In this document: positions 1-64,000 of the stretch, piece by piece
How the letters are laid out: each line of letters opens with the position of its first letter
Position numbering within the stretch: the stretch's first letter is position 1
Source of the DNA: Bacillota bacterium
Lineage (GTDB): Bacteria > Bacillota > Proteinivoracia > UBA4975
Direction of reading: 5' to 3'
Length of the DNA stretch: 64,000 nucleotides
NCBI GenBank assembly: GCA_012523545.1
Contig: JAAYIH010000049.1
Span: 43,841-107,840, forward strand
Notes under the pieces: generated by a model
Told to the model about the DNA's origin: nothing
Database searches by the model: none
The model's input: the letters and a program-made list of their open reading frames with translations, nothing else
Translations under genes and position numbers: made by a program

Positions 1-990
1 TACAAGCGGATTAGAGTGGCTTCCGGCAACGACGACGTTGAGCTGCAGAAGAGCAATATCCTGCTCATCGGCCCCACCGGCGTGGGCAAGACCCTGCTGG
101 CCCAAACCCTGGCCAAAATCCTCAACGTGCCCTTTGCCATTGCCGACGCCACTTCTCTGACCGAGGCCGGCTATGTCGGCGAGGATGTGGAGAATATCCT
201 GCTCAAATTGATCCAGGCCGCCGATTACGACGTGGAAAAGGCGGAAAAGGGGATTATCTACATCGATGAAATCGACAAGATAGCCCGCAAATCAGAGAAT
301 CCTTCCATTACCCGCGACGTGTCCGGGGAAGGCGTGCAGCAGGCCCTGCTCAAGATTCTCGAGGGAACCATAGCCAGCGTGCCTCCCCAGGGCGGGCGCA
401 AACATCCCCATCAGGAGTTTATCCAGATAGACACCACCAACATCCTCTTTATTTGCGGAGGCGCCTTTGACGGTATCGACAAGATTATTCAAAAGCGCAT
501 CGGCAATAAAGCCATGGGGTTTGGCGCCGACGTGCGCAAGCGCAATGAGACCAACATAGGGGACATTCTCCAGCAAATTCAGCCCGTCGACCTGATCAAG
601 TACGGGCTGATCCCGGAATTTGTCGGGCGCGTGCCGGTGATTGCCACTTTAAACGCGCTGGACGAAGAGACATTGATCCGCATCCTCACCGAGCCGCGCA
701 ACGCCCTGGTCAAGCAGTATAAAAAGATGTTCAGCATGGACAATGTCGTTCTGGAATTCCAGCCCGATGCCCTGGAACTCATTGCCAAGGAGGCCATCAA
801 GAGAAATACCGGGGCTCGTGGCCTGCGCTCCATCATGGAAAACCTGATGCTGGACATCATGTTCGAAATCCCGTCCCGGGACGACATTGAGAAATGCATC
901 ATCACCCGGGAAGTGGTGGCCAACAACGAGGCCCCCATCATCGTGGCCAAGGAAAAACGCTCGGGCAAGAAACGCAACGTAACGGCATAA
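1..990 (+). CDS. clpX: ATP-dependent Clp protease ATP-binding subunit ClpX (5' end outside window)
   Basis: The reading frame is open from base 1. It has Walker [12 protein letters not shown] and the ClpX-specific stretch IYIDEIDKI...[22 protein letters not shown], and it is followed by the conserved lonB-lon-engB order. Confidence 0.93.
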
Positions 991-1005
991 ACGACATACA
1001 AAAAA

Positions 1006-1044
1006 GACGGCTACCGGCGGCGCCGGGAGCCGTCTTTGTTTTTG
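1006..1044 (+). terminator. intrinsic terminator after clpX
   Basis: GACGGCT...AGCCGTC stem enclosing an inner CCGGCG/CGCCGG pairing, followed by TTTGTTTTT. Confidence 0.7.
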
Positions 1045-1050
1045 GACACC

Positions 1051-1100
1051 GGGGACGGTTCTTTTTGTCCAAAACTGGACAAAAAGAACCGTCCCCTTTG
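1051..1100 (+). repeat. perfect 20-bp inverted repeat (GGGGACGGTTCTTTTTGTCC/GGACAAAAAGAACCGTCCCC) with 6-nt loop, then TTTG
   Basis: Read directly from the sequence. It sits in tandem with the clpX terminator and upstream of lonB. Confidence 0.8.
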
Positions 1101-1178
1101 TCCGGTCGGCTTTGTCTGCGGGATATATTGCCCAGTCTTTGCCAATACTATTATGGATAAGCTGTCGAGGAGGTTTAC

Positions 1179-2859
1179 CGTGGGCGAATTAATGGGCGTG
1201 CTTACGTTGCTGCAGCTTTTTTTTGCCATAGTGATTGGCATCTACTTTTGGAACCTGCTCCGCAGCCAGCAGAGTTCCAAAACTGCGGTGGACAGGGGGT
1301 CCAGGCGGGAGCTGGAGAAGCTGGAGAAAATGCGGCGCATTTCGCTGACCGAACCGCTGGCCGAAAAGACCCGGCCTTCCAGCTTTGCGGAAATTATCGG
1401 GCAGGAGGACGGGCTCAGGGCTCTGCGCGCATCGCTGTGCTGCGCCAATCCTCAGCACATTATAATCTACGGGCCGCCGGGGGTGGGCAAGACCGCCGCC
1501 GCCCGCCTGGTGCTGGAAGAGGCCAAGGCCAACCCGGCGTCTCCTTTTGGCCCCGAGGCCAAATTTGTGGAAATAGACGCCACCACGGCGCGCTTTGACG
1601 AACGGGGGATTGCCGACCCCCTCATCGGCTCCGTCCACGACCCCATCTACCAGGGCGCCGGGGCCATGGGGGCGGCGGGAATCCCCCAGCCCAAGCCCGG
1701 CGCCGTCACCAAAGCCCATGGCGGCATACTCTTTATCGATGAAATCGGCGAGTTGCATCCCGTCCAGATGAACAAGCTGCTCAAAGTGCTGGAGGACCGC
1801 AAGGTCTTTTTGGAGAGCGCGTACTACAGCCGTGAGGACAAGAACATTCCCCAGCATATCCACGATATTTTTTGCAACGGCCTGCCGGCGGATTTTCGCC
1901 TCATCGGCGCCACCACCCGCTCTCCCGAGCACATTCCTCCCGCCCTGCGCTCCCGTTGCGTCGAGGTGTATTTTCGCGCCCTGTTGCCTGCCGAGGTGGC
2001 CCGGATAGCCAGAAATGCCGGCCGCAAAATCGGGACGCCCCTGACTGAGGAAGCGGTGCAGGTCCTGGCCAAGTACGCCGCCAACGGGCGGGAAGCGGTG
2101 AACATTGTGCAGGTGGCCTCCGGTTTGGCCGTTAACGAAGGGCGCAGGGAGATCAGCGCCGAAGATGTGGAGTGGGTGGTGAACAGCAGCCAGATTCAGC
2201 CCCGCCCCCGGGTCGGCCCGCCCCCGCAGCCCCAGGTGGGCGTCGTAATGGGCATGGCAGTTTACGGTCCCAACATGGGCGCCCTGTTGGAAATCGAGGC
2301 CAGCGCAGTGCGGGCGGGCGCCGGCCGGGGCAAGCTCACTGTCACCGGGGCCGTGGATGAGGAAGAACTGGGCAGCGGCGGCGACCGCAAGCTCAAGCGC
2401 AAGAGCATGGCCAAGGGGTCGGTGGAGAATGTGCTGACAGCCCTGAGGAAATATGTCGCCTGTGATATCCGTGACTATGACATACACTTGAATTTTCCCG
2501 GCGGAACGCCCATCGATGGTCCCTCCGCCGGCGCAGCCATCGCCGTGGCCATATATTCGGCGCTCACCGGAAAAAAAGCTGGCAACTGCTGCGCCCTGAC
2601 CGGGGAAATTTCCATTTTGGGCAAGGTCAAACCCGTTGGCGGCATAGTGCCGAAAGTAGAGGCCGCCCGCCAGGCGGGGATGAAGCGGGTAATCATTCCC
2701 CGGGAAAATTATCTCTCCAGCTTCGCCAAGTACTCCGACATCGAGATCGTGGCCGTGGATTCGCTGGACCAAGTGCTGGCCTGCGCCATTGCCGCCGAAC
2801 CGGCTGTCTACGGCGATATCTCGGTGGCGGCAAGTGCGTCGGCACAAGGAATCCGCTGA
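1179..2859 (+). CDS. lonB: sporulation-type ATP-dependent protease LonB
   Basis: N-terminal TM helix (LQLFFAIVIGIYFWNLL), AAA+ Walker A GPPGVGKT, and a Lon protease serine motif DGPSAGAAIAVAIYSAL. GTG start at 1179 is 5 nt after GAGGAGG; an alternative ATG is at 1192. Confidence 0.88.
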
Positions 2860-2907
2860 CTTGTAGAATTGGCAGGATTAGGATAAGATGTCAATGGAGG
2901 TGACTCA

Positions 2908-5235
2908 ATGAGCAAGACAAAGACAACTCGAGTCATACCTTTGCTGGCGTTGCGCGGGATATTGGTTTTTCCCGATATGATTATGCACCTGGATGTGGGC
3001 AGGGAAAAATCGGTGGCCGCCCTGGAGAGGGCGATGGTGGACGACAACGAGATTCTGCTCGTCAGCCAGCGTCAGGCCAATCTGGATGACCCGCAGCCCG
3101 AAGACCTGTTCTCGGTGGGAACGGTGGCCAGCATTAAACAAGTCCTCAAGCTGCCCGGGGGCACGGTGCGGGTTTTGGTGGAAGGTCTGGCCCGGGCCCG
3201 GGTTGTCAGGTACCTGGAGCTGGAGCCCCTCTTCCTGGCGGAAGCCGAACTGCTGGCCGAGGATGAAGCGGACACTCCGGAGCACGAGGCCTATATGCGC
3301 GCCCTCTTGCACCAATTTGAGCGCTACATCAAGCTGAGCAAAAAAATACCCCCTGACACCCTTATTTCGATTTCGGAAATAGACGAACCCGGCCGGCTGG
3401 CCGATTTGATCACCGGCCACCTTTCCCTCAAGGTGGAGCAGAAACAGCAGATTCTGGAAGCTGCCGATTCTTTGCGGCGCCTGGAACTCCTGACGGAGAT
3501 CCTGGCCCGGGAGAATGAAATGCTGGAAGTGGAACGGCGCCTGGGGGCCCGGGTGCGCAAGCAGATGGAAAAAAACCAGCGCGAGTATTATTTGCGGGAG
3601 CAGCTCAAGGCCATTCAAAAGGAGCTGGGGGAAAGGGACGGCGTTTCGGAGGAAGCCGATGCCTTCCGTCAGACCCTGGCTTCCCTCAAGCTTCCCGACA
3701 AAGTGCGGGAAAAGATTGCCAAGGAAATTGACCGCCTGGAGCGCACGCCCCCGGCCAGCCCCGAAAACGTCGTGTTGCGCAATTACCTGGAGTGGACCCT
3801 CTCCCTGCCCTGGGGCAAGGAAAGCAGGGACCGCCTGGATTTAAAAAAGGCGGCCAACATTCTCGACCAGGATCACTACGGCCTGGAAAAGGTAAAAGAA
3901 AGGATACTGGAGTTCCTGGCAGTGCGCAAATTGGCCAAGAAGCTCAAAAGCCCGATTATCTGCCTCATCGGTCCGCCGGGGGTGGGCAAGACTTCTCTGG
4001 CCAAATCGGTGGCCCGTTCGCTGCAACGGGAGTTTGTGCGCATTTCCCTGGGCGGAGTACGGGATGAAGCGGAAATCCGGGGCCATCGCCGCACCTATGT
4101 GGGCGCAATGCCGGGCAGGATCATCCAGGGGATGCGCCAGGCCGGAACTGCCAATCCCGTCTTTTTGATGGACGAAATAGACAAGATGAGCACCGATTTT
4201 CGCGGCGATCCTTCGGCGGCGCTGCTGGAGGTCCTGGACCCCGAACAAAACAACAGCTTCAGCGACCACTACATTGAAGTACCCTTCGACCTGTCCAAGG
4301 TTTTGTTCATCACCACAGCCAACGCCCAGCATCCCATACCGCAACCGCTGCAGGACAGGATGGAAATAATATATATTTCCGGCTACACCGAAGAGGAAAA
4401 GGTGGAAATTGTGCGCCGGCACCTCCTGCCCAAGCTCCTCAAGGAACACGGATTGAGCAGGGAACAGATGAAATTTTCCCAGCATGCCGTCCGGGCGATT
4501 ATCCGGCATTACACCCGGGAAGCAGGCGTGCGGGATTTGGAGCGCCACCTGGCCCGGGTGTGCCGCAAGGTGGCCAGGGAAGTGGTCGACGGGCATGATG
4601 GCCTGATCAGAATCACCGTGCGCAACCTGCATCAGTACCTGGGCGCACCGCGCTACAAACACCGGGAGCATGAACTGGAGCCGGCGGTGGGCATCGCCAC
4701 CGGCTTAGCCTGGACCCAGTTCGGCGGTGAAGTTCTCGACGTCGAGGCCACCGTGATGCCCGGAACGGGAAGCCTGACCCTGACGGGCAAGCTGGGCGAC
4801 GTTATGAAGGAGTCCGCCCAGGCGGCCCTCAGCTTTGTCCGTTCCCGCAGCCGCCAGCTGGGCCTGGCCGAGGACTTTTTTCAAAAGCATGACATTCACA
4901 TCCACGTTCCCGAAGGCGCCATACCCAAGGACGGTCCTTCGGCGGGGGTTACAATTGCCAGTGCACTCTATTCCGCCGTCAGCGGCAAAAGGCTGCGCCG
5001 GGACATTGCCATGACGGGGGAGATTACTTTGCAGGGCCGGGTGTTGCCGGTAGGGGGCATAAAGGAAAAGGTGCTGGCGGCGCACCGAAACGGCATCGAT
5101 ACCGTCATCCTGCCCCGCGCCAATGAAAAAGACAGCGAGGACATCCCCGCCAATATCCGGCGCAGGATAAAGCTCATTTGGGTGGATGAGGTGGACTCGG
5201 TGCTGAGCAGGGTAATAATCGGCCATGAAGATTAA
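2908..5235 (+). CDS. lon: ATP-dependent protease Lon (LonA)
   Basis: 775 aa with an N-terminal LON substrate-binding domain, GPPGVGKTS Walker A, and catalytic PKDGPSAGVTIASALYSA. Confidence 0.95.
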   Translation: MSKTKTTRVIPLLALRGILVFPDMIMHLDVGREKSVAALERAMVDDNEILLVSQRQANLDDPQPEDLFSVGTVASIKQVLKLPGGTVRVLVEGLARARVVRYLELEPLFLAEAELLAEDEADTPEHEAYMRALLHQFERYIKLSKKIPPDTLISISEIDEPGRLADLITGHLSLKVEQKQQILEAADSLRRLELLTEILARENEMLEVERRLGARVRKQMEKNQREYYLREQLKAIQKELGERDGVSEEADAFRQTLASLKLPDKVREKIAKEIDRLERTPPASPENVVLRNYLEWTLSLPWGKESRDRLDLKKAANILDQDHYGLEKVKERILEFLAVRKLAKKLKSPIICLIGPPGVGKTSLAKSVARSLQREFVRISLGGVRDEAEIRGHRRTYVGAMPGRIIQGMRQAGTANPVFLMDEIDKMSTDFRGDPSAALLEVLDPEQNNSFSDHYIEVPFDLSKVLFITTANAQHPIPQPLQDRMEIIYISGYTEEEKVEIVRRHLLPKLLKEHGLSREQMKFSQHAVRAIIRHYTREAGVRDLERHLARVCRKVAREVVDGHDGLIRITVRNLHQYLGAPRYKHREHELEPAVGIATGLAWTQFGGEVLDVEATVMPGTGSLTLTGKLGDVMKESAQAALSFVRSRSRQLGLAEDFFQKHDIHIHVPEGAIPKDGPSAGVTIASALYSAVSGKRLRRDIAMTGEITLQGRVLPVGGIKEKVLAAHRNGIDTVILPRANEKDSEDIPANIRRRIKLIWVDEVDSVLSRVIIGHED

Positions 5236-5803
5236 AAGCGCTGTATTTGCCCATTGTGCAGGCTTTAAAGAGCAGTTGCCCCCCGAGACGGCGCCGGAGA
5301 TTGCCTTTGCCGGCCGTTCCAATGTGGGGAAATCGTCGCTGATCAATTGCCTGGTACAGCGCAAGGCCCTGGCCAGGACCAGCGGCCAGCCCGGCAAGAC
5401 CCAGACCGTGAATTTTTACCTGGTCAACGACGCCTTGTACCTGGTGGATCTGCCGGGTTACGGTTATGCCCGGGTCCCCCAGGCGGTGCGCAACCGGTGG
5501 AAGTCTTTGCTGGAGGGGTACCTCAGCCGGAGGGGTTCTTTAAAGGGCGTCGTCCTGGTGGTGGACAGCCGCCATCCGCCCATGGCTTCAGATGTGCAGA
5601 TGTTCCAATGGTTGCTCCATTATCGCAAGCCGGTGCTGGTGGTTGCCACCAAAACGGACAAACTGTCCCGGCGCGAATACAATGCTGCCCTCCAGCGCCT
5701 GGAACAGGCCTATGCCGGCGTCCCGGTATTACCCTGTTCTGCTTTGCGGGGCAGCGGCAGAGATGCGGTGTGGAAGCATATTTGGGAATTGGCGACAAGC
5801 TGA
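5225..5803 (+). CDS. engB: ribosome biogenesis GTP-binding protein EngB/YsxC
   Basis: G1 motif GRSNVGKSSLIN, and it lies in the conserved position after lon. Confidence 0.9.
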   Translation: MKIKSAVFAHCAGFKEQLPPETAPEIAFAGRSNVGKSSLINCLVQRKALARTSGQPGKTQTVNFYLVNDALYLVDLPGYGYARVPQAVRNRWKSLLEGYLSRRGSLKGVVLVVDSRHPPMASDVQMFQWLLHYRKPVLVVATKTDKLSRREYNAALQRLEQAYAGVPVLPCSALRGSGRDAVWKHIWELATS

Positions 5804-5896
5804 CGGGAGGCTGAGTGCTGATGAGGATTGTCATCGGGTTTTCCGGCGCCGGCTTTATCCTGGGACCGGCCGGGCGACCCGGCGGGGGGTGGAGCG

Positions 5897-6817
5897 ATGC
5901 CTGAGACAACTGCCGCACAGCTGGTTGCGGCGCTAAAGCTTAATGTTTTGGTGGGCGAAGAGTGGCTGGACCGCAAAGTGGTTACCGCCGACATCCACCG
6001 GCCCGCTTTGGAAATGGCCGGCTTCTTTGCCCATTTTCCCGCCGAACGCGTTCAGGTAATGGGGATGACGGAGACGCACTTTTTTAACGAACTGGATCCT
6101 TCCACCCAGCTGGAGAGGGCCAAAAAGCTGTTGTCGCCCCAGACGCCCTGTCTGATTATCACCCGCAATTTGCAGCCTGCTGCGGCGCTGGTCAGGGCGG
6201 CCAGGGCCGCCCGGGTGCCAATCTTCGGCACCGCCCTGCCCACCACCCGCCTCATCAGCCGCATGGGCCATTGGCTGGACAATGCCCTGGCTCCCCGCAA
6301 AACGCTGCACGGTGTATTGGTCGACCTCTTCGGTACCGGCGTTCTCATTACCGGACCCAGCGGCATCGGCAAGAGCGAAACGGCGCTGGAACTCATCCAA
6401 AAAGGGCATCGCCTCATTGCCGACGATGCCGTGGAAATCCGCCGGCCTTCCGAAGATATCCTGGTGGGAACCTGTCCGCCGGTACTGGCCAATCTCCTGG
6501 AACTGCGCGGCGTCGGCATCATCGATGTGACCAAACTGTTTGGCGCCGGCGCGGTACGGCCCGACAAACGGGTGGAACTGATTATTCGCCTGCAGCCCTG
6601 GCAAGAGGGCGAGCCTTACGATCGCCTGGGCTTTGACAGCGAGTACCAGGAGGTTTTGGGCGTCAAGGTGCCGATGCTTACCGTCCCTGTGGCGCCGGGA
6701 CGCAACCTGGCCATGCTGGTGGAAACTGCCGCCGCCAATTTCCGGGCCCGGACCATGGGCATGGCGGTTGACCAGGAACTGCTGCGAAGAATCGACGAAG
6801 CCATGTCCGGAAAATAA
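5897..6817 (+). CDS. hprK: HPr kinase/phosphorylase
   Basis: P-loop GPSGIGKSETALEL and the HprK C-terminal domain. ATG at 5897 is preceded by a GGTGGAG RBS. The longer track ORF from 5828 has no RBS. Confidence 0.88.
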   Translation: MPETTAAQLVAALKLNVLVGEEWLDRKVVTADIHRPALEMAGFFAHFPAERVQVMGMTETHFFNELDPSTQLERAKKLLSPQTPCLIITRNLQPAAALVRAARAARVPIFGTALPTTRLISRMGHWLDNALAPRKTLHGVLVDLFGTGVLITGPSGIGKSETALELIQKGHRLIADDAVEIRRPSEDILVGTCPPVLANLLELRGVGIIDVTKLFGAGAVRPDKRVELIIRLQPWQEGEPYDRLGFDSEYQEVLGVKVPMLTVPVAPGRNLAMLVETAAANFRARTMGMAVDQELLRRIDEAMSGK

Positions 6818-6820
6818 CAG

Positions 6821-6845
6821 GCCGCTGCCGGCGGCTTTTTTTTGC
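6821..6845 (+). terminator. intrinsic terminator after hprK
   Basis: GCCGCTGCCGGCGGC hairpin followed by TTTTTTTTT. Confidence 0.75.
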
Positions 6846-6912
6846 TCCCGGCAGGATATTGGCCGGTCCGTCCAGAAATATTGCGGGAACGCTGAATTTG
6901 GGAGGCATGTGC

Positions 6913-8292
6913 ATGGATTTTTCTGCATCTAATCAAGCCTTGTGGAACCTGATGCTTCAGTTTGGAATCATGGCCGGACTGATGCTCTTTGCCAATGTCC
7001 TGCGCCGCAAGATTCCGCTTTTCCGCAAGAGCTTGCTGCCAACAGCTGTGTTGGCCGGTTTTATCGCCCTTTTTGTGAGAATGAGCGGGGCATTGCCCAT
7101 CGACGCCGGGCTGATGGAGATGGTCACTTATCATTCCATCGCCATTGGCTTCATTGCCCTCTCGTTGCAGATCCCGGACAAGAAGAAAAAAGCTGAAAGC
7201 GCCGGGCTCATTGCCGCCCGCAGCGGCGCCCTCATCGTCAGCACCTATTTGCTTCAGGGCTTGTTGGGGCTGGCTGTTTCCGTCGGGATGGCATATACCA
7301 TTATGCCGAACTTGTTTAAGGCCGCGGGCATCCTGTTGCCCATGGGTTACGGGCAGGGTCCGGGGCAGGCCAATAATGTGGGCTCGACATACGAAGCCCT
7401 GGGGTTTGCCGGCGGCCAGTCCTTTGGTCTCTCCCTGGCGGCTGCAGGCTTTCTCTGCGCTTGCACAGTGGGGGTTATTTACATCAATATCATGAAAAGG
7501 CAGGGCAAAATCGACCCGTCTGTTCTGGAACCTGCGGCCAGGCCGGTGACCGTCGCCGATTTTCAAAGTCACAATGAGATCCCCATTTCCGAATCGGTGG
7601 ACAGGCTGTCGGTGCAGTTTTCCCTGGTCATCATCGTTTATCTTGGCACCTACCTTGTTTCCCGGGGGATTACCGCTTTACTGGCGGCATACTTGCCCGG
7701 CCTGAGCGCGACACTGTCATCTTTGGTGTGGGGCTTTAACTTCATTATCGGCGCCCTGCTGGCCATTATCTGCCGCAATCTTTTTGCCTTTTTAACCCGG
7801 ACCGGGCTAATGACCCGGCAGTACCCCAACAATTACCTGCTGAGCCGGATTGCCGGGGTGGCCTTTGATTTCATGGTGCTGGCCGGAATAGCCGCCATCG
7901 ACATGAGAGACCTGGCAGGATTGTGGCTGCCCTTTGCGCTCATGGCCGTATTGGGCGGCGCCGTTACCCTGTGGTACTTGGCCTGGATTTGCAAGAAATT
8001 ATATCCGGGGTACTACTACGAGGGTATGCTGTCCATGTTCGGCATGCTGACCGGCACCATCAGCTCCGGGGTCCTTTTGTTGCGGGAAATTGACCCTTCT
8101 TTCCGGACACCTGCCGCTGTCAACCTGCTGACGGGCAGCAGCTTTGCCATCCTCTTTGGGTTGCCCATGCTGGTTTTGATTGGACTGGCGCCGCAATCCG
8201 TCGCCATGCTGTTTACGGCGATAGCCATCATGGTCGTTTATTTTGCCTTGTTGCTTTACTTCATGCTGGCGCCAAAATTGCGCAAATCGTGA
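6913..8292 (+). CDS. polytopic membrane transporter, sodium/glutamate symporter (GltS/ESS)-like
   Basis: About 12 predicted TM helices. A GYGQGPGQA segment resembles the GltS SGGHGTGAA region. ATG at 6913 is 7 nt after GGAGG. The family assignment is tentative. Confidence 0.55.
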   Translation: MDFSASNQALWNLMLQFGIMAGLMLFANVLRRKIPLFRKSLLPTAVLAGFIALFVRMSGALPIDAGLMEMVTYHSIAIGFIALSLQIPDKKKKAESAGLIAARSGALIVSTYLLQGLLGLAVSVGMAYTIMPNLFKAAGILLPMGYGQGPGQANNVGSTYEALGFAGGQSFGLSLAAAGFLCACTVGVIYINIMKRQGKIDPSVLEPAARPVTVADFQSHNEIPISESVDRLSVQFSLVIIVYLGTYLVSRGITALLAAYLPGLSATLSSLVWGFNFIIGALLAIICRNLFAFLTRTGLMTRQYPNNYLLSRIAGVAFDFMVLAGIAAIDMRDLAGLWLPFALMAVLGGAVTLWYLAWICKKLYPGYYYEGMLSMFGMLTGTISSGVLLLREIDPSFRTPAAVNLLTGSSFAILFGLPMLVLIGLAPQSVAMLFTAIAIMVVYFALLLYFMLAPKLRKS

Positions 8293-8294
8293 AG

Positions 8295-8325
8295 CAGGCA
8301 AATTGTGCCTGCTTCTTTATTTAGT
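8295..8325 (+). terminator. intrinsic terminator
   Basis: AGCAGGCA-aatt-TGCCTGCT hairpin followed by TCTTTATTT. Confidence 0.7.
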
Positions 8326-8384
8326 ATAAGAGCCGGGACTTGGGGGGGAAATTATATTTAGCAACGCCGACAGGAGATGGAAAT

Positions 8385-9938
8385 ATGCAGAAATTACCGG
8401 AATTGACTCCGGAACCCCAATCCTACTGGCTCGAGTCCAGCCCCGAGCCTGAATTCCCGCAACTGGACAAGGAAATCAGCGTCGACGTGGCCATCGTCGG
8501 CGGCGGGCTGACGGGCATTTCCACCGCCTGGCATTTGCAACGAGAGGGGCTGCGGGTGGCGGTCCTGGAAGCCGACAAGGTCGGGTATGGCACTACCGGA
8601 CATTCCACCGCCAAGATTACCGCCCAGCATGACCTGATTTACTGGCAGCTCAAAAGCCAATGGGGCGCGGAACTGGCCCAACAATATGCCCAGGCCAACG
8701 CGGCTGCTATAGCCGCCATGGCCGATTTAGTAAATCAGTTGAGCATTGATTGCGATTTTCAGTGGCAGCCGGCCTATGTCTACACCCTTGAGGACAAGTA
8801 CGTCACCAAGATAGAGCAGGAGGCCGAGGCGGCAGCCAGCCTGGGCATCGAAGCCGAATACCTGGATAACCTGGAATTGCCCTTTGCCGTCAAGGCGGCG
8901 GTGCGCTTTAACGGCCAGGCGCAATTCCATCCCGGCAAGTATACGGCCGCCCTGGCCGCACACTTTGTCCGGGAAGGCGGCGCCATTTACCAGGGGACGA
9001 CGGCGGTGGGGCTTGAAGAAGGAGAGACGGTTGTCACTGTATTTACCCAAACCAGCCACAAAGTTCGGGCCGACAAGGTGGTTATAGCCAGCCATTTTCC
9101 CTTTTATGACGGTCTCGGCCTGTATTTTGCCCGCATGTACCCCGAGCGCTCCTATATCCTGGCCGTCAAGGGCGCAGACCGCCTGCCGCCGGGGATGTAT
9201 GTGACAGCTGAGTCACCGGGGCGTTCGCTGCGCACCCACAAGGCCGGCGATGAGGAATTGCTGCTGGTGGCTGGTGAGCACCACAAAACAGCCCACGGCG
9301 AAGAAGAAACCGTCCATTACGAACGGTTGCGCGATTTTGCCGGCAAGTACTTCGGGGCCCAAGCCATTCCCTGGCGCTGGTCGGCCCAGGATTATACCAC
9401 GGCGGACAACATCCCGTATATCGGGCATATCAGGCCGGGCTGCGGCAATATCTTTGTAGCCACGGGATTTCGCAAGTGGGGAATATCCACCGCCACCGTG
9501 GCGGCCATGTTAATCCGGGACTTGATTGTATGGGGGCACAGTCTCTGGCAGGATGTTTACAACCCGCAGCGGAGCCTTAAATTAAACGCGGTGGGCAAGC
9601 TGATCAGCCTCAACGCCGATGTGGCCAAAGAACTGGTTTGGGGCAAACTCAGTGCCGCCGAGTCCGGGGAGATCGGCAGGCAGGAGGCCAAAGTGGTGGA
9701 AGTCCACGGCCGCAAAGCGGGCGCCTACCGCGACGAAGAGGGCAGGCTGCATGTGGTGGACAACACCTGTACCCATCTCGGGTGTGAACTGAAGTGGAAC
9801 CCTGCCGAAAAGACCTGGGACTGCCCCTGCCACGGTTCCCGTTTCTCCTATACAGGAGATATTGTGGAGGGGCCGGCGGTAAAACCCCTGCGCCGGCTGG
9901 GAGAAGGAGCCAGCGATATCGATCCGGATATCATATAG
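8385..9938 (+). CDS. FAD-dependent oxidoreductase (DAO family) fused to a C-terminal Rieske [2Fe-2S] domain
   Basis: N-terminal dinucleotide fold VAIVGGGLTGISTAW...EADKVGYGTTG and a C-terminal Rieske CTHLGCELKW...CPCHGSRF. ATG at 8385 is 8 nt after AGGAG. Confidence 0.85.
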   Translation: MQKLPELTPEPQSYWLESSPEPEFPQLDKEISVDVAIVGGGLTGISTAWHLQREGLRVAVLEADKVGYGTTGHSTAKITAQHDLIYWQLKSQWGAELAQQYAQANAAAIAAMADLVNQLSIDCDFQWQPAYVYTLEDKYVTKIEQEAEAAASLGIEAEYLDNLELPFAVKAAVRFNGQAQFHPGKYTAALAAHFVREGGAIYQGTTAVGLEEGETVVTVFTQTSHKVRADKVVIASHFPFYDGLGLYFARMYPERSYILAVKGADRLPPGMYVTAESPGRSLRTHKAGDEELLLVAGEHHKTAHGEEETVHYERLRDFAGKYFGAQAIPWRWSAQDYTTADNIPYIGHIRPGCGNIFVATGFRKWGISTATVAAMLIRDLIVWGHSLWQDVYNPQRSLKLNAVGKLISLNADVAKELVWGKLSAAESGEIGRQEAKVVEVHGRKAGAYRDEEGRLHVVDNTCTHLGCELKWNPAEKTWDCPCHGSRFSYTGDIVEGPAVKPLRRLGEGASDIDPDII

Positions 9939-9946
9939 TTTTGCCA

Positions 9947-9985
9947 GGAGCCTACAGCGGCTCCTGGATTATTTTGGCAGAGATT
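9947..9985 (+). terminator. intrinsic terminator
   Basis: CCAGGAGC-ctacagcg-GCTCCTGG hairpin followed by ATTATTTT. Confidence 0.7.
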
Positions 9986-10069
9986 GTGAAATAAATAACC
10001 TGTCGACGGCAGGAAAAGAGGGCTTCGAAATAGAATCTACTACAATGTGGTGTAAATCACAGTACTCGT

Positions 10070-10402
10070 ATGTGGGAGGAGAATGGCTTGAGGAGAATCA
10101 CAAAACACCCGATTTTGCAGTTTGAAGAAAAGCCGGTGATCACCTTTACCTTTGAAGGCCGAAAGCTGCAGGGGAGAGAAGGAGATACCATTGCTTCCGC
10201 CCTGCATGCCAACGGCATCAAAGTTCTCAGTCACAGCCGTCGTTACCATCGCCCCCGGGGATTTTTTTGCGCCATTGGCAAGTGCTCGGCCTGTCTCATG
10301 ACTGTCAACGGCACGCCCAATGTGCGGGCCTGTGTGGAACCTTTGGTGGAAGGTATGGACGTCAGGCGTCAACCTGCCACAGGAGGTGAACTGAAGTGGT
10401 AA
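10070..10402 (+). CDS. small (2Fe-2S)-binding subunit, HcnA / sarcosine-oxidase-alpha-N-terminal-like
   Basis: Cysteine pattern C...CAIGKCSACLMTVNG...C. It opens an operon of translationally overlapping oxidoreductase genes. An alternative TTG start at 10088 lies 6 nt after GGGAGGAG. Confidence 0.75.
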   Translation: MWEENGLRRITKHPILQFEEKPVITFTFEGRKLQGREGDTIASALHANGIKVLSHSRRYHRPRGFFCAIGKCSACLMTVNGTPNVRACVEPLVEGMDVRRQPATGGELKW

Positions 10403-11484
10403 AAACTCAATTGCTGGTGGTGGGGGGAGGGCCGGCCGGCCTGGCTGCAGCGGATACAGCCGCATCCCTGGGCATTCAGGTATTGCTGGTGGATGAAGGA
10501 CGCAGCCTGGGCGGTCAGCTGGTCAAGCAAACCCACAAATTTTTTGGTTCCGGCGAACATCATGCCGGCGTCCGCGGCATCGACATCCCCCAGCTCCTGC
10601 TCAAAGAAGGTCAGGACAAAATTACATTCAAACTGAACACCACTGTCATCGGTTGTTACCAAGACAGGGTGCTGACTGCCCTTACCGGCGAGGATGAATA
10701 TTTTAAGATCAGTCCGCAGGCTGCAATCTTTGCCACCGGGGCCTCGGAAAAATTCCTGGCGTTTCCCGGCAATGACCTGCCCGGAGTGTACGGGGCGGGG
10801 GCAGTGCAAACCTTGATGAACCAGTACGGGGTTTTGCCCGGAAACAGAGTGCTCATGGTGGGCGCTGGAAATATCGGCATCATTGTCAGTTATCAGCTCC
10901 TGCAAGCCGGCGTCCAGGTGGCGGCAGTTGTTGAGGCTGCCCCCCAAATCGGCGGTTATCTCGTTCATGCTTCCAAACTGGCCAGGGCCGGCGTGCCAAT
11001 CTTGACCAGGCACACCATCCTGGCGGCCCGGGGCAAGGAAGCGGTGGAATCTGCCGTCATCGCCCGCCTGGATGACAACTGGCAGGTCGTGCCCGGTTCC
11101 CAGCAGGAACTGGAAGTGGATGTAGTATGCCTGGCCGTCGGGCTGTCGCCGGTGGTGGACCTGTTGCGGCAGGCAGGTTGCCGGACCCGGTATGTGCCTG
11201 AACTGGGCGGAGATGTTCCCGTCCGCGATTCTCTGCTCAGGACCAGCCAGGAATGGATTTACGTGGCCGGCGACGTGGCTGGGGTAGAAGAGGCCAGCGC
11301 CGCCATGGTGGAAGGCCGCCTGGCCGGTGCTGCCGCCGCCAAGCAGCTGGGCGCCGATGTCGCTGCTGCTGATGAAATCATTGCCCGCAGCCAGGCCAGC
11401 CTCAAAGCGCTGCGCGGCGGGCCGGTGGGAGAAAAGATCCGTTCCGGCATTGCCAAACTGGAGGGAGGGATAGCCAATGCTTAA
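10396..11484 (+). CDS. NAD(P)/FAD-dependent pyridine-nucleotide-disulfide-type oxidoreductase subunit (HcnB/opine-oxidase-A-like)
   Basis: Two Rossmann motifs, VVGGGPAGLAAA and MVGAGNIGIIVS. The GTG start is 8 nt after AGGAGGTGA and overlaps the upstream stop codon. Confidence 0.8.
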   Translation: MVKTQLLVVGGGPAGLAAADTAASLGIQVLLVDEGRSLGGQLVKQTHKFFGSGEHHAGVRGIDIPQLLLKEGQDKITFKLNTTVIGCYQDRVLTALTGEDEYFKISPQAAIFATGASEKFLAFPGNDLPGVYGAGAVQTLMNQYGVLPGNRVLMVGAGNIGIIVSYQLLQAGVQVAAVVEAAPQIGGYLVHASKLARAGVPILTRHTILAARGKEAVESAVIARLDDNWQVVPGSQQELEVDVVCLAVGLSPVVDLLRQAGCRTRYVPELGGDVPVRDSLLRTSQEWIYVAGDVAGVEEASAAMVEGRLAGAAAAKQLGADVAAADEIIARSQASLKALRGGPVGEKIRSGIAKLEGGIANA

Positions 11485-11980
11485 GACAACAGGTGTTGCG
11501 CAAAAAGAGGACTGGCAAGCCAAATTGCCTCCCGAGGAAAGGCGCAAGGCCGGTCCCTATGTGGTATACGAATGTTACCAGAAAATTCCCTGCAATCCCT
11601 GCGAGAAATCCTGTCCCTTTAAGGCCGTAACCATCGGCGAAGACATCAACAACATTCCCCGGGTGGATTACGACCTGTGCAACGGGTGCGGGGTCTGTAT
11701 TGCCCGTTGTCCCGGCCTGGCAATTTTCGTGGTGGATGAAACGTACGCCCCCGGTTACGGCAAGGTCCTCATTCCCTGGGAATACTTGCCGGTGCCGGAA
11801 AAGGGCAGTGAAGTGACGGCAGTGGGCAGGGACGGCAAAGATGTGTGCCGGGCCGAGGTGGTGGAGGTGCGCACCGCCAGGAATCAGGACCGCACCGTCG
11901 TCATTGGCCTTAAAGTGCCCGTGGACCTGGTCAACGAGGTCAGGGGCATCAAGCTCGGGGGTGAAGATAATGGAAGATAG
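11477..11980 (+). CDS. 4Fe-4S ferredoxin-domain subunit
   Basis: CNPCEKSCP and CNGCGVCIARCP cysteine motifs. The ATG overlaps the upstream stop, and there is a GGAGGG RBS. Confidence 0.7.
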   Translation: MLKTTGVAQKEDWQAKLPPEERRKAGPYVVYECYQKIPCNPCEKSCPFKAVTIGEDINNIPRVDYDLCNGCGVCIARCPGLAIFVVDETYAPGYGKVLIPWEYLPVPEKGSEVTAVGRDGKDVCRAEVVEVRTARNQDRTVVIGLKVPVDLVNEVRGIKLGGEDNGR

Positions 11981-12251
11981 AGACACCATCATCTGCCGCT
12001 GTGAGGATTTGACCCGGGAAGACGTGCGCAAGCTCATTGAGGCGGGTTATACTACGGTGGAAGAAATCAAACGCATCAGCCGTTGCGGTATGGGCCCGTG
12101 TCAGGGCAGAACCTGTCACCAGTTGTTGGTCAGGGAAATTGCCTTGCTTACGGGGAAGGATCCCGCTGAAATCCCCCCGCACAAGGCGCGCCCGCCCATC
12201 AAGGGAATAAAACTGGGTACTCTGCTTGCGGGAGGGGAGAAACATGACTAA
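11970..12251 (+). CDS. BFD-like (2Fe-2S)-binding domain protein
   Basis: CRCEDLTREDV...CGMGPCQGRTC is a BFD-like [2Fe-2S] motif. The gene overlaps the preceding one by 11 nt in a different frame, so a frameshift of an originally single gene is possible. Confidence 0.6.
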   Translation: MEDRDTIICRCEDLTREDVRKLIEAGYTTVEEIKRISRCGMGPCQGRTCHQLLVREIALLTGKDPAEIPPHKARPPIKGIKLGTLLAGGEKHD

Positions 12252-13395
12252 GATGAGTGCAGATGTGGTCATAGTCGGCGGCGGCATCATCGGCTGTGCC
12301 ACCGCCTACTACCTGGCCAAACAGGGCGTCACCGACGTAGTGGTGGTGGAGCGCGACTTTTTGGCCAGCGGTTCCACCGGCCGTTGCGGCGCCGGCGTGC
12401 GTCAGCAGTGGGGCCTCAAAATGAATATCCTCCTGGCCAAGGAAAGCATCAAGGCCTTTGAAACCCTTAATGAAGAGCTGGATACCGGCCTCGACATCGA
12501 GTTCAAGCAACAGGGTTATCTCATGCTGGCCTACACCGAAAAAATGGTGGAACAGTACAAAAAGAACGTCGCCCTGCAGCAGTCGCTGGATGTGCCTGCC
12601 CGGCTGATTTCTCCTGCTGAAGCCCGGGAGATTGTGCCCTACCTCAATACCGACGGGCTGCTGGCGGCCACTTTCTGTCCCACCGACGGCCACATCAACC
12701 CCTTTACCACTACCAACTCCTATGCCATCGCCGCCCGCCGCCTCGGGGTCAGAATCATGACCGGCACCGAAGTAACTGGCATCGAGGTCAAGGACGGCCG
12801 CGTGGTGGCGGTGGAGACCAGCGCCGGCAAAATTCATACCAATGCAGTGCTCAATGCCAGCGGCGGATATTCCCGGGAGGTGGCGGCCATGGCGGGCGTT
12901 GACCTGCCCACCTACCCCGAACGCCATCAAATTCTCGTCACAGAGCCGGTGGCGCCCATTCAGGGTCCCATGGTCATCTCACTGCATCACGGGTTCTATT
13001 GCCAGCAGACGCCCCACGGCAGTTTTATCATGGGTTTTGGCGACCCCAATGAGCTCAAGGAACACGTGGTTTCGTCCACCTGGCATTTTATGGAGGAGAT
13101 GGCGGCCAAAGTCCTGCCCGTGCTTCCCCCGCTGGCCCAACTCCGGGTGGTGCGGCAATGGGCGGGGTTGTACAACATGTCTCCCGATGCTCAGCCCATT
13201 TTGGGCGAAGCGCCTGCGTGCCGGGGATTCTACAATGCCGTCGGCTTCAGCGGCCACGGCTTCATGTTGGGTCCCGTCACAGGCATGCTGATGGCGGAAT
13301 TGATTTCCGGCAAGGAGCCGCATATCGACATTTCGCCCCTCAGCCTGGAGCGCTTTGAAAAAGGCGAATTGCTGCGGGAACCTTCGGTGGTGTAG
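12244..13395 (+). CDS. FAD-dependent oxidoreductase subunit (sarcosine-oxidase-beta / HcnC / proline-dehydrogenase-beta-like)
   Basis: VVIVGGGIIGCATAYYLAKQG...ERDFLASGSTGRCGAG DAO fold. ATG at 12244 follows GGGAGGGGAG. Confidence 0.85.
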   Translation: MTKMSADVVIVGGGIIGCATAYYLAKQGVTDVVVVERDFLASGSTGRCGAGVRQQWGLKMNILLAKESIKAFETLNEELDTGLDIEFKQQGYLMLAYTEKMVEQYKKNVALQQSLDVPARLISPAEAREIVPYLNTDGLLAATFCPTDGHINPFTTTNSYAIAARRLGVRIMTGTEVTGIEVKDGRVVAVETSAGKIHTNAVLNASGGYSREVAAMAGVDLPTYPERHQILVTEPVAPIQGPMVISLHHGFYCQQTPHGSFIMGFGDPNELKEHVVSSTWHFMEEMAAKVLPVLPPLAQLRVVRQWAGLYNMSPDAQPILGEAPACRGFYNAVGFSGHGFMLGPVTGMLMAELISGKEPHIDISPLSLERFEKGELLREPSVV

Positions 13396-13421
13396 TATAC
13401 CAAGTACCAATGGGCTGCATG

Positions 13422-13460
13422 TCCCGGCCGGGAAATGCAGCCCTTTCTTTGCCCAAATTG
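13422..13460 (+). terminator. intrinsic terminator ending the oxidoreductase operon
   Basis: GGGCTGCAT...ATGCAGCCC stem with an internally paired loop, followed by TTTCTTT. Confidence 0.7.
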
Positions 13461-13482
13461 ATGGCACAATCCTTGACTTGCG

Positions 13483-13511
13483 CCGCCAATTGCAGTATGA
13501 TAAGGAAAATC
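13483..13511 (+). promoter_or_regulatory. sigma-A-type promoter for valS leader (TTGACT-17-TATGAT)
   Basis: Near-consensus -35 and -10 hexamers with 17-nt spacing, read directly from the sequence. Confidence 0.6.
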
Positions 13512-13519
13512 CAAATTGC

Positions 13520-13735
13520 AAAGGCTGTGAAGGGGAGGAGTAGGGTGCCCGCGTCCGTTGCAGAGAGGAGAACCACAGGCTGCAAGTTCTCCCGGCCGCT
13601 CACCTGAAGGTCGCCCTGGAGCCAGCGCCTCTGTGCGCCGGGTCATTCCCGTTATCCGTTGAGCCGGCTGTGGCCGGGAAGTAAGGTGGTACCGCGAGCG
13701 CTTCGCCCTTATGGGCAAGCGCTTTTTTAGTTTTA
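13520..13735 (+). promoter_or_regulatory. T-box riboswitch leader of valS with terminator hairpin (13699-13733)
   Basis: Conserved T-box sequence AGGTGGTACCGCG at 13685-13697 is followed at once by the terminator AGCGCTTCGCCC...GGGCAAGCGCT plus TTTTTT. It lies directly upstream of valS, a classic T-box gene. Confidence 0.8.
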
Positions 13736-13747
13736 GGAGGGATTTCT

Positions 13748-16351
13748 GTGCAAACGAAACTGAGCAAAGCGTACAACCCGCATGAAATCGAGCCCAGAAT
13801 CAGCCAGTACTGGCAGGGCAAGTTTGTGGCGCCCCATAATCCCCAGGGCGACGTCTTTTCCGTTGTCATGCCGCCCCCTAATGTTACCGGCGCCCTGCAC
13901 ATGGGCCATGCCCTGGACAACACCCTCCAGGACGTGCTGACCCGCTGGAAGCGCATGCAGGGTTTTGCCGCCCTGTGGCTGCCGGGAACCGACCACGCAG
14001 GCATAGCCACGCAAATTAAGGTGGAGGAAAAACTGCGGGAGGAAGAGGGACTGAGCCGCCACGATCTGGGGCGGGAAAAATTCCTGGCCAGGGTGTGGCA
14101 GTGGAAGGAGATGTACCACCAGCGCATAGTGGGCCAGCTTAAAAAGCTGGGAATTTCCTGCGACTGGTCCCGGGAACGCTTCACACTGGATGAGGGATGT
14201 TCCCGGGCGGTGCGGGAAGTGTTTGTGCGCCTGTACGAGAAGGGCCTGATTTACAGGGGCGAGTACATTGTCAACTGGTGTCCCCGTTGCCAGACGGCCC
14301 TTTCCGATATCGAAGTGGAGCACGAAGAAAAAGATGCCCATCTCTGGCACATTAAATATCCCCTGGCCGACGGCAGCGGCCACGTCGTTACCGCCACCAC
14401 CCGCCCCGAGACCATGCTGGGCGACACGGCAGTGGCGGTGCATCCCGGGGATGAAAGGTACCGGGAACTGGTGGGCAAGGAAATACTCCTGCCGGTGGCA
14501 GGCCGCCGTATCCCCATTATCGCTGACGAGAGCGTCGATCCGGAATTCGGCACCGGTGCCGTTAAGGTTACCCCGGCCCACGACCCCAATGATTTCGAGA
14601 TGGGTCGGCGCCACAATTTGCCCCTGGTGACAATCATGGACACCCGGGGCAGGATGTCGGCGGCGGCGGGCAAGTATGCCGGGCTGGATCGCTATCAGTG
14701 CCGCCAGGCCCTGTTGCAGGAGCTGGAAGAGGCGGGCCTGTTGGTCAGGACGGTGGATCACCGCCATGCCCTTGGCCATTGCGACCGTTGCAATACAGTG
14801 GTCGAGCCCCTGGTTTCCAAACAGTGGTTTGTAAAAATGAAGCCCCTGGCCCGGCCGGCCATCGAGGCGGTGCGCCGGGGAGAAGTGGAATTTATCCCTG
14901 GCCGCTTTGCCAAAATCTATTTTAACTGGATGGAAAATGTGCGGGACTGGTGCATTTCGCGGCAACTCTGGTGGGGACACCGCATTCCGGCTTGGTATTG
15001 CAAATGCGGCGAAACGGTGGTGGCGGTGGAGGAACCCTCCGCCTGCCCCCGGTGCGGCGGCAGAGAATTGGTGCAGGATGAAGACGTGCTGGACACCTGG
15101 TTCAGTTCGGCCCTGTGGCCCTTTTCCACCATGGGCTGGCCCGAGGATACCTCCGATTTCCGCACCTACTTCCCCACCAGCGTGCTGGTTACCGGCTACG
15201 ACATCATCTTTTTCTGGGTGGCCCGGATGATATTTACTTCTCTGGAATTCACCGGGCAAGTGCCCTTTAAGCACGTTTACATTCACGGTCTGGTGCGGGA
15301 TGAGCTGGGCAGGAAGATGAGCAAGTCTCTCGGCAACGGCATCGATCCCCTGGACGTCATTGCAGAATACGGCGCCGACACCCTGCGCTTCGCCCTGCTC
15401 ACCGGAGCTGCCCCGGGCAATGACATTCGCTTCCAGCAGGACAGGGTGGAAGCTGGCAGGACCTTTGCCAATAAGCTTTGGAACGCCGCCCGGTTTGTGC
15501 TCATGAATCTCGACGGCGACCCCGGCCCCGTTGCCGCTGCCCATGCCGACCTGCCCGGCCGCTGGATACTGCGGCGCTTTAACGAGACCGTCGCCGCTGT
15601 GACCGCCAACCTGGAAAAATACGAGCTGGGCGAGGCCGCCCGGGAGATATACGAATTCATTTGGAACGAGTATTGCGACTGGTACATCGAGGCAGCCAAA
15701 TTGGGCCTCAAGGGAGACGATACCCAGCGCCGCGCCACCCAGGCCATACTGAAAAAAGTCCTGACCGGGGCCCTGCAGTTGCTCCACCCCATCATGCCTT
15801 TTATAACCGAGGAAATCTGGCAGCACCTGGAGCAGGGTTCCATTGCCTTTTCCCAATGGCCCCGGGCGGAGGAAGCAAGTGACGGCAGCGAATTTGAGCT
15901 GGTGATGGAACTGGTGCGGGCGGTGCGCAACATTCGCAGTGAACTGAATATCAATCCCGGCCAGCAAATCCCCGCCCTTTTGTACGTCAACGACGCCGCC
16001 GTTTACGCAGCTTTGGCGCCCTGGGTTTGCCACCTGGGCAAGGTTTCTGAGCTCCAGGTCATGACCCATGGCGAAAAACCCAGGGAAGCCGTGGGCAGGA
16101 CTCTGAGCTTTGGGGAAGTGCTGGTGCCGTTGCGGGGCGTAATTGACGTCGGCCAGGAAATTGCGCGCCTGGAAAAGGAAAAGAAGGCCCTGGACTTTGA
16201 GGTGGAGCGCATCGAAAAGAAATTGGCCAATCCCGGCTTTGTTACCAAGGCTCCGCCGGCGGTGGTCCGGGAGGAAAGGGACAAACTGGACAGTTACCGC
16301 AGCAAGCGGGAACTAGTGTTGAAGAGGCTCGCAGATTTGAGGGGGGAATAA
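13748..16351 (+). CDS. valS: valine--tRNA ligase
   Basis: HIGH motif [20 protein letters not shown] motif, and a C-terminal coiled coil. GTG start is 5 nt after GGAGGGA. Confidence 0.95.
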
Positions 16352-16354
16352 CCC

Positions 16355-17647
16355 TTGTCCAGCGACTGCCAATGGCTGGAAAAGCTGCCCCGGTTCAGCA
16401 AGATCAACTTCAACCTGTACCGGACCTGGCTGCTTCTCAAGCAGGTGGTGCCGGATTACGCAGAAATGAACTTGTATTTTATCACCGGCAGCAAGGGCAA
16501 GGGCACGACGGCAGCTGCACTGGCAGCGATACTGACGGCTTCCGGCATCGATACCGGTTTGATTACTTCGCCCCACCTCATCAGCATCTGCGAACGCATT
16601 AAGGTTAACAACCGGGATATTCCCGAACAGGACCTTTGGGCTTGTGTTCGGCGGGTGCGGCAAAGCCTGCCCCCTCTGCCCGGCAAGTACGGTACATGGA
16701 TTTTTTCCGAGGTGTTATTGGCCGCCGGTATCTTTTGGCTGCGCCAACAGGGGGTTAATACCCTGGTGCTGGAGTCGGGACTGGGGGGACGATTGGATCC
16801 CGGCAACGTCTTTCGCCGGCCCCGCGCCACATGTATTACCTCGGTTACTGCTGAGCACCAGGGCATTTTGGGGCACACCCTGCCGGAAATTGCCCGGGAA
16901 AAGGCGGGGATATTGAAGCCGTATACGCCGGTGGTAACCGCTGCCGGCGGCGAATCTCTGGAGTTGATTGAAGAGAGGGCGCATTTGTTTTCGGCGCCTG
17001 TGCTGGCCGCTGGCCGGGATTTTGCCTGGCGGCAAAAGGGTGCACGGGCGGAACTGCAGTTGCCGGGCCGCCATATTTCCTTTGTCCCCCACGGGTTTGA
17101 AACCCGGGCCAGCCGGGTCAACAAAGCAATGGCGGCCTGCCTGGCCGGCTTGTACCCCGGTATTTCCTCTGAGGCCATAGTGCGCGGACTGCAGGAACCT
17201 GGCCTGCCGGGGAGATTTGAAGTGTGGGGGACCAGTCCCGCAGTAGTCCTGGATGTGGCCCATACCCCGGAATCTGTCGCCAATCTCATCGAGGCGGTGG
17301 CGGCCAGGTTTGCCGGCAAGGACGTCGTTTATGTGGCAGGCTTTTTGGCGGACAAAAAGATTGACGAAATGCTCCGGCAGATGCTGGCCACCGGGGCCAG
17401 GGTGTATTGCGCCCCGGTCCGGGATGCCCGCAGTTTTGTGCCGGGACCAGTGCCCGCCGGCGCCGAAATATTTCCCGGCATTTCCGCCGCCGTGGAAGCT
17501 GCCGCCGCCCGGACCGAGGTGTTGTGTGTGACCGGTTCCTTTGCTGCCGTGGCCGAAGCCCGGTTGTTCTTGTCAAAACAGAGCGGCTTTGCTAGAATGA
17601 GTTGGATTGCAAAAGGGGGTGACGGCGGTAGGAACGCGGTTCATTGA
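16355..17647 (+). CDS. folC: bifunctional folylpolyglutamate synthase/dihydrofolate synthase
   Basis: Mur-ligase P-loop ITGSKGKGTT. valS-folC adjacency is conserved in Firmicutes. TTG start. Confidence 0.85.
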   Translation: MSSDCQWLEKLPRFSKINFNLYRTWLLLKQVVPDYAEMNLYFITGSKGKGTTAAALAAILTASGIDTGLITSPHLISICERIKVNNRDIPEQDLWACVRRVRQSLPPLPGKYGTWIFSEVLLAAGIFWLRQQGVNTLVLESGLGGRLDPGNVFRRPRATCITSVTAEHQGILGHTLPEIAREKAGILKPYTPVVTAAGGESLELIEERAHLFSAPVLAAGRDFAWRQKGARAELQLPGRHISFVPHGFETRASRVNKAMAACLAGLYPGISSEAIVRGLQEPGLPGRFEVWGTSPAVVLDVAHTPESVANLIEAVAARFAGKDVVYVAGFLADKKIDEMLRQMLATGARVYCAPVRDARSFVPGPVPAGAEIFPGISAAVEAAAARTEVLCVTGSFAAVAEARLFLSKQSGFARMSWIAKGGDGGRNAVH

Positions 17648-19199
17648 TTTTCGTCGCGGCGCAAAACTGTATTTTCAACGGGGCAGTTACTATTATTGCC
17701 GGAACAAACTGGAGCAGGCTCTGGCCTGCTACCGGCGGGCTGTGGCCGTTGATCCCGGCAACCCCGTCAACCATTTTAATTTGGCCTGTCTTCTTACGGA
17801 GATGGGCAAATATCAGGAATCGATTTCCTTGCTGCACTCAGTGACGCAGATGGACGGCGACCTTAACGAGAGCTGGTTTTGGCTGGCCCTCAACCACGGC
17901 CAGTTACGCCAATACCGGGAGGCCGGCCGGTGTTTGCGCGAGTATCTGGAGCGCGAACCATACGGCGATTACAGCTGGCAAGCGGAGGAAATACTGCACT
18001 TTCTGCGTTCGGAGCTGCCCATGCTGGATCCCGAGCAGAGAAGCATAATTGAAAACCTCTGTCTCCGGGGCATAGAGCTGGCAAGCCAGGGCCTGCTCGA
18101 GGAGGCGGCAAAGTTGTTCGCCGAGGCCAGCAGTTTGGAACCGGAGCTGTCTGCACCCAAAAACAATTTGGCCCTGACCCTGTTTTATCTGGGCGAGGTG
18201 GACAGGGCTCTGGCTGTGTGCCGGGAAATTTTGGAGATTCACCCCGAAAATGTATATGCCAACTGTAATTTGGCCCTGTTTTATCAAATCTTGGGCGACC
18301 AGCTGGCGGTGCGCCGGCAAATCGATGTCCTGGACGGCATCTGGGGGGATGACCCCGACGATATGATGAAACTGGGCACAACCTACGGGTTGCTGGGCCA
18401 GGACAGGAAGGCATATGCAGTTTTTAGCCATATGCGGAGCCTGGGCGTAAATTCCTTTGCATTGTTGTTGCTCCTGGGGGTATCGGCCTGCAATTGCGGG
18501 TACCGGGCCAAGGCGCTGCAAATTTTCGATGCCATCAATGCCGCTGAACCGGACAACCCTTACCGGGCTTACCGCGACTTTTGCGCCGAAGCAACCGGGT
18601 GCAAACTTCCTTATTCTATGGGCATTCCCAACCCGGTGCTGGCGTTGGCGCTGGAGGATGAGGGAATGGGCGCCGAGCAGGAATTGAAAAAAGCCCGCAA
18701 CCTGTGGCCCCAACTGTTGTGGATTGTGCGCAACGGCGGGGCGGCTGTCCGGGGACGGGCGCTGAGAGTGATAAAGCATCTTAATCATCAGCCCCTTACC
18801 CGGCTGGTCAGCGCCTGTGTGTGGGATGACCAAATCGATTTCCGCTGTCGCAGTGATATTTTCGCCGTTCTGACGCAAATGGGCGTCCCGGTGTGGAAAG
18901 AACGGTACTGGAATCGCGGCCGGTTTTCCAAAAACCGCGCCGTCGTCCTCGAAACGGCCCTGGAGTATCTGTACAATCATGGTTGCGGCTTTGCGGCGTT
19001 GCACGGGACCTACATGGCCTGGCAATTCTTTTGCCGCAAGTCTAAGGCCCCTGTCCGCAACACAGCTCTGTGGAGCGCAGCACTCATTGCCCTGCAGCAA
19101 GGCAGGGAGAGCTGGCCGGCGCTTTCCGCCCGCTTTGGCCTGCGCGGCGAGGAGTTGCGGCAGGTGCTGAGCAGGCTTTCCTGCTATTCCATAATATAA
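17607..19199 (+). CDS. tetratricopeptide-repeat protein
   Basis: Multiple TPR-like helical repeats (ALACYRRAVAVDPGNPVNHFNLACLL...). The start is uncertain: the TTG/GTG candidates overlap the folC 3' end and no clean RBS is visible. Confidence 0.6.
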   Translation: MQKGVTAVGTRFIDFRRGAKLYFQRGSYYYCRNKLEQALACYRRAVAVDPGNPVNHFNLACLLTEMGKYQESISLLHSVTQMDGDLNESWFWLALNHGQLRQYREAGRCLREYLEREPYGDYSWQAEEILHFLRSELPMLDPEQRSIIENLCLRGIELASQGLLEEAAKLFAEASSLEPELSAPKNNLALTLFYLGEVDRALAVCREILEIHPENVYANCNLALFYQILGDQLAVRRQIDVLDGIWGDDPDDMMKLGTTYGLLGQDRKAYAVFSHMRSLGVNSFALLLLLGVSACNCGYRAKALQIFDAINAAEPDNPYRAYRDFCAEATGCKLPYSMGIPNPVLALALEDEGMGAEQELKKARNLWPQLLWIVRNGGAAVRGRALRVIKHLNHQPLTRLVSACVWDDQIDFRCRSDIFAVLTQMGVPVWKERYWNRGRFSKNRAVVLETALEYLYNHGCGFAALHGTYMAWQFFCRKSKAPVRNTALWSAALIALQQGRESWPALSARFGLRGEELRQVLSRLSCYSII

Positions 19200-19203
19200 T
19201 TGT

Positions 19204-19230
19204 AACCCCTGTGCGGGGTTTTTCTTTTTG
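19204..19230 (+). terminator. intrinsic terminator
   Basis: AACCCC-tgtgc-GGGGTT hairpin followed by TTTCTTTTT. Confidence 0.75.
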
Positions 19231-19262
19231 GCGTAAATTTTAAGGCGACAGAATATGTTTTA

Positions 19263-20039
19263 GTGAGTGGGGTGATGGCGGTGCAGCTCAATGGCACTTT
19301 TAAAGCCGGCAAGCCTTGCCTGGAGCCGCCCCGCCTGGCGGGGCGGCTTAAGTGGCGGGGCGGGAGGACAGCTGTGCAGGGCAATCCTGGGCGCGGCGTG
19401 CTGGTGGTGGCGGCAGCCGCGCTGGCGGTGCTGCAATACCAGAGGCCGGCGCTGTGCGCCCTGGCGGTGGCGACGGTGTGGAGCCTGCTGGAAAGCTTTT
19501 TGAAAAAATGGAAAAAGGAGTACCGGGAACAAAAGTTTCTCCGCTGTTTGCGCCGGGGCAGGATCGAAGAGGCCCTGGCCATTAATCCGCATATCCAGCC
19601 CCGCAGCGCGCTTTGGTGGAAACGCCTGGCGGTGCTCTTTGCGCATGAGCGCTGGCAAGAGGCCGCCGACGCAGCGGCACAGCTGGAAGACGGGGAGGAG
19701 CGAGATTTGTTGCGGGCGATGATTTGCCTGGGCGCAAAGCAGCCGCAACAGGCCCTGGACCTCTGCCCGCCTTTGCCGGCGGGGATGTGGCGAATGGTCA
19801 GGGCCCAGGCCCACTTCCAGCGGGGCGAATGGCAGCAGGTGCTGGCTGCGTTGCGCGGAACTGCCCGGGACAGGCAAATTCCCGCTGCAGAATGCGCCTG
19901 GCTCAAAGGGATGAGTTATTTTCACCTGGGGCAATATAAGCCTGCCGCCAATCTGTTGCGGCAGGCAGCGGAAAAGGGGGGAGCAGAATATGACCAGGCC
20001 AGAATTTGGCTGGAAGAAGCGCTGGCGCGTCTTGATTAA
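19263..20039 (+). CDS. hypothetical protein with N-terminal hydrophobic segment and helical-repeat C-terminal region
   Basis: Strong GC3 codon bias in this frame. Two long antisense ORFs overlap it and were judged artefactual. The start codon is ambiguous (GTG 19263 or ATG 19275). Confidence 0.45.
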   Translation: MSGVMAVQLNGTFKAGKPCLEPPRLAGRLKWRGGRTAVQGNPGRGVLVVAAAALAVLQYQRPALCALAVATVWSLLESFLKKWKKEYREQKFLRCLRRGRIEEALAINPHIQPRSALWWKRLAVLFAHERWQEAADAAAQLEDGEERDLLRAMICLGAKQPQQALDLCPPLPAGMWRMVRAQAHFQRGEWQQVLAALRGTARDRQIPAAECAWLKGMSYFHLGQYKPAANLLRQAAEKGGAEYDQARIWLEEALARLD

Positions 20040-20763
20040 AGCTGCACTGGTCCCGCTGACGCTGGCCCTGGCGCTGACGGGGTGCAGTACCGCCACAGTG
20101 GCGCCGGCGTCGAAAAAACTTCCTATTTACTGCGTGGCCCGGGACGACAACAAGCTTGCCATTTCCTTTGACGCGGCGTGGGGAACGGAATATACCGGAG
20201 AGATCCTGGATATCCTCGATGAATACAACATCAAGACGACTTTTTTTGTCGTCCAATTCTGGGTGGAGAAGTATCCCGAAGTTGCCAGGGAAATTATCCG
20301 GCGCGGCCATGAACTGGGCAACCACTCTTCTACTCATCCGGAAATGGGCAATCTTTCCCCCGGCACCATACAAGAAGAAGTTATGGGCGCCCACCGCGCC
20401 ATAAAAGAAGTCACCGGTTATGAGCCCATCCTGTTTCGGCCGCCCTTTGGCCACTATTCCCCGGCCATGCTGGAGGTAATCGAAGGCATGGGGTATTATG
20501 TCATTCAGTGGGACGTGGATTCCCTGGACTGGAAAGAGCGGGGGGTCGACGATGTGGTGGCCAGGGTCACTGCCCAGGCCGGACCGGGGTCCATAATACT
20601 GTTTCACAACAACGCCAAGTACATCACCCAAGCTTTGCCTCTGATTCTTGATGATTTTCGGCGCCGCAATCTGGAAGTGGTTCCCATTTCGCAGCTGATT
20701 TACACAGAAGATTATTACATCGACCACGAGGGCCGGCAACATAAGAAAAGTTCCGGCCCATAG
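19990..20763 (+). CDS. polysaccharide deacetylase (NodB domain) lipoprotein
   Basis: Signal peptide with lipobox LTGC, and NodB motifs ISFDAAWG and HSSTHPEM. RBS GGGGGGAG lies 8 nt upstream of the ATG. Confidence 0.85.
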   Translation: MTRPEFGWKKRWRVLIKAALVPLTLALALTGCSTATVAPASKKLPIYCVARDDNKLAISFDAAWGTEYTGEILDILDEYNIKTTFFVVQFWVEKYPEVAREIIRRGHELGNHSSTHPEMGNLSPGTIQEEVMGAHRAIKEVTGYEPILFRPPFGHYSPAMLEVIEGMGYYVIQWDVDSLDWKERGVDDVVARVTAQAGPGSIILFHNNAKYITQALPLILDDFRRRNLEVVPISQLIYTEDYYIDHEGRQHKKSSGP

Positions 20764-20786
20764 GGCAAACGGGCCGGATGCAGCCT

Positions 20787-20838
20787 GGTGCCCCGTCGCC
20801 GGTTGAGGAGACAACTGGCGCGGGGCACCGCGTTTTTG
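20787..20838 (+). terminator. intrinsic terminator
   Basis: GGTGCCCCG...CGGGGCACC long stem followed by GCGTTTTTG. Confidence 0.75.
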
Positions 20839-20867
20839 TTGCCATAGCTTTGTGCTCATGTTAAAAT
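20839..20867 (+). promoter_or_regulatory. sigma-A-type promoter for rex (TTGCCA-17-TAAAAT)
   Basis: Hexamers and spacing read directly from the sequence. Confidence 0.5.
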
Positions 20868-20900
20868 TTTTACATACCGAACTGTGTGGAGGGATAGTTA

Positions 20901-21524
20901 TTGACGGAAAAAAAGCATCGCATCCCTGATGTCGTTATTCGCAGGCTTCCGGTATATCTCCGGTATTTGCAACAACTGATGAGCTATGATGTGGACACAG
21001 TATCTTCCCAGCAGATGGGCCATGATTTAAATCTTAACCCGGCTCAAATACGCAAGGACTTGTCCATTTTTGGTGATTTTGGCGTTAAGGGAATGGGTTA
21101 CCGGGTTTCCGAGCTGGCCGACAAACTTTCCAAAATCCTCGGGTTGGACAAGGAGATACCCATAGTTCTCGTGGGAGTAGGCAACCTGGGCGCCGCCCTG
21201 TGCAGGTACAACCGATATCAAAAATCTGCCACCAAAATCGTCGGCCTGTTTGACGGACATCCTGCCAAGATTGGTCAGGTGCACGGTTCCCTGGAAGTGC
21301 GGCCCATGGAAGAGTTGGTGGATTTCGTGCGCCAAAACAACATCAAGATGGCAATTATTACAGTTCCTGCCGCTGCCGCTCAATCGGTTTGCGATGCCCT
21401 GGTGGCTGCCGGCGTAAAAGCCATTTTAAATTTTGCCCCGGTACTGCTCAATGTTCCTGAGGGCGTGCGGGTTCAAAATTCAGATGTCACTGTAGAATTA
21501 CAGGCGTTGGCATACTATTTATGA
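20901..21524 (+). CDS. rex: redox-sensing transcriptional repressor Rex
   Basis: Winged-helix N-terminus PDVVIRRLPVYLRYL and an NADH-binding Rossmann fold VLVGVGNLGAAL. TTG start is 6 nt after GGAGGGA. Confidence 0.9.
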   Translation: MTEKKHRIPDVVIRRLPVYLRYLQQLMSYDVDTVSSQQMGHDLNLNPAQIRKDLSIFGDFGVKGMGYRVSELADKLSKILGLDKEIPIVLVGVGNLGAALCRYNRYQKSATKIVGLFDGHPAKIGQVHGSLEVRPMEELVDFVRQNNIKMAIITVPAAAAQSVCDALVAAGVKAILNFAPVLLNVPEGVRVQNSDVTVELQALAYYL

Positions 21525-21615
21525 GACTTTATCTTTGTGCGCAAAGCAGGATTTCACTGCTCGGCAGAGAAGTTTTATTGTGTACCTTTTCAGGATCTAA
21601 TTGAGGAGGATTGTG

Positions 21616-23031
21616 GTGGTACCTTACAGGCGTGAGCGGGACCTTCTCGGTGACCGGGAGGTTCCCCAAAATGTGTACTACGGCATTCAAACCGCCAGGG
21701 CGTTGGAGAATTTTCCCATAACCGGGTACAAGCCCCACAGGGAATTGATTATGGCCCTGGTTCAGGTGAAGAAGGCGGCAGCCCAGGCCAACATGAAGAC
21801 CAAGCGGCTCAATCCCACTACCGGCAATGCCATCGTCGCCGCCTGTGACGAAATCCTGAGCGGCGAATTGCTTGACCAGTTCGTCGTCGATGTCATTCAG
21901 GGGGGCGCCGGCACTTCACTGAACATGAATGCCAACGAAGTCATTGCCAACCGCGCCATCGAGCTCTTGGGAGGCAACAAGGGCGATTATATTCTCGTTT
22001 CGCCCAACACCCACGTCAATATGGCTCAATCTACCAATGATGTCTTTCCCACTGCAATTAAAATTGCTTCCCTCAACCTGGCCAGCTCCTTGCTTGATGC
22101 CCTGCAGAAATTGGTACAAGCCCTGCGTGCAAAGGAACAGGAGTTTGACGGCATCATTAAGATGGGGCGCACCCATCTCCAGGATGCCGTTCCCATTCGC
22201 TTGGGCCAGGAATTTGGCGCCTGGGCGTGCGCCATTGAAAGGGACATCCAGCGCATCGAAGCCGCAGCCCAGGGCATGAGGGTCATCAGCATGGGGGCAA
22301 CGGCGGTGGGAACCGGCCTCAACGCCGACGTGGAGTATATAAAACACGTTACTGAGATATTGGCCGCCAACACCGGATTGCCTTTGGAGCAGTCGAAAAA
22401 CATGGTTGATTCCACGCAAAATGCCGACGTCTACGTAACTTTGTCGGGAGCATTGAAAATCTGCGCGGTTAACCTGTCCAAGATGGCCAATGACTTGCGC
22501 CTCATGGCTTCGGGACCAAGGTGCGGCCTGAACGAAATCAACCTGCCCGCCATGCAGCCCGGTTCTTCCATTATGCCGGGCAAGGTCAACCCGGTCATGG
22601 CCGAAGTGGTCAACCAGGTGGCCTTCCAGGTAGTCGGCAACGACATGACCATTACCATGGCGGCAGAAGCCGGCCAGCTGGAGCTCAACGTCATGGAACC
22701 GGTGATGACTTTCAACCTGCTGCAGTCCCTGGATATTGTGCGCAATGTCGTCACGGTATTCACCGAAAAATGTGTCAAGGGCATTACCGCCAATGTCCAG
22801 CGCTGCCGGCAAATGGTGGAACAGAGCGTCGGCATTATAACTGCCATCAATCCCCATGTGGGTTATGAAACTGCCACCCTCATTGCCAAGGAGGCCATTA
22901 CCACCGGCCGTCCTGTGCGGGAGATCGTCCTGGAGCGGGGCATTCTCACCGAAGAGGAACTGGACATCATTCTCAATCCGCAGGAAATGACCAAACCCGG
23001 CATCGCCGGCGCCGAACTGCTTAACAAATAG
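21616..23031 (+). CDS. aspA: aspartate ammonia-lyase
   Basis: Fumarase/aspartase signature GSSIMPGKVNP. VDVIQGGAGTSLNMN matches aspartase rather than fumarase (which reads WQTGSGTQSNMN). GTG start follows GAGGAGG. Confidence 0.85.
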   Translation: MVPYRRERDLLGDREVPQNVYYGIQTARALENFPITGYKPHRELIMALVQVKKAAAQANMKTKRLNPTTGNAIVAACDEILSGELLDQFVVDVIQGGAGTSLNMNANEVIANRAIELLGGNKGDYILVSPNTHVNMAQSTNDVFPTAIKIASLNLASSLLDALQKLVQALRAKEQEFDGIIKMGRTHLQDAVPIRLGQEFGAWACAIERDIQRIEAAAQGMRVISMGATAVGTGLNADVEYIKHVTEILAANTGLPLEQSKNMVDSTQNADVYVTLSGALKICAVNLSKMANDLRLMASGPRCGLNEINLPAMQPGSSIMPGKVNPVMAEVVNQVAFQVVGNDMTITMAAEAGQLELNVMEPVMTFNLLQSLDIVRNVVTVFTEKCVKGITANVQRCRQMVEQSVGIITAINPHVGYETATLIAKEAITTGRPVREIVLERGILTEEELDIILNPQEMTKPGIAGAELLNK

Positions 23032-23103
23032 ATTTGCTGGAAATCTGCATCGTTTTCTTTTAAACTGGACAGTGTACGTAATAATTCCAAAGGGGTGATT
23101 TTC

Positions 23104-24384
23104 TTGAAGACAACCTTTCCTGGCGGCATTCATCCTCCATACAACAAAGAATTAACCGCCTCCAAAGCCATTGTGGAAATGCCCCTGCCCAAACGCGTGC
23201 GCCTTTTGTTACAGCAACACATTGGGGCGCCGTGCAAGCCCTTGGTGAAGAAGGGCGATGTGGTGACGGTGGGGCAAAAAATTGCCGACAGTGATGCATT
23301 TGTGTCGGCGCCGATTATCGCCAGCGTCGGCGGGGAAGTGGCCGCCGTGGATGCCGAGGGGATTGAAATCGTCACCGACCCCGAGCATTCCCGGTTTACC
23401 GGCCAGGCGCCTAAGTATGACACGCCCGAAGACATACGGCAAATCATCCGCGAAGCCGGAATCGTCGGGATGGGGGGAGCGGCTTTCCCTACCCATGTCA
23501 AGCTCAGCCCGCCTGAAGGCAAGGAAGTGCACACCCTGATTATTAATGGGGCTGAATGTGAACCTTATCTCAGCACCGACCACAGGGTTATGGTGGAACA
23601 GGGCGAAGAACTCATCGAAGGTATTAAGATTTTGCTCCGGGCCTGCGGGGCTCAAAAGGCCATTATCGGCATTGAAAAAAATAAGCCCGACGCCATTGAA
23701 AACCTGAGCCGCCTGTGCCGGGATGAGGAAAACATCCGGGTGGAGGCCGTCCCGGTGGTTTATCCCCAGGGCGGAGAGCGCCAGCTCATCAAGTCCTTGA
23801 CGGGCAGAGAAGTGCCGGTGGGCGGGTTGCCCCTGGATTTGGGCATCGTGGTGCAAAACGTGGCTACGGCGGTGGCTGTCCATCAGGCTGTAAACCTGGG
23901 GCGTCCCCTCATCGACCGGGTGGTTACCGTTTCCGGCCGGGGCGTCGCCGAGCCTGCCAACGTGCGCGTGCGGCTGGGAACTCCCATCAGGGACCTTATC
24001 GAATTTTGCGGCGGCATGCGGGATGATGCCGTTAAAGTGGTCAACGGCGGCCCCATGATGGGCAAGGCGGTGGCCAGTCTGGATGATCCTGTGACCAAGG
24101 GCACATCGGGAATTTTGGTGCTTACTGAAGCGGAAGTGCGCATCTATGAAGAGCGGACATGCATACGCTGCGCCCGGTGCGTTGACGCCTGCCCCATGCG
24201 GCTGATGCCCAATTACCTGGCTCTGTATTCCCGCAAGTCGATGTACAATGATGCCGAACAGATTCATTTGTTCAACTGTATTGAATGCGGCTGTTGTTCA
24301 TTTGTCTGTCCGGCCAGAATTCCCATTGTCCACTACATCCAAAAGGCGAAACATGAAATCAACAGTAAGCGGCGCAAGAAATAA
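23104..24384 (+). CDS. rnfC: Rnf electron transport complex subunit C
   Basis: N-terminal FPGGIHPPYNK and two 4Fe-4S motifs, CIRCARCVDACP and CIECGCCSFVCP. TTG start is about 8 nt after AGGGGTGA. Confidence 0.9.
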   Translation: MKTTFPGGIHPPYNKELTASKAIVEMPLPKRVRLLLQQHIGAPCKPLVKKGDVVTVGQKIADSDAFVSAPIIASVGGEVAAVDAEGIEIVTDPEHSRFTGQAPKYDTPEDIRQIIREAGIVGMGGAAFPTHVKLSPPEGKEVHTLIINGAECEPYLSTDHRVMVEQGEELIEGIKILLRACGAQKAIIGIEKNKPDAIENLSRLCRDEENIRVEAVPVVYPQGGERQLIKSLTGREVPVGGLPLDLGIVVQNVATAVAVHQAVNLGRPLIDRVVTVSGRGVAEPANVRVRLGTPIRDLIEFCGGMRDDAVKVVNGGPMMGKAVASLDDPVTKGTSGILVLTEAEVRIYEERTCIRCARCVDACPMRLMPNYLALYSRKSMYNDAEQIHLFNCIECGCCSFVCPARIPIVHYIQKAKHEINSKRRKK

Positions 24385-24412
24385 AGCAGCGGGCTAAAAG
24401 GAGGGGTATGAT

Positions 24413-25351
24413 ATGACCGAAAAATTAAAAGTAGGACCTTCGCCGCACATTCTGGATTCCCGTTCGGTAAGCAGTATAATGTGGGACGTCGTGATCGCCC
24501 TGATTCCCGTTACCGCGGCGGCTATAATCTATTTCGGCCTCAATGCAGTTTTTATTTTGTTGGTCTCGACGTTGTCCGCCATGATCTTTGAATCCCTGGT
24601 GGTGCACAAAAGCCTTAAACCCAAAAAGGTGTTGGGAGACGGCAGCGCAGCTGTTACAGGACTTTTGCTGGGGTTGATTCTGCCGCCTTCGGCGCCGTTG
24701 TGGATGGCGGTGGTGGGCAGCGGTGTTGCCATCCTCCTGGCCAAGCAGGCCTTTGGGGGTATCGGCAACAACATCTTCAACCCCGCTTTGGTAGGCCGCG
24801 CCGTCTTGTTTATGTCCTGGCCGGTGTTGATGACCCGGTGGCACCAGCCCCTGGCCCTGGACAACTGGTTCGCCGACCTGGTCAGCGGCGCAACGCCCCT
24901 GGGCGCAGGGAGCGCAAGCCTTATTGACCTGGTGCTGGGCAATGTCGGTGGTTCCTTGGGCGAGACCTCGGTGGTTGCCATCCTGTTGGGCGGAATATAC
25001 CTTTTGCTCAAGGGGCACATCGACTGGCGTATCCCCGGCGGTTACATCGGCACTGCAGCAATCATTGCTTTGCTAACCAATCAGTTTTCGCTGGAAGCCG
25101 TGGCATTTCATATCTGCGCCGGCGGGTTGCTCTTTGGCGCTGTCTTTATGGCCACCGATATGGTTACGTCTCCCACCACCAAAGTGGGCCGCCTGCTCTT
25201 CGGAATCGGCTGCGGGCTGGTCACCATGTATGTGCGCGTGTTTGCCAGCGCTCCCGAGGGCGTAACCTATGCCATTTTGTTTATGAACGCGCTGGTTCCC
25301 TTAATTGACCGCTATACAGTGCCCAAAACCTTTGGGGAGGTGAAAAAATAA
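24413..25351 (+). CDS. rnfD: Rnf complex subunit D
   Basis: NqrB/RnfD-type polytopic membrane protein in rnfCDGEAB order. Confidence 0.9.
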   Translation: MTEKLKVGPSPHILDSRSVSSIMWDVVIALIPVTAAAIIYFGLNAVFILLVSTLSAMIFESLVVHKSLKPKKVLGDGSAAVTGLLLGLILPPSAPLWMAVVGSGVAILLAKQAFGGIGNNIFNPALVGRAVLFMSWPVLMTRWHQPLALDNWFADLVSGATPLGAGSASLIDLVLGNVGGSLGETSVVAILLGGIYLLLKGHIDWRIPGGYIGTAAIIALLTNQFSLEAVAFHICAGGLLFGAVFMATDMVTSPTTKVGRLLFGIGCGLVTMYVRVFASAPEGVTYAILFMNALVPLIDRYTVPKTFGEVKK

Positions 25352-27030
25352 TGAACTCATCCCTCAAGATGGTGGTGGTCCTCGGGCTTATCGCTTTTAT
25401 TTCGGCCGGATTGCTGGCCGGAGTAAACTATTGGACTGCACCCATTATTGAAGAAAATGCTCAGGCGCGCCTCAACGCAACCTTTTCCCGGGTAATTGAC
25501 GCCGATGAGTTTGTCGAGCCCGAGGAAGAGACTGAATTCTTCCTGCGCATAGCCAAAAAGGGCGGCGCAGTGGTGGGGTACGTGGTCAGGCTCACCGGCC
25601 AGGGGTACAGTTCCGCCGGTATCGACATCCTGGTGGGTTTAAACACCGAAGCGGAAGTCCAGGGGGTATATATTTTCAGCCATTCCGAGACCCCGGGTTT
25701 GGGCGACCGCATTACCGACCCGGCCTGGCTGAGCCAGTTTAAGGGCAAGGGAATCGACGACCCCATTGCTTCCGGTACAGACGTGGACGCGATTTCGGGA
25801 GCGACTTCATCATCGACGGCAGTCATCGGCAGCGTGCGCCGCGCCGTTCAGTTCGTGGGCGGATATCTGGGCCTCATTGAAGAGACAGAAATCGATTTTG
25901 CCCAGATTCCCGACGGCACTTACACCGGCACCGGGCGCGGCTTTGGCGGCGACGTGACGGTAGAAGTCACCTTTGCCAACGGCGAGCTCACCAAGGTCGT
26001 CATCGTCAGCCACAACGAAACCGCCGGTGTCTCCGACCCGGCCATAGAGGCCATTCCCAAAGCCATGGTGGCGGAGCAGAAAATTCAGGTGGATACAGTT
26101 TCCGGCGCCACCATGACCTCTGAGGCGATTATCGCCGCTGTCAAGGATGCCCTCAAGGAATTTGGCGGCGCAGGTCCTGCTGAGCCCATTGACATCGGCT
26201 CCCTGCTGCCCGGCACGTACACCGGATCGGCCAAGGGCCTGAAAGACGACATCACTGTGGAAGTGACTGTTTCCGGCGGCAGGATTACCAAAATCGTGGT
26301 TCTCAGCCACGACGATACTCCCGAATATGCCGAACCGGCCTTTGCATTTATGATTGACCAAATCATCGAGACCCAGGATTTGGAGGAGGTAGACTTCTAC
26401 AGCGGCGCTACTTTCTCCAGTGAAGGCCTGCTCAATGCCGTTAAGAACGCCCTCCGTTCCCAGGTCAAACTGGATATCTCCGGCTTGCCCGACGGCGTCT
26501 ATGTGGGCGAGGGAGAAGGTTTTCACGGCATTACCCGGGTCAGCTTCAGAATGGTTTCCGGGGAATTGAAGGATTTGGAAGTTCTGGAACACAACGATAC
26601 CCCCGAGTACGCCAACAAGGCCTTTGCAACTTTGATCCCCGCCATTACCGAGGCCCAGAGTCTGGAGGTCGACCTGGCCAGCGGAGCCACTTTCTCTTCC
26701 CAGGGCCTGCTGGACGCCATTATGGATGCCATTAAGAAGGGGCCTGTCCTGGATGTTTCCCAGGTTCCCGACGGAGTATACTCCGGCACCGGGGAAGGCC
26801 TTTTCGGCGGGCTCCAGGTGGAGGTCACCGTCAGCGGCGGCAAAATTACAGATATTGTCGTTGTCGACCACCAGGATACGCCGGAATACGCCAGCCTGGC
26901 TATCGACGGTATTACCAAGGCGATTCTGGACACCCAGTCCCTGGACGTCGACGTGGTATCCGGCGCAACAGGGACCAGCAGGGGCCTGTTGGAAGCCATT
27001 GAAGCAGCGCTCAAGAGCGCTGTGCAGTAG
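25351..27030 (+). CDS. rnfG: Rnf complex subunit G with four additional tandem FMN-binding domains
   Basis: Residues 1-175 form a canonical RnfG with flavinylation motif SGATSSS. Residues ~185-556 are four ~90-aa repeats (DG.Y.G.G.G...V.V.......SGAT.[TS]S), each a further FMN_bind domain. Confidence 0.9.
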   Translation: MNSSLKMVVVLGLIAFISAGLLAGVNYWTAPIIEENAQARLNATFSRVIDADEFVEPEEETEFFLRIAKKGGAVVGYVVRLTGQGYSSAGIDILVGLNTEAEVQGVYIFSHSETPGLGDRITDPAWLSQFKGKGIDDPIASGTDVDAISGATSSSTAVIGSVRRAVQFVGGYLGLIEETEIDFAQIPDGTYTGTGRGFGGDVTVEVTFANGELTKVVIVSHNETAGVSDPAIEAIPKAMVAEQKIQVDTVSGATMTSEAIIAAVKDALKEFGGAGPAEPIDIGSLLPGTYTGSAKGLKDDITVEVTVSGGRITKIVVLSHDDTPEYAEPAFAFMIDQIIETQDLEEVDFYSGATFSSEGLLNAVKNALRSQVKLDISGLPDGVYVGEGEGFHGITRVSFRMVSGELKDLEVLEHNDTPEYANKAFATLIPAITEAQSLEVDLASGATFSSQGLLDAIMDAIKKGPVLDVSQVPDGVYSGTGEGLFGGLQVEVTVSGGKITDIVVVDHQDTPEYASLAIDGITKAILDTQSLDVDVVSGATGTSRGLLEAIEAALKSAVQ

Positions 27031-27042
27031 GAGGTGGCAGCA

Positions 27043-27684
27043 ATGTCAATACTGCAAGAACTCAAACGCGGAATTTTTGCCGAAAACCCGACATTCAGGC
27101 TGATGTTGGGGATGTGCCCCACCCTGGCTGTGACCACCCTGGCCGTCAACGGCGTGGGCATGGGCCTGGCTACCACTGCAGTGCTGTTGGGCTCCAACCT
27201 GGTTGTCTCAGCCCTGAAAAACGTCATACCCAACCAGGTGCGCATTCCCAGTTTCATCGTAATCATCGCCACATTTGTCACCGTGGTTTCCCTGTTGCTG
27301 GAAGCTTTTGCCTATTCGCTCTATGAAGCTTTGGGCATTTTTCTGCCCCTCATCGTGGTCAACTGTATTATCCTGGGCCGGGCCGAAGCTTATGCCTCCA
27401 AGCACTCATTGGGCAAATCGGCACTGGACGCCCTGGGCATTGGCCTGGGCTTTACCCTCAGCCTTACCGTGCTGGGCGCCATCCGGGAATTCCTGGGTGC
27501 CGGCACCGTCTTTGGCCTGCAGGTGCTGAGCGAAAGTGCTGATATGGCGACAATTTTTTCCCTGCCTCCCGGCGCCTTTATAACCCTTGGGCTGATGATG
27601 GCTCTCATAAACGGCCTTACTGCCCGGCGCGGCAAGCGCTCTGTCGCCCGCAGGAACCCGGCAGTGGCCAAGAGGGAGGGTTAA
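27043..27684 (+). CDS. rnfE: Rnf complex subunit E
   Basis: NqrD/RnfE family. ATG is 7 nt after GGAGGTG. Confidence 0.9.
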   Translation: MSILQELKRGIFAENPTFRLMLGMCPTLAVTTLAVNGVGMGLATTAVLLGSNLVVSALKNVIPNQVRIPSFIVIIATFVTVVSLLLEAFAYSLYEALGIFLPLIVVNCIILGRAEAYASKHSLGKSALDALGIGLGFTLSLTVLGAIREFLGAGTVFGLQVLSESADMATIFSLPPGAFITLGLMMALINGLTARRGKRSVARRNPAVAKREG

Positions 27685-27691
27685 GCAAGCG

Positions 27692-28258
27692 ATGGAACTG
27701 TTTATGATCTTCTTTGGCGCAATTTTCTTCAACAACTTTGTCCTCAACAGGTTCCTGGGCATCTGCCCCTTCCTGGGCGTGTCCAAGCGCATTGAAACTT
27801 CGGTTGGCATGGGCATGGCTGTTGCCTTCGTCATGACCCTGGCATCGGTCATGACCTGGTTGCTCCAGGGCCTGCTCCTCAACCCGCTGGGACTGGGTTA
27901 CCTGCAGACCATTGTTTTCATCCTGGTCATCGCGGCCCTGGTCCAGTTTGTGGAGATGTTCATGCAGAAGGTCAGCCCCACATTGCACAAAGCCCTGGGC
28001 GTGTATCTGCCCCTGATTACCACCAACTGCGCCATCCTGGGGATTGCCATCCTCAACATCGACTATAAGTACAACCTGGTGGAGACCATTGTGCATTCCC
28101 TGGGCGCCGCCATCGGCTTTACGCTGGCCCTGGTCATGCTGGCCGGAATCCGCGAAAAACTTGAAATCAACGATGTTCCAGATGCCTTTGCCGGTGTTCC
28201 CATCGCCCTCATCACCGCTGGGATCCTGGCCCTGGCTTTCTCTGGCTTCGTCCTTTAG
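27692..28258 (+). CDS. rnfA: Rnf complex subunit A
   Basis: NqrE/RnfA family membrane protein. Confidence 0.9.
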   Translation: MELFMIFFGAIFFNNFVLNRFLGICPFLGVSKRIETSVGMGMAVAFVMTLASVMTWLLQGLLLNPLGLGYLQTIVFILVIAALVQFVEMFMQKVSPTLHKALGVYLPLITTNCAILGIAILNIDYKYNLVETIVHSLGAAIGFTLALVMLAGIREKLEINDVPDAFAGVPIALITAGILALAFSGFVL

Positions 28259-28269
28259 GGGTGGATAAG

Positions 28270-29073
28270 ATGGAATTTCTTGTGGAAATAATCAAACCGG
28301 TCCTGAGCTTGACGGTCCTGGCCGTGGTGTTTGGCGGCATCCTGGCCTGGGCGGACAAAGTTTTCGCCGTCAAGAAGGACCCCCGGGTCGATGAAATCAT
28401 CGAGGTTCTGCCCGGGGCCAACTGCGGCGCCTGCGGGTATGCCGGCTGCGCCGCCTTCGCCGAAGCCGTTGCCAAAGGCGAGGCCCCAGTCAACGGTTGT
28501 CCCGTGGGCAGGCAGAAGGTTGCCGACGAAATCGCCAAAATCATGGGCGTTTCCGCCGCCTGCGACGACGAGTGTCTCAAAGCGCGCCTGGTTTGCCAGG
28601 GCAGCGACGATGTCGCCAAGACAAAGATGATCTACCACGGCATCGATGACTGCCGGGCGGCAGTGTTGCTGCACGGCGGCGACAAAACCTGTCCCTACGG
28701 TTGCCTGGGCCTCGGCACCTGCGTACGGGTATGTCCTTTTGACGCAATTTCCATGGGCGACAACGGCCTGCCCGTCATCGACGCCGGGTTGTGCACCGGG
28801 TGCAACAAATGCCGGGACGCCTGTCCCAAGGGAGTAATCCGGATGGTGCCTGAGGGTTCGGCCGTGCTGGTGGCGTGCAACTCCCACGACAAGGGAGCGG
28901 CAGTGGTTAAGGCGTGCAAGGTCGGTTGCATTGCCTGCGGCAAATGCGTTAAGGTTTGTCCCGAAGACGCCATCGCCCTGGTCGACAACCTGGCGGTTAT
29001 AGACCCCGCCAAGTGCACCAATTGCGGTGCCTGCGTCGAAGCCTGTCCTACCAAGGCCATAATTCGTTTGTAA
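28270..29073 (+). CDS. rnfB: Rnf complex subunit B (polyferredoxin)
   Basis: N-terminal TM helix, CGACGYAGC cluster, and several CxxCxxCxxxCP 4Fe-4S motifs. Confidence 0.9.
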   Translation: MEFLVEIIKPVLSLTVLAVVFGGILAWADKVFAVKKDPRVDEIIEVLPGANCGACGYAGCAAFAEAVAKGEAPVNGCPVGRQKVADEIAKIMGVSAACDDECLKARLVCQGSDDVAKTKMIYHGIDDCRAAVLLHGGDKTCPYGCLGLGTCVRVCPFDAISMGDNGLPVIDAGLCTGCNKCRDACPKGVIRMVPEGSAVLVACNSHDKGAAVVKACKVGCIACGKCVKVCPEDAIALVDNLAVIDPAKCTNCGACVEACPTKAIIRL

Positions 29074-29075
29074 AC

Positions 29076-29108
29076 GGGGCAGTGCCTGTCACACACAGGC
29101 ACTACCCC
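29076..29108 (+). other. 14-bp stem/5-nt loop RNA hairpin between rnfB and mrpE, without a canonical U tract
   Basis: GGGGCAGTGCCTGT-cacac-ACAGGCACTACCCC with one mismatch, followed by GTCCTATATTC. Confidence 0.6.
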
Positions 29109-29139
29109 GTCCTATATTCAAGCAAAGGAGAAGGCTTGA

Positions 29140-29625
29140 ATGAACGTCCTGGCGCTGTTTGTCCTTATCCTTTCGGTTTTTTGGCTGGTCATTGCCGGTT
29201 TTTCGCTCCAGAGCGCAGCGGTGGGGCTAATGACAATACTGTTTGTGGTTTGGTGGAACCGGGACCTTTTGCGCACGCTGATCCGGGGCAAAGTGTCGCT
29301 GCCCGGCAAAAAGATGCTGATTTTGGCTGGCTATTTTTTCAGTCTCCTCTGGCAGATTGTGCTGGCCAACATCCAGGTGGCCAGGATCCTCCTCAGCCGG
29401 AAAATGCCCCTGCAACCTGTGGTTGTGACCTTTAACCCCGGTCTTTCCAGCGACCTGAGCAAGACGGTGCTGGCCAATTCCATTACCCTCACCCCCGGCA
29501 CCCTGACTCTGGCTGTGGAGGGCGATGAATTCACCGTTCATACCCTGACCCTTTCCGCTGCCCAGGATGTGGTGGACTGGCCGCTGATCAACCTGTTGCG
29601 CCGCCTGGAGGGGGAAAGAGAATGA
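29140..29625 (+). CDS. mnhE: Na+/H+ antiporter subunit E (MrpE/MnhE; MbhA-like)
   Basis: MnhE family. ATG is 6 nt after AAAGGAGAAGG. Confidence 0.85.
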   Translation: MNVLALFVLILSVFWLVIAGFSLQSAAVGLMTILFVVWWNRDLLRTLIRGKVSLPGKKMLILAGYFFSLLWQIVLANIQVARILLSRKMPLQPVVVTFNPGLSSDLSKTVLANSITLTPGTLTLAVEGDEFTVHTLTLSAAQDVVDWPLINLLRRLEGERE

Positions 29626-29888
29626 TGACGGAATTTTTTTTGGGGGTTTGCGTTGCTCTCATCGCCCTGACCTTTGCCTGCATGGCCCGGGCGGCTGTGG
29701 GGCCGACGGCTATGGACCGGCTGATGGCCATAAATATCATCGGCACCAAGACAGTGGCAATTATATGCGTTATCTCTCTGGTCTTTAATGAGGATTTTTT
29801 TCTGGATGTGGCCATCGTCTACGCCCTGATCAGTTTTTTGACGACCATAGCTGTGGCAAAATACCTGCAGACCGGGTCTCTGTTTTAG
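29622..29888 (+). CDS. mnhF: Na+/H+ antiporter subunit F (MrpF)
   Basis: 88 aa with 3 TM helices, MrpF-like. Start overlaps the mnhE stop. Confidence 0.85.
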   Translation: MMTEFFLGVCVALIALTFACMARAAVGPTAMDRLMAINIIGTKTVAIICVISLVFNEDFFLDVAIVYALISFLTTIAVAKYLQTGSLF

Positions 29889-29900
29889 GGGGTGAACCGG

Positions 29901-30227
29901 GTGAAGGATATCGTCGTCGTTATATTGATGGTTGCCGGCACCTTTTTCTTTGCCATGGGGACATTGGGCTTGTGGCGTTTCCCCGATGTGTTTTCCCGGG
30001 CCCACGCCTCCACCAAATGCGATACGTTGGGGTGCGGCCTGATCTTGCTGAGCATGGTTGTGCGGTCGGGATTTTCACTGGCCAGCCTTAAGATGCTGCT
30101 CATTATCGGTTTCATATGGCTGACCAATGCTACCGCCGCTCATGTCATCGGCAACACTGCCCTGAAGCAGGGCTATCCCATGCTCAAGGAAACCCGCACC
30201 TGGATATACCGGGGCAGGGGGGAATGA
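29901..30227 (+). CDS. mnhG: Na+/H+ antiporter subunit G (MrpG)
   Basis: MrpG family. GTG start follows AGGGGGTGA. Confidence 0.85.
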   Translation: MKDIVVVILMVAGTFFFAMGTLGLWRFPDVFSRAHASTKCDTLGCGLILLSMVVRSGFSLASLKMLLIIGFIWLTNATAAHVIGNTALKQGYPMLKETRTWIYRGRGE

Positions 30228-30230
30228 ACA

Positions 30231-30473
30231 GTGTTACAGGCGCTGAATGCTTTGCTGTTGCTGTTTCTGATAGTCTGTGCCGTGGTGGTGGCCCGGACCA
30301 GGGATCTGCTCAGCGCTGCCGTAATCTTTGCCGCCTATTCATTGGTTATGGCCATTATTTGGCAACAATTGAAGGCGCCTGATCTGGCCATTACCGAGGC
30401 TGCCATTGGCGCGGGGGTTACCACTGTCCTGTTGCTGGTGGTAATCAGCAAGACCGGGAGGCATGAAGAATGA
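30231..30473 (+). CDS. small MnhB/MrpA-C-terminal-related membrane protein (MbhD-like)
   Basis: 80 aa with 3 TM helices, in the position of MbhD in Mbh-type modules. Confidence 0.6.
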   Translation: MLQALNALLLLFLIVCAVVVARTRDLLSAAVIFAAYSLVMAIIWQQLKAPDLAITEAAIGAGVTTVLLLVVISKTGRHEE

Positions 30474-30754
30474 GGGTTGCCCTGACCACCGTTGTTCTGG
30501 TCGCCATTGGCGTCATATTGGTGATGATGGTTGCGGAAATGCCCGAATTTGGCGCCGGGAAACCGGCAAGCAATGAAGTATCCGCCCACTACGTGAAAAA
30601 TGCCGTTAAAGAAACGGGCGCCAGCAATTTTATTGCGGCCATTATCCTGGATTACCGCGCGTACGATACATTGGGCGAAGTAATAGTTCTTTTTGCGGGT
30701 ATTGCCGCGGTGTTGGTTGTTCTGGATGTGCACAAAGGCGGGAGAGGGCGATAA
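30470..30754 (+). CDS. small MnhB-related membrane protein (MbhE-like)
   Basis: 94 aa, hydrophobic, translationally coupled to its neighbours. Confidence 0.6.
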   Translation: MRVALTTVVLVAIGVILVMMVAEMPEFGAGKPASNEVSAHYVKNAVKETGASNFIAAIILDYRAYDTLGEVIVLFAGIAAVLVVLDVHKGGRGR

Positions 30755-30755
30755 G

Positions 30756-31193
30756 ATGCAGAGCGTCGTGCTGCAGACGGTGATAAAGCTGTTGTTGCCT
30801 TTTATCCAGGTTTATGGATTGTATATTATATTCCATGGCCACATTTCCCCCGGCGGCGGTTTTGCCGGCGGGGCGGTGATGGCCGCCAGCTTTGTGCTTT
30901 TTGCCATGAGTTATGGCGTCGGTGAAGGCTTTAAGCGCCTGCCGCGGCTGATCGCCCAGTGGCTGGAGTCCCTGGGCGGCCTGATTTACATCGCGCTGGG
31001 GCTGACGGGCATATTGCGCGGCGCTGCGTTCCTGACCAATGTGCCTGAATGGCTGGGACAAGCCGGTCAGTTGTTCAGCGCCGGGCTCATCCCTCTGCTG
31101 ACCACGGCAATCGGCTTAAAGGTGTGCAGTACCATTGTCACCCTGCTCTATCATTTGCTGGAGGAAGGTCATTATGATAGCCAAACTGATTAG
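30756..31193 (+). CDS. mnhB: Na+/H+ antiporter subunit B (MrpB)
   Basis: Conserved HGHISPGGGFAGG motif. ATG follows GGGAGAGGG. Confidence 0.8.
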   Translation: MQSVVLQTVIKLLLPFIQVYGLYIIFHGHISPGGGFAGGAVMAASFVLFAMSYGVGEGFKRLPRLIAQWLESLGGLIYIALGLTGILRGAAFLTNVPEWLGQAGQLFSAGLIPLLTTAIGLKVCSTIVTLLYHLLEEGHYDSQTD

Positions 31194-31536
31194 CAATATG
31201 CACTTTCTCACAGCCATGGTTCTCTTCCTCATCGGTTTCCATACCATGCTCACCCATTCCAATCTCATTAAGAAGGTTATGGGCATGAATATAATGGAAA
31301 CGGGTATATTTTTGTTTTTCATCTCCGTGGGCTATGTCCGGGGCGGCAGTTCGCCCATTGCTGTTCCGGGGGCAGAAGGTTATATAAATCCTCTGCCTTC
31401 GGCGCTGATCCTTACCGGCATAGTGGTCAGTGTCAGTCTTACGGCCTTCGCTCTGGCGCTGATTGTCAAACTGTATAATTATTACGGAACCGTGGATGCC
31501 GATAAGATAATGCAGCTGAGGGGAGGAGAAGAATGA
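31174..31536 (+). CDS. mnhC: Na+/H+ antiporter subunit C (MrpC, NuoK-like)
   Basis: NuoK/MrpC family. ATG is 5 nt after GGAGGAAGG. Confidence 0.85.
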   Translation: MIAKLISNMHFLTAMVLFLIGFHTMLTHSNLIKKVMGMNIMETGIFLFFISVGYVRGGSSPIAVPGAEGYINPLPSALILTGIVVSVSLTAFALALIVKLYNYYGTVDADKIMQLRGGEE

Positions 31537-33008
31537 ATCACCTTCCCGTTTTGCTGGTCGCTTTGTACCTGGCTGCGGCCCTGGGATTGCCCTTGTTGGG
31601 GCGCAACAAAAAATTCCCGGCCGGCTTGTTTGCCGTCGGAGTTGCCGGTTGCGGCCTTATCCTGGCGGCGGCGTCGGCCTGGCATGTGGCCGGGACGGGG
31701 ACATACAGTTATTTCCCCGGCGGCCACCAGGCTCCGCTGGGCATTGAAATCACCATTGATTGGGTGACGGTATTCTTGCACCTCACCATCAATCTGCTGG
31801 CCGTGCTGGTGCTTATTTACAGTACCGCCGACCTCAGCCGCGAGCTTGGAGGCGGCCGGGCCAAGACCTGGTATTATTCCCTCTTTTTCCTGCTCCTGGC
31901 CGCTTTAAACGGTATAGTAATGGCCTTTGACCTCTTCAACATTTTCGTTTTTACCGAAATTGGCACCATTGCTGCCTGCGCCCTGGTGGCCATCAGGCCC
32001 AAACGCCTGTGCGTGGAGGCCGCCTTTAAGTACCTGGTTTTGAGTGCCCTGGGCTCAGGGATGGTGTTGCTGGGAATCGGCTTGCTTTATATGGTGACGG
32101 GTTATTTGAACATAGGCGCCATGGCACAGGCGTTGCCCAAAGCCTTTGCCATGTATCCCTGGAACGTACTCGTCGCCTTGTCCCTCTTTGTAATCGGCCT
32201 GGGCACCAAGGCGGCGCTGTTTCCGTTGCATGTGTGGCTGCCCGACGCCCACTCGTCGGCGCCCACGCCGTCCAGCGCCGCTCTCTCAGGGCTGGTCATC
32301 AAGGTCTACGCCGTGGCCATGGCCAGAATTATTTTCCAGGCTTACGGCGCCGAGCTGTTTTCCCGCATTCCCGTTCCCGATGTAATTCTCGTCTTTTCCA
32401 CGGCGGGGATTTTCGCCGGTTCGGTGCTGGCCATAGGCCAAACGGACATTAAGCGAATGTTGGCTTATTCCAGCGTGGCGCAAATTGGATACATCTTTCT
32501 GGGCTTCGCCCTGGTCACCATGAACGGAATAGTGGGCGGAATCCTGCACATCTTTTGCCACGCTGTGATGAAATCCCTCTTGTTTCTTGCTGCAGGAGCA
32601 ATTATATTTAAGACAGGCATCCGCAAAATCGAAGACCTGGCCGGCATGGGTTACCGCATGCCGCTGACTATGGCGGCGTTCAGCATCGGTGCTCTGTCCA
32701 TGGTGGGGATACCGGGATTCAGCGGATTTATCAGCAAGTATTACCTGGCATTCGGCGCCCTGGCAGCTGACAGGCCAGTGTATGTAGCTGTGATACTGCT
32801 CAGCAGCCTGCTCAATGCCGTGTATTTCTTCCCCATTGTGGTGCGCGCCTTTTTTGGCCATAAGGAGAAGCAAATGACCTGGGACCGGTTGCCCTGGGCG
32901 ATGACGGTTCCCATGGTGGTTTTGGCTGCACTCACTGTTATTTTGGGCATATTGCCCGGCGGCCTGGTGCGCATTGCGGAACTGGCGGCCGGCGCATGGC
33001 TGAATTGA
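31533..33008 (+). CDS. mnhD: antiporter-like subunit MrpD (NuoN/NuoM-like)
   Basis: 491 aa proton-pumping-type subunit with the ALFPLHVWLPDAHSSAPTPSSA motif. Confidence 0.85.
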   Translation: MNHLPVLLVALYLAAALGLPLLGRNKKFPAGLFAVGVAGCGLILAAASAWHVAGTGTYSYFPGGHQAPLGIEITIDWVTVFLHLTINLLAVLVLIYSTADLSRELGGGRAKTWYYSLFFLLLAALNGIVMAFDLFNIFVFTEIGTIAACALVAIRPKRLCVEAAFKYLVLSALGSGMVLLGIGLLYMVTGYLNIGAMAQALPKAFAMYPWNVLVALSLFVIGLGTKAALFPLHVWLPDAHSSAPTPSSAALSGLVIKVYAVAMARIIFQAYGAELFSRIPVPDVILVFSTAGIFAGSVLAIGQTDIKRMLAYSSVAQIGYIFLGFALVTMNGIVGGILHIFCHAVMKSLLFLAAGAIIFKTGIRKIEDLAGMGYRMPLTMAAFSIGALSMVGIPGFSGFISKYYLAFGALAADRPVYVAVILLSSLLNAVYFFPIVVRAFFGHKEKQMTWDRLPWAMTVPMVVLAALTVILGILPGGLVRIAELAAGAWLN

Positions 33009-33025
33009 CTGGAGGCGAATGGATC

Positions 33026-34513
33026 ATGAACAGCGTTTATAATTACCTTCCCCTGTGGGCTACGCTGTTTCCCGTACTGGCTACTGTGCCCCTCTTTTTT
33101 GTTGAGCGGCGTTCCGCCAAAATACGGGACGTGTTTGCCCAGGCAGTAACGGGCATAACTTTGCTGTTAGTGGCGTTGATGTACCCCTATGTCCGCGACC
33201 ACGGGGTCATTGGCGTGTCCTACCCGGGCATACTGCCCCCTTTTGGCATATCTTTCCGGGCTGATATCCTTGGCTTTATGCTGGCCCTGATTGCTGCGGC
33301 GGTCTGGTTTTTGGCCACAGTCTATTCCAAGGTTTATATAGGGCACGAGGGGGGAGGAAACCGGTATTACCCCTTTTTGTTGCTGAGCCTGGGCGGCTGC
33401 CTGGGCGTGTTCCTCACCGGCGATTTCTTCAGCCTTTTTGTCTTTTTTGAGTTGATGTCCCTGGCCTCATACGTGCTGGTTGTCCATGAGGAGAGCGACG
33501 CCGCCATTGCGGCGGGGTACAAGTACCTGATTCTCACACTGATCGGCGGCCTCGCCCTGTTTTTTGGCATCGTCATTGCTTTCGAAGTGGCCGGCAACGT
33601 CGACATCGCGCCAGGGAATTTGTTGTTTGCCGAGCCCAATCGCCTGTCCTTTATTGCTTTTCTGGCCTTTCTGGTGGGCTTTGGGATGAAAATGGGCATA
33701 TTTCCCATGCATGTCTGGCTGCCCGACGCCCACCCCGTGGCCCCGTCGCCGGCCAGCGCCCTGTTGTCGGGCGTAATGCTCAAAACCGGTGCGTACGGAA
33801 TGATCCGGGTGGTATACAACGTATATGGTCCGGAATTGATTGCCGCTGCCGGCTGGGACACCATCCTGCTGGTCCTGGCCGGGATAACGATTTTCCTGGG
33901 CTCTGCGGTGGCTATTGCCCAGACCGACATCAAACGGCGCCTGGCCTATTCCAGCATCGGGCAAATGGGTTATGTGCTCCTGGGTATTGCCCTGCTCACT
34001 GAAAACGGCTTGACGGGCACTACTTTTCATATCTTTTCCCATGCCATGATGAAATCAACTTTGTTCCTGGCGGCGGGGGCAATCATATTCAAGACGGGTA
34101 CGCGGAAAATCAAAGAGATGGCCGGCATCGGCTTCAAAATGCCCGTTACCCTTGGCTGCTTTACTCTGGCTGCCCTGGCCATGATTGGCATACCGCCCCT
34201 CAACGGCTTTATCAGCAAGCTGATTTTGTCCATGGGCGCGCTGGATGCCGGCAAGCCTGCCTTTGTTTTCCTGCTCATCCTGAGCAGCCTGATGAACGGG
34301 ATATACTACCTGCCCATTATCATCAGCGCCTTTTTCGGCGTCAAAAAGGAAGAGCGCAAATGGAGCCGGGCTTTTTCGGAGCTCAAGCCTTCCATGTGGA
34401 TTCCCATTGCGGTTCTGGCGGCATCGTGTCTGGTCTTTGGCCTGTTGCCCATAAATCTGCCTTTGAAATGGGCGCAAATTGCTGCCAAAGCTCTGCTGGG
34501 AGCTGGTAATTGA
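33026..34513 (+). CDS. second antiporter-like subunit (MrpD/NuoM-like paralog)
   Basis: Motif IFPMHVWLPDAHPVAPSPASA. Start ATG at 33026, with 32996 as an alternative. Confidence 0.85.
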   Translation: MNSVYNYLPLWATLFPVLATVPLFFVERRSAKIRDVFAQAVTGITLLLVALMYPYVRDHGVIGVSYPGILPPFGISFRADILGFMLALIAAAVWFLATVYSKVYIGHEGGGNRYYPFLLLSLGGCLGVFLTGDFFSLFVFFELMSLASYVLVVHEESDAAIAAGYKYLILTLIGGLALFFGIVIAFEVAGNVDIAPGNLLFAEPNRLSFIAFLAFLVGFGMKMGIFPMHVWLPDAHPVAPSPASALLSGVMLKTGAYGMIRVVYNVYGPELIAAAGWDTILLVLAGITIFLGSAVAIAQTDIKRRLAYSSIGQMGYVLLGIALLTENGLTGTTFHIFSHAMMKSTLFLAAGAIIFKTGTRKIKEMAGIGFKMPVTLGCFTLAALAMIGIPPLNGFISKLILSMGALDAGKPAFVFLLILSSLMNGIYYLPIIISAFFGVKKEERKWSRAFSELKPSMWIPIAVLAASCLVFGLLPINLPLKWAQIAAKALLGAGN

Positions 34514-36786
34514 TGAGCGCTGAAGCCCTGATTCTGGCCGCCATATTAACCGCCCTGGCCGGGGGGGTAATTACCTTCCTTTTTCCCGTCCACAGCCGCA
34601 GGCTGGCGGGAATAATTAACCTGGCGGTTACAGCTCTCAGTTTTTTGCTGGTGGCCGCAGCCTGGTTTGGCTTCAGACACAGTGTGGAATTTTCCTTGCC
34701 CGGGTTTTTGTACCTGGGTTTATCCTTTCAGCTCAATGCATTAACGGCGTTTTTTGCCCTGCTCTTTGCGGGCGCCTGGGTTGCGGCATCCATTTACAGT
34801 TTGCAGTACATGGAGCACGAGGATAACCAGCGCCGGTTCTATGCATTCTTGCAACTGACTTTGGCCGGCTGCCTTGGGGTGGTCCTGGCGGCAGATTTGC
34901 TGACCCTGTTCCTCTTTTTCGAAATGATGACCTTTTGTTCCTGGGTCCTGGTCCTCCACCAGGAAAACCGGGATGCCATGGAAGCCGGCAACCTCTATCT
35001 CTACTTGGGAGTTATCGGCGGCCTGGTTCTGCTGATGGGGGTGTTTTTGCTCTATCATGCCGCCGGTTCGGTGGCGTTTGCCGCCATTCCCGGCGCTGTG
35101 GCACAAAACCCTCGACTGATGATTGCCATGGGCATCTGCTTTTTGATTGGCTTTGGCATCAAGGCCGGGATGGTCCCGCTGCATATTTGGCTGCCCAAGG
35201 CCCACCCTGTGGCGCCTACGCCTGCCAGCGCCCTCTTGTCAGGCATCATGATTAAGACTGGGGCATACGGCCTGTTGCGGGTCTTTTATTCCATACTCGC
35301 TCCGGCCGCCAATAAAGGCCTTGCGGGAGCGGTGTTCGGCGTCGTGTTTTTGTGGCTGGGCCTGCTCACCATGTTGCTGGGTGCATTCCTGGCCCTGCAG
35401 CAGCGCCAGGCCAAGCGCACTTTGGCATACAGCAGCGTCAGCCAGATAGGCTACATCATCATGGGGCTGGGGGCGGCCCTGCTCCCGGCGGGCAAGGATT
35501 TGTACGGCATATCGGGCATGCTTTTCCACATTCTCAACCACGCCGTGTTCAAAACCACTTTGTTTATGTGCGTCGGGGCAATATATGTGTACACCCATAC
35601 CCTTGAGTACGACCATTTGGGCGGTTTGGGCCGTAAGTACCCCGGGGTGCTGGTTCCCTTTGCCGTTGCCGCACTGGGCATTGCCGGCGCGCCCGGTTTT
35701 AACGGTTACGCCAGCAAGACTTTTCTCCACCATGCCTTGACCGACCTCTATCACTACCAGCCTTCGTGGTGGCTGTGGCTGGCCGAAAAGCTCTTTGTTG
35801 TGGCCAGCGCCCTGACCATATGTTACTTTATCAAGCTGTTTGTCAACCTTTTCCTCGGTGAGAAGGACTGGAGCCATCTTCCCGACCGCATGGCGCCTGC
35901 CTTGCAAATTCCCCTGTGGCTCGGCGCTGCAACTGTCGCCACCATCGGTCTCTTCCCGCACCGGGTTGTACGCGCCCTGATTATTCCCGCAATGGATGTC
36001 CTGGGCTTTGATGCCGGGGCCCTGGACTATGTTGCACATATTAACGTGTGGAACTGGCACGATGTCTGGGGAATGGCGATTACGGCGGCGGTGGCGGGGG
36101 TAATTTTGCTCCTGATTTATAAGTTTAAGATTGACTCCCTGGTTTTTCCGCGCTGGCTCAGCGTGGAAAAAATGGTCTACCGGCCGTTGGCAAGGGGCTT
36201 TATGTGGCTTTGTCTGAGGCCAGGGGTCAATGCGGACAGCATGGTCAACCGGCTTTACCACGGTGCGGGAGACTGGTCCATGGCTCTTTTCCGCCTTGTG
36301 ACCAAGGTGGATGAGACCACCGACAAGGCCTATCGCAGCGCAGGGGACTTGTCCCTGGCCCTTTTTGGCCTGGTAACCAAAGTGGACCAATCTGCCGACA
36401 TGGCCTACCGCACAATGGGCGAGTTCTTCGCCCTGGTCTGCCGTGCCGCCGGTTTTGTGGATAAAGGCACCAACAGCGCTTATGTGCTCCTGGGCAAAGG
36501 AACCAGACAGGCATGTATAAGTCTCGATCGCCTGGACCAGGACCTGGACGCATTATACAAGGGACTGGGGCTGGTATATACCCGTGCTGCCAGCAAACTG
36601 GATCTGGTGGAACGCAAAGCGTCCGGACCACTGCCCAAGAAGCGGCCGGCGCCGGACTGGCTGAAAAATTTGCAAACAGCCCTGGCCAAACCGGCCTGGA
36701 ACATTTCCAACTTGAATGTCGAAGCTATTGTGGTTGCCGGTGCTTTGCTGGTGGTGGCAATAATCCTGATATTTTACAGCCGCTGA
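34510..36786 (+). CDS. NuoL/MrpA-like antiporter subunit with about 250-aa C-terminal extension and terminal TM helix
   Basis: A NuoL-type core (motif VPLHIWLPKAHPVAPTPASA) is followed by two TM helices, then a long hydrophilic stretch with three ~20-aa repeats (..LVTKVD...D.AYR..G...A..) and a terminal TM helix. Confidence 0.85.
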   Translation: MMSAEALILAAILTALAGGVITFLFPVHSRRLAGIINLAVTALSFLLVAAAWFGFRHSVEFSLPGFLYLGLSFQLNALTAFFALLFAGAWVAASIYSLQYMEHEDNQRRFYAFLQLTLAGCLGVVLAADLLTLFLFFEMMTFCSWVLVLHQENRDAMEAGNLYLYLGVIGGLVLLMGVFLLYHAAGSVAFAAIPGAVAQNPRLMIAMGICFLIGFGIKAGMVPLHIWLPKAHPVAPTPASALLSGIMIKTGAYGLLRVFYSILAPAANKGLAGAVFGVVFLWLGLLTMLLGAFLALQQRQAKRTLAYSSVSQIGYIIMGLGAALLPAGKDLYGISGMLFHILNHAVFKTTLFMCVGAIYVYTHTLEYDHLGGLGRKYPGVLVPFAVAALGIAGAPGFNGYASKTFLHHALTDLYHYQPSWWLWLAEKLFVVASALTICYFIKLFVNLFLGEKDWSHLPDRMAPALQIPLWLGAATVATIGLFPHRVVRALIIPAMDVLGFDAGALDYVAHINVWNWHDVWGMAITAAVAGVILLLIYKFKIDSLVFPRWLSVEKMVYRPLARGFMWLCLRPGVNADSMVNRLYHGAGDWSMALFRLVTKVDETTDKAYRSAGDLSLALFGLVTKVDQSADMAYRTMGEFFALVCRAAGFVDKGTNSAYVLLGKGTRQACISLDRLDQDLDALYKGLGLVYTRAASKLDLVERKASGPLPKKRPAPDWLKNLQTALAKPAWNISNLNVEAIVVAGALLVVAIILIFYSR

Positions 36787-36816
36787 CGGATATTTTCGGA
36801 AGACGGAGGAATTGGC

Positions 36817-37887
36817 ATGGACTGTGCGGCAAGAAAATTATACGCGGCTGTTGCAATTTTGGCGCTGCTGCTGAGCCCGGGCTGTCTTGGGTTCCATTCC
36901 CGGCAGCAACAGCCGGCGGAGCTTAAAGAATTCAAAGAAACTGTCATTGCCATGGATACCCTGGTGACAATTGCGCTCTACGTTCCGTCGGAGGAAAAGG
37001 CGCACAAGGTGTTTTCCGAAGTAAGAAACGAATTGCAGCGGCTGGAGGGTATTCTCAGCGCCCACCAGCCCGGCAGCGACGTCATCGCAATTTCGGCAGC
37101 CGCCGGCAAGGAGCCGGTCAAGGTCAGCCCCGAAACCCTCCATGTGGTGCAGACTGCCCTGCAATACGCCCACATAACTCAAGGCGCCTTTGACATTACC
37201 GTGGCTCCAGTGTTGCGGTTGTACAATTTTGACACCAATAACCCTGTCCGGCCCTCAGTCCGGGAGTTGGAGCGCACGCTGCCCCTGGTGGACTGGCGCA
37301 AAGTGCATGTTGATGAGGCTCAAAGGACGGTGTTTCTGTCCGCTGAAGGAATGGAACTCGATTTGGGCGGAGTTGCCAAGGGTTATATCACCGACGCTGC
37401 AGCCGAAATCTTGCTAAAAAACGGCGTTGAATTTGGTTCCGTCAACGCCGGCGGCGACATCCGCCTGCTGGGTCCCAAGCCCGACGGCAACCCCTGGCGC
37501 GTGGGGATAAAAGATCCGGTCAACCCCGGTGCCAATAACTGGTTTGCCATTGTGGAAGTCAGGGGCGGCGCCCTGGTCACATCCGGGGATTACGAGCGAG
37601 CTTTTGTGGAGGACGGTGTACGCTGGCATCACATCATCGATCCAGCCAGCGGCCTGCCTGCCAGTGGGGCCAGCAGCGTCACCGTACTGGCGCCCACAGC
37701 CGAAATTGCGGATATATTATCCACCGCTCTCTTTGTTCTGGGGCCGGAAAAGGGGTTGGAGCTGGTGGAGTCTTTGCCTGAAACAGAGGCTCTCATTTGG
37801 GCCCGGGGCGAAGTTTTCTGGTCCTCCGGCCTGATTCCCCAAGAGGGGCGAGGAGATGTATTTTATTTTACCGTTAAGGACAAATAG
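36817..37887 (+). CDS. apbE: FAD:protein FMN transferase ApbE (lipoprotein)
   Basis: ApbE family. Lipobox LSPGC places it outside the cytoplasm. Confidence 0.9.
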   Translation: MDCAARKLYAAVAILALLLSPGCLGFHSRQQQPAELKEFKETVIAMDTLVTIALYVPSEEKAHKVFSEVRNELQRLEGILSAHQPGSDVIAISAAAGKEPVKVSPETLHVVQTALQYAHITQGAFDITVAPVLRLYNFDTNNPVRPSVRELERTLPLVDWRKVHVDEAQRTVFLSAEGMELDLGGVAKGYITDAAAEILLKNGVEFGSVNAGGDIRLLGPKPDGNPWRVGIKDPVNPGANNWFAIVEVRGGALVTSGDYERAFVEDGVRWHHIIDPASGLPASGASSVTVLAPTAEIADILSTALFVLGPEKGLELVESLPETEALIWARGEVFWSSGLIPQEGRGDVFYFTVKDK

Positions 37888-37895
37888 CCTTACAG

Positions 37896-38279
37896 TTGGG
37901 AGTGCTGCCCGTGCGTCGGGGAGATAAGGTTATCGCGTTAATTTTGACTGCCGTTGTCCTGGCAGGGATATACATGTATTTTTTGCGCCCTCCCGCCACC
38001 GAAGCTTTGATCGTCATCAACGTCGACGGGGAGGATCTGTATACTTTTACCCTGTATCAAAAGGGCAGGGACGAAATTATCGAAGTGGAGGGCGTGCTGG
38101 GTATCACCAAAGTGCACCTGCAGGACGGGCGCGTACGGGTGATAGAGTCGGCCTGCCCGGATAAAATTTGCGTGCATACAGGCTGGACCAATAATCCGGC
38201 CAAACCCATTGCCTGCTTGCCCAACCGGGTGGTGGTGAAGGTGTTTGGCCAGCCTGAGGATGGAGTTGATCTGCAATAG
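37896..38279 (+). CDS. NusG domain II-containing (DUF1312) membrane-anchored protein
   Basis: N-terminal TM helix plus a NusG_II-like beta domain. This family is typically linked to ApbE and Gx transporters. Confidence 0.65.
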   Translation: MGVLPVRRGDKVIALILTAVVLAGIYMYFLRPPATEALIVINVDGEDLYTFTLYQKGRDEIIEVEGVLGITKVHLQDGRVRVIESACPDKICVHTGWTNNPAKPIACLPNRVVVKVFGQPEDGVDLQ

Positions 38280-38317
38280 AAAAGGTAAATTTCAAAGCAT
38301 ATTGGACAGGCAATTCT

Positions 38318-38821
38318 GTGCGTTTGCTGGTAATAACCGCCATGTTCATCACCATGGCCACCATTCTGCATATCATTGAAGGGCTGTTGCCGCCGATTCC
38401 CGTCACTGGCGCCAAACTGGGGCTGGCGAATATTATCACCGTTGCAGCCATTTTTTTGTTGGGGCCCAGGATGGCGCTGGCTGTCGCAGTGGGCAGGACG
38501 CTGCTGGGTTTCCTGTTCAGCGCATCGGCAGTGGGCTTTGCCATGAGCTTCTCCGGCGCCGTTCTCAGTTGGGCAGTGATGTCTTTGCTCTTCCAACTGG
38601 CCCGGCATTCCTTTAGCTTAATCGGCATCAGTTTGGCCGGCGCTGTGGCCCATAATATCGCCCAGCTTACCGTTGCCAGTTTCGTCCTGGAAAATATTTC
38701 TACTTTTACTTTGTTGCCGCTTTTAATGTTTTTTGCCGTTCCCACTGGTATAATGGTAGGAGCGGCGTCGGGGTTTTTGATTCGCGTTTTGGAACGTATT
38801 TCCAAAGGGGAAAAAAGGTGA
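38318..38821 (+). CDS. Gx transporter family membrane protein (heptaprenyl diphosphate synthase component I-like)
   Basis: 167 aa with about 5 TM helices and a glycine-rich motif. It is the usual partner of ApbE and NusG_II. Confidence 0.65.
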   Translation: MRLLVITAMFITMATILHIIEGLLPPIPVTGAKLGLANIITVAAIFLLGPRMALAVAVGRTLLGFLFSASAVGFAMSFSGAVLSWAVMSLLFQLARHSFSLIGISLAGAVAHNIAQLTVASFVLENISTFTLLPLLMFFAVPTGIMVGAASGFLIRVLERISKGEKR

Positions 38822-38826
38822 CGAAA

Positions 38827-39381
38827 ATGACACTGGTTTTGGCTTCCGCTTCGCCGCGCAGGCAGGAGCTCATTCGCCGGGTGACGGAAGATTTTGTGGT
38901 CTGCCCTGCCGATGTGGATGAAGCCAATATACCGTACCAGACTCCGGCGGAATATACACTGAGCATGGCCGTTGGCAAGGCCCTGGCAGTTTCCGGCAAG
39001 ACCCCGCACCCTGTTTTGGGCGCTGATACCGTGGTTTGCCTCGGTGCCCGCATTTTGGGCAAGCCGCGGGATGCCGAAGAAAACCGGGCCATGCTGCGAG
39101 CGTTGTCCGGACGCTGGCATACCGTGCTTACCGCCGTCGCTCTGTGCCGGCAGGGGCGAATCCTCGGCACCGAAATCGTCGCCACCCGGGTGCGATTCCT
39201 CCCATTGCGGGAACAGGACATTGAAGAATTAATTCAAACCGGGGACGGTCTGGACAAAGCCGGCGGTTACGGCATTCAGGGGCCGGCGGGGAAGTATATT
39301 GCCGGAATTGACGGATGTTATTATAATGTAATGGGATTGCCTGTTGCAGCAGTGGCTTCTTTGTTACGTGCCCACGTATAA
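38827..39381 (+). CDS. maf: Maf-like nucleoside triphosphate pyrophosphatase
   Basis: LVLASASPRRQELI N-terminus. The maf-radC-mreBCD order is conserved. Confidence 0.9.
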   Translation: MTLVLASASPRRQELIRRVTEDFVVCPADVDEANIPYQTPAEYTLSMAVGKALAVSGKTPHPVLGADTVVCLGARILGKPRDAEENRAMLRALSGRWHTVLTAVALCRQGRILGTEIVATRVRFLPLREQDIEELIQTGDGLDKAGGYGIQGPAGKYIAGIDGCYYNVMGLPVAAVASLLRAHV

Positions 39382-39393
39382 AGGAGGTATTGC

Positions 39394-40074
39394 ATGCGGT
39401 ATACCATCAAGGATATACCCGCAGATATGCGACCTCGGGAGAAGCTGCTCCGTTACGGGCCCGGTGTTTTGACCGATCAGGAGCTGTTGGCCATCATTAT
39501 CCGAACTGGTTCCCGGGAGGCCAATGCAATTCAGCTGGCCGAGTCCGTTTTATACCAGTTCAAAGATTTGCGGGGAATCAACAATGCCGGCATCGAGGAG
39601 ATTTGCGCTGCGGCGCCGGGAATTGGCAATGCCAAGGCTGCCCAAATTAAAGCAGCTTTGGAATTGGGGCGCCGGTTGTCCCAGCAGGGCGCCGAAGTGG
39701 TGAAGATCAAATCGCCCAAGGATGTCGCTGCCTGGGTAATGGAAGACCTCCGTTACCTGCAGCATGAGCAGTTCCGGATTTTGCTGCTCAACACCAAGAA
39801 TGTAATAATTTCATGCGAAGAAGTGTCCAGAGGAAGCCTCAACGCCTCCATCGTTCATCCCCGGGAGGTTTTTGCCAAGGCCATCAAACGCAGTGCCGCT
39901 GCGATTATTCTTGTGCACAACCATCCCAGCGGGGACCCGACTCCCAGCCAGGAGGACATCAATATCACCCGGCGCCTGGTGGAAGTGGGGAGGCTGGTGG
40001 GAATAGACGTATTGGATCACCTCATCATAGGCGATGGAATTTACTGCAGCCTCAGGGAAAAGGGCTATGTTTGA
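39394..40074 (+). CDS. radC: RadC-like JAB domain protein
   Basis: HNHPSGDPTPSQEDI JAMM motif, with an N-terminal HhH region. Confidence 0.9.
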   Translation: MRYTIKDIPADMRPREKLLRYGPGVLTDQELLAIIIRTGSREANAIQLAESVLYQFKDLRGINNAGIEEICAAAPGIGNAKAAQIKAALELGRRLSQQGAEVVKIKSPKDVAAWVMEDLRYLQHEQFRILLLNTKNVIISCEEVSRGSLNASIVHPREVFAKAIKRSAAAIILVHNHPSGDPTPSQEDINITRRLVEVGRLVGIDVLDHLIIGDGIYCSLREKGYV

Positions 40075-40137
40075 CGGCTTCGCGGGCAGACTAATTAATG
40101 CACCATATGCAGTTTTGACACGAAAGGAGATATACGT

Positions 40138-41169
40138 TTGGGCTTGCTTGACTTTTTGTCTCAGGACATCGGAATTGATTTGGGGACTGCCAACACCTAT
40201 GTCTATGTAAAAGGCAAGGGAATTTTGGTGCGGGAACCCTCAGTCGTCGCCATTCAGAAAACCAAGGACAAAGACGTCATTTTGGCAGTGGGGGAGGAAG
40301 CCAAACAGATGATTGGCAGGACCCCCGGCAACATTGTGGCGATTCGGCCTATGAAGGATGGAGTTATCGCCGACTTTGACATCACCCATGAAATGTTGCG
40401 CCATTTTATTGGCCAGGCTTACCGGCGCAGCTGGTTTAAACGCAAACCCAGGGTTGTAGTGTGCGTTCCTTCGGGGGTTACGGCAGTGGAGGAAAGGGCC
40501 GTCAAAGAAGCGACCATGGAAGCCGGCGCCCGGGAAGTGTACTTAATAGAAGAACCCATGGCAGCGGCCCTGGGCGCAGGCCTGCCGGTATCCGAACCCA
40601 ACGGCAGCATGGTTGTCGACGTGGGGGGCGGAACCACCGACGTGGCCATTATTGCCCTGGGCGGCATTGTCACGCACCGCGCCATTCGCGTGGGCGGCGA
40701 CGAAATGGATGAAAGCATCACCCATTATATTAAGCGCAAGTACAATGTGATGATCGGAGAACGCACTGCTGAAAACGTCAAGATTACCATCGGTTCGGCG
40801 ATGCCGGAAAAGGAAGACAAAACGATGGATATCCGCGGCCGGGATATGGTTACCGGCTTGCCCAAAACGCTCAAACTGACTGCCAAAGAAATCAACGCCG
40901 CTATGCAGGACCCGATCAACAGTATTTTGGAAGCTATAAAAGTTACGCTGGAAAAAACGCCGCCTGAGCTGGCAGCGGATATCATGGATCGCGGTATCGT
41001 TATGTCCGGCGGCGGTTCGCTGCTGGACGGTTTCGACCGCCTTATCAGCAAAGAGACCGGCATGCCCGTGGTGGTCGCCGAAAATGCCCTGGATTGCGTG
41101 GCGTTGGGAACGGGCAAAGTGCTGGCGGAAATGAATTTGCTCAGACGCATTGCCCTGGGCAGCAAGTAG
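40138..41169 (+). CDS. mreB: rod shape-determining protein MreB
   Basis: Actin-fold motifs DLGTANT and [13 protein letters not shown] start. Confidence 0.92.
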
Positions 41170-41199
41170 GCAACCTGGAGCAGGAAGGAGGGGAGCGCT

Positions 41200-42099
41200 G
41201 TGTCCGCTTTTCGCAAGAACAGGCAGAAAATTGTTCAGGGCGTTATTGTGGTTTTGCTCCTTACCGTAGTAATGAGCTGGAGCAGCAACAACCGCGACCG
41301 GTTCAGTTTTATCAGCAATATCGTTGCGGAAGCGCTCTATCCTTTCCAGCTTGCCTCCAGTGCGGTGAGCCAGTTCGTTCTCAACTCCTGGAAATTTGTT
41401 ATGGATGTCCGCAATGTATATGCCGATAACCAAAAGTACCAGGAAATGCTGAAGGAATTTACCGGAATGGAGCTGGAGCTCAGGGAAGTCAGGGAGGAAA
41501 ATAGACGGCTCAAAGAATTGCTGGGGTTCAAGGAGAAAGAGCCCTATGCAATGACGCCTGCGCAGGTCATCGGCCGCAACCCCTCTACCTGGTTTTCCGA
41601 TTTGACTATCAATAAAGGCAGTAAAGACGGCATACAAGTGGACATGCCTGTGGTCACCCACCAGGGTTTGGTGGGTAAAATCATTGCCGTTTATCCTTCG
41701 TATTCCAAGGTACAGCTCATCATCAGTCCCAACAGCGGCATCAGCGCTATAGTCCAGAGAACCCGGGACAACGGTGTGCTCATCGGCTTGTCAACTCCCA
41801 TAGGTTATACCAAGATTACCCGGCTGCACCAACATGCAGACATCCAGGAGGGCGACATCATAATCTCTTCACCCCTGACCGGCATTTATCCCAAAGGATT
41901 GGCCATCGGCCGCGTTGTGGAAGTATATGACGACCCGGTTTCATTGGAGCGCAGCGCGCTGGTCAAACCCCAGGTCGATTTCGACCGCCTCGAAGAAGTG
42001 CTTATTATTACCAACTTCACCTATGAACAGGACACTGACCAGCAACAGCCCGGTGAGGGGCAAGGAGACCAAGAGGGAGAAGCAGGTGAAAACCCGTGA
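41200..42099 (+). CDS. mreC: rod shape-determining protein MreC
   Basis: N-terminal TM helix, coiled coil, and MreC beta domains. GTG start follows GGAGGGGAG. Confidence 0.88.
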   Translation: MSAFRKNRQKIVQGVIVVLLLTVVMSWSSNNRDRFSFISNIVAEALYPFQLASSAVSQFVLNSWKFVMDVRNVYADNQKYQEMLKEFTGMELELREVREENRRLKELLGFKEKEPYAMTPAQVIGRNPSTWFSDLTINKGSKDGIQVDMPVVTHQGLVGKIIAVYPSYSKVQLIISPNSGISAIVQRTRDNGVLIGLSTPIGYTKITRLHQHADIQEGDIIISSPLTGIYPKGLAIGRVVEVYDDPVSLERSALVKPQVDFDRLEEVLIITNFTYEQDTDQQQPGEGQGDQEGEAGENP

Positions 42100-42602
42100 A
42101 GTATCTGAGGGTGTTGGCTGTTTTGGCTTTCCTGGTCATTGTGCAAACCACGTTGCTTCCACGCCTCTTTCCCTGGTTGCCTCTGGCTCCGGCTTTTTTA
42201 TATCTGGTTGTCCTGTCCTTTCGCCTGCCGCGAAACTTTTTGCTGACGGCGGGATTATGGTCAGGCCTGGTCCAGGATATTTTGGTGGGGGAGGTCTTTG
42301 GACTGACCATGTTCACCAATTACATCGCCATGGCCGTCGTTTGGGAATTTAAGGATGACCTGCTGGACAACGCAGTGGTTACCTGTGGAGTCCGCGTGGT
42401 TATTGCCACTCTGGTGCAGGAATTTCTGACCGCCTTTGTCTATTATATTTACAGTGCCGGTTCCGGCCACATCTCCAACACCCTGCAAATCAGCGCCGGG
42501 TTGAATCTGCTGTCCAACCTTTTGTTATATGCGCTGTTTATGCTGTGGCTAAGGCTGCGCGGATCCGAAAAGGTATCCGCTTTTTTGGAGGCGAGGTCAT
42601 GA
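42096..42602 (+). CDS. mreD: rod shape-determining protein MreD
   Basis: Small polytopic membrane protein at the conserved position. Confidence 0.8.
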   Translation: MKYLRVLAVLAFLVIVQTTLLPRLFPWLPLAPAFLYLVVLSFRLPRNFLLTAGLWSGLVQDILVGEVFGLTMFTNYIAMAVVWEFKDDLLDNAVVTCGVRVVIATLVQEFLTAFVYYIYSAGSGHISNTLQISAGLNLLSNLLLYALFMLWLRLRGSEKVSAFLEARS

Positions 42603-44347
42603 AGCAAATGCAATTGCGGATTTCCATTCTTCGACTGGTGGCAGCCCTCATCGTCGCCGTGCTGCTGTACAATCTATTTCAGATCCAGGTAATCGAGGGC
42701 GAGGAATGGGCTGACATTGCCGACAACAACCGTTTCCGCCATTTGGTGCAGAGGGCGCCGCGGGGGAGGATTTTTACCGCCGACGGCGTCGAGCTGGCCA
42801 GCAACATTCCCTGCTATGAAGTGGCCCTGGCTTTTGAGCAGGACCCGGCTAAGCGTCAGCAGGCCATTGATGTCCTTGCCGATTTGCTGGGTATGGAAGC
42901 GGAAGAAATACAGAACCGGCTTAAAAAGAACCACCGCCGGTTTGAGCCGACGGTGGTGGCCAGAAACGTCGACTTTGCAACGGTCGCGCTGTTGGAAGAA
43001 AACAAACACCGGATTCCGGGCCTGGTTGTACAAATTAACCCCCAGCGCGTTTATCCTCAGAAAACCCTTTTGGCCCACGTCCTGGGGCGCTTAATTGACG
43101 GGAAAGGCGTTGAAGGCCTGGAACGGCAGTGGGAGGACTATTTGCGGGGCGAAAACGGCTTCAGCGTCATTCAGGTCAACGCCGCCAACAGCCCGGTGGG
43201 CGAGCCCGTCAACAGCAAGCCGGCCGTTCCGGGGAAGGACTTGCACCTCACCGTCGACGCCGGGTTGCAACAAGTGGCTCAGGAGTCGTTGCATCGCGTT
43301 TTGCGCAAGCTTCGGGAAGAGCGTAAACTTGAAGATGCCTGGACCGGCGCCGTGGTCGTTATCGATCCCAATTCCGGCCGTATTTTGGCCATGGCTTCGG
43401 AACCGTCCTTTGACAACAATGTAAAGTACAATTACGCGTGGCCCGACGAATTGCCGCAAAAGGATACCGTCAGAACGTACCGGGACAGGGTGCTCAATTG
43501 GCGCAAGCCGGTGGGTTCCACCTTTAAAATGATTACCGGGCTGGCTGCGTTGGAGACGGGGCATGTTACTGCAACCGAAAAAATCAGGGATACCGGCAGT
43601 GCCAGGATCAGCGGTCAGATGGTGAGAAACTACGGTTCCGCCGCTTACGGATATATCGATCTGCCCCGGGCTCTGGAAGTGTCCAGCAATATTTACTTTG
43701 GGACCCTGGGCAGCCGCATGGGCCATGAACTGATTTACGAGTACATTGACAAATTCGGCATGTCGGGGACAGCCTCCGGAGAGTCCAGGGAAGGGGTTAT
43801 GAAAAACGCCGGCTTCACCGATATTGCCCTGGATGAGCAAATGTACAGCCTGGATTATTATCGGCAGATGATGAAACATGGCGGCTCGTTTTACCCTGGC
43901 CATACCGTCCAAATGTCTTACGGGCAACTGAACGAGTTTACGGTAATGCAGATGGCCAACTACGTGTCCATGCTGGCCAATGGAGGCATTCATTACAAGC
44001 CATACCTGGTGGAGAAGATTACCGCCGCAGACGGAGAAGTGGTGGAATTTTTCGAGCCGGTTATACTGGCTCAACATGAGTTTGACCCCAAAGCTCTGGA
44101 CGTCGTGCGCAAAGGCATGCGCCTTGCTGCCAGCGGCGGCCAGTTCCGCAACCTGCCCTTTGCCGTGGCAGGCAAGACGGGAACTTCTGAAGAGGCCGGC
44201 AAAGAAAACCACGCCTGGTGGGTGGGGTACGCCCCGTACGATAATCCGGAGATTGCCATAGTGGTATTTTTGGAGCACGGCGGACTGGGATTGCGCGCCA
44301 CCGAAGTTGCACGGGACATTATCGACTATTACTTTGGCCTCAAATAA
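42599..44347 (+). CDS. mrdA: penicillin-binding protein 2 (elongasome transpeptidase)
   Basis: Active-site motifs STFK (in VGSTFKM), SSN and KTGT. ATG is 7 nt after GGAGG. Confidence 0.9.
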   Translation: MKQMQLRISILRLVAALIVAVLLYNLFQIQVIEGEEWADIADNNRFRHLVQRAPRGRIFTADGVELASNIPCYEVALAFEQDPAKRQQAIDVLADLLGMEAEEIQNRLKKNHRRFEPTVVARNVDFATVALLEENKHRIPGLVVQINPQRVYPQKTLLAHVLGRLIDGKGVEGLERQWEDYLRGENGFSVIQVNAANSPVGEPVNSKPAVPGKDLHLTVDAGLQQVAQESLHRVLRKLREERKLEDAWTGAVVVIDPNSGRILAMASEPSFDNNVKYNYAWPDELPQKDTVRTYRDRVLNWRKPVGSTFKMITGLAALETGHVTATEKIRDTGSARISGQMVRNYGSAAYGYIDLPRALEVSSNIYFGTLGSRMGHELIYEYIDKFGMSGTASGESREGVMKNAGFTDIALDEQMYSLDYYRQMMKHGGSFYPGHTVQMSYGQLNEFTVMQMANYVSMLANGGIHYKPYLVEKITAADGEVVEFFEPVILAQHEFDPKALDVVRKGMRLAASGGQFRNLPFAVAGKTGTSEEAGKENHAWWVGYAPYDNPEIAIVVFLEHGGLGLRATEVARDIIDYYFGLK

Positions 44348-44362
44348 AAGGGGGTGACGGCG

Positions 44363-45478
44363 TTGGGGAAAAAGGTGCTGAAAAATTATGATTTCGTGCT
44401 TCTGGCAACCATCGTTGCCATAGCCCTGTTTGGCCTGCTTCTGGTGGGTTCGTCGACGGTTTCGGGCCAGGTTACCGTGCGGGGTTTGTTTAGCAGCAGC
44501 TTTTTCTTGCGCCAGCTCCTCTGGATCGTGAGCGGATTGGGGGGGATGTTTGTTATTTCCCTCATCGACTATAATGAATGGAAGCGATTCGCCCTTCCCA
44601 TTTATTTGTTTAACCTGGCTTTGCTGGTCCTGGTGCTGTTTAAAGGGGCCAGCGCCGGCGGCGCCCAGCGCTGGTTGCCCATGGGCTTCTTTAACCTGCA
44701 GCCTTCGGAATTGGCCAAAGTATTTATTATAATCACCCTGTCCACAGTCCTGGCCAAGGAAGGACGCAGTCTCGACAGGTGGCAGGACTTGTTGCTCCCC
44801 TTTGCACACGTGGCCTTGCCCATGGTGATAATCTTCAAGCAACCCGATTTGGGCACCTCCCTCGTGTTTGCGGCGATTACAGTGTCCATCCTGTTTGTGG
44901 CCGGGATGCGTTGGTTGCACCTGGGCGTCTTGTCCCTGGGCGGTCTGTTTTTTAGTGTCATTGCCTACCTTTTTTTGCTGGAGGACTACCAAAAGAGCCG
45001 TCTGCTCATTTTTCGGGATCCATGGCAGGATCCCACCGGCAAGGGCTGGCAAATCATTCAGTCCAAAGTCGCCGTCGGTTCCGGCCAGTTGTGGGGCCGC
45101 GGCTTGTTTCAGGGGACCCAGAATCAACTGGATTTTCTCCCGGTAAAGCATACCGATTTCATCTTTTCTGTTTTGGGAGAGGAACTGGGGTTTGTGGGCG
45201 CGGCGATTTTTCTCCTCGTTTATCTCTTCATGATTTGGCAAATTCTCAAAGTGGCCATGGTGGCCAAGGACAATTTTGGCCGCTTCATCTGTGTCGGCGT
45301 AGCTGCCGTATTTTCCTTCCAGTTGCTGGTCAATGTGGGTATGACCATCAGCATTATGCCGGTAACAGGTATTCCCCTGCCTTTGGTGAGCTACGGCGGC
45401 AGCTCGTTTATGGCAACCATGCTCGCTTTGGGCCTTGTGCTCAGTGTCGCCGCCCATAAAGACACCTCGCTCTTTTGA
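44363..45478 (+). CDS. rodA: peptidoglycan glycosyltransferase RodA (SEDS family)
   Basis: FtsW/RodA/SpoVE family. TTG start follows AAAGGGGGTGA. The track ORF begins at 44354. Confidence 0.88.
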   Translation: MGKKVLKNYDFVLLATIVAIALFGLLLVGSSTVSGQVTVRGLFSSSFFLRQLLWIVSGLGGMFVISLIDYNEWKRFALPIYLFNLALLVLVLFKGASAGGAQRWLPMGFFNLQPSELAKVFIIITLSTVLAKEGRSLDRWQDLLLPFAHVALPMVIIFKQPDLGTSLVFAAITVSILFVAGMRWLHLGVLSLGGLFFSVIAYLFLLEDYQKSRLLIFRDPWQDPTGKGWQIIQSKVAVGSGQLWGRGLFQGTQNQLDFLPVKHTDFIFSVLGEELGFVGAAIFLLVYLFMIWQILKVAMVAKDNFGRFICVGVAAVFSFQLLVNVGMTISIMPVTGIPLPLVSYGGSSFMATMLALGLVLSVAAHKDTSLF

Positions 45479-45500
45479 CCCGGCAGTTGCCGGGTTTTTG
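45478..45500 (+). terminator. intrinsic terminator (first canonical one since 20838)
   Basis: ACCCGGCA-gt-TGCCGGGT hairpin followed by TTTTT. Confidence 0.75.
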
Positions 45501-45543
45501 CATATCTCCTGCCCCGGGCAATATTATTGTACGGAGCGGGGGT

Positions 45544-46410
45544 ATGGTCATGGCCAAAAGGATAAAGGTATCCTGGTTCTTTGTGTTTTTCTTTATGCTG
45601 ATGGCGGCAATGGGGATGGCCAGCCAGGCTGCGGCGCTGGTTATTGCCCTGTTTGTTCATGAACTGGGGCACATTTTCAGTGCGCGCGTCATGGGCTGCC
45701 GCGTCGAAAAAATACAGTTGTTGCCCTGGGGCGGTTACATGTACTTGGATCAGCTCATTGATGTGCAACCGGTTGCAGAAATACGCATTGCCTTGGCCGG
45801 TCCGGTGGCCAATTTGCTGGCAGCGGCGGCGGTTATGGCGCTGGCGGAATATTCCCGACACAGCCCGATTATGGATTTTTTGCGCGCAAACCTGGTGCTG
45901 ATGACCTTTAACCTCCTGCCGGCGCTGCCCCTGGACGGGGGCAGAGTGCTGAGGGCGCTCCTCACCGGGTGGCTGCCCTTTTACCGGGCAACCAAAATCG
46001 TAATTGGTACCGGCGCAGTGTGCGGGCTTTTCCTGTCGGCGCTGGGTATTTTTATGCTGGCCCAGGGACAACCCAATCCCTCAGCAATTGCCGCTGGGGT
46101 ATTTTTGCTGTACAATGCCTATAAAGAAAAAAAACAAGTGCTCGTACCCCTGTTCAGGTATGCCCTGGGGCGGCAAAAGTCTTTGGCCGGAGCCAGGATC
46201 ATGCCTGCCCACGACCTGGTGGCCGCTCCCGACACCAGGGTATATGAGGTTCTGAAACATATCAGGCCGCAAAAGTACTATCAGATTTTTGTCCTGGACG
46301 AACAACAGCGGATTTGCGGCATAATTACTGAGCATCAGCTGCTCAGAGAAATTTTGACCGGTGCCGGTCAACGGCCCCTGTACGAAATTGTGGACAGAAA
46401 GGAAGAATAG
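45544..46410 (+). CDS. M50 family site-2 metalloprotease with C-terminal CBS-like region (SpoIVFB-like)
   Basis: HELGH zinc motif in a TM helix, and a SpoIVFB-like size of about 289 aa. Confidence 0.8.
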   Translation: MVMAKRIKVSWFFVFFFMLMAAMGMASQAAALVIALFVHELGHIFSARVMGCRVEKIQLLPWGGYMYLDQLIDVQPVAEIRIALAGPVANLLAAAAVMALAEYSRHSPIMDFLRANLVLMTFNLLPALPLDGGRVLRALLTGWLPFYRATKIVIGTGAVCGLFLSALGIFMLAQGQPNPSAIAAGVFLLYNAYKEKKQVLVPLFRYALGRQKSLAGARIMPAHDLVAAPDTRVYEVLKHIRPQKYYQIFVLDEQQRICGIITEHQLLREILTGAGQRPLYEIVDRKEE

Positions 46411-46411
46411 A

Positions 46412-48247
46412 ATGCACTGGCATAAATTGGAAAGAATACTGCCCCATGTCCAGAAACCTGCCCGTTATATTGGCAATGAGTTAAATACCGTTATTAAACC
46501 TGCGGAACAGGTTGAGTTTCGCTTTGCCCTGGCCTTTCCCGATGTTTACGAAATCGGTACCAGTTACATGGGCTTTCATATCCTGTATGACCTGCTCAAT
46601 AAAATGCCTGGGGTGCAGGCCGAAAGAGTCTTTGCGCCCTGGCCGGATATGGAGGCAAAAATGCGGGAATCGGCACTGCCGCTGTATGGGCTCGAGACCG
46701 GAACGCCCCTGGGCGACTTCGACATCATCGGCTTCACCCTGCAACACGAGCTGAGCTATACCAATATTCTAAACATGCTGGACCTGGCCGGTATTGACCC
46801 GCTGGCCGAGCGCAGGGAAGGGCTTCCCCTGGTTATTGCCGGCGGGCCTGGGGCGATGAATCCGGAACCCGTTGCGGATTTTATCGATGCCTTCGTCATT
46901 GGCGAAGGGGAAGAGGTTGTCTCCGAGATTGTTGAGGCCGTGCGCAACGGCAAGGTAACCGGACTGGACCGGTCCGGGATGCTGCGGGCGCTTGCTTCAA
47001 TGACGGGCATTTACGTGCCCCGGTACTATGAGCGCCGCAACGATGCGGCTGGCCGCTTCATCGGAGTTTTTCCGGTTGAGCCGGAGCTGCCCCAGCGCAT
47101 CAGGAAGCGCATTGTCCGTGACTTTGCCGACTTTCCGCTTCCGGAAAAGGTTGTCGTCCCCTTGGTGGAGTCTGTCCACGACCGGGTTAGCGTCGAGATT
47201 TGCCGCGGCTGTGCCCGGGGATGCAGATTCTGTCAGGCCGGCATGATATACCGTCCGGTTCGGGAACGTCCTTTGCCCGTTCTTGTCCAACAAGGTCTGA
47301 CACTGTTGCGGTCTGCGGGCAGCCCCGAACTGGGGCTCAGTTCACTGAGCAGCGCCGATTACTCGGAAATTGAGGATCTCATCGCAGCGATTCAGCAAGA
47401 GGGCCACAATGTCTCACTGCCTTCCCTGCGCGTGGACAGTTATTCGGTACAACTGGCAGAGCTGACCCGGGCCGGGAAAAAAACGGGACTGACCTTGGCC
47501 CCGGAGGCCGGCAGCCAGCGGCTGCGGGATGTAATAAATAAAAATGTGCGGGAAGAGGACATTTTCACTGCAGCCCGGGCGGCCTTCGAAAACGGATGGC
47601 AGACCCTGAAACTGTATTTTATGATTGGCTTGCCAACCGAAACTGAGCAGGATGTGCAGGGGATTGCCGACCTGGCCGTTGCCCTGGAAGATTTGTACAG
47701 GGAAATTCACGGGCATACCAGGAGGCTGAAAATTAACCTGGGCATTTCCACCTTTGTGCCCAAACCCCATACGCCTTTTCAGTGGGCGGGCCAAATGAGC
47801 AAAGAGGAAATAGAAACCCGCCAGAACCTGTTGCGGGAGCGGTTGCGCAGCAAAAAATTCAAGGTCCAGACCGGCAATTGGCAGGAGAGCCGTTTGGAAG
47901 CAGTTCTGGCCAGAGGCGGGCGGGAACTGGGCCGGGCCATTTACCTGGCCTGGCGAAAGGGTTGCAAGTTTGATGCCTGGAGCGAGCATTTCCGCCCGGA
48001 TTTATGGGCACAGGCGTTGGCTGAAGCCGGTGTTGACAGCGAGGCATATACCGGTCCCTGGCCCCTGGATGCCGTGTTGCCCTGGGAACATATCGATGTC
48101 GGCGTCAGCAAAGACTTTTTGCTCCGGGAGTACCGCCGGGCTTTGGCGGGGCGGACAACTCCTGATTGCACCTTTGCCGCTTGTTCAGCCTGCGGCGTAT
48201 GCCCTGCATTTGCCGTCGCTCCCTGGCAGAGGAGGAAATCGAAATGA
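46412..48247 (+). CDS. radical SAM protein with N-terminal B12-binding-like domain (TIGR03960-like)
   Basis: Radical SAM cluster motif CRGCARGCRFC. Its usual DUF2344 partner is immediately downstream. Confidence 0.8.
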   Translation: MHWHKLERILPHVQKPARYIGNELNTVIKPAEQVEFRFALAFPDVYEIGTSYMGFHILYDLLNKMPGVQAERVFAPWPDMEAKMRESALPLYGLETGTPLGDFDIIGFTLQHELSYTNILNMLDLAGIDPLAERREGLPLVIAGGPGAMNPEPVADFIDAFVIGEGEEVVSEIVEAVRNGKVTGLDRSGMLRALASMTGIYVPRYYERRNDAAGRFIGVFPVEPELPQRIRKRIVRDFADFPLPEKVVVPLVESVHDRVSVEICRGCARGCRFCQAGMIYRPVRERPLPVLVQQGLTLLRSAGSPELGLSSLSSADYSEIEDLIAAIQQEGHNVSLPSLRVDSYSVQLAELTRAGKKTGLTLAPEAGSQRLRDVINKNVREEDIFTAARAAFENGWQTLKLYFMIGLPTETEQDVQGIADLAVALEDLYREIHGHTRRLKINLGISTFVPKPHTPFQWAGQMSKEEIETRQNLLRERLRSKKFKVQTGNWQESRLEAVLARGGRELGRAIYLAWRKGCKFDAWSEHFRPDLWAQALAEAGVDSEAYTGPWPLDAVLPWEHIDVGVSKDFLLREYRRALAGRTTPDCTFAACSACGVCPAFAVAPWQRRKSK

Positions 48248-48867
48248 GGGTTGTGCTGCAATATACCAAGCAAGGGGCAATGAAATACGTCTCTCATTTG
48301 GATTTTCAGCGCCTGTGGCGCAGGCTGTTTCGCATGGCGGACATTGCCGTGGCGAATACCCAGGGCTTTAACCCGCTTCCCCGTATGCGCTTTGCGGCGC
48401 CGTTGCCCACCGGCTTTGCCAGTTGCAACGAGCTAATGGAAGTTTTTTTGGCCGCAGCAATGGATTTGGATGAATTGCTCGGACAGTTGAATCGCTTTAC
48501 TCCCCAAGGCATGGATATTCTGGCCGCCACGCCGGTGCCGGACTCCTTTCCCAAACTGACGGCGCTGGTCGATGCTTTGGAATACAGTGTGGAACTGCCG
48601 GAGTGCCGTGTCTTGCCTTCCGCTGTTGAGGACTGCGTGCCGGACGGCAGTACGGCCTGGCAGCAGTTTGTGCTGGCTGCGGAACTCCACGGCCGGCGCT
48701 GGCGGCTGCTGCTGGCCAGCATCGAACAAAAAACGTTGCGTCCAGACGTGCTGGTCCGCCAGTTTTTTCCGGAATTTGATCATGTCGCGATTATCCGGAC
48801 GGGAATTTTTACCAGGAACAGGAATATCAAACCGGTTCCCCAAGGGCTTTCCCTTTTAATTGACTGA
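48244..48867 (+). CDS. radical SAM-linked protein DUF2344 (TIGR03936-like)
   Basis: ATGA start/stop overlap with the preceding radical SAM gene. This conserved partner family has no known function. Confidence 0.7.
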   Translation: MRVVLQYTKQGAMKYVSHLDFQRLWRRLFRMADIAVANTQGFNPLPRMRFAAPLPTGFASCNELMEVFLAAAMDLDELLGQLNRFTPQGMDILAATPVPDSFPKLTALVDALEYSVELPECRVLPSAVEDCVPDGSTAWQQFVLAAELHGRRWRLLLASIEQKTLRPDVLVRQFFPEFDHVAIIRTGIFTRNRNIKPVPQGLSLLID

Positions 48868-48888
48868 ATATGAGCTGTGTGGTATTAT
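48859..48888 (+). promoter_or_regulatory. sigma-A-type promoter for rplU operon (TTGACT-18-TATTAT)
   Basis: Hexamers read directly from the sequence. Confidence 0.55.
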
Positions 48889-48889
48889 A

Positions 48890-48976
48890 CAGGTTGGAGT
48901 TTTTACCGCTCGAAGCGGGTTGTAAATGCCATGGGCTACCTGGTTTCGGCGAGTACACTGCATTGGAGGTGTGGTA
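48890..48976 (+). promoter_or_regulatory. ribosomal protein L21 leader region (5' UTR of rplU)
   Basis: Structured 85-nt leader upstream of rplU, positioned like the L21-leader motif of Firmicutes. Its secondary structure was not verified. Confidence 0.4.
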
Positions 48977-49291
48977 ATGTACGCAATCCTGGAAAGCGGC
49001 GGCAAACAATACCGCGTCAAAGAAGGCGACGTCATCCGCCTGGAGAAGTTGCCGGTCAATCCCGGCGATACTGTAACCTTTTCTCAGGTATTGGCTGTCA
49101 GCGACGGCTCTGCTTTGCGGATAGGCACTCCATATGTGGAGAATGCCACTGTAACTGCCAAGGTACTCGGTCATGGCAAGGCCAAAAAAATCGTCGTCTT
49201 CAAGTACAAGCCCAAGAAAAATTACCGGCGCAAGCAAGGCCACCGGCAACCGTTCACCAAGGTTTCCATCGACAAAATCAGTCTTGAATAG
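48977..49291 (+). CDS. rplU: 50S ribosomal protein L21
   Basis: [14 protein letters not shown]...; ATG follows GGAGGTG. Confidence 0.95.
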
Positions 49292-49294
49292 CTC

Positions 49295-49627
49295 GTGATG
49301 ATCACAGTAAAGGTTTTCCGGGACGGCAAGGCAATTTTGGGGCTGGATATTTCGGGGCATTCCGATTACCGGCCCAGGGGTTCAGATATTGTGTGTGCCG
49401 CTGTTTCTGCCCTGGGGCAAACTGCAGTTTTGGCCCTGAAGGAAGTGGCGGGCATAGATGCGGACTTTATATGCCGGGACGGGCATTTGCAGTGCCTGCT
49501 TCCCCACGAGCTGGACCCCGGGTCATTTGCGACAGCGCAATTGATCTTCCAGACCATTCTTTCCGGAATTGAAAATATTGCCCGGCACTATGCCCGGCAT
49601 GTGAAGCTGACAGATGAGGAGGTGTAA
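49295..49627 (+). CDS. prp: ribosomal-processing cysteine protease Prp
   Basis: About 110 aa, lying between rplU and rpmA. The conserved His (GHSDY) and Cys (DIVCAAVS) residues are present. Confidence 0.85.
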   Translation: MMITVKVFRDGKAILGLDISGHSDYRPRGSDIVCAAVSALGQTAVLALKEVAGIDADFICRDGHLQCLLPHELDPGSFATAQLIFQTILSGIENIARHYARHVKLTDEEV

Positions 49628-49630
49628 ATT

Positions 49631-49930
49631 ATGTTTAAGATAGACTTGCAACTGTTTGCTTCCAAAAAAGGAGTCGGAAGTTCCAAGAACGGCAGGGATT
49701 CCATTTCCAAGCGCCTGGGAGTGAAGCGGCAATCGGGACAGTTTGTCACCGCCGGATCGATCCTGGTGAGACAGCGCGGAACCAAAATCCATCCGGGCCA
49801 TAACGTCGGCATTGGCGGCGACGATACTTTGTTTGCCAAAATAGACGGCATCGTTGCTTTCGAAGGCAACGGCGCCAGGGGCCGCAAAAGAGTCAGTGTA
49901 TATCCTGTTGCTGATGAAGCTGCAATTTAG
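49631..49930 (+). CDS. rpmA: 50S ribosomal protein L27 (with cleavable N-terminal extension)
   Basis: [14 protein letters not shown] pro-peptide followed by the L27 core. Confidence 0.95.
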
Positions 49931-51872
<1,942 letters not shown>

Positions 51873-51893
51873 TGACGACAGGGGGGATATAAG

Positions 51894-53087
51894 TTGAGTT
51901 ATTATGTGCGCAGGCCTTACCGGTTTAAACGGAACAAGAGAAATGGCCTCAAAAAAGCCGGCTCATTGTTGCTTTTAACGGCATTTATCCTCCTGGTTTT
52001 TGTATCGGTAAGGTATTTTTCCCTTTTTAAAGCGTTACAGGGCTCGGCTGCGCCCTCGATTTGGCGCGAAGACGACAGGATGCAGTTTTTGTTGGCGGGA
52101 AAACTTGACAATACCTTGATAAGTTGTTCACTGCTGAGCATCCCCGCCGCCGAAGAGGACGGCGTACAAGTTATCATCATTCCGCCGGAAGTATTGCTGA
52201 CAGGTCCGGAAAATGAAACCCTTACCTTTGCGGAGATTTTCACCCGGTACGGAAACGGGGAAGCAATTGCAAGCCTCAACCGCTTTTTTGCCAGCCGGCT
52301 GAACATAGATCACTATGTTATCTACGATGCATCCGGAATTGAGGCTATTCTCAACGAAGTGGAGGCAGTGGAGATTCACCTGCCCCTGGGTTTGCAGGTG
52401 CGTTACGAAAATACCGATTACGTTTTTGCCGAGGGAAAAAACATAATCACTGCTGATAATCTCATACCCCTGGTTTCCGCTGAGTTTTCCCGGGACGGCG
52501 CATGCTTCTGGGCGGAAAAATCCCTCCTGGTACAGTTGTTTAATCAGCTCTTCAGCATGAAACATGTCGGCTACTATTTGACCAACCTGAAACAAATTTC
52601 CAGGACCTATGAGACCAGTATGAATTCCCGCCAACTGGCCAGGTTCCGGGATACCCTGCAGGCTATGCAGTGGGACAGCACCAGCTTGCTGGGTTTGCCC
52701 GGTCGCTGGGTCAGCACCGGCGAGGCACGGGTGTGGAGCTGTGAGCCCGCTGCGGCGGCGTTGCTTGCACAGCAGATTGCTGAAAATGTTCCCGGTTATG
52801 AGCGCAACAAGTTGGTAGTTGACTTATTCAATGGCAACGGAGTCGACGGGTTTGCCGCCGCGACGGCGGCACAGCTTAAAAAAGCCGGGTACAATATTGG
52901 TTTGGTTACCAATGCCAAAGAAGTGAACATTACAGAGATTTATTACCAAGCCGAGTACAAATTGGCCGCACTGGAAATTGCAGTATTTCTGGAAACCGAT
53001 GCCGTCCTCATCGAGGGGCATTTTCCGGCCAGCGACAACCCGGTGGCGGTTGTCCTCGGCAAAGATTTGATTGGAGGTAGTGAATGA
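51894..53087 (+). CDS. LytR-CpsA-Psr (LCP) family protein with LytR_C domain
   Basis: N-terminal TM helix, an LCP domain, and a C-terminal LytR_C-like region (DLFNGNGVDGFAA). Confidence 0.75.
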   Translation: MSYYVRRPYRFKRNKRNGLKKAGSLLLLTAFILLVFVSVRYFSLFKALQGSAAPSIWREDDRMQFLLAGKLDNTLISCSLLSIPAAEEDGVQVIIIPPEVLLTGPENETLTFAEIFTRYGNGEAIASLNRFFASRLNIDHYVIYDASGIEAILNEVEAVEIHLPLGLQVRYENTDYVFAEGKNIITADNLIPLVSAEFSRDGACFWAEKSLLVQLFNQLFSMKHVGYYLTNLKQISRTYETSMNSRQLARFRDTLQAMQWDSTSLLGLPGRWVSTGEARVWSCEPAAAALLAQQIAENVPGYERNKLVVDLFNGNGVDGFAAATAAQLKKAGYNIGLVTNAKEVNITEIYYQAEYKLAALEIAVFLETDAVLIEGHFPASDNPVAVVLGKDLIGGSE

Positions 53088-53407
53088 AAAGCAAAAATGC
53101 CGCTGAGCTGGCTGCCCGGGCAGCCGAGGCCAAAAAAGCACAAGATGTTCTGATTCTGGATATTCGCGCCGCTTCTTCTTTTGCCGACTTCTTTGTTTTG
53201 GCTACAGGACTCAACAAAATACACGCCCAGGCGGTGGCGGACCATATTGAGGAAACCCTGGCTACAGCCGGTATTTTGCCGTACAGCAAACAAGGCTACC
53301 AGGAAGGAGACTGGGTCCTGCTGGATTACCTGGATTTTGTCGTGCACATCTTCATCGAACAGGCCAGGGAATACTACCAATTGGAGCGGTTATGGCGGCG
53401 GGATTGA
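53084..53407 (+). CDS. rsfS: ribosomal silencing factor RsfS (Iojap)
   Basis: Iojap family, about 107 aa, at the conserved position after nadD. Confidence 0.88.
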   Translation: MKSKNAAELAARAAEAKKAQDVLILDIRAASSFADFFVLATGLNKIHAQAVADHIEETLATAGILPYSKQGYQEGDWVLLDYLDFVVHIFIEQAREYYQLERLWRRD

Positions 53408-54135
53408 CGGGCTATGAGTCCCTGGCCCGGTATTACGATGTCTTGATGGCCGACGTGCCTTACCGGCGGTGGATAAAATTTATCGACAGTTTTGCGCGCC
53501 GTACCGGGAAGAGAAGGGCGCGCATTCTGGATGCCGGCTGCGGCACAGGCACTGTGGCCGTGGGGCTGGCCCGGAGGGGCCACCGGGTTACTGCCTTTGA
53601 CCAGTCTGCGGAAATGCTGGCCCTGGCCGATGCCAAAGCGCGCCGGGCAAAGGTGGATTTGCTGTTGTTGCAGTGCGATTTCAACCTTTGGGCGGGGCAA
53701 TATGACGTGATTATTTCAACTTGCGACGGCATTAATCACATCCTGTCGGTGCAGGAGCTGGTAAATTTTTTCCGCAAAGCCAGTTCCGGCTTGAGCAGGG
53801 GCGGGTTCCTGCTCTTTGACGTCAACAGCCCGTACAAATTTGCCAGGGTGCTGGCAGACAATGTCTTTTATTGGCAGGTTTCCGGTTTGCATGTGGTTTG
53901 GACCAACCGGTATCAATACCCCTATAATACGGCAATACTCAACATTTTTGCCCAAACTGAACCGGGCGTTTTTACGCATGCAAAAACTGAAGTAATTGAA
54001 CGTTGCTATAAACCTGCAACGCTGGTAAACTATTTAAGGAAGAGCGGTTTTAAACGCGTCTGCTTGTTTGACAATTACAAGGGCCCGTTAAGGTCTGCCC
54101 GCACAGACAGGATTACCGTCGTAGCTCAAAAATGA
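53392..54135 (+). CDS. class I SAM-dependent methyltransferase
   Basis: SAM-binding motif ILDAGCGTG. Confidence 0.8.
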   Translation: MAAGLTGYESLARYYDVLMADVPYRRWIKFIDSFARRTGKRRARILDAGCGTGTVAVGLARRGHRVTAFDQSAEMLALADAKARRAKVDLLLLQCDFNLWAGQYDVIISTCDGINHILSVQELVNFFRKASSGLSRGGFLLFDVNSPYKFARVLADNVFYWQVSGLHVVWTNRYQYPYNTAILNIFAQTEPGVFTHAKTEVIERCYKPATLVNYLRKSGFKRVCLFDNYKGPLRSARTDRITVVAQK

Positions 54136-54150
54136 AGGAGGGAAGAAAGA

Positions 54151-54339
54151 GTGAAATTTACCAAGGAGATGACTATTAAGGAAGCCCTGGAATTAAACCC
54201 CAAAAGCGCGGATATTTTTTTCAGCTTTGGGATGCACTGCATAGGTTGCCCCACCGCCTCCGGGGAATCCATCGAGGAAGCAGCCATGGCGCATGGTATT
54301 AACGTCGACTTGTTGCTGGAGAAACTCAACGCCCTGTAA
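54151..54339 (+). CDS. DUF1858-type small redox-disulfide (CxxC) protein
   Basis: 62 aa with HCIGCPTA. GTG follows a GGAGGGAAG RBS. Confidence 0.65.
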   Translation: MKFTKEMTIKEALELNPKSADIFFSFGMHCIGCPTASGESIEEAAMAHGINVDLLLEKLNAL

Positions 54340-54342
54340 AAA

Positions 54343-54367
54343 AGCGCATTTGCGCTTTTTTTATGCA
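54343..54367 (+). terminator. intrinsic terminator
   Basis: AAAGCGCA-ttt-TGCGCTTT hairpin followed by TTTTT. Confidence 0.8.
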
Positions 54368-54425
54368 GGAATAAGTCAAAATATGCAGAATATATTCCTG
54401 TATGAATGGGGAAAGGGTGAGTTTC

Positions 54426-54953
54426 GTGGGCGTCAAGGCCAGGGATTTTGTTTTCGTACTGACGCTGGCCCTGTTGATAGCTTGCCTGGGAATGTTCAGC
54501 TTTGTGCGCACCAGGTGCCAACCGCCCGAGCAAACAGTGCCTGAACCATACAGCATTTTGGTGCACGTTTCCGGCTGTGTCCGCAACCCCGGCGTATACC
54601 AGTTGCCGGCCAACAGCAGGGTAGCGGATGCCATTGCCGCCGCCGGCGGAGAACTTGCCGAAGCGGATATAAACAGGTTGAATTTGGCTGCCTTTGTTAG
54701 CGACGGGCAAAAAATAAATGTCCCGGCGCAGGCAAAACCGGGCGAATCGGGCCTGATAAACGGTCTGGTAAACATCAACACCGCCGACCAAAAGACTTTG
54801 GAAACGCTGCCCAACATCGGCCCAACCCGGGCCAGGAGAATCATCGAGTACCGGGAAGCCCACGGCGGCTTTGGTTCCTGCGAAGAAATTCTCAATGTCA
54901 GCGGCATCGGCCCCAAAATTTACGAAAGCATTAAGGAATTGATTACTTACTAA
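54426..54953 (+). CDS. comEA: competence protein ComEA (SLBB + tandem HhH DNA-binding)
   Basis: C-terminal VNINTADQKTLETLPNIGPTRARRIIEYRE HhH motif. GTG is 5 nt after AAAGGGTGA. The track ORF begins at 54402. Confidence 0.85.
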   Translation: MGVKARDFVFVLTLALLIACLGMFSFVRTRCQPPEQTVPEPYSILVHVSGCVRNPGVYQLPANSRVADAIAAAGGELAEADINRLNLAAFVSDGQKINVPAQAKPGESGLINGLVNINTADQKTLETLPNIGPTRARRIIEYREAHGGFGSCEEILNVSGIGPKIYESIKELITY

Positions 54954-54957
54954 AAAA

Positions 54958-54975
54958 AGACTCCCGCAGGAGTCT
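54958..54975. terminator. bidirectional terminator between comEA (+) and sleB-like gene (-)
   Basis: AGACTCC-cgca-GGAGTCT hairpin with an A-run on the 5' side (a T-run when read on the minus strand) and CTTTAAT on the 3' side. Confidence 0.7.
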
Positions 54976-54981
54976 CTTTAA

Positions 54982-55737
54982 TCAGCGGGCGAAGACGTGC
55001 CGCCCGATGGATGTTATTATGGGCCGGCTCCTGATCCACTGATTGGTGGCAGTAACCGGATTGTAATAAAACAGCGCGCCGCCGCTGGGGTCGGAGCCGG
55101 CGAGAGCTTCATCCGCTGCGGCAAAAGCAGTTTGGTTCGGGGGCAACCAAAACTGACCGTCATGAACGGCGGTGATTGCCCAGGGCTCGAAAATTACGCC
55201 GCTGATTGTGTTGGGAAAATCCGGGTGCCTGACGCGGTTGAGGATTACAGCAGCAACTGCCACCTGGCCCAGAAACGGCTCGCCGCGTGCTTCGCTGTAA
55301 ACTGCCCTGGCCAGCAGTTCCCGTTCGTATTCCGACACTGTTAGCCGTTGGACGCCGGAAGCCGGGGCAGGAGCGGGAACGGTCAGCTTCTGGCCGACAA
55401 AAATCAGGCTGCCGGTCAGGCCGTTGGCCTTCATGATGGCCTCAACGCTTGTCCCGTACTGCCGTGCCAGCAAATACAGGGTGTCTCCCCTTTTAACGGT
55501 GTGCAGGGCGGGAAGCTCCAAGTATTGTCCGGCCAGAATCAAGTCACTGCTCAGACCGTTGGTCAGTTGAATCCCAACAACGGTAACGCCATAACGCTGG
55601 GATATTTTCCAGAGGCTGTCGCCGGGCTGGACACGGTAAGCTTGTCCGTACGCCGGCGACCAGACAGCGAGGGCCAGACTGATACCCAGGGCCAGAGCCA
55701 GCACTGCAAGTATTTTCCGTAATCTGGAGAAAAGCAT
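54982..55737 (-). CDS. cell wall hydrolase (SleB/CwlJ Hydrolase_2 family) with two LysM domains
   Basis: Signal peptide, two LysM repeats (YRVQPGDSLWKISQRYG and HTVKRGDTLYLLARQYG), and a C-terminal SleB-type catalytic domain. Confidence 0.85.
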   Translation of the reverse strand: MLFSRLRKILAVLALALGISLALAVWSPAYGQAYRVQPGDSLWKISQRYGVTVVGIQLTNGLSSDLILAGQYLELPALHTVKRGDTLYLLARQYGTSVEAIMKANGLTGSLIFVGQKLTVPAPAPASGVQRLTVSEYERELLARAVYSEARGEPFLGQVAVAAVILNRVRHPDFPNTISGVIFEPWAITAVHDGQFWLPPNQTAFAAADEALAGSDPSGGALFYYNPVTATNQWIRSRPIITSIGRHVFAR

Positions 55738-55881
55738 AGTGTCACCATCCCTGATTCAGTAAGTATTGTTTGCATAAGTATATATAATGTTGTCAATGCC
55801 GACAAACGATAAAATCAGGCGTGGCAGGGCGACAGCCTGTCCCGGCTTGTTTTATGTTAACTATACGGCATGTTGGCTTAA

Positions 55882-56460
<579 letters not shown>

Positions 56461-56466
56461 AGCACT

Positions 56467-58620
56467 ATGCTTGGCGGGCTGCTTTTTGGTTTGACGGCGG
56501 GAATCCTCTGTGCTGACCTGTTCCCCCGTGTCGCATTCACCGGCCTGGCACTGGCCGCTGGCATCTGTATGTTTCGGCGCGCTCCCCGGTTGCTCATCGT
56601 CTTTGCCTGTTTTTTTTGCCTGGGCTTTGCCCTGACCGTTTTGCGCTTTAATATGTTGCCCAAACCGGTCTATGGCGAAGAAATAACTGTGACTGTTGCC
56701 AGCCGCCGGCTGACGAAGCAAGGCGACGGGTATTGTGCGTGGCAGGGGACCATTATAGAGCCTCGTCAACTGGCCGGCGCAACGGTGCAGGTTTATGCCG
56801 ATACCTACCGGCCGGGGACCTATACCTTGTCCGGGCCGCTGTTGCCGCCTGTCGAGTACAGAAACCCCGGGCAGGGCTGGCATTACAAGCGGAAAATATG
56901 CGCAAATGAAATCGGCATACTGCGCTGGCCCCGGGTAATTCATTTTGCCGGGCATGTCCCCGGAGTATTGAGCAGGGTGCGCGCATCTTTTCGGGACAAT
57001 GTACAGGCCAACCTGGGAGACAGGGACAGTGCAGCTCTGGCTCTGGCCATTGTATTGGGAGATCGCAGCCTCTTGCCGGAATCGCTGGGCAGCGCATTGT
57101 ATCGCACCGGGGTTGGCCATATTATGGCTTTGTCCGGTTTGCACGTCAGTATTTTGGCAGGTATAATTATGACATTATTAAGGATTGCAGGCCTGCCCCG
57201 CCCGTGGGCTGTTGCCCTGTGTGCGGTTCTGCTCATTTTGTTTGTTATTTTCGCAGGGCCTTCGCCCTCACTTCTCCGGGCGGTTTTGATGTATTTTTAC
57301 GGCGCCATCGCCGTTTTTGCCGGGCGTGAGCGGCAAGGCCTGACCGCCTTGCTGTGGACGGCGGCGGCAATGTTGCTGTTCAATCCGCTTTGGCTGTTTG
57401 ATTATGCCTTTGTCTATTCCTTTTGGGCTACCTTCATTTGTTTGACTTTGGGCGATCGCCTGGAGAAGCACCTGGGCTTTTTGCCTGAAAAGGTTGCAAA
57501 AATAGCCTCCCTGTCTGTGCTCATTCAGCTGACAGCTTTGCCCCTGAACGTTTACCTTTTTGGGCAGGTCGCGCTGTGGAGTCCCCTGGCCAACATTGTG
57601 ATAATCCCTTTGCTGCCGGTATTGGCAGGCCTGGCCATGTTGGCGGGACTGCCTGGCCCGGTCGGCGCCGCAACTGCCTTGCCGGGCAAGCTGCTTTTTA
57701 AGGGTACTGCTGAGTTTTTTCTGTTGCTCAACCAATTCCCCCTGGTCCTCGAGGTCGGAGGATTGCACATGCTCTTGCTTGCCGGCTTGAGCGTTTCGGT
57801 TTTGGTTTGGCTGCGGACCGGAAACAGAAGGTACCTGGTGCTGTGCATGGCCGGTTTGCTGGCGGTATACTCGTTGCTTTGCGCCGTCGACAGCCAGGTT
57901 TGCCGTGCCTGGTTCCTGGATGTGGGCCAGGGCGATGCCATACTCATCCGTCAGCAGGGCAAATGGATACTGGTGGATTGCGGGGATGCCCGGGCCGGGG
58001 AAAGCGCTGTGGTGCCGACGCTAAAATTCCTCGGCGTAAGACAAATTGACGCCCTAATCATTTCCCACCCCCATGCCGACCACTGCGGAGGGTTGGAGGC
58101 ATTAGCTGCCGCAATTCGGGTAGACAAGGTCTTCGTCAACAGTTGTTTTGTTGACTCACCCTGGCATGAACTGTTTCCCCGGGCGGAAGTGGTCAGGACT
58201 CCCCGGGTGGCTGGACCCGGAATCACAGTACTGCCTCCCGTTGCCGGAACTGCCGGCCTCAATGACAATTCGCTGCTGGTCTCGGTGCGCAGGAACGGCA
58301 TTGGCATTTTGTGTACCGGAGACATCGAAGAGGTCGGCGAGCTGTTGCATTTGTCCCATCTGACGCCGCACAGCATTTTGAAAGTACCCCACCACGGCAG
58401 TGATTCCTCGACCTCTGCCCGTTTACTGGCTCAAACTCAGCCCCGGGCAGCCGTCGTCAGCTGCGGCCCGGCCAACAAATTCGGTTTTCCCAAACCGGCA
58501 GTGCTGGAGCGGCTGGAGGCCCATGGGATTGATATCTATCGAACCGATACAGCAGGTTGCGTGCAGGCAATTATTTGGCCCTGGTCCGAATTTACAATAC
58601 ATACTTTTGCGGGGAGATAA
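56467..58620 (+). CDS. comEC: DNA internalization competence protein ComEC/Rec2
   Basis: Polytopic competence domain plus a C-terminal metallo-beta-lactamase domain (HPHADHCGG). Confidence 0.9.
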   Translation: MLGGLLFGLTAGILCADLFPRVAFTGLALAAGICMFRRAPRLLIVFACFFCLGFALTVLRFNMLPKPVYGEEITVTVASRRLTKQGDGYCAWQGTIIEPRQLAGATVQVYADTYRPGTYTLSGPLLPPVEYRNPGQGWHYKRKICANEIGILRWPRVIHFAGHVPGVLSRVRASFRDNVQANLGDRDSAALALAIVLGDRSLLPESLGSALYRTGVGHIMALSGLHVSILAGIIMTLLRIAGLPRPWAVALCAVLLILFVIFAGPSPSLLRAVLMYFYGAIAVFAGRERQGLTALLWTAAAMLLFNPLWLFDYAFVYSFWATFICLTLGDRLEKHLGFLPEKVAKIASLSVLIQLTALPLNVYLFGQVALWSPLANIVIIPLLPVLAGLAMLAGLPGPVGAATALPGKLLFKGTAEFFLLLNQFPLVLEVGGLHMLLLAGLSVSVLVWLRTGNRRYLVLCMAGLLAVYSLLCAVDSQVCRAWFLDVGQGDAILIRQQGKWILVDCGDARAGESAVVPTLKFLGVRQIDALIISHPHADHCGGLEALAAAIRVDKVFVNSCFVDSPWHELFPRAEVVRTPRVAGPGITVLPPVAGTAGLNDNSLLVSVRRNGIGILCTGDIEEVGELLHLSHLTPHSILKVPHHGSDSSTSARLLAQTQPRAAVVSCGPANKFGFPKPAVLERLEAHGIDIYRTDTAGCVQAIIWPWSEFTIHTFAGR

Positions 58621-58621
58621 T

Positions 58622-59545
58622 ATGGCTTTGAACTACTTCATTATCGGCGAAGAAGAGTTGCTGGTCCGGGATGCCATCAGCGAAATCTGTTCCCAACACC
58701 AAAGCAACGGCGCCTGGGATCGGGAAAGAGTAAATTCGTGGTCGGAGCTGCGCAACAAACTGGCGACCCAGGCCATGTTTGCCGAGCGCAGAGTATTTAT
58801 CGCCGACTATGCGGCGTTATGCGAATCTGACCCCAATCCCCGGGACATGGAAGATATTTTAGCCGGTCACCCCAATATCCTGATTGTATACGCCCTGGAG
58901 AAACCGGACCGGCGTGTAAAGGCGTACAAGTTGCTGGCGCAGGTTGCTGCCGTAAGGGAGATTTCCGCTCCCCGGGGTGGAGAACTGATCCGCTGGGTGA
59001 TGGACAGGGCCAGCCAACTGGGCGCCGGCATCGACCGCAAGGCGGCGCAGGAATTGATCTATTTGGCCGGTACCAACCTGCTTGCCCTGGAAAACGAGCT
59101 GAAAAAGCTGCTGAACTACAGCACCGAGATAACTGTGCATAATGTTCGCCTGCTGGCGACCAGGGCCATGCATGCAACCATTTTTGACCTGGTGGATGCA
59201 GTGGTCCAAGGTCAAGGGGCCAGGGCTTTGTACTTGGTGGAGGACCTTTTTCGCAGCGGAGCCGCCGAACCGTATATTTTGCATATGCTGGCGCGGCAAT
59301 ACCGGCTGCTGTTCAGGCTGCAGATGTACAGGCAAAAGGGGTACTCCGATGCTGAAATCCAGAAAATGATGCCCATGCACCCCTACGCTTTTCAGAGATT
59401 GTGTCAACAGGCAGGACAGGCGGGCCTGGCGTACTGTGCCCGGTCAATCCATGCCCTTGCCGAAGCAGATTGGAATTATAAAACCGGTGCCCGGCAGGGG
59501 CTGAGCCTGTTGCAGCCGCTGATAGTTAAAATAGCAAAAAAATAA
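58622..59545 (+). CDS. holA: DNA polymerase III subunit delta
   Basis: HolA family; the comEC-holA order is conserved. ATG follows GGGGAGATAA. Confidence 0.85.
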   Translation: MALNYFIIGEEELLVRDAISEICSQHQSNGAWDRERVNSWSELRNKLATQAMFAERRVFIADYAALCESDPNPRDMEDILAGHPNILIVYALEKPDRRVKAYKLLAQVAAVREISAPRGGELIRWVMDRASQLGAGIDRKAAQELIYLAGTNLLALENELKKLLNYSTEITVHNVRLLATRAMHATIFDLVDAVVQGQGARALYLVEDLFRSGAAEPYILHMLARQYRLLFRLQMYRQKGYSDAEIQKMMPMHPYAFQRLCQQAGQAGLAYCARSIHALAEADWNYKTGARQGLSLLQPLIVKIAKK

Positions 59546-59567
59546 ATCCCGTCAGGCGGGATTTTTT
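59544..59567. terminator. bidirectional terminator shared by holA (+) and rpsT (-)
   Basis: ATCCCG-tcagg-CGGGAT hairpin flanked by an A-run on the 5' side and a T-run on the 3' side. The rpsT stop codon lies inside the loop. Confidence 0.75.
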
Positions 59568-59815
59568 AATTTCGCAGCCAACCGGGATTTTCTGCGGGCC
59601 GCGTTGTTTTTATGGATGATACCTTTGTTGGCGGCTTTGTCCAGCAGAGAAGAAATCTTGGCATAGAGCAGGCGAGCGCTGTCGTTATCGCCTTGCGCAA
59701 CAGCGTCTTTAAATTTGCGGATATATGTTTTTATGGCAGACTTGGCGCTTCTGTTCCGCGCGCGTCTGATGGCGCTGGTCCTGGCTCGCTTTAGCGCAGA
59801 TTTGGTATTGGGCAT
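59552..59815 (-). CDS. rpsT: 30S ribosomal protein S20
   Basis: [26 protein letters not shown]... Confidence 0.95.
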
Positions 59816-59850
59816 TGAAACACCTCCTTATGCCAAACTAGCAACATTAG

Positions 59851-59879
59851 GATTTTACCATGGGTTTATTTTAATTGCA
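59851..59879 (-). promoter_or_regulatory. sigma-A-type promoter for rpsT (TTGCAA-17-TAAAAT on minus strand)
   Basis: Reverse complement of 59851-59879 reads ccTTGCAAttaaaataaacccatggTAAAATcc. Confidence 0.55.
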
Positions 59880-59936
59880 AGGTTGCTGCGGTATGATTTT
59901 GTCATTTTCGGTTAATCTATAGGCAAAAGGAGGTAT

Positions 59937-60269
59937 ATGATTATGCTCAGAACAGTAGTTCGTTTTATAGTTTCCGCTTTGGTGTTAATGTTCGTCGGCT
60001 TTCTGGTGCCGGGATTCGGGCCCATTGGCTTTGTCAATGCCCTTATTGCCGCTGTGGTGATAAGCGTGCTGGGCTATTTAATTGAATCCCTGCTCGGCAA
60101 GAACGTATCTCCTCAGGCCAGAGGCATAGTAGGGTTTATAACCGCAGCTGTGGTAATATACCTGGCGCAATTCATAGTGCCGGCTCTCAAGGTCACGGTC
60201 CTGGGCGCATTGATTGCATCGCTGGTAATCGGAATCATCGACCTTTTTGTGCCCACAGAATTGCGTTGA
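59937..60269 (+). CDS. DUF360 / phage-holin-4-like small membrane protein
   Basis: 110 aa with 4 TM helices. ATG follows AAAGGAGG. Confidence 0.65.
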   Translation: MIMLRTVVRFIVSALVLMFVGFLVPGFGPIGFVNALIAAVVISVLGYLIESLLGKNVSPQARGIVGFITAAVVIYLAQFIVPALKVTVLGALIASLVIGIIDLFVPTELR

Positions 60270-60284
60270 GGGGATCAATCCAAA

Positions 60285-61253
60285 TTGGTCCGTACTGACT
60301 TAATTATTGAAGCCCACGAAGTACTGTTACAAACCAGCCGGCTTCAGGAAATTGAGGGAATTAAGAGCTTCCATGAGTCCAGCGACGGCATAGACGTGTC
60401 GTTAATTGAAATTGTGACTCCCGAAGCCGCCCAAAAAATTGGCAAGTCACCGGGCAAGTATATCACAATTGAAGCGCCCGGTTTGCGGGATAAAAACAGC
60501 GAGCTGGAAGAACGCCTGGCCGCTGTGGTGTGCAGGCAGTTGCAACGCCTCCTGCACCTGGCCGACGATGCCACCATCCTGGTTGTGGGGCTGGGCAATT
60601 GGAATGTAACTCCCGATTCCCTTGGTCCCAGCGTGGTGGAAGCCCTTTACGTAACCAGGCACATTAAAGCCATGCATCCTGACAAAATCGGCCCCGGGTT
60701 CAGAAACGTCTGTGCTATCGCGCCGGGAGTTTTGGGGCTGACCGGGATAGAAACCGGTGAAATTATCTTTGGCATAGTACAGCGCCTCAAGCCGGATTTG
60801 GTCATTGCCATCGATGCTTTGGCTGCCAGGAGCCTGCACCGCCTGAATACCACCATTCAAATATCTGACACCGGGATTTACCCCGGTTCAGGTGTCGGCA
60901 GCCGCGGTCAAGGCATAACACCGCAAACGCTGGGCATTCCTGTGTTGGCCATCGGCGTTCCCACCGTTGTCGACGCCGCCACTTTGGCCAACGATGTGCT
61001 GGAACTGGTAGTTAAAGCCGTTCACAAACAGGCGGGCGTTGGAAGCGATGTCAGTCAGTTGTTGTCGCTCTTTGAGGAATTGGAAAGTACCGATAAGAAA
61101 CAATTGATCCGGGAAGTTCTCAATCCCGAAGTGGGGATGCTGATGGTGACTCCCAAAGAGGTCGACCGCCTGCTCAACGATATCTCGGGAGTTTTGGCCA
61201 ATGGCTTGAATGCGGCCCTGCATCCGCGGGTTGCGGCCGAATTTTTCCATTGA
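60285..61253 (+). CDS. gpr: germination protease GPR
   Basis: GPR endopeptidase family (LVVGLGNWNVTPDSLGP). The rpsT-gpr-spoIIP synteny matches Bacillus. Confidence 0.88.
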   Translation: MVRTDLIIEAHEVLLQTSRLQEIEGIKSFHESSDGIDVSLIEIVTPEAAQKIGKSPGKYITIEAPGLRDKNSELEERLAAVVCRQLQRLLHLADDATILVVGLGNWNVTPDSLGPSVVEALYVTRHIKAMHPDKIGPGFRNVCAIAPGVLGLTGIETGEIIFGIVQRLKPDLVIAIDALAARSLHRLNTTIQISDTGIYPGSGVGSRGQGITPQTLGIPVLAIGVPTVVDAATLANDVLELVVKAVHKQAGVGSDVSQLLSLFEELESTDKKQLIREVLNPEVGMLMVTPKEVDRLLNDISGVLANGLNAALHPRVAAEFFH

Positions 61254-61312
61254 CGGAGATTGAGGCATTTTCACGCCCCCCTTGCACATAAGATGTAAGG
61301 GGGTGATTGTCT

Positions 61313-62236
61313 GTGCGCAAAGAAAAATTGCGTAAACTGGCCTGGAGCCTGGCAGCGGTACTGACTATGGCGGCGTTGCTCATTGTCAGTCACTGGCTTG
61401 CTCCCATAGTGGCCGGTGCAAACTCTCTCAACCCCTATTATTTTCTGAGCTGGGGAGCTCCGGCCCTGTTCCATGAGGATGTTGACAGCGCCGGGGCTTT
61501 GATAAAACTGGAACCCTGGCGGCTGTTGGGATTGCAGCTTCCGGTGTTTGCCGCCATTAAGCCCGGCGAATGGGAGGAACCCGTTGTCGTGCAGCCCCCG
61601 GGTGACGGCGATGAAAAGACCCGTCCCACCGGCGATGCGGTGGCAATTTACCACACCCATGCCAGCGAGGCGTTTGTGCCCACAAGCGGCCAGCCCCGGT
61701 CCGAGGATTTTAGCCAGACGGTGGTCACGTTGGGCAGAGTCATTAAAGAAAGACTGGAGAGCAGGGGGATAGCTGTCATACACAGCGAAGAGTACCACGA
61801 CATTTCTTATGGACAATCCTATGCAAAATCCAGACAGACGGCTGAGGCAATGCTGTCCAGGGAGCCCTCCCTCAGGCTGTTGCTGGATTTGCACCGCGAT
61901 GGAGTAGGAGCCACTTCGGCATCGGGACGCGCGGTAACCACCTGCACCATTGACGGCCGGCGCGCCGGTCAAATTATGTTTGTTGTAAGCACTGCCCATG
62001 CCAACTGGACAGAAAACTACCGGGTGGCCAACGACCTGCACAATATACTGGAAAATAAATATCCTGGGCTGTCCCGGGGTATACTGTCCCGCGAAAATTC
62101 CACATATAACCAGGACTTGCACCCCGGAGCGGTACTGGTCGAAATTGGCGGGCACTGGAACACCCTGGATGAAGCTGTGTACGGAGCAGAACTATTTGCA
62201 GCGGCTGTCGCCGAATATATGGAAGGAGGATACTGA
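61313..62236 (+). CDS. spoIIP: stage II sporulation protein P
   Basis: SpoIIP amidase family. GTG is 7 nt after GGGGGTGA. The track ORF begins at TTG 61307. Confidence 0.88.
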   Translation: MRKEKLRKLAWSLAAVLTMAALLIVSHWLAPIVAGANSLNPYYFLSWGAPALFHEDVDSAGALIKLEPWRLLGLQLPVFAAIKPGEWEEPVVVQPPGDGDEKTRPTGDAVAIYHTHASEAFVPTSGQPRSEDFSQTVVTLGRVIKERLESRGIAVIHSEEYHDISYGQSYAKSRQTAEAMLSREPSLRLLLDLHRDGVGATSASGRAVTTCTIDGRRAGQIMFVVSTAHANWTENYRVANDLHNILENKYPGLSRGILSRENSTYNQDLHPGAVLVEIGGHWNTLDEAVYGAELFAAAVAEYMEGGY

Positions 62237-62568
62237 TGAGCGATGCCGAAAAAAACACACTGTTTTTGGGCGTGTTGCTGCTGGTCGTTTTGGTTTTAGT
62301 GGGTACAAACCTGACTGACCGGCAACTTAACCGCTTAATTCTGCCCGAGCAGCCCATATCTGTTCTGTCTGTTTCCTACGAGCACGGTGTGGTCATCCAT
62401 GGCCCGCAGGCCAGGTTTGCAGTCCCCGCGTTAACAATAGGCGAACTGAGCGTCGACGGCGATGTTGCCCGTTGGCGCGTTGAGGGATTGAGCCTGGAGT
62501 TGCCGCTGGCCATAAATTGGGGCAACCTCGGTGCTCTGCGCAGCAAAGTCGGGCTGTTGACAAAATAA
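62236..62568 (+). CDS. YqxA-like (DUF3679) small membrane protein
   Basis: 110 aa with an N-terminal TM helix, at the conserved position after spoIIP. Confidence 0.55.
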   Translation: MSDAEKNTLFLGVLLLVVLVLVGTNLTDRQLNRLILPEQPISVLSVSYEHGVVIHGPQARFAVPALTIGELSVDGDVARWRVEGLSLELPLAINWGNLGALRSKVGLLTK

Positions 62569-62585
62569 AGCCCAAGTGGTATTTT
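62556..62585 (+). promoter_or_regulatory. sigma-A-type promoter for hrcA operon (TTGACA-18-TATTTT)
   Basis: Hexamers read directly from the sequence. The -35 element overlaps the end of the upstream ORF. Confidence 0.5.
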
Positions 62586-62597
62586 TTTTATGTGGAA

Positions 62598-62624
62598 TTA
62601 GCACTCGACCCCTTAGAGTGCTAA
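62598..62624 (+). promoter_or_regulatory. CIRCE operator (HrcA binding site) TTAGCACTC-N9-GAGTGCTAA
   Basis: Perfect match to the CIRCE consensus, directly upstream of hrcA. Confidence 0.95.
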
Positions 62625-62647
62625 CAACCGGTGAAGGGGGGGCAAAA

Positions 62648-63649
62648 ATGCTGGATGAAAGAAAACGTCTTATTCTCAATGCAGTAGTTCAGGATTATAT
62701 TTGTTCTGCCGAGCCTGTCGGTTCCAGAACCCTGGTTAAACGGCATCGCATAGGCTTGAGCCCCGCCACCATTCGCAATGAAATGGCCGATCTCGAGGAA
62801 ATGGGATTTTTGGAGCAGCCGCACACTTCTGCGGGCCGCATACCGTCTCACCTGGGGTATCGGTTCTATGTCAACTCGCTCATGGGAGATTTCCAGTTCG
62901 ATCCCGCTGAGCTTCATGCTCTGGAGCAAAAGTTGTCAGATTTGGAAAGCCAGCCGGCCAACTTTACCCGGCAACTGGCCAAATTGTTGTCCTCGGTTAC
63001 CAGTTATATTTCTTTGATTGCCGAACCTTGTGATACTGCCCAGGAAGTGCGGCACATTGACATAATTCCCCTGACGGCAGGCGTTGCCAGTCTCATTGTC
63101 GTGCTCAGCGACGGCGCCGTCAACCACACTACTATTAGCGTTCCTTCGGGTTTGAGCAGCAGACAAATCAAGTCCCTCACCGCTTTCATTAACCGCCGCT
63201 TGCAGGGAATCAGGCTGAGGGACATAAATCCAGCCATGCTTAACGAATTAAGGGATGAATTTTCCGGCAACATGAAGTTAATTGACGACATCATGTCTTT
63301 TGTGCAACACATGTTGCTTGCCCGGGATGACCAGCTGATTGTAGACGGCGCCAAAAACCTGCTCAGTCAGCCGGAGTTCAAGGATATCAATAAATTTCAG
63401 GATCTCCTGGCCGCCCTGGAGCAAAATGATGTAATCTTAAAGTTAATGCAGGTCAACGACAGCCCGGACGATTTGGATATTCGCATCGGTGCCGAAATCG
63501 GTTTGGAGAGCTTTTATGATTGCAGTCTGGTGGTGGCAACCTTTACTCACCGCGAGCGCAAAGTTTTTCTGGGGATCCTGGGTCCGGCCAGAATGCACTA
63601 TGCCAAGACAATTGGTTTTCTCAGGCGGTTGAGAGATTATTTTGATTAG
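62648..63649 (+). CDS. hrcA: heat-inducible transcription repressor HrcA
   Basis: N-terminal wHTH (RKRLILNAVVQDYICSAEPVGSRTL) and the HrcA C-terminal domain. ATG follows GAAGGGGGGG. Confidence 0.92.
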   Translation: MLDERKRLILNAVVQDYICSAEPVGSRTLVKRHRIGLSPATIRNEMADLEEMGFLEQPHTSAGRIPSHLGYRFYVNSLMGDFQFDPAELHALEQKLSDLESQPANFTRQLAKLLSSVTSYISLIAEPCDTAQEVRHIDIIPLTAGVASLIVVLSDGAVNHTTISVPSGLSSRQIKSLTAFINRRLQGIRLRDINPAMLNELRDEFSGNMKLIDDIMSFVQHMLLARDDQLIVDGAKNLLSQPEFKDINKFQDLLAALEQNDVILKLMQVNDSPDDLDIRIGAEIGLESFYDCSLVVATFTHRERKVFLGILGPARMHYAKTIGFLRRLRDYFD

Positions 63650-63660
63650 GGGAGGACGGA

Positions 63661-64000
63661 ATGTTGGCCAACAAAGAAGAGCAAGTCTTGGAAGAGCAGG
63701 AAAAGGAAGTGCCTGAGAACGAGAATGCTGAAGAAGGCGGCGGCCAGGAGCAGGCGCAAAATTGCCAGTGTCATGAGCTCCTGGATGCCGAACGCAACCG
63801 TTATGCAGAACTGGAAGCCAGGTATCTGCGGCTGGCTGCCGATTTTGACAACTTCCGCAAGCGCACCGAAAGACAGCACAAGGAGCTGGTTGCGATGGCC
63901 AATGCCGATTTGATGTGCAGCCTGCTTCCGGTGTTGGATAATTTTAATCACGCTCTGGATTCTGTGCAGGATGAATCCATTCTCAAAGGCATGCAGATGA
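63661..64000 (+). CDS. grpE: nucleotide exchange factor GrpE (3' end outside window)
   Basis: Frame translated by hand (the ORF is absent from the track because it has no in-window stop): MLANKEEQVLEEQ...RYLRLAADFDNFRKRTERQ. ATG is 6 nt after GGGGAGGA. Confidence 0.88.
   Translation, partial: MLANKEEQVLEEQEKEVPENENAEEGGGQEQAQNCQCHELLDAERNRYAELEARYLRLAADFDNFRKRTERQHKELVAMANADLMCSLLPVLDNFNHALDSVQDESILKGMQM

Follow-up and report, generated by a model that had tools for sequence, protein, structure and literature searches.

The archaeal 'dye-linked' L-proline dehydrogenase/NADH dehydrogenase is encoded in the gene order pdhA-pdhF-pdhX-pdhB (alpha-gamma-delta-beta) in T. profundus and T. litoralis (PMC4364671). 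HcnABC, the flavin opine dehydrogenases and D-hydroxyproline dehydrogenase are of the alpha4beta4gamma4 type (PMC4575208), and B. subtilis YhfW is an FAD oxidoreductase that ends in a Rieske domain (PMC7317962). No biochemical work on any bacterial member of the archaeal-type class was found in the searchable literature. Here we assessed a 64,000-nt stretch of Bacillota DNA (the window) in which an operon at 10088-13395 probably encodes a soluble multi-cofactor amino-acid dehydrogenase, the bacterial counterpart of archaeal PdhA-F-X-B with its alpha subunit split, a reading to which we assign a probability of roughly 60%.

Organization of the hprK-valS interval

The interval from hprK to the valS T-box holds seven genes, all on the + strand and arranged in three terminator-delimited units:

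6819-6837, +, hairpin 3' of hprK with T8; terminator-like, weak (-11.5 kcal/mol, z -1.2); upstream boundary of the block
6913-8292, +, secondary transporter, 459 aa; divergent GltS/ESS relative
8291-8315, +, hairpin 3' of the transporter, then T-run; intrinsic terminator-like (-17.6 kcal/mol, z -5.0)
8385-9938, +, DAO-Rieske gene, 517 aa; predicted FAD-dependent oxidoreductase
9944-9967, +, hairpin 3' of DAO-Rieske, then T-run; intrinsic terminator-like (-19.3 kcal/mol, z -3.9)
9984-10036, +, operon upstream control region, from cross-lineage alignment
9984-10000, +, conserved upstream motif TTGTGAAATAAATAACC
10008-10036, +, promoter-like pair: GGCAGGAAAA at 10008-10017, 12-nt spacer, ATAGAAT at 10030-10036
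10088-10402, +, alpha-N, small [2Fe-2S] subunit (Pfam Fer2_4, 5e-33)
10396-11484, +, alpha-C, two-Rossmann FAD/NAD(H) subunit (Pfam Pyr_redox_2, 7.7e-35)
11477-11980, +, gamma, 2x[4Fe-4S] ferredoxin domain with a C-terminal small beta-barrel
11970-12251, +, delta, BFD-like [2Fe-2S]/SoxA-A3 domain subunit (Pfam)
12244-13395, +, beta, DAO-family FAD subunit, predicted to be catalytic (Pfam DAO, 4.9e-85)
13412-13443, +, hairpin 3' of the operon, then UUUCUUUG; terminator (-25 kcal/mol, z -3.4)
13518-13713, T-box leader ahead of valS

The hairpins and T-runs that follow each unit bear out the three transcription units proposed in the initial annotation, and every flavoprotein and Fe-S domain predicted there was recovered with Pfam. 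Identical public contigs carry concordant gene calls, and GC content and composition are continuous across the block. The upstream region of the operon could be aligned in seven lineages, with invariant columns G-AGGAA and A..GAA. Its promoter-like pair may resemble the sigma-H type consensus, and no match to the canonical Rex operator was found in this region.

The transporter had been called GltS-like, a description that survives only as remote kinship. The protein had no match in Pfam or NCBIfam even at E ≤ 10, and hhalign against GltS returned E 0.07. Homologs 65% identical to it just exceed the gathering score of the Pfam Glt_symporter model (PF03616, 26 bits), while the window protein itself does not hit it; the subfamily scores about 30 bits, compared with 548 bits for E. 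coli GltS. Annotators label these homologs ESS, and the fold class matches that of AspT and CitS, two related transporters, but the substrate of the GltS/ESS Na+/glutamate symporters is not transferable to this transporter.

The longest open reading frame of the DAO-Rieske gene starts at 8340 (532 aa) and contains Pfam DAO at residues 49-395 (1.2e-52) and Rieske at residues 439-518 (8.2e-16), with the motifs CTHLGC and CPCHGS carrying the CxH...CxxH ligands. This two-domain architecture, the basis of the likeness to YhfW, is common to more than 7664 homologs, all generically named. Nothing proline-specific was seen in either the GltS-like transporter or the FAD-Rieske protein of the window.

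Relationship to archaeal L-proline dehydrogenases

Kinship of the operon with the SoxAB, HcnABC, opine oxidase and archaeal proline dehydrogenase group, as initially suggested, was upheld; by gene order and beta similarity, it comes nearest to one member of that group, the archaeal alpha-beta-gamma-delta L-proline dehydrogenase. Archaeal systems of this type are T. profundus PdhA/PdhB/PdhF/PdhX, the P. horikoshii PDH2 type and T. litoralis OCC_00347-00332. As in PdhABFX (PMC4364671), the operon follows the order alpha-gamma-delta-beta, and Pfam and NCBIfam give it the same parts, namely an alpha that binds FAD and NADH, a beta of DAO type, a gamma resembling ferredoxin and a small delta subunit, gamma and delta being likened to PdhF and PdhX by gene order and part description. 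Unlike PdhABFX, alpha is divided here between two genes (Fer2_4 and Pyr_redox_2), and the host is a bacterium. Of 80 distant metagenome loci with enough flank, essentially all preserve the cassette order. The products measure 466 aa for alpha-N plus alpha-C, 167 aa for gamma, 93 aa for delta and 383 aa for beta, presumably similar to the subunit masses of archaeal PdhABFX.

Over its full length, beta is ~45% identical to the beta subunit of P. horikoshii L-proline dehydrogenase (1Y56_B; 1.5e-82, residues 5-377 vs 5-375), a comparison that rests on an enzyme of the alpha4beta4 rather than the alpha-beta-gamma-delta type. This was the best PDB match (281 bits), ahead of SoxB (186 bits, 1.4e-53). 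The alpha chain of the same enzyme (PDH1, PH1363/PH1364, PDB 1Y56) is collinear with the operon, such that PH1363 residues 14-88, 110-260 and 411-490 correspond successively to Fer2_4, Pyr_redox_2 and delta. Unlike the operon, PDH1 has no gamma ferredoxin and a single-chain alpha; the latter binds ATP and is not known to act as an NADH dehydrogenase.

Metal ligands of alpha-N and delta and nucleotide-binding motifs of alpha-C are conserved. Alpha-N matches the N-terminal ends of SoxA and PH1363 (2GAG_A residues 20-79, 1Y56_A residues 14-88) and keeps C61, C66, C69 and C82 across 57 loci; its TTG start and GGGAGG Shine-Dalgarno are likewise kept in relatives. Alpha-C corresponds to SoxA residues ~127-447, with PDB matches to 2GAG_A and 1Y56_A, and retains both its second GxGNxG motif and a GD motif; the retained second Rossmann motif lends indirect support to NADH dehydrogenase activity of alpha. 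In delta, which matches SO_alpha_A3 (1.2e-14) and Fer2_BFD (7e-11) in Pfam and residues 411-490 of 1Y56_A, C9, C11, C44 and C49 are conserved.

Genomic context and candidate substrate

We assessed gene context in distant orthologous cassettes, whose beta subunits are 47-63% identical. In two loci (L104 and L146) the gene directly after the cassette encodes P5C (L-glutamate gamma-semialdehyde) dehydrogenase, which scores above NCBIfam cut-offs in both (828 vs 648, 786 vs 614), and an aldehyde:ferredoxin oxidoreductase (AFOR) adjoins the cassette in five loci, with an added ferredoxin gene in L090. Neighbours also include Liv-type ABC transporters, SNF amino-acid transporters and, in one locus, a PrdR-like regulator. 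The Desulfoscipio cassette is preceded by GntR and an SNF transporter and followed by glutamate dehydrogenase, 2-oxoacid:ferredoxin oxidoreductase and an aminotransferase. The window itself encodes neither P5C dehydrogenase nor AFOR within its 64,000 nt. Because P5C dehydrogenase or AFOR stands beside the distant orthologous cassettes, this context points to L-proline as the probable substrate.

Another cyclic or secondary substrate (L-pipecolate, hydroxyproline, D-proline or an opine), with DAO-Rieske and the transporter of this clade in the same pathway, is unlikely, though it agrees with several observations. Pipecolate and hydroxyprolines are also substrates of archaeal enzymes in the proline dehydrogenase group (PMC4141209), and L-pipecolate oxidase heads the NCBIfam hits of DAO-Rieske, albeit with just 84 bits where the cut-off is 600. 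In other loci the same electron-transfer module is paired with a ThiO/DadA-like DAO subunit class, which indicates that substrates diversify. Nevertheless, the context of cassettes with orthologous beta points to P5C and glutamate, and neither the window nor its relatives showed racemase, epimerase or pipecolate-pathway genes next to the operon. The HcnABC/opine type resembles the operon in having a Fer2_4 subunit, a Pyr_redox_2/BFD subunit and a DAO subunit, but comprises exactly three subunits with a DAO of the ThiO/DadA-like class and no gamma ferredoxin, whereas delta here is a separate gene and beta belongs to the SoxB/proline dehydrogenase class, its highest scores being for soxB and the proline dehydrogenase beta subunit and not for ThiO.

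The similarity to SoxABDG, the heterotetrameric sarcosine oxidase (PDB 2GAG, 1VRQ), raises a demethylating oxidase or dehydrogenase of sarcosine or another N-methyl-amino acid, with neighbouring aldehyde oxidoreductases removing formaldehyde, which we regard as improbable. Beta is homologous to SoxB, and the first ~600 residues of SoxA, A3 domain included, have their homologs in alpha-N, alpha-C and delta; the three separate genes cover positions 15-98, 168-490 and 522-597 of the soxA model (TIGR01372), and AFOR family members could in principle oxidize formaldehyde. Scores nonetheless fall far under the curated NCBIfam cut-offs, at 235 vs 529 bits for beta on soxB (TIGR01373) and at best 169 vs 1164 bits on soxA, for alpha-C at positions 168-490. 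Membership in SoxA is defined by a length of ~965-1000 aa, a folate-binding C-terminal half and a score above the TIGR01372 cut-off; this folate-binding half, SoxD and SoxG are all absent from the operon by gene list, Pfam and NCBIfam. Unlike SoxABDG, the operon adds a 2x[4Fe-4S] subunit and has real Fe-S ligands. Proline dehydrogenase beta is also a closer relative of the operon's beta than SoxB is, and the P5C dehydrogenases adjacent in two loci further favor L-proline over sarcosine.

Conservation of the operon and its gene junctions

The block had been described as accessory-looking, with conservation at the same locus in relatives set beforehand as the refuting test. Among six related lineages (ValS 76-78% identical), the operon was found between engB/hprK and valS, or directly after engB in the truncated contig of L096, giving 6/6 in total. 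Its subunits are 72-86% identical across these lineages, with conservation on par with Lon and ValS. Given this identity at a shared locus and the level of ValS divergence, the operon is under purifying selection and vertically inherited. Variation is confined to the transporter and the FAD-Rieske gene, each being present in three of the six relatives; DAO-Rieske lies directly upstream of the operon in three of them, and the C. aceticum copy stands alone. The accessory label therefore fails for the operon, which shows the same placement throughout and no compositional break. The transporter and DAO-Rieske are separately transcribed, lineage-variable neighbours rather than parts of the complex, and plausibly contribute to the same kind of amino-acid catabolism.

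Junctions within the operon are overlaps of 7, 8, 11 and 8 nt, in gene order. The 11-nt gamma/delta overlap was confirmed at exactly 11970-11980, and had been read as either an ancestral frameshift or translational coupling. We found that the ribosome-binding site of delta is embedded in the C-terminal codons of gamma, and that relatives share the GGGGGTGA-N-ATG junction, their two genes overlapping by 11, 8 or 1 nt. The split is the commonest state family-wide, and an 8- or 11-nt overlap (25/55 split loci) is the commonest junction. The exact gamma protein recurs in 110 independent assembly blocks. The overlap is thus the usual translational-coupling junction of the family; coupling stands, and a recent lesion does not, since the split and its embedded Shine-Dalgarno are clade-wide. 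Fusion or fission of gamma and delta is real but old, as in-frame fusions are present in 14 of 71 loci. All four overlapping junctions (7-11 nt) would tie the translation of successive genes together and thereby ensure joint production of the subunits.

A horizontally acquired island with a frameshift breaking a single gamma-delta gene, for which one could cite the plastic hprK-valS interval (gene fill differs by lineage, with an IS66 transposase in L087) and the existence of fused genes, is already contradicted for the operon by its retention in all six lineages, the absence of a GC break, the conserved embedded ribosome-binding site, the recurrent gamma protein and the prevalence of such overlaps, and is very improbable. 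The locus is a conserved, ordinary metabolic locus, neither an accessory island nor a broken gene.

Proposed electron transfer and implications

For the L-proline dehydrogenase reading we infer the electron path and acceptor, along with the substrate, as follows. The FAD of the DAO-type beta subunit would oxidize the C-N bond of L-proline, or of a closely related cyclic or secondary amino acid, yielding P5C. Electrons would then exit through the BFD-type [2Fe-2S] of delta, the two [4Fe-4S] of gamma and the [2Fe-2S] of alpha-N to the FAD of alpha-C, which would exchange them with NAD(H) and possibly ferredoxin. Proline oxidation has an E0' of ~ -0.12 V, compared with -0.32 V for NAD+. A path from proline to NAD+ is thermodynamically incomplete, because proline oxidation alone is unable to drive NAD+ reduction.

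For this reason we tentatively propose, as a rather unlikely elaboration, a proline dehydrogenase of anaerobic bacteria that works by flavin-based electron confurcation (or bifurcation). With its three flavins and four clusters, the complex would pool electrons from proline and reduced ferredoxin to yield 2 NADH, with gamma as the ferredoxin entry wire and the neighbouring AFOR reducing ferredoxin by oxidizing glutamate semialdehyde. The lactate dehydrogenase/Etf system is an analogue of such confurcation. The cofactor inventory, as judged by domains and ligands, fits this proposal, as do the AFOR neighbours in five loci, accompanied in L090 by a ferredoxin gene, and the operon lacks genes for a membrane or quinone subunit; a literature search found no paper on a confurcating proline dehydrogenase of this kind. 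If true, the operon would provide a route from proline to glutamate that is independent of PutA, oxygen and quinone.

Gene organization of the hprK-valS region

Seven genes, all on the + strand, lie between hprK and the T-box leader of valS, the last five tightly packed into an operon. All flavoprotein and Fe-S domains predicted in the initial annotation were confirmed using Pfam and NCBIfam, and the same gene starts are called on public contigs with identical proteins.

Features of the hprK-valS region
5897-6817, hprK, upstream edge of the region
6913-8292, + strand, membrane protein (transporter), 459 aa
8385-9938, + strand, DAO+Rieske fusion (Pfam/NCBIfam)
10074-10080, + strand, operon Shine-Dalgarno; TTG start of the first gene at 10088
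10088-10402, + strand, Fer2_4 gene, alpha-N (Pfam/NCBIfam)
10396-11484, + strand, Pyr_redox_2 gene, alpha-C (Pfam/NCBIfam)
11477-11980, + strand, Fer4 protein gene, gamma, 167 aa (Pfam/NCBIfam)
11970-12251, + strand, SO_alpha_A3/BFD protein gene, delta (Pfam/NCBIfam)
12244-13395, + strand, DAO protein gene, beta (Pfam/NCBIfam)
13518-13713, T-box leader 5' of valS (Rfam match)

The proposed division into three terminator-delimited units held up, with a hairpin followed by a T-run found 3' of hprK, the transporter, the DAO-Rieske gene and the final DAO gene. Overlaps at the four junctions within the operon are 7, 8, 11 and 8 nt, the third being the gamma/delta overlap already noted in the initial annotation. 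GC content is 0.55-0.61 through the block without a break, dipping slightly at the membrane protein gene. The valS T-box leader scored 82 bits, below the Rfam gathering score of 93, yet with an E-value of 6e-17 and full model coverage; one public contig has a 36-aa ORF call at this position, probably a spurious one.

Subunit identity and relation to known flavoenzymes

The best solved relative of beta by far was the beta chain of Pyrococcus horikoshii L-proline dehydrogenase (PDB 1Y56_B; 1.5e-82, full length, ~45% identical), with sarcosine oxidase beta (1.4e-53) well behind, as were dimethylglycine dehydrogenase and glycine oxidase. The Fer2_4 subunit matched residues 14-88 of PH1363, the alpha chain of the P. 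horikoshii enzyme (1Y56_A), and residues 20-79 of SoxA (2GAG_A), the Pyr_redox_2 subunit residues 110-260 and 127-447, respectively, and delta residues 411-490 of PH1363. Delta had no SoxA match in the PDB search and spans positions 522-597 of the NCBIfam soxA model. Because the three products are collinear with PH1363 and with the N-terminal half of SoxA, together they amount to one 'alpha' chain, with the 167-aa ferredoxin gene sitting between its second (Pyr_redox_2) and third (delta) pieces. Metal-ligand comparison across 47-90 related loci showed conservation of the Fer2_4 ligands C61, C66, C69 and C82, eight gamma cysteines (C-x5-C-x2-C-x3-C and C-x2-C-x2-C-x3-C-P), the delta ligands C9, C11, C44 and C49, and the second GxGNxG Rossmann motif of the Pyr_redox_2 subunit. 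The domain and PDB matches thus bear out the kinship first suggested for the operon, which is a member of the SoxAB/HcnABC/ProDH superfamily of heteromeric flavoenzymes.

Within this superfamily, the operon matches the archaeal alpha-beta-gamma-delta proline dehydrogenase in its parts and gene order, and we read the cassette as the bacterial counterpart of that four-subunit enzyme. The second archaeal type of L-proline dehydrogenase (alpha-beta-gamma-delta) has the same composition and gene order, which in Thermococcus litoralis is alpha, gamma, delta, beta (Watanabe et al., PMC4364671), whereas in the bacterial operon alpha is divided between two genes, one for the [2Fe-2S] part and one for the FAD/NAD(H) part. 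The operon does not share the defining features of the three-subunit Hcn/opine type, as it has an additional gamma subunit and a beta of another class. Nor does it share those of sarcosine oxidase, as it lacks the folate-binding domain, SoxD and SoxG, and Sox scores fell below cut-offs. Searches of the available literature returned neither a characterised bacterial representative nor a paper on a bacterial version or a bifurcating proline dehydrogenase.

Conservation in related lineages

Six related lineages (L087, L088, L089, L094, L095 and L096) were recovered via gamma homologs, and distances were calibrated with tblastn; searching for close relatives by HprK conserved peptide patterns gave none among the matches listed (Paenibacillus and Oscillospiraceae, ≤49% identity). 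Identity to the window was 72-86% for the five operon subunits, compared to 76-78% for ValS, 74-86% for Lon, 63-69% for HprK and 44-56% for FolC, such that the subunits are as conserved as housekeeping proteins. The operon occupied the same place in 6/6 lineages, within a common layout of lon - engB - (hprK) - variable genes - operon - variable genes - valS - folC - TPR protein; L096 is without hprK. Gene order in L095 is exactly that of the window. The transporter gene occurs in L094, L095 and L096 and not in L087, L088 or L089, and the DAO-Rieske gene in L087, L094 and L095 and not in L088, L089 or L096. In various lineages the hprK-valS interval also houses PadR-FtsW(-VanZ), purE-purK, flavodoxin, methyltransferase, penicillin-binding peptidase/D-Ala-D-Ala carboxypeptidase, EamA, Opp permease and IS66 transposase genes. 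The interval is therefore a gene-turnover hotspot in this clade, in which the five-gene operon is fixed throughout. The initial annotation had described the entire block as accessory-looking and proposed this neighbourhood comparison, by which the operon is not accessory and the two upstream units are lineage-variable. The operon is an ordinary metabolic one, conserved and inherited vertically, and neither an island nor a pseudogene.

At 80 metagenome loci of more distant origin, where gamma is 42-57% identical, neither the transporter nor DAO-Rieske had a homolog near the cassette, i.e. the same gene set elsewhere. Distant homologs of both lie in unrelated contexts that offer no hint of function, indicating that their tie to the operon is clade-specific. 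The transporter had no direct family match in Pfam and NCBIfam scans, and its hhalign comparison with Escherichia coli GltS was insignificant. Its very large family is labelled ESS/sodium:glutamate symporter by NCBI and JGI, and homologs 65% identical to it barely pass Pfam Glt_symporter (26-31 bits, cut-off 26). The description 'GltS-like' is acceptable as a remote relationship, with a link that is only transitive, through these homologs. A low-confidence structural model (pLDDT 60) best matched the AspT aspartate:alanine antiporter and the CitS citrate symporter. The DAO-Rieske protein shares its architecture with the function-unknown Bacillus subtilis YhfW (PMC7317962) and belongs to a family of >7664 proteins carrying only generic names.

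The gamma/delta junction

The window shares its 11-nt overlap of gamma stop and delta start with L088, L094, L095 and L096; the overlap is 8 nt long in L089, 4 nt in Thermosediminibacter and 1 nt in L087, and in Desulfoscipio a 4-nt gap separates the two genes. In all close relatives the gamma C-terminal 'LGGE' codons read GGGGGTGA, 5-7 nt 5' of the delta ATG, and this element within the gamma end is the delta ribosome-binding site. The overlap had been read as a possible frameshift in an ancestral single gene; as a recent event, this is contradicted by retention of both the split and the embedded GGGGGTGA site in close relatives. A sequencing error is ruled out because an identical gamma protein was found in 110 assembly blocks. 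The window junction is a normal, selected state, and the layout of the operon genes shows coupled translation.

Among 71 metagenome loci, gamma and delta are split in 55, with overlaps of 8 or 11 nt in 25/55, fused in frame (~254 aa) in 14, as also among the gamma homologs recovered and at L090, and in the other two loci delta is located elsewhere. An exhaustive profile search further recovered ~500-710 aa proteins with the gamma domain internal or near the C-terminus (including P0369, P0370, P0373, P0382, P0394 and P0400), which appear to be larger fusions of gamma with Pyr_redox_2, delta or both. Repeated fusion and splitting of the 'alpha' pieces in evolution supports their action as one unit.

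Upstream control region

Alignment of the window with L087, L088, L089, L094, L095 and L096 revealed a promoter-like pair, GCAGGAAww-N12-AATAGAAT, at 10008-10036, conserved in all seven lineages. Sigma-H type promoters have the consensus RnAGGAwww / RnnGAATww, which the aligned pair resembles; a pattern as strict as GAATW misses the site, and the case for it comes from the alignment. Should the promoter be genuine, it would turn on the operon at stationary-phase entry or early sporulation. Just 5' of the pair, at 9984-10000, is TTGTGAAATAAATAACC, kept in most relatives (consensus GTGAAAwAwTTAACC), one half of which resembles a Rex half-site. This motif did not match the canonical Rex operator within 3 mismatches, and a search with that operator performed no better than chance and gave no match in the operon promoter. 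The window also contains a rex-like gene at ~20901-21524. A TGTG-N8-CACA palindrome at 10046-10061 was dropped as a Rex/CRP-type operator because it is missing from relatives.

Substrate and genomic context

DAO subunits at distant loci fall into two classes, 47-63% identical to the window beta or 25-40% identical and ThiO/DadA-like, such that the Fe-S/flavin module serves at least two catalytic subunits. At L103, L117, L122, L123, L142, L143, L151, L156, L160, L170, L174 and L176, the other cassette genes (Fer2_4, Pyr_redox_2, gamma and delta, in this order) are paired with a DAO subunit of the ThiO/DadA-like class, which implies a second substrate for the same electron-transfer scaffold.

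We scanned 133 ORFs around 35 loci of the first class (47-63%) against Pfam. Recurrent neighbours were Liv-type ABC amino-acid uptake components (seven BPD_transp_2 permease and four Peripla_BP_6 binding-protein ORFs), SNF amino-acid symporters (3), aldehyde:ferredoxin oxidoreductases (AFOR; 5) and aldehyde dehydrogenases (2). The aldehyde dehydrogenase genes lie directly downstream of beta at L104 and L146, and their products are dehydrogenases of L-glutamate gamma-semialdehyde (P5C) from two different subfamilies, scoring above NCBIfam curated cut-offs. A PrdR-like sigma-54 regulator lies upstream of the cassette at one locus. Desulfoscipio carries GntR and an SNF transporter on the upstream side; downstream come glutamate dehydrogenase, 2-oxoacid:ferredoxin oxidoreductase and an aminotransferase. 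A polyferredoxin gene and AFOR directly follow the cassette at L090/L091 (9971-12785), L161 (12403-14253) and L163 (3076-4926), joined at L090 by a ThiS/MoaD-like gene; the two may take the place of P5C dehydrogenase as ferredoxin-linked alternatives. Immediately 5' of the cassette, L107, L115, L121, L152, L166 and L175 carry a Cu-oxidase_4 (YfiH/PgeF-type) gene of ~275 aa, a recurrence that is probably lineage synteny.

The neighbour set is that of proline breakdown through P5C and glutamate to 2-oxoglutarate. Given this context and the likeness of beta to the crystallised proline dehydrogenase, L-proline is the most likely substrate of the complex. This assignment is weakened by its reliance on distant orthologs, by the lack of P5C dehydrogenase and AFOR homologs in the window, and by the acceptance of pipecolate and hydroxyproline by archaeal enzymes (PMC4141209). 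The search of the 64-kb window also returned no homolog of glutamate dehydrogenase or the SNF transporter.

Electron transfer and distribution of the cassette

The comparisons show the cofactor sites and subunit homology, from which a putative electron route can be drawn. Beta-FAD would oxidise the substrate, with electrons passing through the delta interface region (the A3 domain of SoxA/PH1363) and its [2Fe-2S] cluster, the two gamma [4Fe-4S] clusters and the alpha-N [2Fe-2S] cluster to the alpha-C FAD, which would react with NAD(H). The proline/P5C couple (~-0.12 V) is far above the NAD+/NADH couple and the operon encodes no membrane subunit, pointing to a different acceptor or to coupling with the oxidation of reduced ferredoxin. 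The latter, electron confurcation, is attractive since ferredoxin and AFOR genes adjoin the cassette at some loci, but we consider it unlikely.

A profile search for the cassette yielded 196 clusters at 50% identity (E ≤ 1e-30); the cassette is common among anaerobes, with Bacillota, Synergistota and spirochaetes among its hosts. In databases its genes bear no label beyond '4Fe-4S binding protein', '(2Fe-2S)-binding protein' or 'FAD-dependent oxidoreductase', so that the cassette is both widespread and misannotated. For the window, the result is mostly corrective, in that the operon is conserved and its translational coupling normal. More broadly, reading the cassette as a proline dehydrogenase gives its genes a testable function and raises the bioenergetic question of whether the acceptor is NAD+, ferredoxin or both, and makes it a candidate for the start of oxidative proline catabolism in strict anaerobes.

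Follow-up and report, generated by a model that had tools for sequence, protein, structure and literature searches.

Analysis of the 64,000-nucleotide stretch of DNA under study (the window) revealed a head-to-tail gene array on the plus strand, consisting of rnfCDGEAB, ten mrp genes, and an apbE/nusG_II/Gx trio (Table 1). In a Pfam search, every gene named in the initial annotation, from rnfC through Gx, was confirmed by a family match, and these families together with the short gaps establish the rnf-mrp-flavinylation array as real. The number of genes was corrected from 20 to 19 (6 + 10 + 3). The gaps between rnfC and Gx range from -20 to +66 nt, based on gene starts called on identical metagenome contigs, and the widest lies between rnfB and mrpE.

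Table 1. Features of the rex-rnf-mrp-Gx region, in window positions
Feature	Position	Strand	Remarks
Strong intrinsic terminator	20787..20840	+	GC stem, then TTTTTGTTG; -38 kcal/mol; T-run
Palindrome ATGTTAAAATTTTTACAT, Rex-operator-like	20858..20875	+	26 nt upstream of rex
rex (redox-sensing repressor family)	20901..21524	+	Put_DNA-bind_N and CoA_binding
aspA (aspartate ammonia-lyase/fumarase class II family)	21601..23031	+	Lyase_1, FumaraseC_C
rnfC	23095..24384	+	Pfam; alternative start 23104
rnfD	24413..25351	+	Pfam NQR2_RnfD_RnfE, 1.9e-112
rnfG	25351..27030	+	559 aa; N-terminal TM helix, five FMN_bind domains
rnfE	27034..27684	+	Pfam; called start 27043
rnfA	27692..28258	+	Pfam
rnfB	28261..29073	+	Pfam, TIGR01944; called start 28270
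Conserved RNA hairpin directly after rnfB stop codon	29074..29110	+	15-pair stem, T-poor tail CCTATATTC
mrpE	29140..29625	+	Pfam MNHE
mrpF	29622..29888	+	Pfam MrpF
mrpG	29892..30227	+	Pfam MnhG
MbhD-like piece	30231..30473	+	Pfam MbhD; part of MrpA C-terminal domain
MbhE-like piece	30470..30754	+	Pfam MbhE; part of MrpA C-terminal domain
mrpB	30756..31193	+	Pfam MnhB domain
mrpC (NuoK-like)	31174..31536	+	Pfam
mrpD1, antiporter-like subunit	31533..33008	+	E142, K226, K257, K402
mrpD2, antiporter-like subunit	32996..34513	+	E152, K232, K263, K408
NuoL/HyfB/MrpA-N-like antiporter subunit	34510..36786	+	E138, K218, K249, K403
apbE (FAD:protein FMN transferase)	36817..37887	+	Pfam ApbE
NusG_II-domain protein	37896..38279	+	Pfam NusG_II; called start 37911
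Gx/PF07456 (Hpre_diP_synt_I), EetB family, ECF-S-like FAD-export subunit	38318..38821	+	Pfam; function from PMC9973259

The block probably starts upstream of rnfC, at rex-aspA. The terminator in front of rex closes the upstream unit and is likely the 5' limit of a rex-aspA-rnf block. The rex gene is kept upstream of rnf in the related loci L087, L088, L090, L093, and L174, and the Rex-operator-like palindrome is found at the same position and in identical form in L088. Taken alone, the palindrome is without statistical significance (6 matches observed versus 5.3 expected). Past Gx, tight co-directional spacing goes on to maf (5 nt), radC (12 nt), and mreB (63 nt), followed by mreC and mreD, and a scan of the gaps of at least 35 nt detected no canonical terminator until about position 49930. 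Because the spacing into maf-radC-mreBCD is equally tight, spacing alone cannot delimit the functional unit.

The first six genes of the array encode all subunits of an Rnf complex in the C-D-G-E-A-B order of Firmicutes Rnf. RnfC, D, G, E, A, and B matched the expected Pfam families with E-values of 1e-55 to 1e-112, and the NCBIfam models TIGR01947 (rnfG) and TIGR01944 (rnfB) were matched above their cut-offs. The subunit lengths are ordinary for Rnf except for the enlarged RnfG, which carries five FMN-binding domains, whereas Firmicutes RnfG has one. Each of the five contains an SGAT flavinylation motif. More than one FMN_bind domain with an SGAT site in each is also the feature shared with the class of multiflavinylated RnfG proteins described by Meheust et al. 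in 2021 (PMC8238504), a paper in which Mrp is mentioned 0 times. As in Firmicutes Rnf clusters, an apbE gene and an EetB-family gene are located nearby, but here rnfB is separated from apbE by the ten mrp genes.

ApbE and Gx are known helpers of Rnf flavinylation, and the ApbE and PF07456 proteins are encoded here beside a flavinylated system. EetB (PF07456) exports FAD for ApbE; its gene is colocalized with rnf in 572 genomes of Clostridia, and colocalization with apbE extends to 2,169 genomes (PMC9973259). The Listeria monocytogenes FmnB(ApbE)/EetA/EetB system (PMC9973259) likewise combines ApbE and a PF07456 protein with a small partner gene preceding the latter; by analogy, the NusG_II protein is probably an EetA-type partner of EetB. 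No CbiQ or ABC ATPase family was detected among the scanned open reading frames (ORFs) of the window; as in Listeria, the ECF-T and ECF-A/A' partners may be shared components with genes at another locus. Since the clustering of rnf, apbE, and eetB is already known, the mrp genes are nested in an established functional neighborhood.

The ten mrp genes follow the order E-F-G-MbhD-MbhE-B-C-D-D'-NuoL-like. Homologs of all Mrp/CPA3 subunits, MrpA to MrpG, are present; MrpD is encoded twice, and MrpA is represented by the NuoL-like protein together with the two pieces MbhD and MbhE, which align with positions ~620 to 790 of MrpA models. The three Proton_antipo_M proteins comprise 491, 505, and 758 aa. 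The 758-aa NuoL-like subunit has a long repetitive amphipathic C-terminal stretch with a TM helix at its end, and the amphipathic stretch was also found in L007, where mrp is not linked to rnf. The Mrp genes are intact: the glutamate of TM5 and the lysines of TM7, TM8, and TM12 are kept in all three antiporter-like subunits. These residues were mapped onto E137, K219, K250, and K392 of 7qru_D, with reference positions counted from the alignment; functional roles of these four reference residues are described in the literature.

Comparison with the Group 1 Mrp of Bacillus and Anoxybacillus (7qru, 6z16) revealed the same subunit types A to G and the same TM5 glutamate and TM7/TM8/TM12 lysines in the antiporter-like subunits. 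In contrast to the canonical mrpABCDEFG order, the cluster reads E-F-G-(A pieces)-B-C-D-D-A(N), distributes MrpA over three genes, and encodes three instead of two antiporter-like subunits. In sequence, MbhH and Mbs are the nearer relatives, and Bacillus MrpA and MrpD are more distant. Under the classification of Ito et al. (2017), the cluster would count as irregular and anaerobe type. The best PDB matches of all three large subunits were MBH and MBS of Pyrococcus furiosus (6cfw, 6u8y), and the gene order equals MbhA-H (E, F, G, MbhD, MbhE, B, C, D). Unlike MBH/MBS, the cluster has two additional antiporter-like subunits and no equivalent of MbhI-N (NuoH-like, NiFe large and small, and ferredoxin-like subunits).

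Compared with Group 4 [NiFe]-hydrogenase-type complexes, the MbhA-H order is present, but the NuoH/MbhM anchor and the NuoB/C/D/I module are missing. A scan of the long plus-strand ORFs of the 64-kb window detected no NiFe-hydrogenase, Nuo hydrophilic subunit, or NuoH/MbhM, so that Pfam and ORF scan agree with the initial annotation of three antiporter-like subunits without a hydrophilic NiFe/Nuo-type module. The Mbh-type order had also been read there as that of hydrogenase-type membrane arms. The match to MbhA-H stands, but the order is not special to such arms, and in many anaerobes it is the common arrangement of Mrp clusters that stand alone: an EFG-first arrangement was found in 80 of 80 sampled bacterial and archaeal loci of the MrpE family, a few of them with local permutations, and the next downstream gene was unrelated to hydrogenase or Nuo in all 10 loci checked. 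Because no hydrogenase or Nuo gene came next in the loci checked, the Mrp module needs no redox partner.

Comparative genomics revealed that the adjacency of rnf and mrp is not unique to the window. Co-directional rnf-mrp occurs in 10 distinct genomes, with the recurring order rnfCDGEAB, mrp, apbE(-nusG_II)-Gx-maf and MrpE identities down to 39 to 43%. These genomes belong to Proteinivoracaceae, Dethiobacteraceae, and uncultured Bacillota and include Alkalicella caledoniensis, Anaerobranca gottschalkii, and "Ca. Contubernalis alkaliaceticus"; three of the linked species are cultivated and come from two NCBI classes. Contiguity persists despite changed upstream flanks (rex-aspA versus valS-folC), loss of nusG_II, and gene insertions. 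In relatives, unrelated Moco genes stand at the borders: moaC at the rnfB-mrpE junction and a MOSC/MoCF gene at the mrpA-apbE junction. The identities of rnf and mrp fall in parallel across the linked genomes, a pattern that fits joint vertical inheritance.

Outside this clade, only 3 of 80 sampled loci of this Mrp type had rnf nearby, and rnf was absent from all 22 metagenome mrp loci having at least 7 kb of upstream sequence. Two "Ca. Fimenecus" genomes carry rnf and mrp as divergently oriented neighbors about 250 to 270 nt apart, and in a Methanosarcinales metagenome-assembled genome, rnf is located 3 kb upstream of mrp. Two fairly close relatives lack the linkage: in L007, moaC-mrp-apbE-Gx-maf is preceded by 4.2 kb that contain no rnf, and in L176 mrp stands alone. 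The rnf-mrp layout is thus inherited within a group of mostly alkaliphilic anaerobes, being clade specific and rare elsewhere. No paper discussing the linkage was found, as the initial annotation had assumed.

A single transcription unit free of canonical terminators had been proposed for the array. A consensus scan of the intergenic gaps detected no T-run terminator, but a conserved terminator-like hairpin directly follows rnfB. This hairpin has no T-run, whereas other terminators of the window genome carry clear ones. The 86-nt junction region (29060 to 29145) folds at -36 kcal/mol (z = -6.6), a fold which also takes in a further hairpin covering the ribosome-binding site. Of the 10 linked genomes, 8 keep the hairpin after rnfB, and it shows covariation, with compensatory changes in 6 of 13 consensus pairs and with G-U pairs present. 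It is probably a partial terminator, an attenuator, or an mRNA-stabilizing element. In Alkalicella, Anaerobranca, and L174, it is accompanied by terminator-type A/T tracts and then a TATAAT box, and it looks like an intrinsic terminator with a -10 box behind it. In L091 and L175, the rnfB-mrpE gap is just 17 to 22 nt and the hairpin is absent, which resembles a genuine operon fusion. The co-directional arrangement and the short gaps speak for one transcription unit, but an unbroken unit is doubtful because of the conserved hairpin and its terminator-like form with a -10 box in relatives.

We consider it probable, with some reserve, that the locus comprises two autonomous membrane machines and their maturation genes, kept together as one inherited block. 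rnf and mrp are co-located and probably co-regulated for a Na+/H+ cycle, co-regulation being suggested by position only. Rnf is predicted to be a canonical six-subunit ferredoxin:NAD+ oxidoreductase in which RnfG bears five covalent-FMN domains, and Mrp is predicted to be a complete stand-alone CPA3 Na+(K+)/H+ antiporter of anaerobe Mbh-like layout with one extra MrpD. ApbE and the EetA/EetB-like pair would provide for FMN attachment to RnfG and RnfD on the outer side of the membrane. Rnf would oxidize ferredoxin and export Na+ electrogenically, and Mrp would spend the membrane potential on moving cytoplasmic Na+ out and external H+ in. This exchange would acidify the cytoplasm at high pH and set the Na+/H+ balance for ATP synthesis, a role that would be fitting for those carriers that are alkaliphiles. 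Individually, both Mrp and Rnf are considered alkaline adaptations (PMC11931622).

Expression of the two machines would probably be linked but graded: in the window genome, mrp is most likely expressed by read-through of the T-poor hairpin, and in some relatives the hairpin may act as a real terminator with an mrp promoter behind it. Counting against this explanation, the window organism, which stems from metagenome samples, may not be an alkaliphile, and the linkage in the clade may equal a single evolutionary event. The broken linkage in L007 and L176 also counts against it.

Conservation of the linkage could also be passive, since the locus lies in a valS-folC ... maf-radC-mreBCD stretch that is syntenic across Firmicutes. 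In that case, mrp would have been inserted a single time between the ancestral rnfB and apbE genes and would then have been merely inherited, rnf and mrp being related no more closely than other neighboring housekeeping genes. We regard this as unlikely, though well short of negligible. The location of the block in a long run of co-directional housekeeping genes, with maf, radC, and mreBCD following just as closely, is consistent with it, as are the terminator-like hairpin and, in relatives, the -10 box that part rnf from mrp, the unrelated Moco genes at the borders, the rarity of linked loci outside the clade, and the unlinked L007 and L176. However, contiguity outlasted the changes in the flanks, the nusG_II loss, and the insertions; two further lineages have rnf beside this Mrp type in other arrangements; the hairpin-free gaps of L091 and L175 resemble an operon fusion; and cooperation of a Na+ pump with a Na+/H+ antiporter is physiologically well grounded (PMC7399021).

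That Rnf and the three-antiporter Mrp arm of Proteinivoracaceae, Dethiobacteraceae, and uncultured relatives constitute a supercomplex or an obligate functional pair is very unlikely. The more specific proposal, that Rnf docks as the redox module and ferredoxin oxidation drives ions through the antiporter-like subunits, is if anything less probable. If the supercomplex or obligate pair were real, ferredoxin oxidation by Rnf would directly power H+/Na+ exchange, and a complex-I-like arm would be driven by an Nqr/Rnf-type instead of a NiFe/Nuo-type redox module. Such an assembly would agree with the maintained adjacency, the nesting of mrp between rnfB and the Rnf maturation genes, the finding of no other redox module in the window, and the proximity of the Mrp subunits to the redox-driven MBH and MBS. 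Yet Rnf complexes that have been purified and solved structurally are complete ion pumps in the absence of Mrp, and the same Mrp architecture stands alone in the large majority of genomes. The NuoH/MbhM-type coupling subunit is absent, and neither fused subunits, extra docking domains, and extended Rnf membrane subunits nor obligate co-occurrence was found. The sole enlarged subunit is RnfG, which owes its size to extracytoplasmic FMN domains of a class already described (PMC8238504), and the C-terminal stretch of the NuoL-like subunit is shared with the unlinked L007. The terminator-like hairpin, the foreign junction genes, and the divergent orientation in "Ca. Fimenecus" disfavor obligate co-assembly, and a physical Rnf-Mrp supercomplex or a new fused complex is unsupported.

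Least probable is that mrp forms the membrane arm of another respiratory complex, with the genes for its soluble or peripheral subunits at a different site, an idea floated in the "Ca. Contubernalis" genome paper, which lists HUE98_01720-01765 both as an antiporter and as the putative membrane part of an NADH:quinone oxidoreductase (PMC10608574): the subunits do resemble NuoL, M, N, and K, but all seven Mrp subunit types are present as a full self-sufficient antiporter set, homologs of NuoH, A, J, B, C, D, or I were found neither in the cluster nor among the long plus-strand ORFs scanned across the window, and the downstream neighbors in other genomes are unrelated (10/10 checked).

The preferred reading, two autonomous machines in one inherited block, resembles the situation in Methanosarcina acetivorans, where, according to a published proposal, a Na+-pumping Rnf and a multisubunit Na+/H+ antiporter cooperate in one ion economy and Mrp adjusts the ratio of Na+ to H+ that is available for ATP synthesis (PMC7399021). 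That system of Rnf, Mrp, and a Na+/H+-promiscuous ATP synthase belongs to an archaeon, follows the mrpABCDEFG order, and has been described with no genetic linkage, whereas the rnf and mrp genes studied here are contiguous.

Analysis of the window with Pfam identified a plus-strand block in which six rnf genes are followed by ten mrp genes and by apbE, a NusG_II-domain gene and a gene for a PF07456 (EetB-family, "Gx") protein, and the NCBIfam calls were concordant with these identities. The block contains 19 genes, not the 20 counted in the initial annotation. Its gaps from rnfC to Gx range from -20 to +66 nt (with starts as called on identical metagenome contigs), within the earlier figure of less than 70 nt. 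The NCBIfam models aligned the MbhD and MbhE pieces to the C-terminal part of MrpA, and about 650 residues of the 758-aa NuoL-like subunit, the last mrp product (also called mrpA), were covered by the HyfB, NuoL and MrpA-N models. A scan of the long plus-strand ORFs across the window revealed neither hydrophilic subunits of Nuo or NiFe type nor any homologue of NuoH/MbhM, in agreement with the reported absence of a hydrophilic NiFe/Nuo module.

Features of the window in map order (window coordinates)
Feature	Position	Strand	Basis or detail
ORF, 477 aa	6859-8292	+	no Pfam family at thresholds used
Flavoenzyme cluster	8340-13395		DAO+Rieske (532 aa), Fer2_4 (110 aa), SO_alpha_A3/BFD (136 aa), DAO (389 aa)
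ORF, 258 aa	19263-20039	+	no Pfam family at thresholds used
Strong terminator	20787-20840		T-tailed
rnfC	23095-24384	+	Pfam
rnfD		+	Pfam
rnfG	25351-27030	+	Pfam; 559 aa
rnfE, rnfA		+	Pfam
rnfB	end 29073	+	Pfam
Folded junction (86 nt)	29060-29145		rnfB-mrpE
Junction hairpin	29074-29110		rnfB-mrpE
mrpE	from 29140	+	Pfam
mrpF, mrpG		+	Pfam
MbhD-family gene, MbhE-family gene		+	Pfam
MnhB-domain gene, NuoK-like mrpC		+	Pfam
Three Proton_antipo_M genes	end 36786	+	Pfam; 491, 505, 758 aa
C-terminus of NuoL-like subunit	35950-36786		about 280 aa
apbE, NusG_II-domain gene, PF07456 (Gx) gene	end 38821	+	Pfam
gpr, spoIIP	60285-62236		germination protease; SpoIIP

Comparison with other genomes and metagenome contigs revealed the co-directional order rnf-mrp-apbE(-nusG_II)-Gx(-maf-radC) in nine other loci and on six contigs of the window species. 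The linked loci, given with their MrpE identities, come from the uncultured organisms L087 (66%), L088 (56%), L174 (43%), L091 (41%) and L175 (39%), from Alkalicella caledoniensis (L090, 43%), Anaerobranca gottschalkii (L093, 41%) and Ca. Contubernalis alkaliaceticus (L092, 43%), and from a metagenome contig (L095, 40%). The possibility raised earlier that the adjacency is unique to one genome thus gave way to a clade-conserved linkage in 10 genomes, the window organism included. The close relatives were obtained by exact-protein look-ups; the MrpE scans of genomes and metagenomes used a single peptide pattern and provided a broad family sample in which the nearest relatives were not captured, and L095 was the sole linked locus added by the metagenome scan. 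The contig of a further locus, L089, is cut right upstream of mrpE. The identities of the rnf and mrp products drop in the same rank order across the linked genomes, a pattern that fits their inheritance together by vertical descent. Both Proteinivoracaceae and Dethiobacteraceae are represented among the cultivated carriers, and all three named species are alkaliphiles. In L087, rnfE is present as two uncalled ORF fragments (8187-8565), reflecting an assembly frameshift or a pseudogene.

Outside this clade the rnf-mrp link is rare. Among the matches listed, rnf was located at most 10 kb from mrp in 3 of 80 genome loci and in none of the 22 metagenome loci whose upstream sequence extended for 7 kb or more. 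Two of the three are Ca. Fimenecus genomes with rnf divergent from mrp and about 250 to 270 nt away; the third is a Methanosarcinales MAG, in which rnf precedes mrp by 3 kb in the same orientation. Two moderately close relatives are unlinked, L176 with mrp alone and L007 with the order moaC-mrp-apbE-Gx-maf. The 4.2 kb upstream of mrp in L007 yielded no rnf remnant in tblastn and no Rfam match. This stretch (1-4200) has hardly any ORF of at least 80 aa on either strand, apart from a flavodiiron-like gene fragment on the minus strand; it is possibly degraded sequence or a poor assembly, and L007 was handled as an exception.

The locus is a real, clade-conserved neighbourhood of ordinary components: all parts belong to known families, and only the clade's conserved placement of mrp within the rnfB-apbE interval has not been described before. 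A literature search covering Rnf/Mrp gene orders, the antiporter and the linked genera found no paper describing an rnf-mrp unit or adjacency, which bears out the initial annotation on this point. In the genome paper of Ca. Contubernalis, HUE98_01685-01710 are assigned to Rnf and HUE98_01720-01765 to a multisubunit antiporter, near-consecutive tags that are left uncommented (PMC10608574).

The E-F-G-first order of the mrp genes had been read as the signature of a hydrogenase or Mbh membrane arm, a reading that did not survive comparison. An MrpE alignment scan of one-genome-per-species contigs gave 80 loci among the matches listed, and searches with the window proteins (phmmer) revealed the layout E-F-G-MbhD-(MbhE)-B-C-D-D-(D)-A at every one of the 80, locally permuted in a few. 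These loci represent Lachnospiraceae, other Clostridia, Deltaproteobacteria, Verrucomicrobia, Methanosarcinales and Halobacteria. In each of the 10 loci with sufficient downstream sequence the gene 3' of mrp was unrelated (rhodanese, radical SAM, histidine kinase, ComEA, solute-binding protein, DUF3048, HemN, LysR, methyltransferase and one without a Pfam family). These results indicate that the window Mrp is the common stand-alone Mrp of anaerobes. A review of Mrp describes anaerobe clusters as markedly unlike the Bacillus order, with up to three mrpB-like genes possible (Ito et al. 2017), and a serpentinite MAG paper carries the annotation "MrpEFGBBBCD, MrpDD". The nearest solved structures for all three large subunits are Pyrococcus furiosus MbhH and the Mbs subunits. 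All three retain the Glu of TM5 and the Lys of TM7, TM8 and TM12. They are not pseudogenes, a possibility named in the initial annotation. The C-terminus of the NuoL-like subunit consists of repetitive amphipathic units of about 22 to 25 residues, such as AYRSAGDLSLALFGLVTKVDQSAD, and a single terminal TM helix, and evolves fast between relatives. It resembles the lateral helix of NuoL but is much longer. As a docking domain for Rnf the last 200 aa were rejected, since this repetitive, lateral-helix-like stretch with its terminal TM helix is also present in the unlinked L007.

ApbE transfers FMN to RnfG and RnfD. The window RnfG contains five FMN_bind domains, each with a D-x-x-SGAT motif (S149, S251, S351, S444 and S537), and RnfG is enlarged in all linked relatives (270 to 563 aa); Ca. 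Contubernalis additionally encodes, upstream of rnfC, an FMN_bind protein of 118 aa that is separate from RnfG. RnfG proteins with multiple flavins form a described class, for which electron transfer to extracytoplasmic acceptors has been proposed (PMC8238504). EetB-family proteins are FAD-binding ECF-S-like subunits required for FAD export in extracytosolic flavinylation, and their genes colocalise with eetA (3,328 genomes), apbE (2,169 genomes) and, in Clostridia, rnf (572 genomes; PMC9973259). The NusG_II gene directly upstream of Gx probably encodes the EetA-type partner. The Ca. Fimenecus genomes have rnfB-nusG_II-Gx-(one gene)-apbE without intervening mrp genes. Since the clustering of rnf, eetB and apbE is known and occurs there without mrp, the window mrp genes are nested in a known functional neighbourhood, and among the positional arguments for a functional tie this nesting is the strongest.

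Analysis of the rnfB-mrpE junction revealed a hairpin that is the sole palindrome of its kind within the window. The folded junction reaches -36 kcal/mol (z = -6.6), a value to which a second hairpin, covering the ribosome-binding site, contributes. A hairpin is positioned immediately 3' of the rnfB stop codon in 8 of the 10 linked genomes. The consensus of the six alignable ones comprises 13 pairs, six with compensatory double changes, G-U pairs included, which points to a selected RNA structure over a DNA operator. The stem core (GCGCCTGT...ACAGGCGC) is recognisable at the same site in the window, L087, L088, L090, L093 and L174, even between genomes with MrpE only about 40% identical. Such conservation is unusual for a plain terminator, and the core may act in RNA processing or regulation; an Rfam search of the window was negative, and no described RNA family therefore accounts for the hairpin.

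The initial annotation had placed rnfC to Gx in one transcription unit. The tight gaps and the lack of a canonical terminator speak for this, and the conserved hairpin, its terminator-like form with TATAAT boxes in relatives and the genes inserted at the module borders speak against it, so that a single unit is doubtful. Alkalicella, Anaerobranca and L174 have A and T tracts on either side of the stem, as in an intrinsic terminator, and a TATAAT box after it (TGTTATAAT in two of the three); Ca. Contubernalis also has a canonical terminator 3' of mrpA. The tail of the window hairpin is T-poor (CCTATATTC), whereas every other good terminator of the window has a T-run, which makes partial termination, attenuation or mRNA stabilisation likelier than full termination. 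The 66-nt gap contained no convincing promoter, only a TATATT with a weak -35 that the scan did not flag. In L091 and L175 the gap is 17 to 22 nt and hairpin-free, and the operon fusion looks complete in that branch. Equally tight spacing without canonical terminators extends from rex, 3' of the terminator at 20787-20840, to about 49930 through maf, radC and the mre genes, so that shared function is only weakly supported by spacing. The inserted genes, unrelated to either module, include moaC, between rnfB and mrpE in L092 (9488-9988) and 5' of mrp in L007 (4275-4757). A MOSC/MoCF gene separates mrpA from apbE in L090 (17811-18731), L093 (17553-18470) and L174 (17798-18718). Two different molybdenum-cofactor (Moco) genes have been recruited at two borders of one block.

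Upstream, the palindrome ATGTTAAAATTTTTACAT (20858-20875) lies between the strong terminator and rex, 26 nt from the latter. An identical 18-mer about 26 nt before rex in L088 makes this the sole candidate site conserved in a relative, and the palindrome may serve Rex autoregulation at the head of a rex-aspA-rnf unit. A Rex operator search gave 6 matches versus 5.3 expected; because only the pre-rex site is conserved in a relative, control of rnf by Rex is an inference.

As a family, Rnf complexes transfer electrons from ferredoxin to NAD+ and pump Na+ out of the cell. The membrane potential so generated would drive Mrp to exchange internal Na+ for external H+, and this exchange could serve cytoplasmic pH homeostasis and set the Na+/H+ ratio for ATP synthesis. 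Co-location would keep expression of the two systems linked but graded, the hairpin presumably lowering mrp relative to rnf. The same pairing of Rnf and Mrp has been proposed for Methanosarcina acetivorans (PMC7399021), and each system is viewed as an adaptation to alkaline conditions (PMC11931622). A physical Rnf-Mrp supercomplex, as proposed earlier, is unlikely: this Mrp type is autonomous elsewhere, a NuoH-like coupling subunit is absent, RnfA, D, E, B and C carry no fusions or extra domains, the enlarged RnfG falls in the described multi-flavinylated class (PMC8238504), and the long C-terminus of the NuoL-like subunit is lateral-helix-like and shared with the unlinked L007. This Mrp type is common as a stand-alone system, and apart from the supercomplex the locus provides a useful comparative-genomics note and no new mechanism. 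If the linkage reflects real co-regulation, it would define a compact gene set for a Na+-based energy economy (primary Na+ pump, Na+/H+ exchanger and the pump's flavin-attachment genes). The carriers of the linkage include alkaliphilic anaerobes and an organism proposed to oxidise acetate syntrophically. A. caledoniensis and A. gottschalkii are cultivable organisms in which the use of the Rnf membrane potential in pH homeostasis could be tested.

The remainder of the window carries housekeeping genes, upstream clpX, two lon, engB, hprK, the flavoenzyme cluster, valS, folC, rex and aspA, and downstream maf, radC, mreBCD, PBP, rodA, rpmA, obg, nadD, comEA, comEC, holA, gpr, spoIIP and hrcA. The flavoenzyme cluster is akin to opine, sarcosine or proline-type oxidoreductase systems. 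The presence of gpr and spoIIP indicates that the window organism is probably an endospore former.

Follow-up and report, generated by a model that had tools for sequence, protein, structure and literature searches.

The rnf locus and its conserved gene string

The window, by which we mean the whole 64-kb stretch of DNA analysed here, contains a complete rnf operon in the order rnfC-D-G-E-A-B (positions 23095-29073, all on the plus strand). This operon belongs to a longer conserved string of genes whose order is rex, aspA, rnf, Mrp antiporter and apbE (Table 1). The ATG of rnfG shares 1 nt with the TAA stop codon of rnfD and is preceded, at a distance of ~8 nt, by a GGAGGTG ribosome-binding site, and rnfB lies three genes 3' of rnfG. 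RnfD carries an SGAT flavinylation motif of its own at residues 166-169 (Thr169, in the context DNWFADLVSGATPLGAGS). The antiporter genes were called on identical contigs as MNHE, MrpF, MnhG, MbhD, MbhE, MnhB, Oxidored_q2 and three Proton_antipo_M, and in the window the segment 34510-36786 matches Proton_antipo_M. The ApbE protein begins with a hydrophobic, signal-like N-terminus (MDCAARKLYAAVAILALLLSPGC). AspA catalyses the conversion of aspartate to fumarate and NH3.

Table 1. Position of the features of the rnf gene string and of RnfG in the window
Feature	Position	Strand	Evidence or remark
rex, redox-sensing repressor	20901..21524	+	NCBIfam NF003995 Rex 272.9 bits (cut-off 126); Pfam Put_DNA-bind_N and CoA_binding
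aspA, aspartate ammonia-lyase	21601..23031	+	TIGR00839 equivalog 696.3 bits (cut-off 681.2)
rnfC, NADH/FMN and Fe-S subunit	23095..24384	+	Pfam RnfC_N, Complex1_51K, SLBB, Fer4
rnfD	24413..25351	+	Pfam NQR2_RnfD_RnfE, E 1.9e-112
rnfG	25351..27030	+	559-aa ORF; ATG at 25351, stop included at 27030
RnfG, sole transmembrane helix (about aa 7-25)	25369..25425	+	Only Kyte-Doolittle window >1.6
RnfG D1, canonical FMN domain	25552..25866	+	FMN_bind 61.4 bits; Thr152 codon 25804-25806
RnfG R2, first extra FMN domain	25885..26172	+	FMN_bind 70.2 bits; Thr254 codon 26110-26112
RnfG R3, second extra FMN domain	26182..26463	+	FMN_bind 65.9 bits; Thr354 codon 26410-26412
RnfG R4, third extra FMN domain	26464..26742	+	FMN_bind 42.7 bits; Thr447 codon 26689-26691
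RnfG R5, fourth extra FMN domain	26743..27027	+	FMN_bind 59.9 bits; Thr540 codon 26968-26970
rnfE	27034..27684	+	Pfam Rnf-Nqr, E 2e-64
rnfA	27692..28258	+	Pfam Rnf-Nqr, E 1.7e-60
rnfB, poly-ferredoxin subunit	28261..29073	+	Pfam FeS and several Fer4; TIGR01944 128.5 bits (cut-off 68.7)
Mrp-type multisubunit cation/proton antiporter genes	29140..36786	+	Directly after rnfB
apbE, FAD:protein FMN transferase	36817..37887	+	Pfam ApbE, E 3.6e-86

In each of the five relatives examined, rex precedes aspA-rnf; aspA lies directly 5' of rnfC in the related loci L085, L087, L088 and L089, and apbE closes the string in L089 and is a near neighbour of rnfB in L088. In relatives, a block of NuoE/NuoF-like and molybdopterin (formate-dehydrogenase-like) genes stands just upstream of rex-aspA-rnf; it is absent from the window. 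Scanning for the Rex operator (TTGTGAAnnnnTTCACAA, up to three mismatches) returned two matches where 2.2 were expected, one of which, with three mismatches, falls between rex and aspA and is at chance level. No mention of the rex-aspA-rnf-mrp-apbE string was found in the available parts of the literature searched.

An RnfG subunit of unusual architecture

The rnfG product has a mass of 58.4 kDa and a pI of 4.27, and contains no cysteine. It scores 149.8 bits against the TIGR01947 rnfG model as a whole protein (cut-off 102) and 103.1 bits with residues 1-184 alone. Residues 3-169 align with the full length of chain 7zc6_G (phmmer E 4.3e-20), the predicted model matches the same chain by fold (Foldseek E 4.8e-08, target TM 0.71), and chains 8rb8_G, 8ahx_G and 9eri_G are matched as well. 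Because the TIGR01947 score exceeds the cut-off, the gene sits between rnfD and rnfE within a full operon, and both sequence and fold match solved RnfG structures, the protein is, judged by these homologies, RnfG, and the ferredoxin:NAD+ oxidoreductase to which it belongs is complete (RnfCDGEAB) and comes from an uncultured anaerobe of the Bacillota.

Three other identities were considered and rejected. The NqrC model (TIGR01938) gives 57.6 bits where 144 are required, and the neighbours are Rnf-type RnfC and RnfB, not NqrA/F. PplA (NF041941) reaches 30.5 bits against a cut-off of 325, the protein has no cysteine, and none of the ndh2/eetAB/dmkA locus genes occurs in the window. A cytochrome, either MmcA-like or of the kind borne by the RnfG of Christensenellales, would need a CXXCH motif, which a protein without cysteine cannot form.

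The Pfam FMN_bind domain (PF04205) matches RnfG in five separate stretches (whole-protein E 9.4e-80), and when the five segments were scanned singly, each exceeded the cut-off of 22 bits with scores of 42.7-70.2 bits. The HMM envelopes of R2 to R5 cover residues 179-274, 278-373, 372-464 and 465-559. From D1 to R5 the flavinylation motifs read DAISGATSSS, DTVSGATMTS, DFYSGATFSS, DLASGATFSS and DVVSGATGTS, so that all five domains carry the ApbE recognition motif Dxx[S/T]GA[S/T]. The original prediction, made from the DNA alone, had read the ORF as an RnfG extended by four FMN_bind repeats. The TIGR01947 and PF04205 matches bear this out; the boundaries it gave for the repeats agree with the HMM envelopes within ~20 bases, and the five threonine motifs it quoted are identical to those found here.

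In pairwise local alignments, R2 to R5 score 27-44 sd above shuffled sequences with 35-54% identity, and D1 scores 5.5-11 sd above shuffles against the repeats with 26-40% identity. At the DNA level the repeats are only 52-62% identical, and the identical protein is also encoded on 23 contigs that were assembled independently (by JGI, Logan and others); a recent tandem duplication or assembly artefact was therefore rejected. The repeats are acidic (pI 4.0-4.5) and free of cysteine. The best sequence match of R5 was to the crystal structure of CbFMN4 domain 1 (8p2b, E 4e-11), on which one repeat of the RnfG model superimposes with a Foldseek TM of 0.87-0.88 and an rmsd of 1.3-1.7 Å. Since the repeats have CbFMN4 domain 1 and SaFMN3 domain 2 among their matches and apbE lies in the same string, covalent attachment of FMN at the five predicted sites is credible by homology to CbFMN4 and SaFMN3.

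Multi-FMN RnfG is inherited in a lineage

We aligned the window RnfG with 18 orthologs that are 50-69% identical to it. All 18 have five domains, the repeats are positionally orthologous, and across the 19 sequences the motifs are kept at all five positions except for Thr/Ser swaps and two single deviations. The motif threonine of R2 is invariant in 19 of 19 sequences; the R3 motif is kept in all 19, with Ser replacing Thr in one; and that of R4 is kept in 18, the remaining ortholog having DAVTDAT, in which Thr is retained and Gly replaced. Among the orthologs D1 is the most conserved domain (71% mean identity) and the extra domains range from 51 to 61%, R4 being the lowest at 51%. Conservation of the motifs over repeats old enough to share 35-54% identity speaks for selection that maintains flavin binding in each of the domains, as far as sequence comparison can tell.

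A syntenic sister group has RnfG with four domains, and the nearest cultured relatives of the window organism, Anaerobranca and Proteinivorax, have three or four. An ortholog of R2 is recognisable in all RnfG-type relatives tested, including RnfD-RnfG fusions; the order of the FMN domains is positionally conserved and their number rises stepwise along the lineage. Multi-FMN RnfG is thus a stable, vertically inherited trait of this lineage, which includes Anaerobranca gottschalkii, A. californiensis and Proteinivorax tanatarense. With five domains in the orthologs and three or four in sister lineages, a long RnfG is what the clade normally has. The original prediction holds in its structural part, an RnfG with four additional extracytoplasmic FMN domains of the ApbE type; the rarity that it implied does not, the long form being the clade's ordinary one, an outcome that the prediction itself had named as counting against it.

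Beyond the clade, we searched with the N-terminus of RnfG and ranked cluster representatives (50% identity) on summed score, which favours multi-domain proteins and so describes diversity rather than frequency: among the best 150 representatives, 114 have an RnfG-like module first and two or more matches to the FMN domain, the number of matches being five or more in 39 of these 114. A GTDB scan with a single peptide pattern gave a biased sample in which, among the matches listed (80 loci, the window's own species not among them), RnfG has a median length of 201 aa and most proteins have one SGAT-type motif, five having two and one having four. At least one RnfG-like relative with three FMN domains (P0074) is encoded outside any rnf operon; such FMN domains therefore do not need Rnf.

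Topology and predicted structure

RnfG has a single hydrophobic segment (aa 1-28), which holds the only transmembrane helix. AF2 places a long helix at the N-terminus (aa 3-48), which aligns with the transmembrane segment and stalk of 7zc6_G. By analogy with the orientation in solved RnfG structures, everything after the N-terminal anchor would lie outside the cytoplasm. The full-length model has a pLDDT of 78 and a pTM of 0.41, with confident domains and low-confidence linkers between D1 and R2 and between R2 and R3. R3-R5 modelled alone gave a pLDDT of 87.6 and a pTM of 0.64. As this model lacks a weak linker and the D1-R2 and R2-R3 linkers are of low confidence, the predictions suggest that the distal R3-R5 segment may form a semi-rigid rod on flexible hinges.

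A protein that serves as an electron wire needs neighbouring cofactors at ~14 Å or less from edge to edge, either fixed or reachable by motion. In AlphaFold surveys, as far as the available portion of the source goes, most multi-FMN proteins resemble beads on a string, their domains making little contact with one another (PMC11334425). In such a picture a wire is not obvious, which counts against a flavin branch on RnfG.

A possible flavin branch on Rnf

Published work treats RnfG as an electron switch that moves, and the model for Acetobacterium woodii ties Na+ release to electron transfer from the [2Fe-2S] cluster to FMN(G) (PMC12174285, PMC11889175). We propose that D1 would keep the switch role: going by published Rnf structures, it would swing back and forth from the [2Fe-2S] cluster of RnfA/E to the FMN of RnfD and so make up the outer bend of a U-shaped path from ferredoxin to NAD+. 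R2-R5 would carry four more covalent FMNs and exchange electrons with the D1 flavin by inter-domain hopping and domain motion, and would form a side branch that extends for ~10 nm into the cell wall or the periplasm-like space. This branch could give electrons to, or take them from, an outside partner, which might be a flavin or quinone in solution, a metal or a flavinylated reductase. In the A. woodii model the Na+-releasing step ends at the RnfG flavin, so that electrons from ferredoxin which leave by the branch would still drive ion pumping, as with MmcA on the Rnf of Methanosarcina acetivorans. A flavin-wire function of R2-R5 is plausible by analogy. Against the branch, D1 has to swing with 40 kDa of extra protein attached, which might impede normal Rnf turnover. 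On balance we lean, with some reserve, towards a RnfG in which canonical D1 function is combined with a flavin side branch of R2-R5 to an outside partner.

About 40 ORFs were annotated across the window and its six frames were scanned with an FMN-domain HMM built from the five RnfG domains. This revealed no acceptor gene, secreted reductase or second FMN_bind protein in the 64 kb. Genes of the window include housekeeping genes (Lon, HprK, ValRS, FolC-like, MreBC, PBP2, RodA, Obg and others) and sarcosine-oxidase-like flavoproteins. The flanks of five related loci likewise yielded no partner gene. The literature searched contained no experimental work on multi-FMN RnfG or on the Rnf of Anaerobranca.

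Electrons might instead flow inwards: the chain would take them up from a source outside the cytoplasm, be it reduced shuttles, another cell acting as partner, or a formate dehydrogenase or hydrogenase in the periplasm, and feed Rnf at the RnfG flavin, towards NAD+ or, using the ion gradient, towards ferredoxin. Rnf is reversible (PMC12174285), MmcA in Methanosarcina has been proposed to be bidirectional, at least in the part of that literature available, and the Mrp antiporter adjoining rnf would help to handle the ion gradient in either direction. The formate-dehydrogenase-like block of the relatives would be a candidate donor, but its NADH modules are of the cytoplasmic type and the window lacks it; moreover, no outside donor enzyme was found encoded near rnf and the direction of flow is unreadable from sequence. 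We regard electron uptake as unlikely.

A redox buffer, in which the four additional flavins take up as many as eight electrons beside the RnfG flavin, smoothing flow or holding a switch state with no dedicated partner, would agree with the lack of a partner gene in the window and in the flanks of the five related loci. It would also agree with the lower conservation of the extra domains (51-61% versus 71% for D1), as expected where no specific docking surface exists. The conserved domain order and stepwise growth, however, fit selection for reach better than selection for capacity, and exposed reduced flavins would leak electrons to any available oxidant, as reduced SaFMN3 does to O2 (PMC10339131), which would make a pure store hard to maintain; this function, too, appears improbable.

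The same consumption of O2 by reduced SaFMN3 (PMC10339131) would be expected of a protective sink, in which outward-facing flavins unspecifically reduce O2 or reactive oxidants via Rnf, from NADH or ferredoxin, and so shield a strict anaerobe; the Rex repressor gene that precedes the operon would tie its expression to the NADH/NAD+ balance. Yet the only candidate operator, which lies 5' of aspA and has three mismatches, is no better than a chance match, no gene for detoxifying superoxide or peroxide was found in the string, and flavin autoxidation yields peroxide and superoxide, a poor defence outside the cell, so that we consider a sink very unlikely. Least probable, and scarcely tenable, is a non-redox extension, in which R2-R5 stay unflavinylated in vivo and serve as spacer or cell-wall anchor: acidic, cysteine-free repeats could be a mere stalk, but the ApbE motif with its acceptor Thr/Ser is kept in essentially every domain and ortholog while the surrounding sequence has diverged to ~50%, CbFMN4 and SaFMN3, whose domains have this fold, do carry covalent flavin, and the Pfam scan detected no cell-wall-binding domain in RnfG.

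If the side branch of R2-R5 is real, Rnf is more than a closed ferredoxin:NAD+ loop and would, in some Gram-positive anaerobes, also be an entry to haem-free, quinone-free, energy-conserving extracellular electron transfer, with a bearing on iron and humic reduction, digester syntrophy and bioelectrochemistry. A wider and distinctly more tentative proposal, which we doubt more than we believe, is that Rnf and its flavin chain act as a Na+- or H+-pumping ferredoxin (or NADH):extracytosolic-acceptor oxidoreductase, a complete respiratory chain without quinones or cytochromes. Together with aspA, the Mrp antiporter and ApbE it would constitute a module conserved across a proteolytic and alkaliphilic Bacillota lineage, with a chain length of three, four or five flavins tuned to the thickness of the envelope. 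To give an example, electrons leaving at the RnfG flavin would reduce fumarate formed from aspartate, or else external Fe(III), humics or flavins, on the outer side of the membrane, and ion pumping at the [2Fe-2S]-to-FMN(G) step would be retained.

Comparison with known systems

Méheust et al. (eLife 2021, PMC8238504) reported "multi-flavinylated RnfGs" and suggested that these open a second route for electrons, towards alternative extracytosolic acceptors. The window RnfG belongs to this class: it has more than one PF04205 domain with a motif in each, an N-terminal anchor, and rnfB and apbE nearby. In the portion of that study available, its proteins are likewise extracytosolic, have more than one FMN_bind domain and are encoded in an rnf cluster with RnfB, and the function proposed for them, by analogy with multihaem cytochromes, is the same. 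The flavin branch suggested in the original prediction is, as far as that portion goes, this very proposal; since class and idea both appeared in 2021, the window adds little conceptually. Compared with the same portion, the window RnfG differs in having exactly five domains, in its uncultured Bacillota lineage and in its rex-aspA-rnf-mrp-apbE string; a subset of the published proteins, from Christensenellales, bears a cytochrome domain, whereas the window protein has neither such a domain nor cysteine. None of our lineage names was among the rows listed of the supplementary table. What is new here is a multi-FMN RnfG inherited throughout a lineage, together with the conserved string. As the trait occurs in cultured species, the hypothesis is open to genetic and biochemical test.

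Of the canonical RnfG chains (chain G of Clostridium tetanomorphum 7ZC6, A. woodii 9ERI and Azotobacter vinelandii 8AHX), 7zc6_G aligns with the window protein from the transmembrane anchor through the stalk helix to the alpha/beta FMN domain with its SGAT threonine. Canonical RnfG has 187-237 aa and one FMN (PMC12174285, Table 1 therein), whereas the window RnfG has 390 additional residues and four more FMN sites. The same 2025 review of Rnf and Nqr gives one FMN per RnfG and leaves multi-FMN forms unmentioned.

CbFMN4 and SaFMN3 (PDB 8P2B and 8P2A) have the same small FMN_bind fold as the repeats (TM 0.83-0.88, rmsd 1.3-1.8 Å, 30-40% identity) and the same head-to-tail domain arrangement, and carry four and three covalent FMNs, respectively, when co-expressed with ApbE (Tong et al., BBA Adv 2023, PMC10339131). 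Unlike the window RnfG, they are secreted, stand outside the Rnf complex and have no RnfG-type first domain. The midpoint potential of SaFMN3 is -184 mV and the reduced protein consumes O2 (PMC10339131); by analogy, such a potential would suit the reduction of flavins, quinones, Fe(III) or fumarate.

PplA, of the flavin-based extracellular electron transfer of Listeria, also has extracytosolic tandem FMN_bind domains flavinylated by ApbE/FmnB and passes electrons to outside acceptors. It is, however, a two-FMN lipoprotein fed from demethylmenaquinone via Ndh2 and EetA/B, whereas the window RnfG would be fed by the Rnf complex, has no lipobox cysteine and has no EET-locus genes nearby. MmcA of M. 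acetivorans, which is encoded with rnf, is a functional analogue in that it is a multi-cofactor protein on the outer face; it differs in carrying haem instead of FMN, in being a separate, archaeal polypeptide and in having no sequence relationship to the window RnfG. It lets Rnf pass ferredoxin-derived electrons to methanophenazine or extracellular acceptors (PMC6703419, PMC12174285).

The window protein is a G subunit with five FMN domains

The product of rnfG matched the RnfG family model TIGR01947 (cut-off 102) with 149.8 bits over its whole length and 103.1 bits for its first 184 residues, the matching part being residues 1-169. A further match was to the RnfG structure from Clostridium tetanomorphum (7zc6_G; E 4.3e-20; Foldseek target TM 0.71). 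The ATG of rnfG shares one base with the TAA stop of the upstream gene and follows a ribosome-binding site (GGAGGTG) by about 8 nt, and its neighbours were identified with Pfam as rnfC, rnfD, rnfE, rnfA and rnfB, rnfD carrying an SGAT site of its own. Judged by its sequence and gene neighbourhood, the window protein is the G subunit of a complete Rnf complex.

The original prediction that this subunit carries five FMN-binding domains proved correct. FMN_bind (PF04205) matched the whole protein five times (E 9.4e-80), the five segments taken individually scored 42.7-70.2 bits (gathering score 22), and the five motifs previously named are those found in the ORF. These recognition motifs of the flavin transferase ApbE are present in 5/5 domains (DAISGAT, DTVSGAT, DFYSGAT, DLASGAT and DVVSGAT), with acceptor threonines at residues 152, 254, 354, 447 and 540. 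The protein has a single, N-terminal hydrophobic segment, no cysteine and a pI of 4.27. The four domains following the canonical one (D1), termed R2 to R5 from N- to C-terminus, match the single-domain crystal structures of CbFMN4 (8p2b) and SaFMN3 (8p2a), and 8p2b could be superposed on the repeats with a TM of 0.87-0.88 and an rmsd of 1.3-1.7 Å (Foldseek). After ApbE co-expression, four covalent FMNs were found on CbFMN4 and three on SaFMN3 (Tong et al., PMC10339131). Every testable feature of RnfG and of the multi-flavinylated class was found in the window protein. PplA, NqrC and a cytochrome-type partner were each rejected as its identity on family HMM scores and the absence of cysteine.

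R2-R5 are 35-54% identical to one another and 26-40% identical to D1. Their DNA is only 52-62% identical from repeat to repeat, indicating that the duplications are old and ruling out mis-assembly; the identical protein was moreover recovered on 23 contigs from several sources. When the window protein was aligned with 18 five-domain orthologs, each 50-69% identical to it, the motif was kept at 5/5 positions bar two single deviations, the other changes being only Thr/Ser or Ser/Thr/Ala swaps at flanking positions. Domain conservation in this alignment decreased from D1 (71%) through R2 (61%), R3 (58%) and R5 (54%) to R4 (51%). In both the five-domain group and its four-domain sister group, domain-by-domain BLAST revealed positional orthology (first to first, second to second, etc.), and an R2 ortholog was recognisable in every RnfG-type relative tested.

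rnfG belongs to a conserved rex-aspA-rnf-mrp-apbE string

In the window, rnfG lies in a string of genes ending with apbE. rex corresponds to NF003995 and aspA (aspartate ammonia-lyase) to TIGR00839, above the equivalog cut-off; the ApbE product has a signal-like N-terminus. The rex-aspA-rnf core was kept in all related loci examined, namely those of a five-domain relative (L089), a four-domain sister lineage (L085), Anaerobranca gottschalkii (L087) and Proteinivorax tanatarense (L088). Attached to this core, in most but not all cases, are the Mrp block and apbE: the Mrp-containing string runs from the uncultured lineage to A. gottschalkii, and P. tanatarense has no Mrp block. That aspA always accompanies rnf in these loci suggests that aspartate/fumarate metabolism and Rnf are connected. 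The search of the window for a Rex operator gave no match above chance, and neither a second flavinylated protein nor an extracytosolic reductase was seen among the other genes of the 64 kb.

Features of the window and of related loci
Feature	Sequence	Position	Strand	Remarks
ORF, 477 aa	window	6859-8292	+	no Pfam or NCBIfam hit
Flavoprotein oxidoreductase cluster	window	8340-9938, 10396-11484, 12226-13395
ORF, 258 aa	window	19263-20039	+	no Pfam hit
rex, aspA, rnfCDGEAB, about ten Mrp-type antiporter genes, apbE, in that order	window	20901-37887
rnfG	window	25351-27030	+	ORF, 559 aa
apbE	window	36817-37887	as rnfG	9.8 kb downstream of rnfG; Pfam E 3.6e-86
rnf region with RnfB fragment	L085 (contig k141_380449)	12628-16660
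NuoE/NuoF-like block	L087	594-5095
NuoE/NuoF-like block	L088	809-5303
NuoE/NuoF-like block	L089	982-5452
P0074 region	L086	10001-13392

In L085, the gene following rnfA encodes only a 98-aa RnfB fragment, limited to the FeS domain; two large antiporter-like subunits are what is left of the Mrp cluster, and there is no apbE behind it. This locus may be either a degenerate or remodelled Rnf or the result of a deletion in that genome. Directly upstream of rex, L087, L088 and L089 carry NuoE-like, NuoF-like and large-protein genes. In L087 and L088 the large gene encodes a single 894-aa product for which no Pfam hit is recorded; in L089 it is split in two, the products (353 and 532 aa) having Fer2/NADH-G and molybdopterin domains, so that the L089 block looks like an NAD-linked formate dehydrogenase. 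The window lacks the block and has TPR and polysaccharide deacetylase genes in its place; the 258-aa ORF keeps its position upstream of the deacetylase gene in related contigs. Among the members of the flavoprotein cluster of the window are sarcosine-oxidase alpha-like and beta-like proteins and a DAO-family protein with a Rieske [2Fe-2S] domain fused to its C-terminus; none of them reached the family cut-offs.

Long RnfG is the normal form in the lineage

By the ValRS of the window, the organism belongs to an uncultured group of Bacillota with about 30 relatives at 69-80% identity, the nearest named cultured species (about 60%) being Anaerobranca californiensis, Alkalicella caledoniensis, Proteinivorax hydrogeniformans and Ca. 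Contubernalis alkaliaceticus. With RnfG and ValRS matches assigned to a common genome by inference, five-domain RnfG was found in genomes at 75-80% ValRS identity and four-domain RnfG in those at 73%. Among cultured relatives, RnfG has three FMN domains in A. californiensis and four in both A. gottschalkii and P. tanatarense. The long RnfG had been presented as unusual, unless it turned out to be normal across the clade; on this distribution it is the normal form in the lineage.

In a search with the RnfG N-terminal module, whose ranking reflects diversity and not frequency, the module stood at the start of 115 of the 150 best-scoring 50%-identity cluster representatives. The FMN domain was matched at least twice in 114 of these 115 and at least five times in 39, with a maximum of ten. 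Among 80 species-level genomes listed, a biased sample, the RnfG ORF has a median of 201 aa and mostly one motif; multi-domain RnfG forms, as counted here, are therefore a minority overall, though diverse.

Among the listed representatives, P0121 (1636 aa) and P0233 (1853 aa) show 13 and 14 stretches matched by the FMN domain, and P0122 (1154 aa) has nine matches with an RnfG-like module at its start. P0041 (952 aa), P0072 (766 aa) and P0080 (768 aa) are RnfD-RnfG fusions in a single polypeptide, with four to six FMN_bind domains in all in the fused RnfG part; TonB_C (PF03544) is on the precomputed Pfam lists of P0072 and the related P0076. The gene for P0074, which is RnfG-like and has three FMN domains behind an N-terminal anchor, stands by itself, outside any rnf operon and directly upstream of response regulator and PAS histidine kinase genes, indicating that the RnfG-like module is not restricted to Rnf.

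A possible electron branch at RnfG

The globular domain of canonical RnfG acts as a mobile switch, carrying one electron per move from the RnfA/E intramembrane [2Fe-2S] to the RnfD FMN (PMC12174285). D1, the best-conserved domain, would keep this role, and R2-R5 would bring four further covalent FMNs to the outer face, able to equilibrate with the D1 flavin and to exchange electrons in either direction with a partner at a distance from the membrane. The AlphaFold model of full-length RnfG (pLDDT 78, pTM 0.41) has confident domains with weak D1-R2 and R2-R3 linkers; R3-R5 modelled alone (pLDDT 87.6, pTM 0.64) have no weak linker, which suggests a chain that is hinged close to the membrane and stiffer further out.

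Reverse flow, with electron uptake via the flavin chain, a local redox buffer and an unspecific oxidant sink are less probable alternatives that the sequence does not tell apart. A non-redox stalk formed by R2-R5 is the weakest alternative, since the flavinylation motif is conserved across orthologs.

For an outward branch, flavins, quinones, Fe(III) or fumarate would by analogy be suitable acceptors at the midpoint measured for SaFMN3 (-184 mV; PMC10339131). A role of fumarate as electron sink is hinted at by the conserved aspA, a lead only: the enzyme is cytoplasmic, and a fumarate reductase was not seen in the window. Reduction of fumarate, thiosulfate, sulfur or Fe(III) is reported for Anaerobranca species, which would fit.

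The periplasmic flavin chain originally put forward is a reasonable interpretation, but both this branch idea and the kind of protein are already in the literature, and long RnfG is ordinary for the lineage. Méheust et al. (eLife 2021, PMC8238504) report 2081 extracytosolic proteins in which FMN_bind occurs more than once, with up to 13 sites. The paper describes multi-flavinylated RnfGs and proposes for them a second route for electrons to acceptors beyond the cytoplasm. A 2025 Rnf/Nqr review gives one FMN per RnfG (PMC12174285), and our literature search found no experiments on multi-FMN RnfG. What is added here is the conserved rex-aspA-rnf-mrp-apbE module and the stepwise series of three, four and five domains; as cultured relatives carry multi-FMN RnfG, the branch hypothesis is testable. 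The A. woodii model couples the release of Na+ to electron transfer from [2Fe-2S] to FMN(G) (PMC11889175). Ferredoxin electrons leaving at FMN(G) would already be past the ion-pumping step, the same logic as in the Rnf system of Methanosarcina with its multihaem cytochrome MmcA.

Follow-up and report, generated by a model that had tools for sequence, protein, structure and literature searches.

The question raised by this locus is what three genes for ApbE, NusG_II and Gx proteins contribute at the end of an rnf-mrp block, and whether they serve specifically the five-FMN RnfG encoded in the same row. In the window, by which we mean the whole 64,000-nucleotide stretch of Bacillota DNA analyzed here, open reading frame coordinates and Pfam matches place the three genes on the forward strand as a tightly spaced trio at positions 36817 to 38821 (Table 1). 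The same families have been studied as FmnB, EetA and EetB by Rivera-Lugo et al. (2023, mBio, PMC9973259), and the trio is a known bacterial kit with which FAD is moved outward and FMN is attached to membrane respiratory proteins, so that its presence beside Rnf is a correct call but an ordinary one. We consider it likely that the trio acts here as a module that supplies flavin cofactor to extracytosolic flavoproteins and attaches it to them, its substrates being RnfG, with five sites, and RnfD, with one. The module is a general one that stands beside ordinary Clostridia Rnf operons, and not a specialization for the five-FMN RnfG.

Profile searches upheld all three family assignments of the first-pass annotation, with every match far above the Pfam gathering score. 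Enzymes of the ApbE/FmnB class transfer FMN from FAD to threonine in a Mg2+-dependent reaction. The ApbE of the window matched PF02424 over the full profile (positions 1 to 266 of 266; E=3.6e-86, 289.4 bits against a cut-off of 25.6), and its closest solved structure is 7esa (E=8.5e-54), with which it has the stretches LDLGGVAKGY, TSGDYER, HHIIDP..G and AD.LSTA in common. The N terminus, MDCAARKLYAAVAILALLLSPGC, consists of a signal peptide or hydrophobic segment followed by LSPGC, whose lipobox Cys aligns with the canonical SLSGC, VLCGC and VLSGC of relatives. The Pro at position -2 of this lipobox is atypical, and a lipobox-like site is found in 22 of the 34 neighboring ApbEs. Based on this lipoprotein signal, the enzyme is predicted to be extracytosolic.

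The second protein matched PF07009 (E=1.6e-28, 99.4 bits against a cut-off of 29.6) and none of the NCBIfam models. Its longest open reading frame (37896 to 38279) opens with TTG at 37896 and encodes 127 amino acids, but the GTG at 37911 (122 amino acids) is the more likely start, since the gene call of a 99%-identical database protein (P0001) begins there; a GGGAG sequence lies 8 nt 5' of this GTG. The AlphaFold model (mean pLDDT, 91.3) consists of a helix at residues 8 to 29 followed by strands, and its best fold matches are 4obi, 4esn and 3ld7, all DUF1312 structures, along with domain II of Aquifex NusG. The N-terminal helix is present in 162 of 170 homologues, and C87, C92 and C107 occur together in 166 of 171; one further protein, P0272, is a fusion of EetB and EetA. 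An identity as the NusG transcription factor was rejected, given that the NusG_II domain is the sole Pfam match of a protein of only 127 amino acids.

The third protein matched PF07456 (Hpre_diP_synt_I; E=3.7e-39, 134.5 bits against a cut-off of 30), as did all 120 of 120 among the matches listed for its 344 homologues. This family name, together with JGI labels on homologues, would make it component I of heptaprenyl diphosphate synthase, acting in menaquinone side-chain synthesis. However, the AlphaFold model (mean pLDDT, 92.3) is a membrane protein of six helices whose nearest relatives are ECF S components and not a soluble prenyl-synthase subunit: the top five Foldseek matches are all RibU (including 3p5n, 5kbw, 5kc0 and 5kc4; TM, 0.57 to 0.72), with ThiT among the other ECF S components that rank next. 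Besides PF07456 there is a weak match to the ECF_trnsprt profile, while NCBIfam gave only a subthreshold match to a folate ECF-S model. Moreover, the window genes include no polyprenyl synthase that could act as its partner, NCBI now names PF07456 members "Gx transporter family protein," and a member of the family binds FAD (PMC9973259). The ECF-S-type membrane fold and the absent synthase partner effectively refute the synthase identity, which we regard as extremely improbable, and the gene labeled "heptaprenyl diphosphate synthase component I" appears to be a misnamed, putative EetB-type FAD exporter subunit. What RibU and other ECF S components (3p5n, 5kbw and 5kc0) have in common with Gx is the six-helix fold. 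Sequence identity is just 17 to 21%, the motifs E21, G-A-K-L-G-L-A-N and H-N-x-x-Q are peculiar to the EetB family, and the transport direction proposed for that family is export. The earlier suggestion of a putative flavin transporter fits both the proximity of the model to RibU and the role of Listeria EetB as a FAD exporter.

Table 1. Coordinates of the flavinylation module and of its predicted substrates in the window
Feature	Coordinates	Strand	Evidence
rnfD; product of 312 aa with T161 (SGAT) as its single predicted flavinylation site	24413..25351	+	PF03116, TIGR01946, motif
rnfG; product of 559 aa with five FMN-binding domains and predicted flavinylation sites T152, T254, T354, T447, T540	25351..27030	+	PF04205, TIGR01947, motifs
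apbE/fmnB-type FAD:protein FMN transferase of 356 aa, predicted to be a lipoprotein (Cys23)	36817..37887	+	PF02424, structure relatives, lipobox
eetA-type NusG_II/DUF1312 protein, N-terminal membrane helix and beta-barrel with Cys triad	37911..38279	+	PF07009, AlphaFold, fold matches
eetB-type "Gx transporter" of 167 aa; ECF-S-like membrane protein with six helices, putative subunit of a FAD exporter	38318..38821	+	PF07456, AlphaFold, Foldseek

The predicted substrates are encoded upstream in the same row. RnfG contains five stretches matching PF04205 (E=9.4e-80), with TIGR01947 (rnfG) spanning its N-terminal 170 amino acids, and RnfD matched PF03116 (E=1.9e-112) and TIGR01946 (309 bits against a cut-off of 207). 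D-x-x-SGAT flavinylation motifs occur five times in RnfG and once in RnfD (DLVSGAT, residues 155 to 161) and in no other protein of the window, in line with the first-pass annotation, which counted five sites for RnfG and a single one for RnfD. We infer that these two proteins are the ApbE substrates in this organism; further substrates could be encoded elsewhere in the genome. The trio had also been described as lying directly downstream of RnfG, whereas ∼9.8 kb and 13 genes (rnfE, rnfA, rnfB and ten mrp genes) separate the two.

ApbE, EetA and EetB each occur once in the window, and the order apbE-eetA-eetB runs straight into maf-radC-mreBCD, with the ATG of maf at 38827 directly 3' of Gx. 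Gaps are short throughout: 30 nt from mrp to apbE, 8 to 23 nt from apbE to NusG_II, 38 nt from NusG_II to Gx and 5 nt from Gx to maf. A promoter and terminator scan placed no terminator-like site in any of these four gaps and yielded no usable operon boundary near the trio. As the gaps are short and free of terminator-like sites, we infer that the trio is cotranscribed with rnf-mrp and maf. No Rfam family matched in the window, which thus lacks an FMN riboswitch, and it contains no tRNA. The same gene order is found in relatives down to ∼55% identity, and synteny is kept in Proteinivorax too. Given this recurrence, and given that 54 of 80 species-level loci have NusG_II as the gene immediately 5' of Gx, the arrangement is not due to chance.

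The best-studied counterpart is that of Listeria monocytogenes, where FmnB, EetA and EetB belong to the same families (PF02424, PF07009 and PF07456, the labels used for FmnB, EetA and EetB in Data Set S1 of PMC9973259, with PF07456 as the eetB marker) and are mutually adjacent, as they are here. Their assignment there bears out the proposed tie of the trio to extracytosolic flavinylation. Both modules combine a lipoprotein ApbE, a RibU-like ECF-S EetB and a single-pass NusG_II EetA. In Listeria, EetB is described as resembling ECF S components and as exporting FAD for use by ApbE; it pulls down FAD, and deletion of eetB abolishes flavinylation of PplA, while deletion of eetA gave no phenotype (PMC9973259). 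The Listeria module lies beside the Ndh2/PplA/Dmk genes of extracellular electron transfer, whereas that of the window lies beside Rnf, and the presumed substrates differ accordingly, being PplA in the former and RnfG (with five sites) and RnfD in the latter. Listeria-type Ndh2, DmkA/DmkB, PplA and FmnA are absent from the window genes; the locus is Rnf associated and not an extracellular electron transfer locus.

By analogy, Gx/EetB may act as an ECF S-type subunit that binds FAD in the cytosol and hands it over on the outer side of the membrane. There, the lipoprotein ApbE is predicted to transfer FMN from FAD onto the Thr of each D-x-x-S-G-A-T motif with release of AMP, and NusG_II/EetA, a single-pass protein with a small outward beta-barrel, would be a putative accessory partner of EetB. 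For this scheme, our analysis provides the family assignments, the folds, the motifs and a gene order that recurs across species; that EetB binds and exports FAD, and that flavinylation depends on EetB, is taken from published work on the Listeria homologues. Unlike Listeria, the window has no dedicated ECF-T (FmnA) nearby. Since neither ECF-T (CbiQ-type) nor ECF-A genes are found among the window genes scanned, the energizing partner is assumed and not seen, and Gx/EetB would most likely be partnered by an ECF-T/ECF-A/A' module encoded elsewhere in the genome. In the published survey, ECF-T was colocalized with eetB in 291 of 4,214 genomes and ECF-A/A' in 796 of 4,214 (PMC9973259).

The first-pass annotation had gone further and suggested that the multi-FMN RnfG has a dedicated maturation system. 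Such a system would have evolved together with this RnfG and would provide extra FAD and transferase capacity for the six sites of each complex. Several observations agree with this: the lineage has the trio after the rnf-mrp block together with a five-domain RnfG, RnfG and RnfD are the sole motif-bearing proteins of the window, and Proteinivorax, with an RnfG of 485 amino acids, also has ApbE-NusG_II-Gx after rnf. However, the co-occurrence survey, which comprised 80 species-level loci anchored on Gx and covers only loci holding Gx, argues against a dedicated role. Among the RnfG proteins near Gx, 21 of 24 have a single FMN domain, as counted by profile matches and not by the motif pattern (D..[ST]GA[ST] undercounts sites in single-domain RnfG, e.g., ALTGAT in Sporomusa), and NusG_II and Gx are adjacent in 17 of these 21. 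ApbE adjacency was found in 4 of 8 loci with multi-FMN RnfG versus 5 of 21 with single-FMN RnfG, showing no enrichment (Fisher p=0.21). Three sister-lineage loci with a four-domain RnfG (L007, L010 and L011) keep NusG_II-Gx but lack ApbE at that position, and in a locus with a multi-FMN RnfD-G fusion (L092) no member of the trio occurs within 10 kb. Furthermore, the published neighborhoods of eetB in 4,214 genomes (eetA in 3,328, apbE in 2,169 and Rnf in 572 Clostridia genomes) come without mention of multi-FMN RnfG (PMC9973259). We therefore consider a dedicated role unlikely.

The same survey bears on whether Gx and NusG_II are tied to Rnf at all. They could instead form an ECF-S importer for a flavin or another vitamin, or serve an envelope function with maf-radC-mreBCD, with ApbE merely adjacent. 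Gx has the fold of importer S components such as RibU, the gap between Gx and maf is the 5 nt given above, maf lies directly 3' of Gx in 28 of the 80 loci, and four loci (L031, L061, L063 and L081) carry NusG_II-Gx-Maf-RadC-MreB without an Rnf gene within 10 kb upstream. Given this linkage to maf-radC-mreB in loci without a nearby Rnf, part of the NusG_II-Gx association may be inherited gene order. However, 20 of the 80 loci have ApbE at most 3.5 kb from Gx and 27 have Rnf, the pair is linked to apbE and Rnf across thousands of genomes (PMC9973259), and Listeria EetB cannot replace RibU in uptake but is required for flavinylation (PMC9973259). A role untied to Rnf thus seems very unlikely, and we retain the general flavin supply and attachment module as our reading.

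In Rnf-associated clusters of Clostridia, too, NusG_II-Gx comes after the rnf operon, and ApbE may be present or absent; the order is seen in loci of Halanaerobium, Sporomusa, Dendrosporobacter and Marinisporobacter. What sets the window lineage apart from them is the ten-gene Mrp-type block between rnfB and apbE and the five FMN domains of its RnfG, where theirs has one. RnfG proteins with several FMN_bind domains, each bearing the ApbE motif as in the window RnfG, appear in the sections of Meheust et al. (2021, eLife, PMC8238504) on multi-flavinylated RnfG as a class that might offer a second extracytosolic electron path. Within those sections this class is not tied to EetA/EetB or Mrp, and our counts likewise show no specific link to the trio. 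A literature search gave almost nothing on ApbE together with NusG_II/DUF1312 or the Gx transporter, the connection being made through lmo2639 (DUF1312) and from there to PMC9973259; it turned up no publication that assigns lmo numbers to eetA and eetB and nothing specific on rnf-mrp gene clusters.

A bolder proposal would give EetA more than a dispensable part, its near-invariant, extracytosolic Cys triad being a site of redox chemistry or metal binding through which FAD passes from EetB to ApbE, and would see the module, in lineages like that of the window, as the tail of an rnf-mrp operon, with cofactor supply matched to a six-flavin Rnf whose five-FMN RnfG serves as an extracytosolic electron wire. 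We think this improbable.

The result mainly clears a false lead. Given that the module is a published and widespread companion of Rnf in Clostridia, the trio says little about the five-FMN RnfG or the rnf-mrp block. It also yields a clean annotation, by which "heptaprenyl diphosphate synthase component I" becomes a putative EetB-type FAD exporter subunit. Finally, a single row of genes is predicted to encode both a six-site set of flavinylation substrates and the genes for cofactor supply, a convenient set for the heterologous reconstitution of a multi-flavinylated RnfG.

Three consecutive genes, encoding an ApbE (FmnB-type), a NusG_II (EetA-type) and a Gx (EetB-type) protein, close the rnf-mrp block, and Pfam matches uphold all three family assignments made in the first-pass annotation. 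Homologues of the third protein carry the NCBI name “Gx transporter family protein.” Exactly these families were investigated in Listeria by Rivera-Lugo et al. 2023 (PMC9973259), whose Data Set S1 equates NusG_II (PF07009) with EetA and ApbE with FmnB, so that the description of the trio as a signature of extracytosolic flavinylation is right and already published. In that work, the ApbE-type enzyme FmnB depended on EetB (marker PF07456) to flavinylate PplA; EetB also bound FAD and had an ECF-S-like model near RibU; FAD export by EetB with FmnA (an ECF-T) and EcfA/A' was proposed, and a clean eetA deletion gave no extracellular electron transfer phenotype (PMC9973259). Among 4,214 eetB genomes, the gene colocalized with eetA in 3,328, with apbE in 2,169, with ECF-T in 291 and with ECF-A/A' in 796; colocalization with Rnf was found in 572 genomes of Clostridia, and EetA-EetB fusions in 14 genomes (PMC9973259).

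Features of the trio and its surroundings in the window
Feature	Position	Strand	Description
ORF	6859-8292	+	477 aa; no Pfam match
valS	13748-16351		no T-box ahead of it (Rfam scan, 64-kb window)
rnfG	25351-27030	+	559 aa; five PF04205 stretches; five D-x-x-SGAT motifs
Ten Mrp-type genes	29140-36786	+	MnhE, MrpF, MnhG, MbhD, MbhE, MnhB, MrpC, three MrpD-like
Third MrpD-like gene	34510-36786	+	758 aa; Proton_antipo_M match ends at residue 416
ApbE, PF02424	36817-37887	+	356 aa; E=3.6e-86, whole profile
NusG_II, PF07009 (formerly DUF1312)	37896-38279	+	127 aa; E=1.6e-28
Probable NusG_II start	37911	+	GTG; 122 aa
Gx, Hpre_diP_synt_I, PF07456	38318-38821	+	167 aa; E=3.7e-39; also a weak ECF_trnsprt match
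maf start	38827		ATG
ORF	55861-57144	-	427 aa; no Pfam match

The catalytic domain of ApbE aligns over its full length with solved FAD:protein FMN transferases, the best being 7esa (E=8.5e-54), with which it has the stretches LDLGGVAKGY, TSGDYER, HHIIDP..G and AD.LSTA in common; TM1553 and the 4ifu/4xdt series are further relatives. Its hydrophobic, signal-like N terminus ends in LSPGC, the cysteine of which lies in a canonical lipobox in its relatives (SLSGC, VLCGC, VLSGC), and 22 of 34 neighboring ApbE proteins have a lipobox-type site. The AlphaFold model of Gx (pLDDT 92.3) comprises six helices and matches best the riboflavin-binding RibU S components 3p5n, 5kbw, 5kc0 and 5kc4 (TM 0.57 to 0.72), with ThiT and other ECF S components ranking next. 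For NusG_II, the model (pLDDT 91.3) shows a small beta-barrel preceded by a single N-terminal helix, and it matches structural-genomics entries for DUF1312 (4obi, 4esn and 3ld7/2kpp) as well as Aquifex NusG domain II. On this domain, predicted to face outward, sits a triad of cysteines (C87, C92 and C107, in S-x-C-P-D-K-I-C ... C-L-P-N-R) present in 166 of 171 homologues; in Listeria innocua, the Lin0431 structure has neither of the first two. A database homologue, P0272, fuses PF07456 to a following PF07009; this fusion supports a physical association of EetA and EetB and puts the NusG_II domain after a seventh membrane helix, hence outside the cell. The cysteine triad, like the rnf-mrp block with its multi-FMN RnfG, is a side issue to the main finding.

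The NusG_II gene probably starts at the internal GTG, in agreement with a database protein of 99% identity and the start called for it; GGGAG lies 8 nt upstream. From the last mrp gene through maf the gaps are 30, 8 to 23, 38 and 5 nt, a terminator scan of this stretch found no terminator-like site, and we infer that the genes are cotranscribed. Upstream, the order is Rex, an aspartase/fumarase-type lyase, rnfC, rnfD, rnfG, rnfE, rnfA, rnfB and the Mrp-type genes, which directly separate rnfB from apbE without an obvious terminator; downstream follow maf, radC, mreBCD, PBP2, rodA and others. The placement immediately after RnfG given in the first annotation does not hold: although the trio closes the rnf-mrp block, about 9.8 kb and 13 genes separate it from rnfG. 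The rnf-mrp row recurs in relatives and in Anaerobranca gottschalkii (fetched loci L005, L006, L008, L009 and L089), and Proteinivorax has it without mrp; we came across no published account of a fused block like this when we searched the literature. The third MrpD-like protein (722 to 757 aa in relatives) carries, past its Pfam domain, a long C-terminal extension (the last about 240 aa) with apparent internal repeats (…LFRLVTKVDETTDKAYRS… / …LFGLVTKVDQSADMAYRT…).

Five FMN sites on RnfG and one on RnfD had been proposed, and the domain stretches and motifs bear this out: the predicted target threonines of RnfG (152, 254, 354, 447 and 540) each lie in their own FMN_bind domain, and RnfD has a single flavinylation motif (T161). 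When the window was scanned in six frames with profiles and motifs, there was no further FMN-binding domain, flavinylation motif, ApbE, NusG_II or Gx. RnfG homologues cluster at lengths near 557, 469 and 365 to 375 aa, fusions of RnfD with RnfG (about 765 aa) also occur, and multi-flavinylated RnfG is a class already described by Meheust et al. 2021 (PMC8238504). No Rfam family reached the gathering score in the 64-kb window, hence no FMN riboswitch; the window also has no tRNA genes, no ECF-T or ECF-A among the genes scanned, and none of the Listeria-type electron transfer genes Ndh2, PplA, Dmk and FmnA. The minus-strand ORF overlaps a ComEC-type gene on the opposite strand and may be spurious.

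The trio had further been read as a maturation system dedicated to this five-FMN RnfG. Close relatives (NusG_II identity 51 to 67%) keep the order Rnf-Mrp-ApbE-NusG_II-Gx-Maf-RadC-MreBCD. Across 80 species-level GTDB loci, fetched by Gx alignment and annotated by means of profiles derived from proteins of the window, NusG_II lies immediately upstream of Gx in 54, ApbE within 3.5 kb of Gx in 20, the full trio in 10, Rnf core genes in 27, and Maf immediately downstream of Gx in 28. Twenty-four RnfG proteins were seen whole in these loci: 21 have one FMN domain, two have four and one has two. Halanaerobium, Sporomusa, Dendrosporobacter, Marinisporobacter and others combine a single-domain RnfG (about 186 to 200 aa) with the order rnfCDGEAB-NusG_II-Gx-maf-radC-mreB. 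NusG_II-Gx runs straight into maf-radC-mreB in many Clostridia, among them loci in which the 10 kb upstream contain no Rnf (L031, L061, L063 and L081), a linkage that could reflect inherited gene order or a functional tie to cell-envelope genes. In a Halobacteroidaceae MAG (L040), an Rnf operon encoding an RnfG with two FMN domains is followed by the trio in the order NusG_II-ApbE-Gx. A Symbiobacterium MAG (L064) has MrpD-like genes, NusG_II-Gx and then a 525-aa protein that has four FMN_bind domains as well as four SGAT motifs, with no Rnf core gene on the 8.6-kb contig.

A second approach located loci from RnfG homologues, that is, from the multi-FMN side. Proteinivorax has the order Rnf (RnfG of 485 aa)-MOSC-ApbE-NusG_II-Gx-DUF4321-Maf, and Anaerobranca Rnf (RnfG of 463 aa)-Mrp-MOSC, where the fetched locus stops. 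None of the trio genes is present at a locus with an RnfD-G fusion, nor at that of an FMN protein with three domains that is not part of an Rnf operon. Loci of sister lineages with four-domain RnfG (L007, L010 and L011) keep NusG_II-Gx with no ApbE between mrp and NusG_II; in place of the complete Mrp complement they have only two MrpD-like genes, and their RnfB is short (the L007 gene call gives 98 aa). ApbE adjoins 4 of 8 verified multi-FMN Rnf loci versus 5 of 21 single-FMN loci (Fisher p=0.21, in a small and phylogenetically non-independent sample). A dedicated system is not borne out by these counts. The observation itself is confirmed and its interpretation partly supported: the trio belongs to a published kind and is a general Rnf companion, not a device peculiar to five-FMN RnfG.

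Most likely, the EetB-type Gx protein, with an ECF energizing module that we infer to be shared and encoded elsewhere, would bring FAD from the cytosol to the membrane's outer face, an export role carried over from the Listeria work. The lipoprotein ApbE would then most likely transfer FMN to six threonine sites of RnfG and RnfD, its presumed substrates, with EetA most likely associating with EetB.
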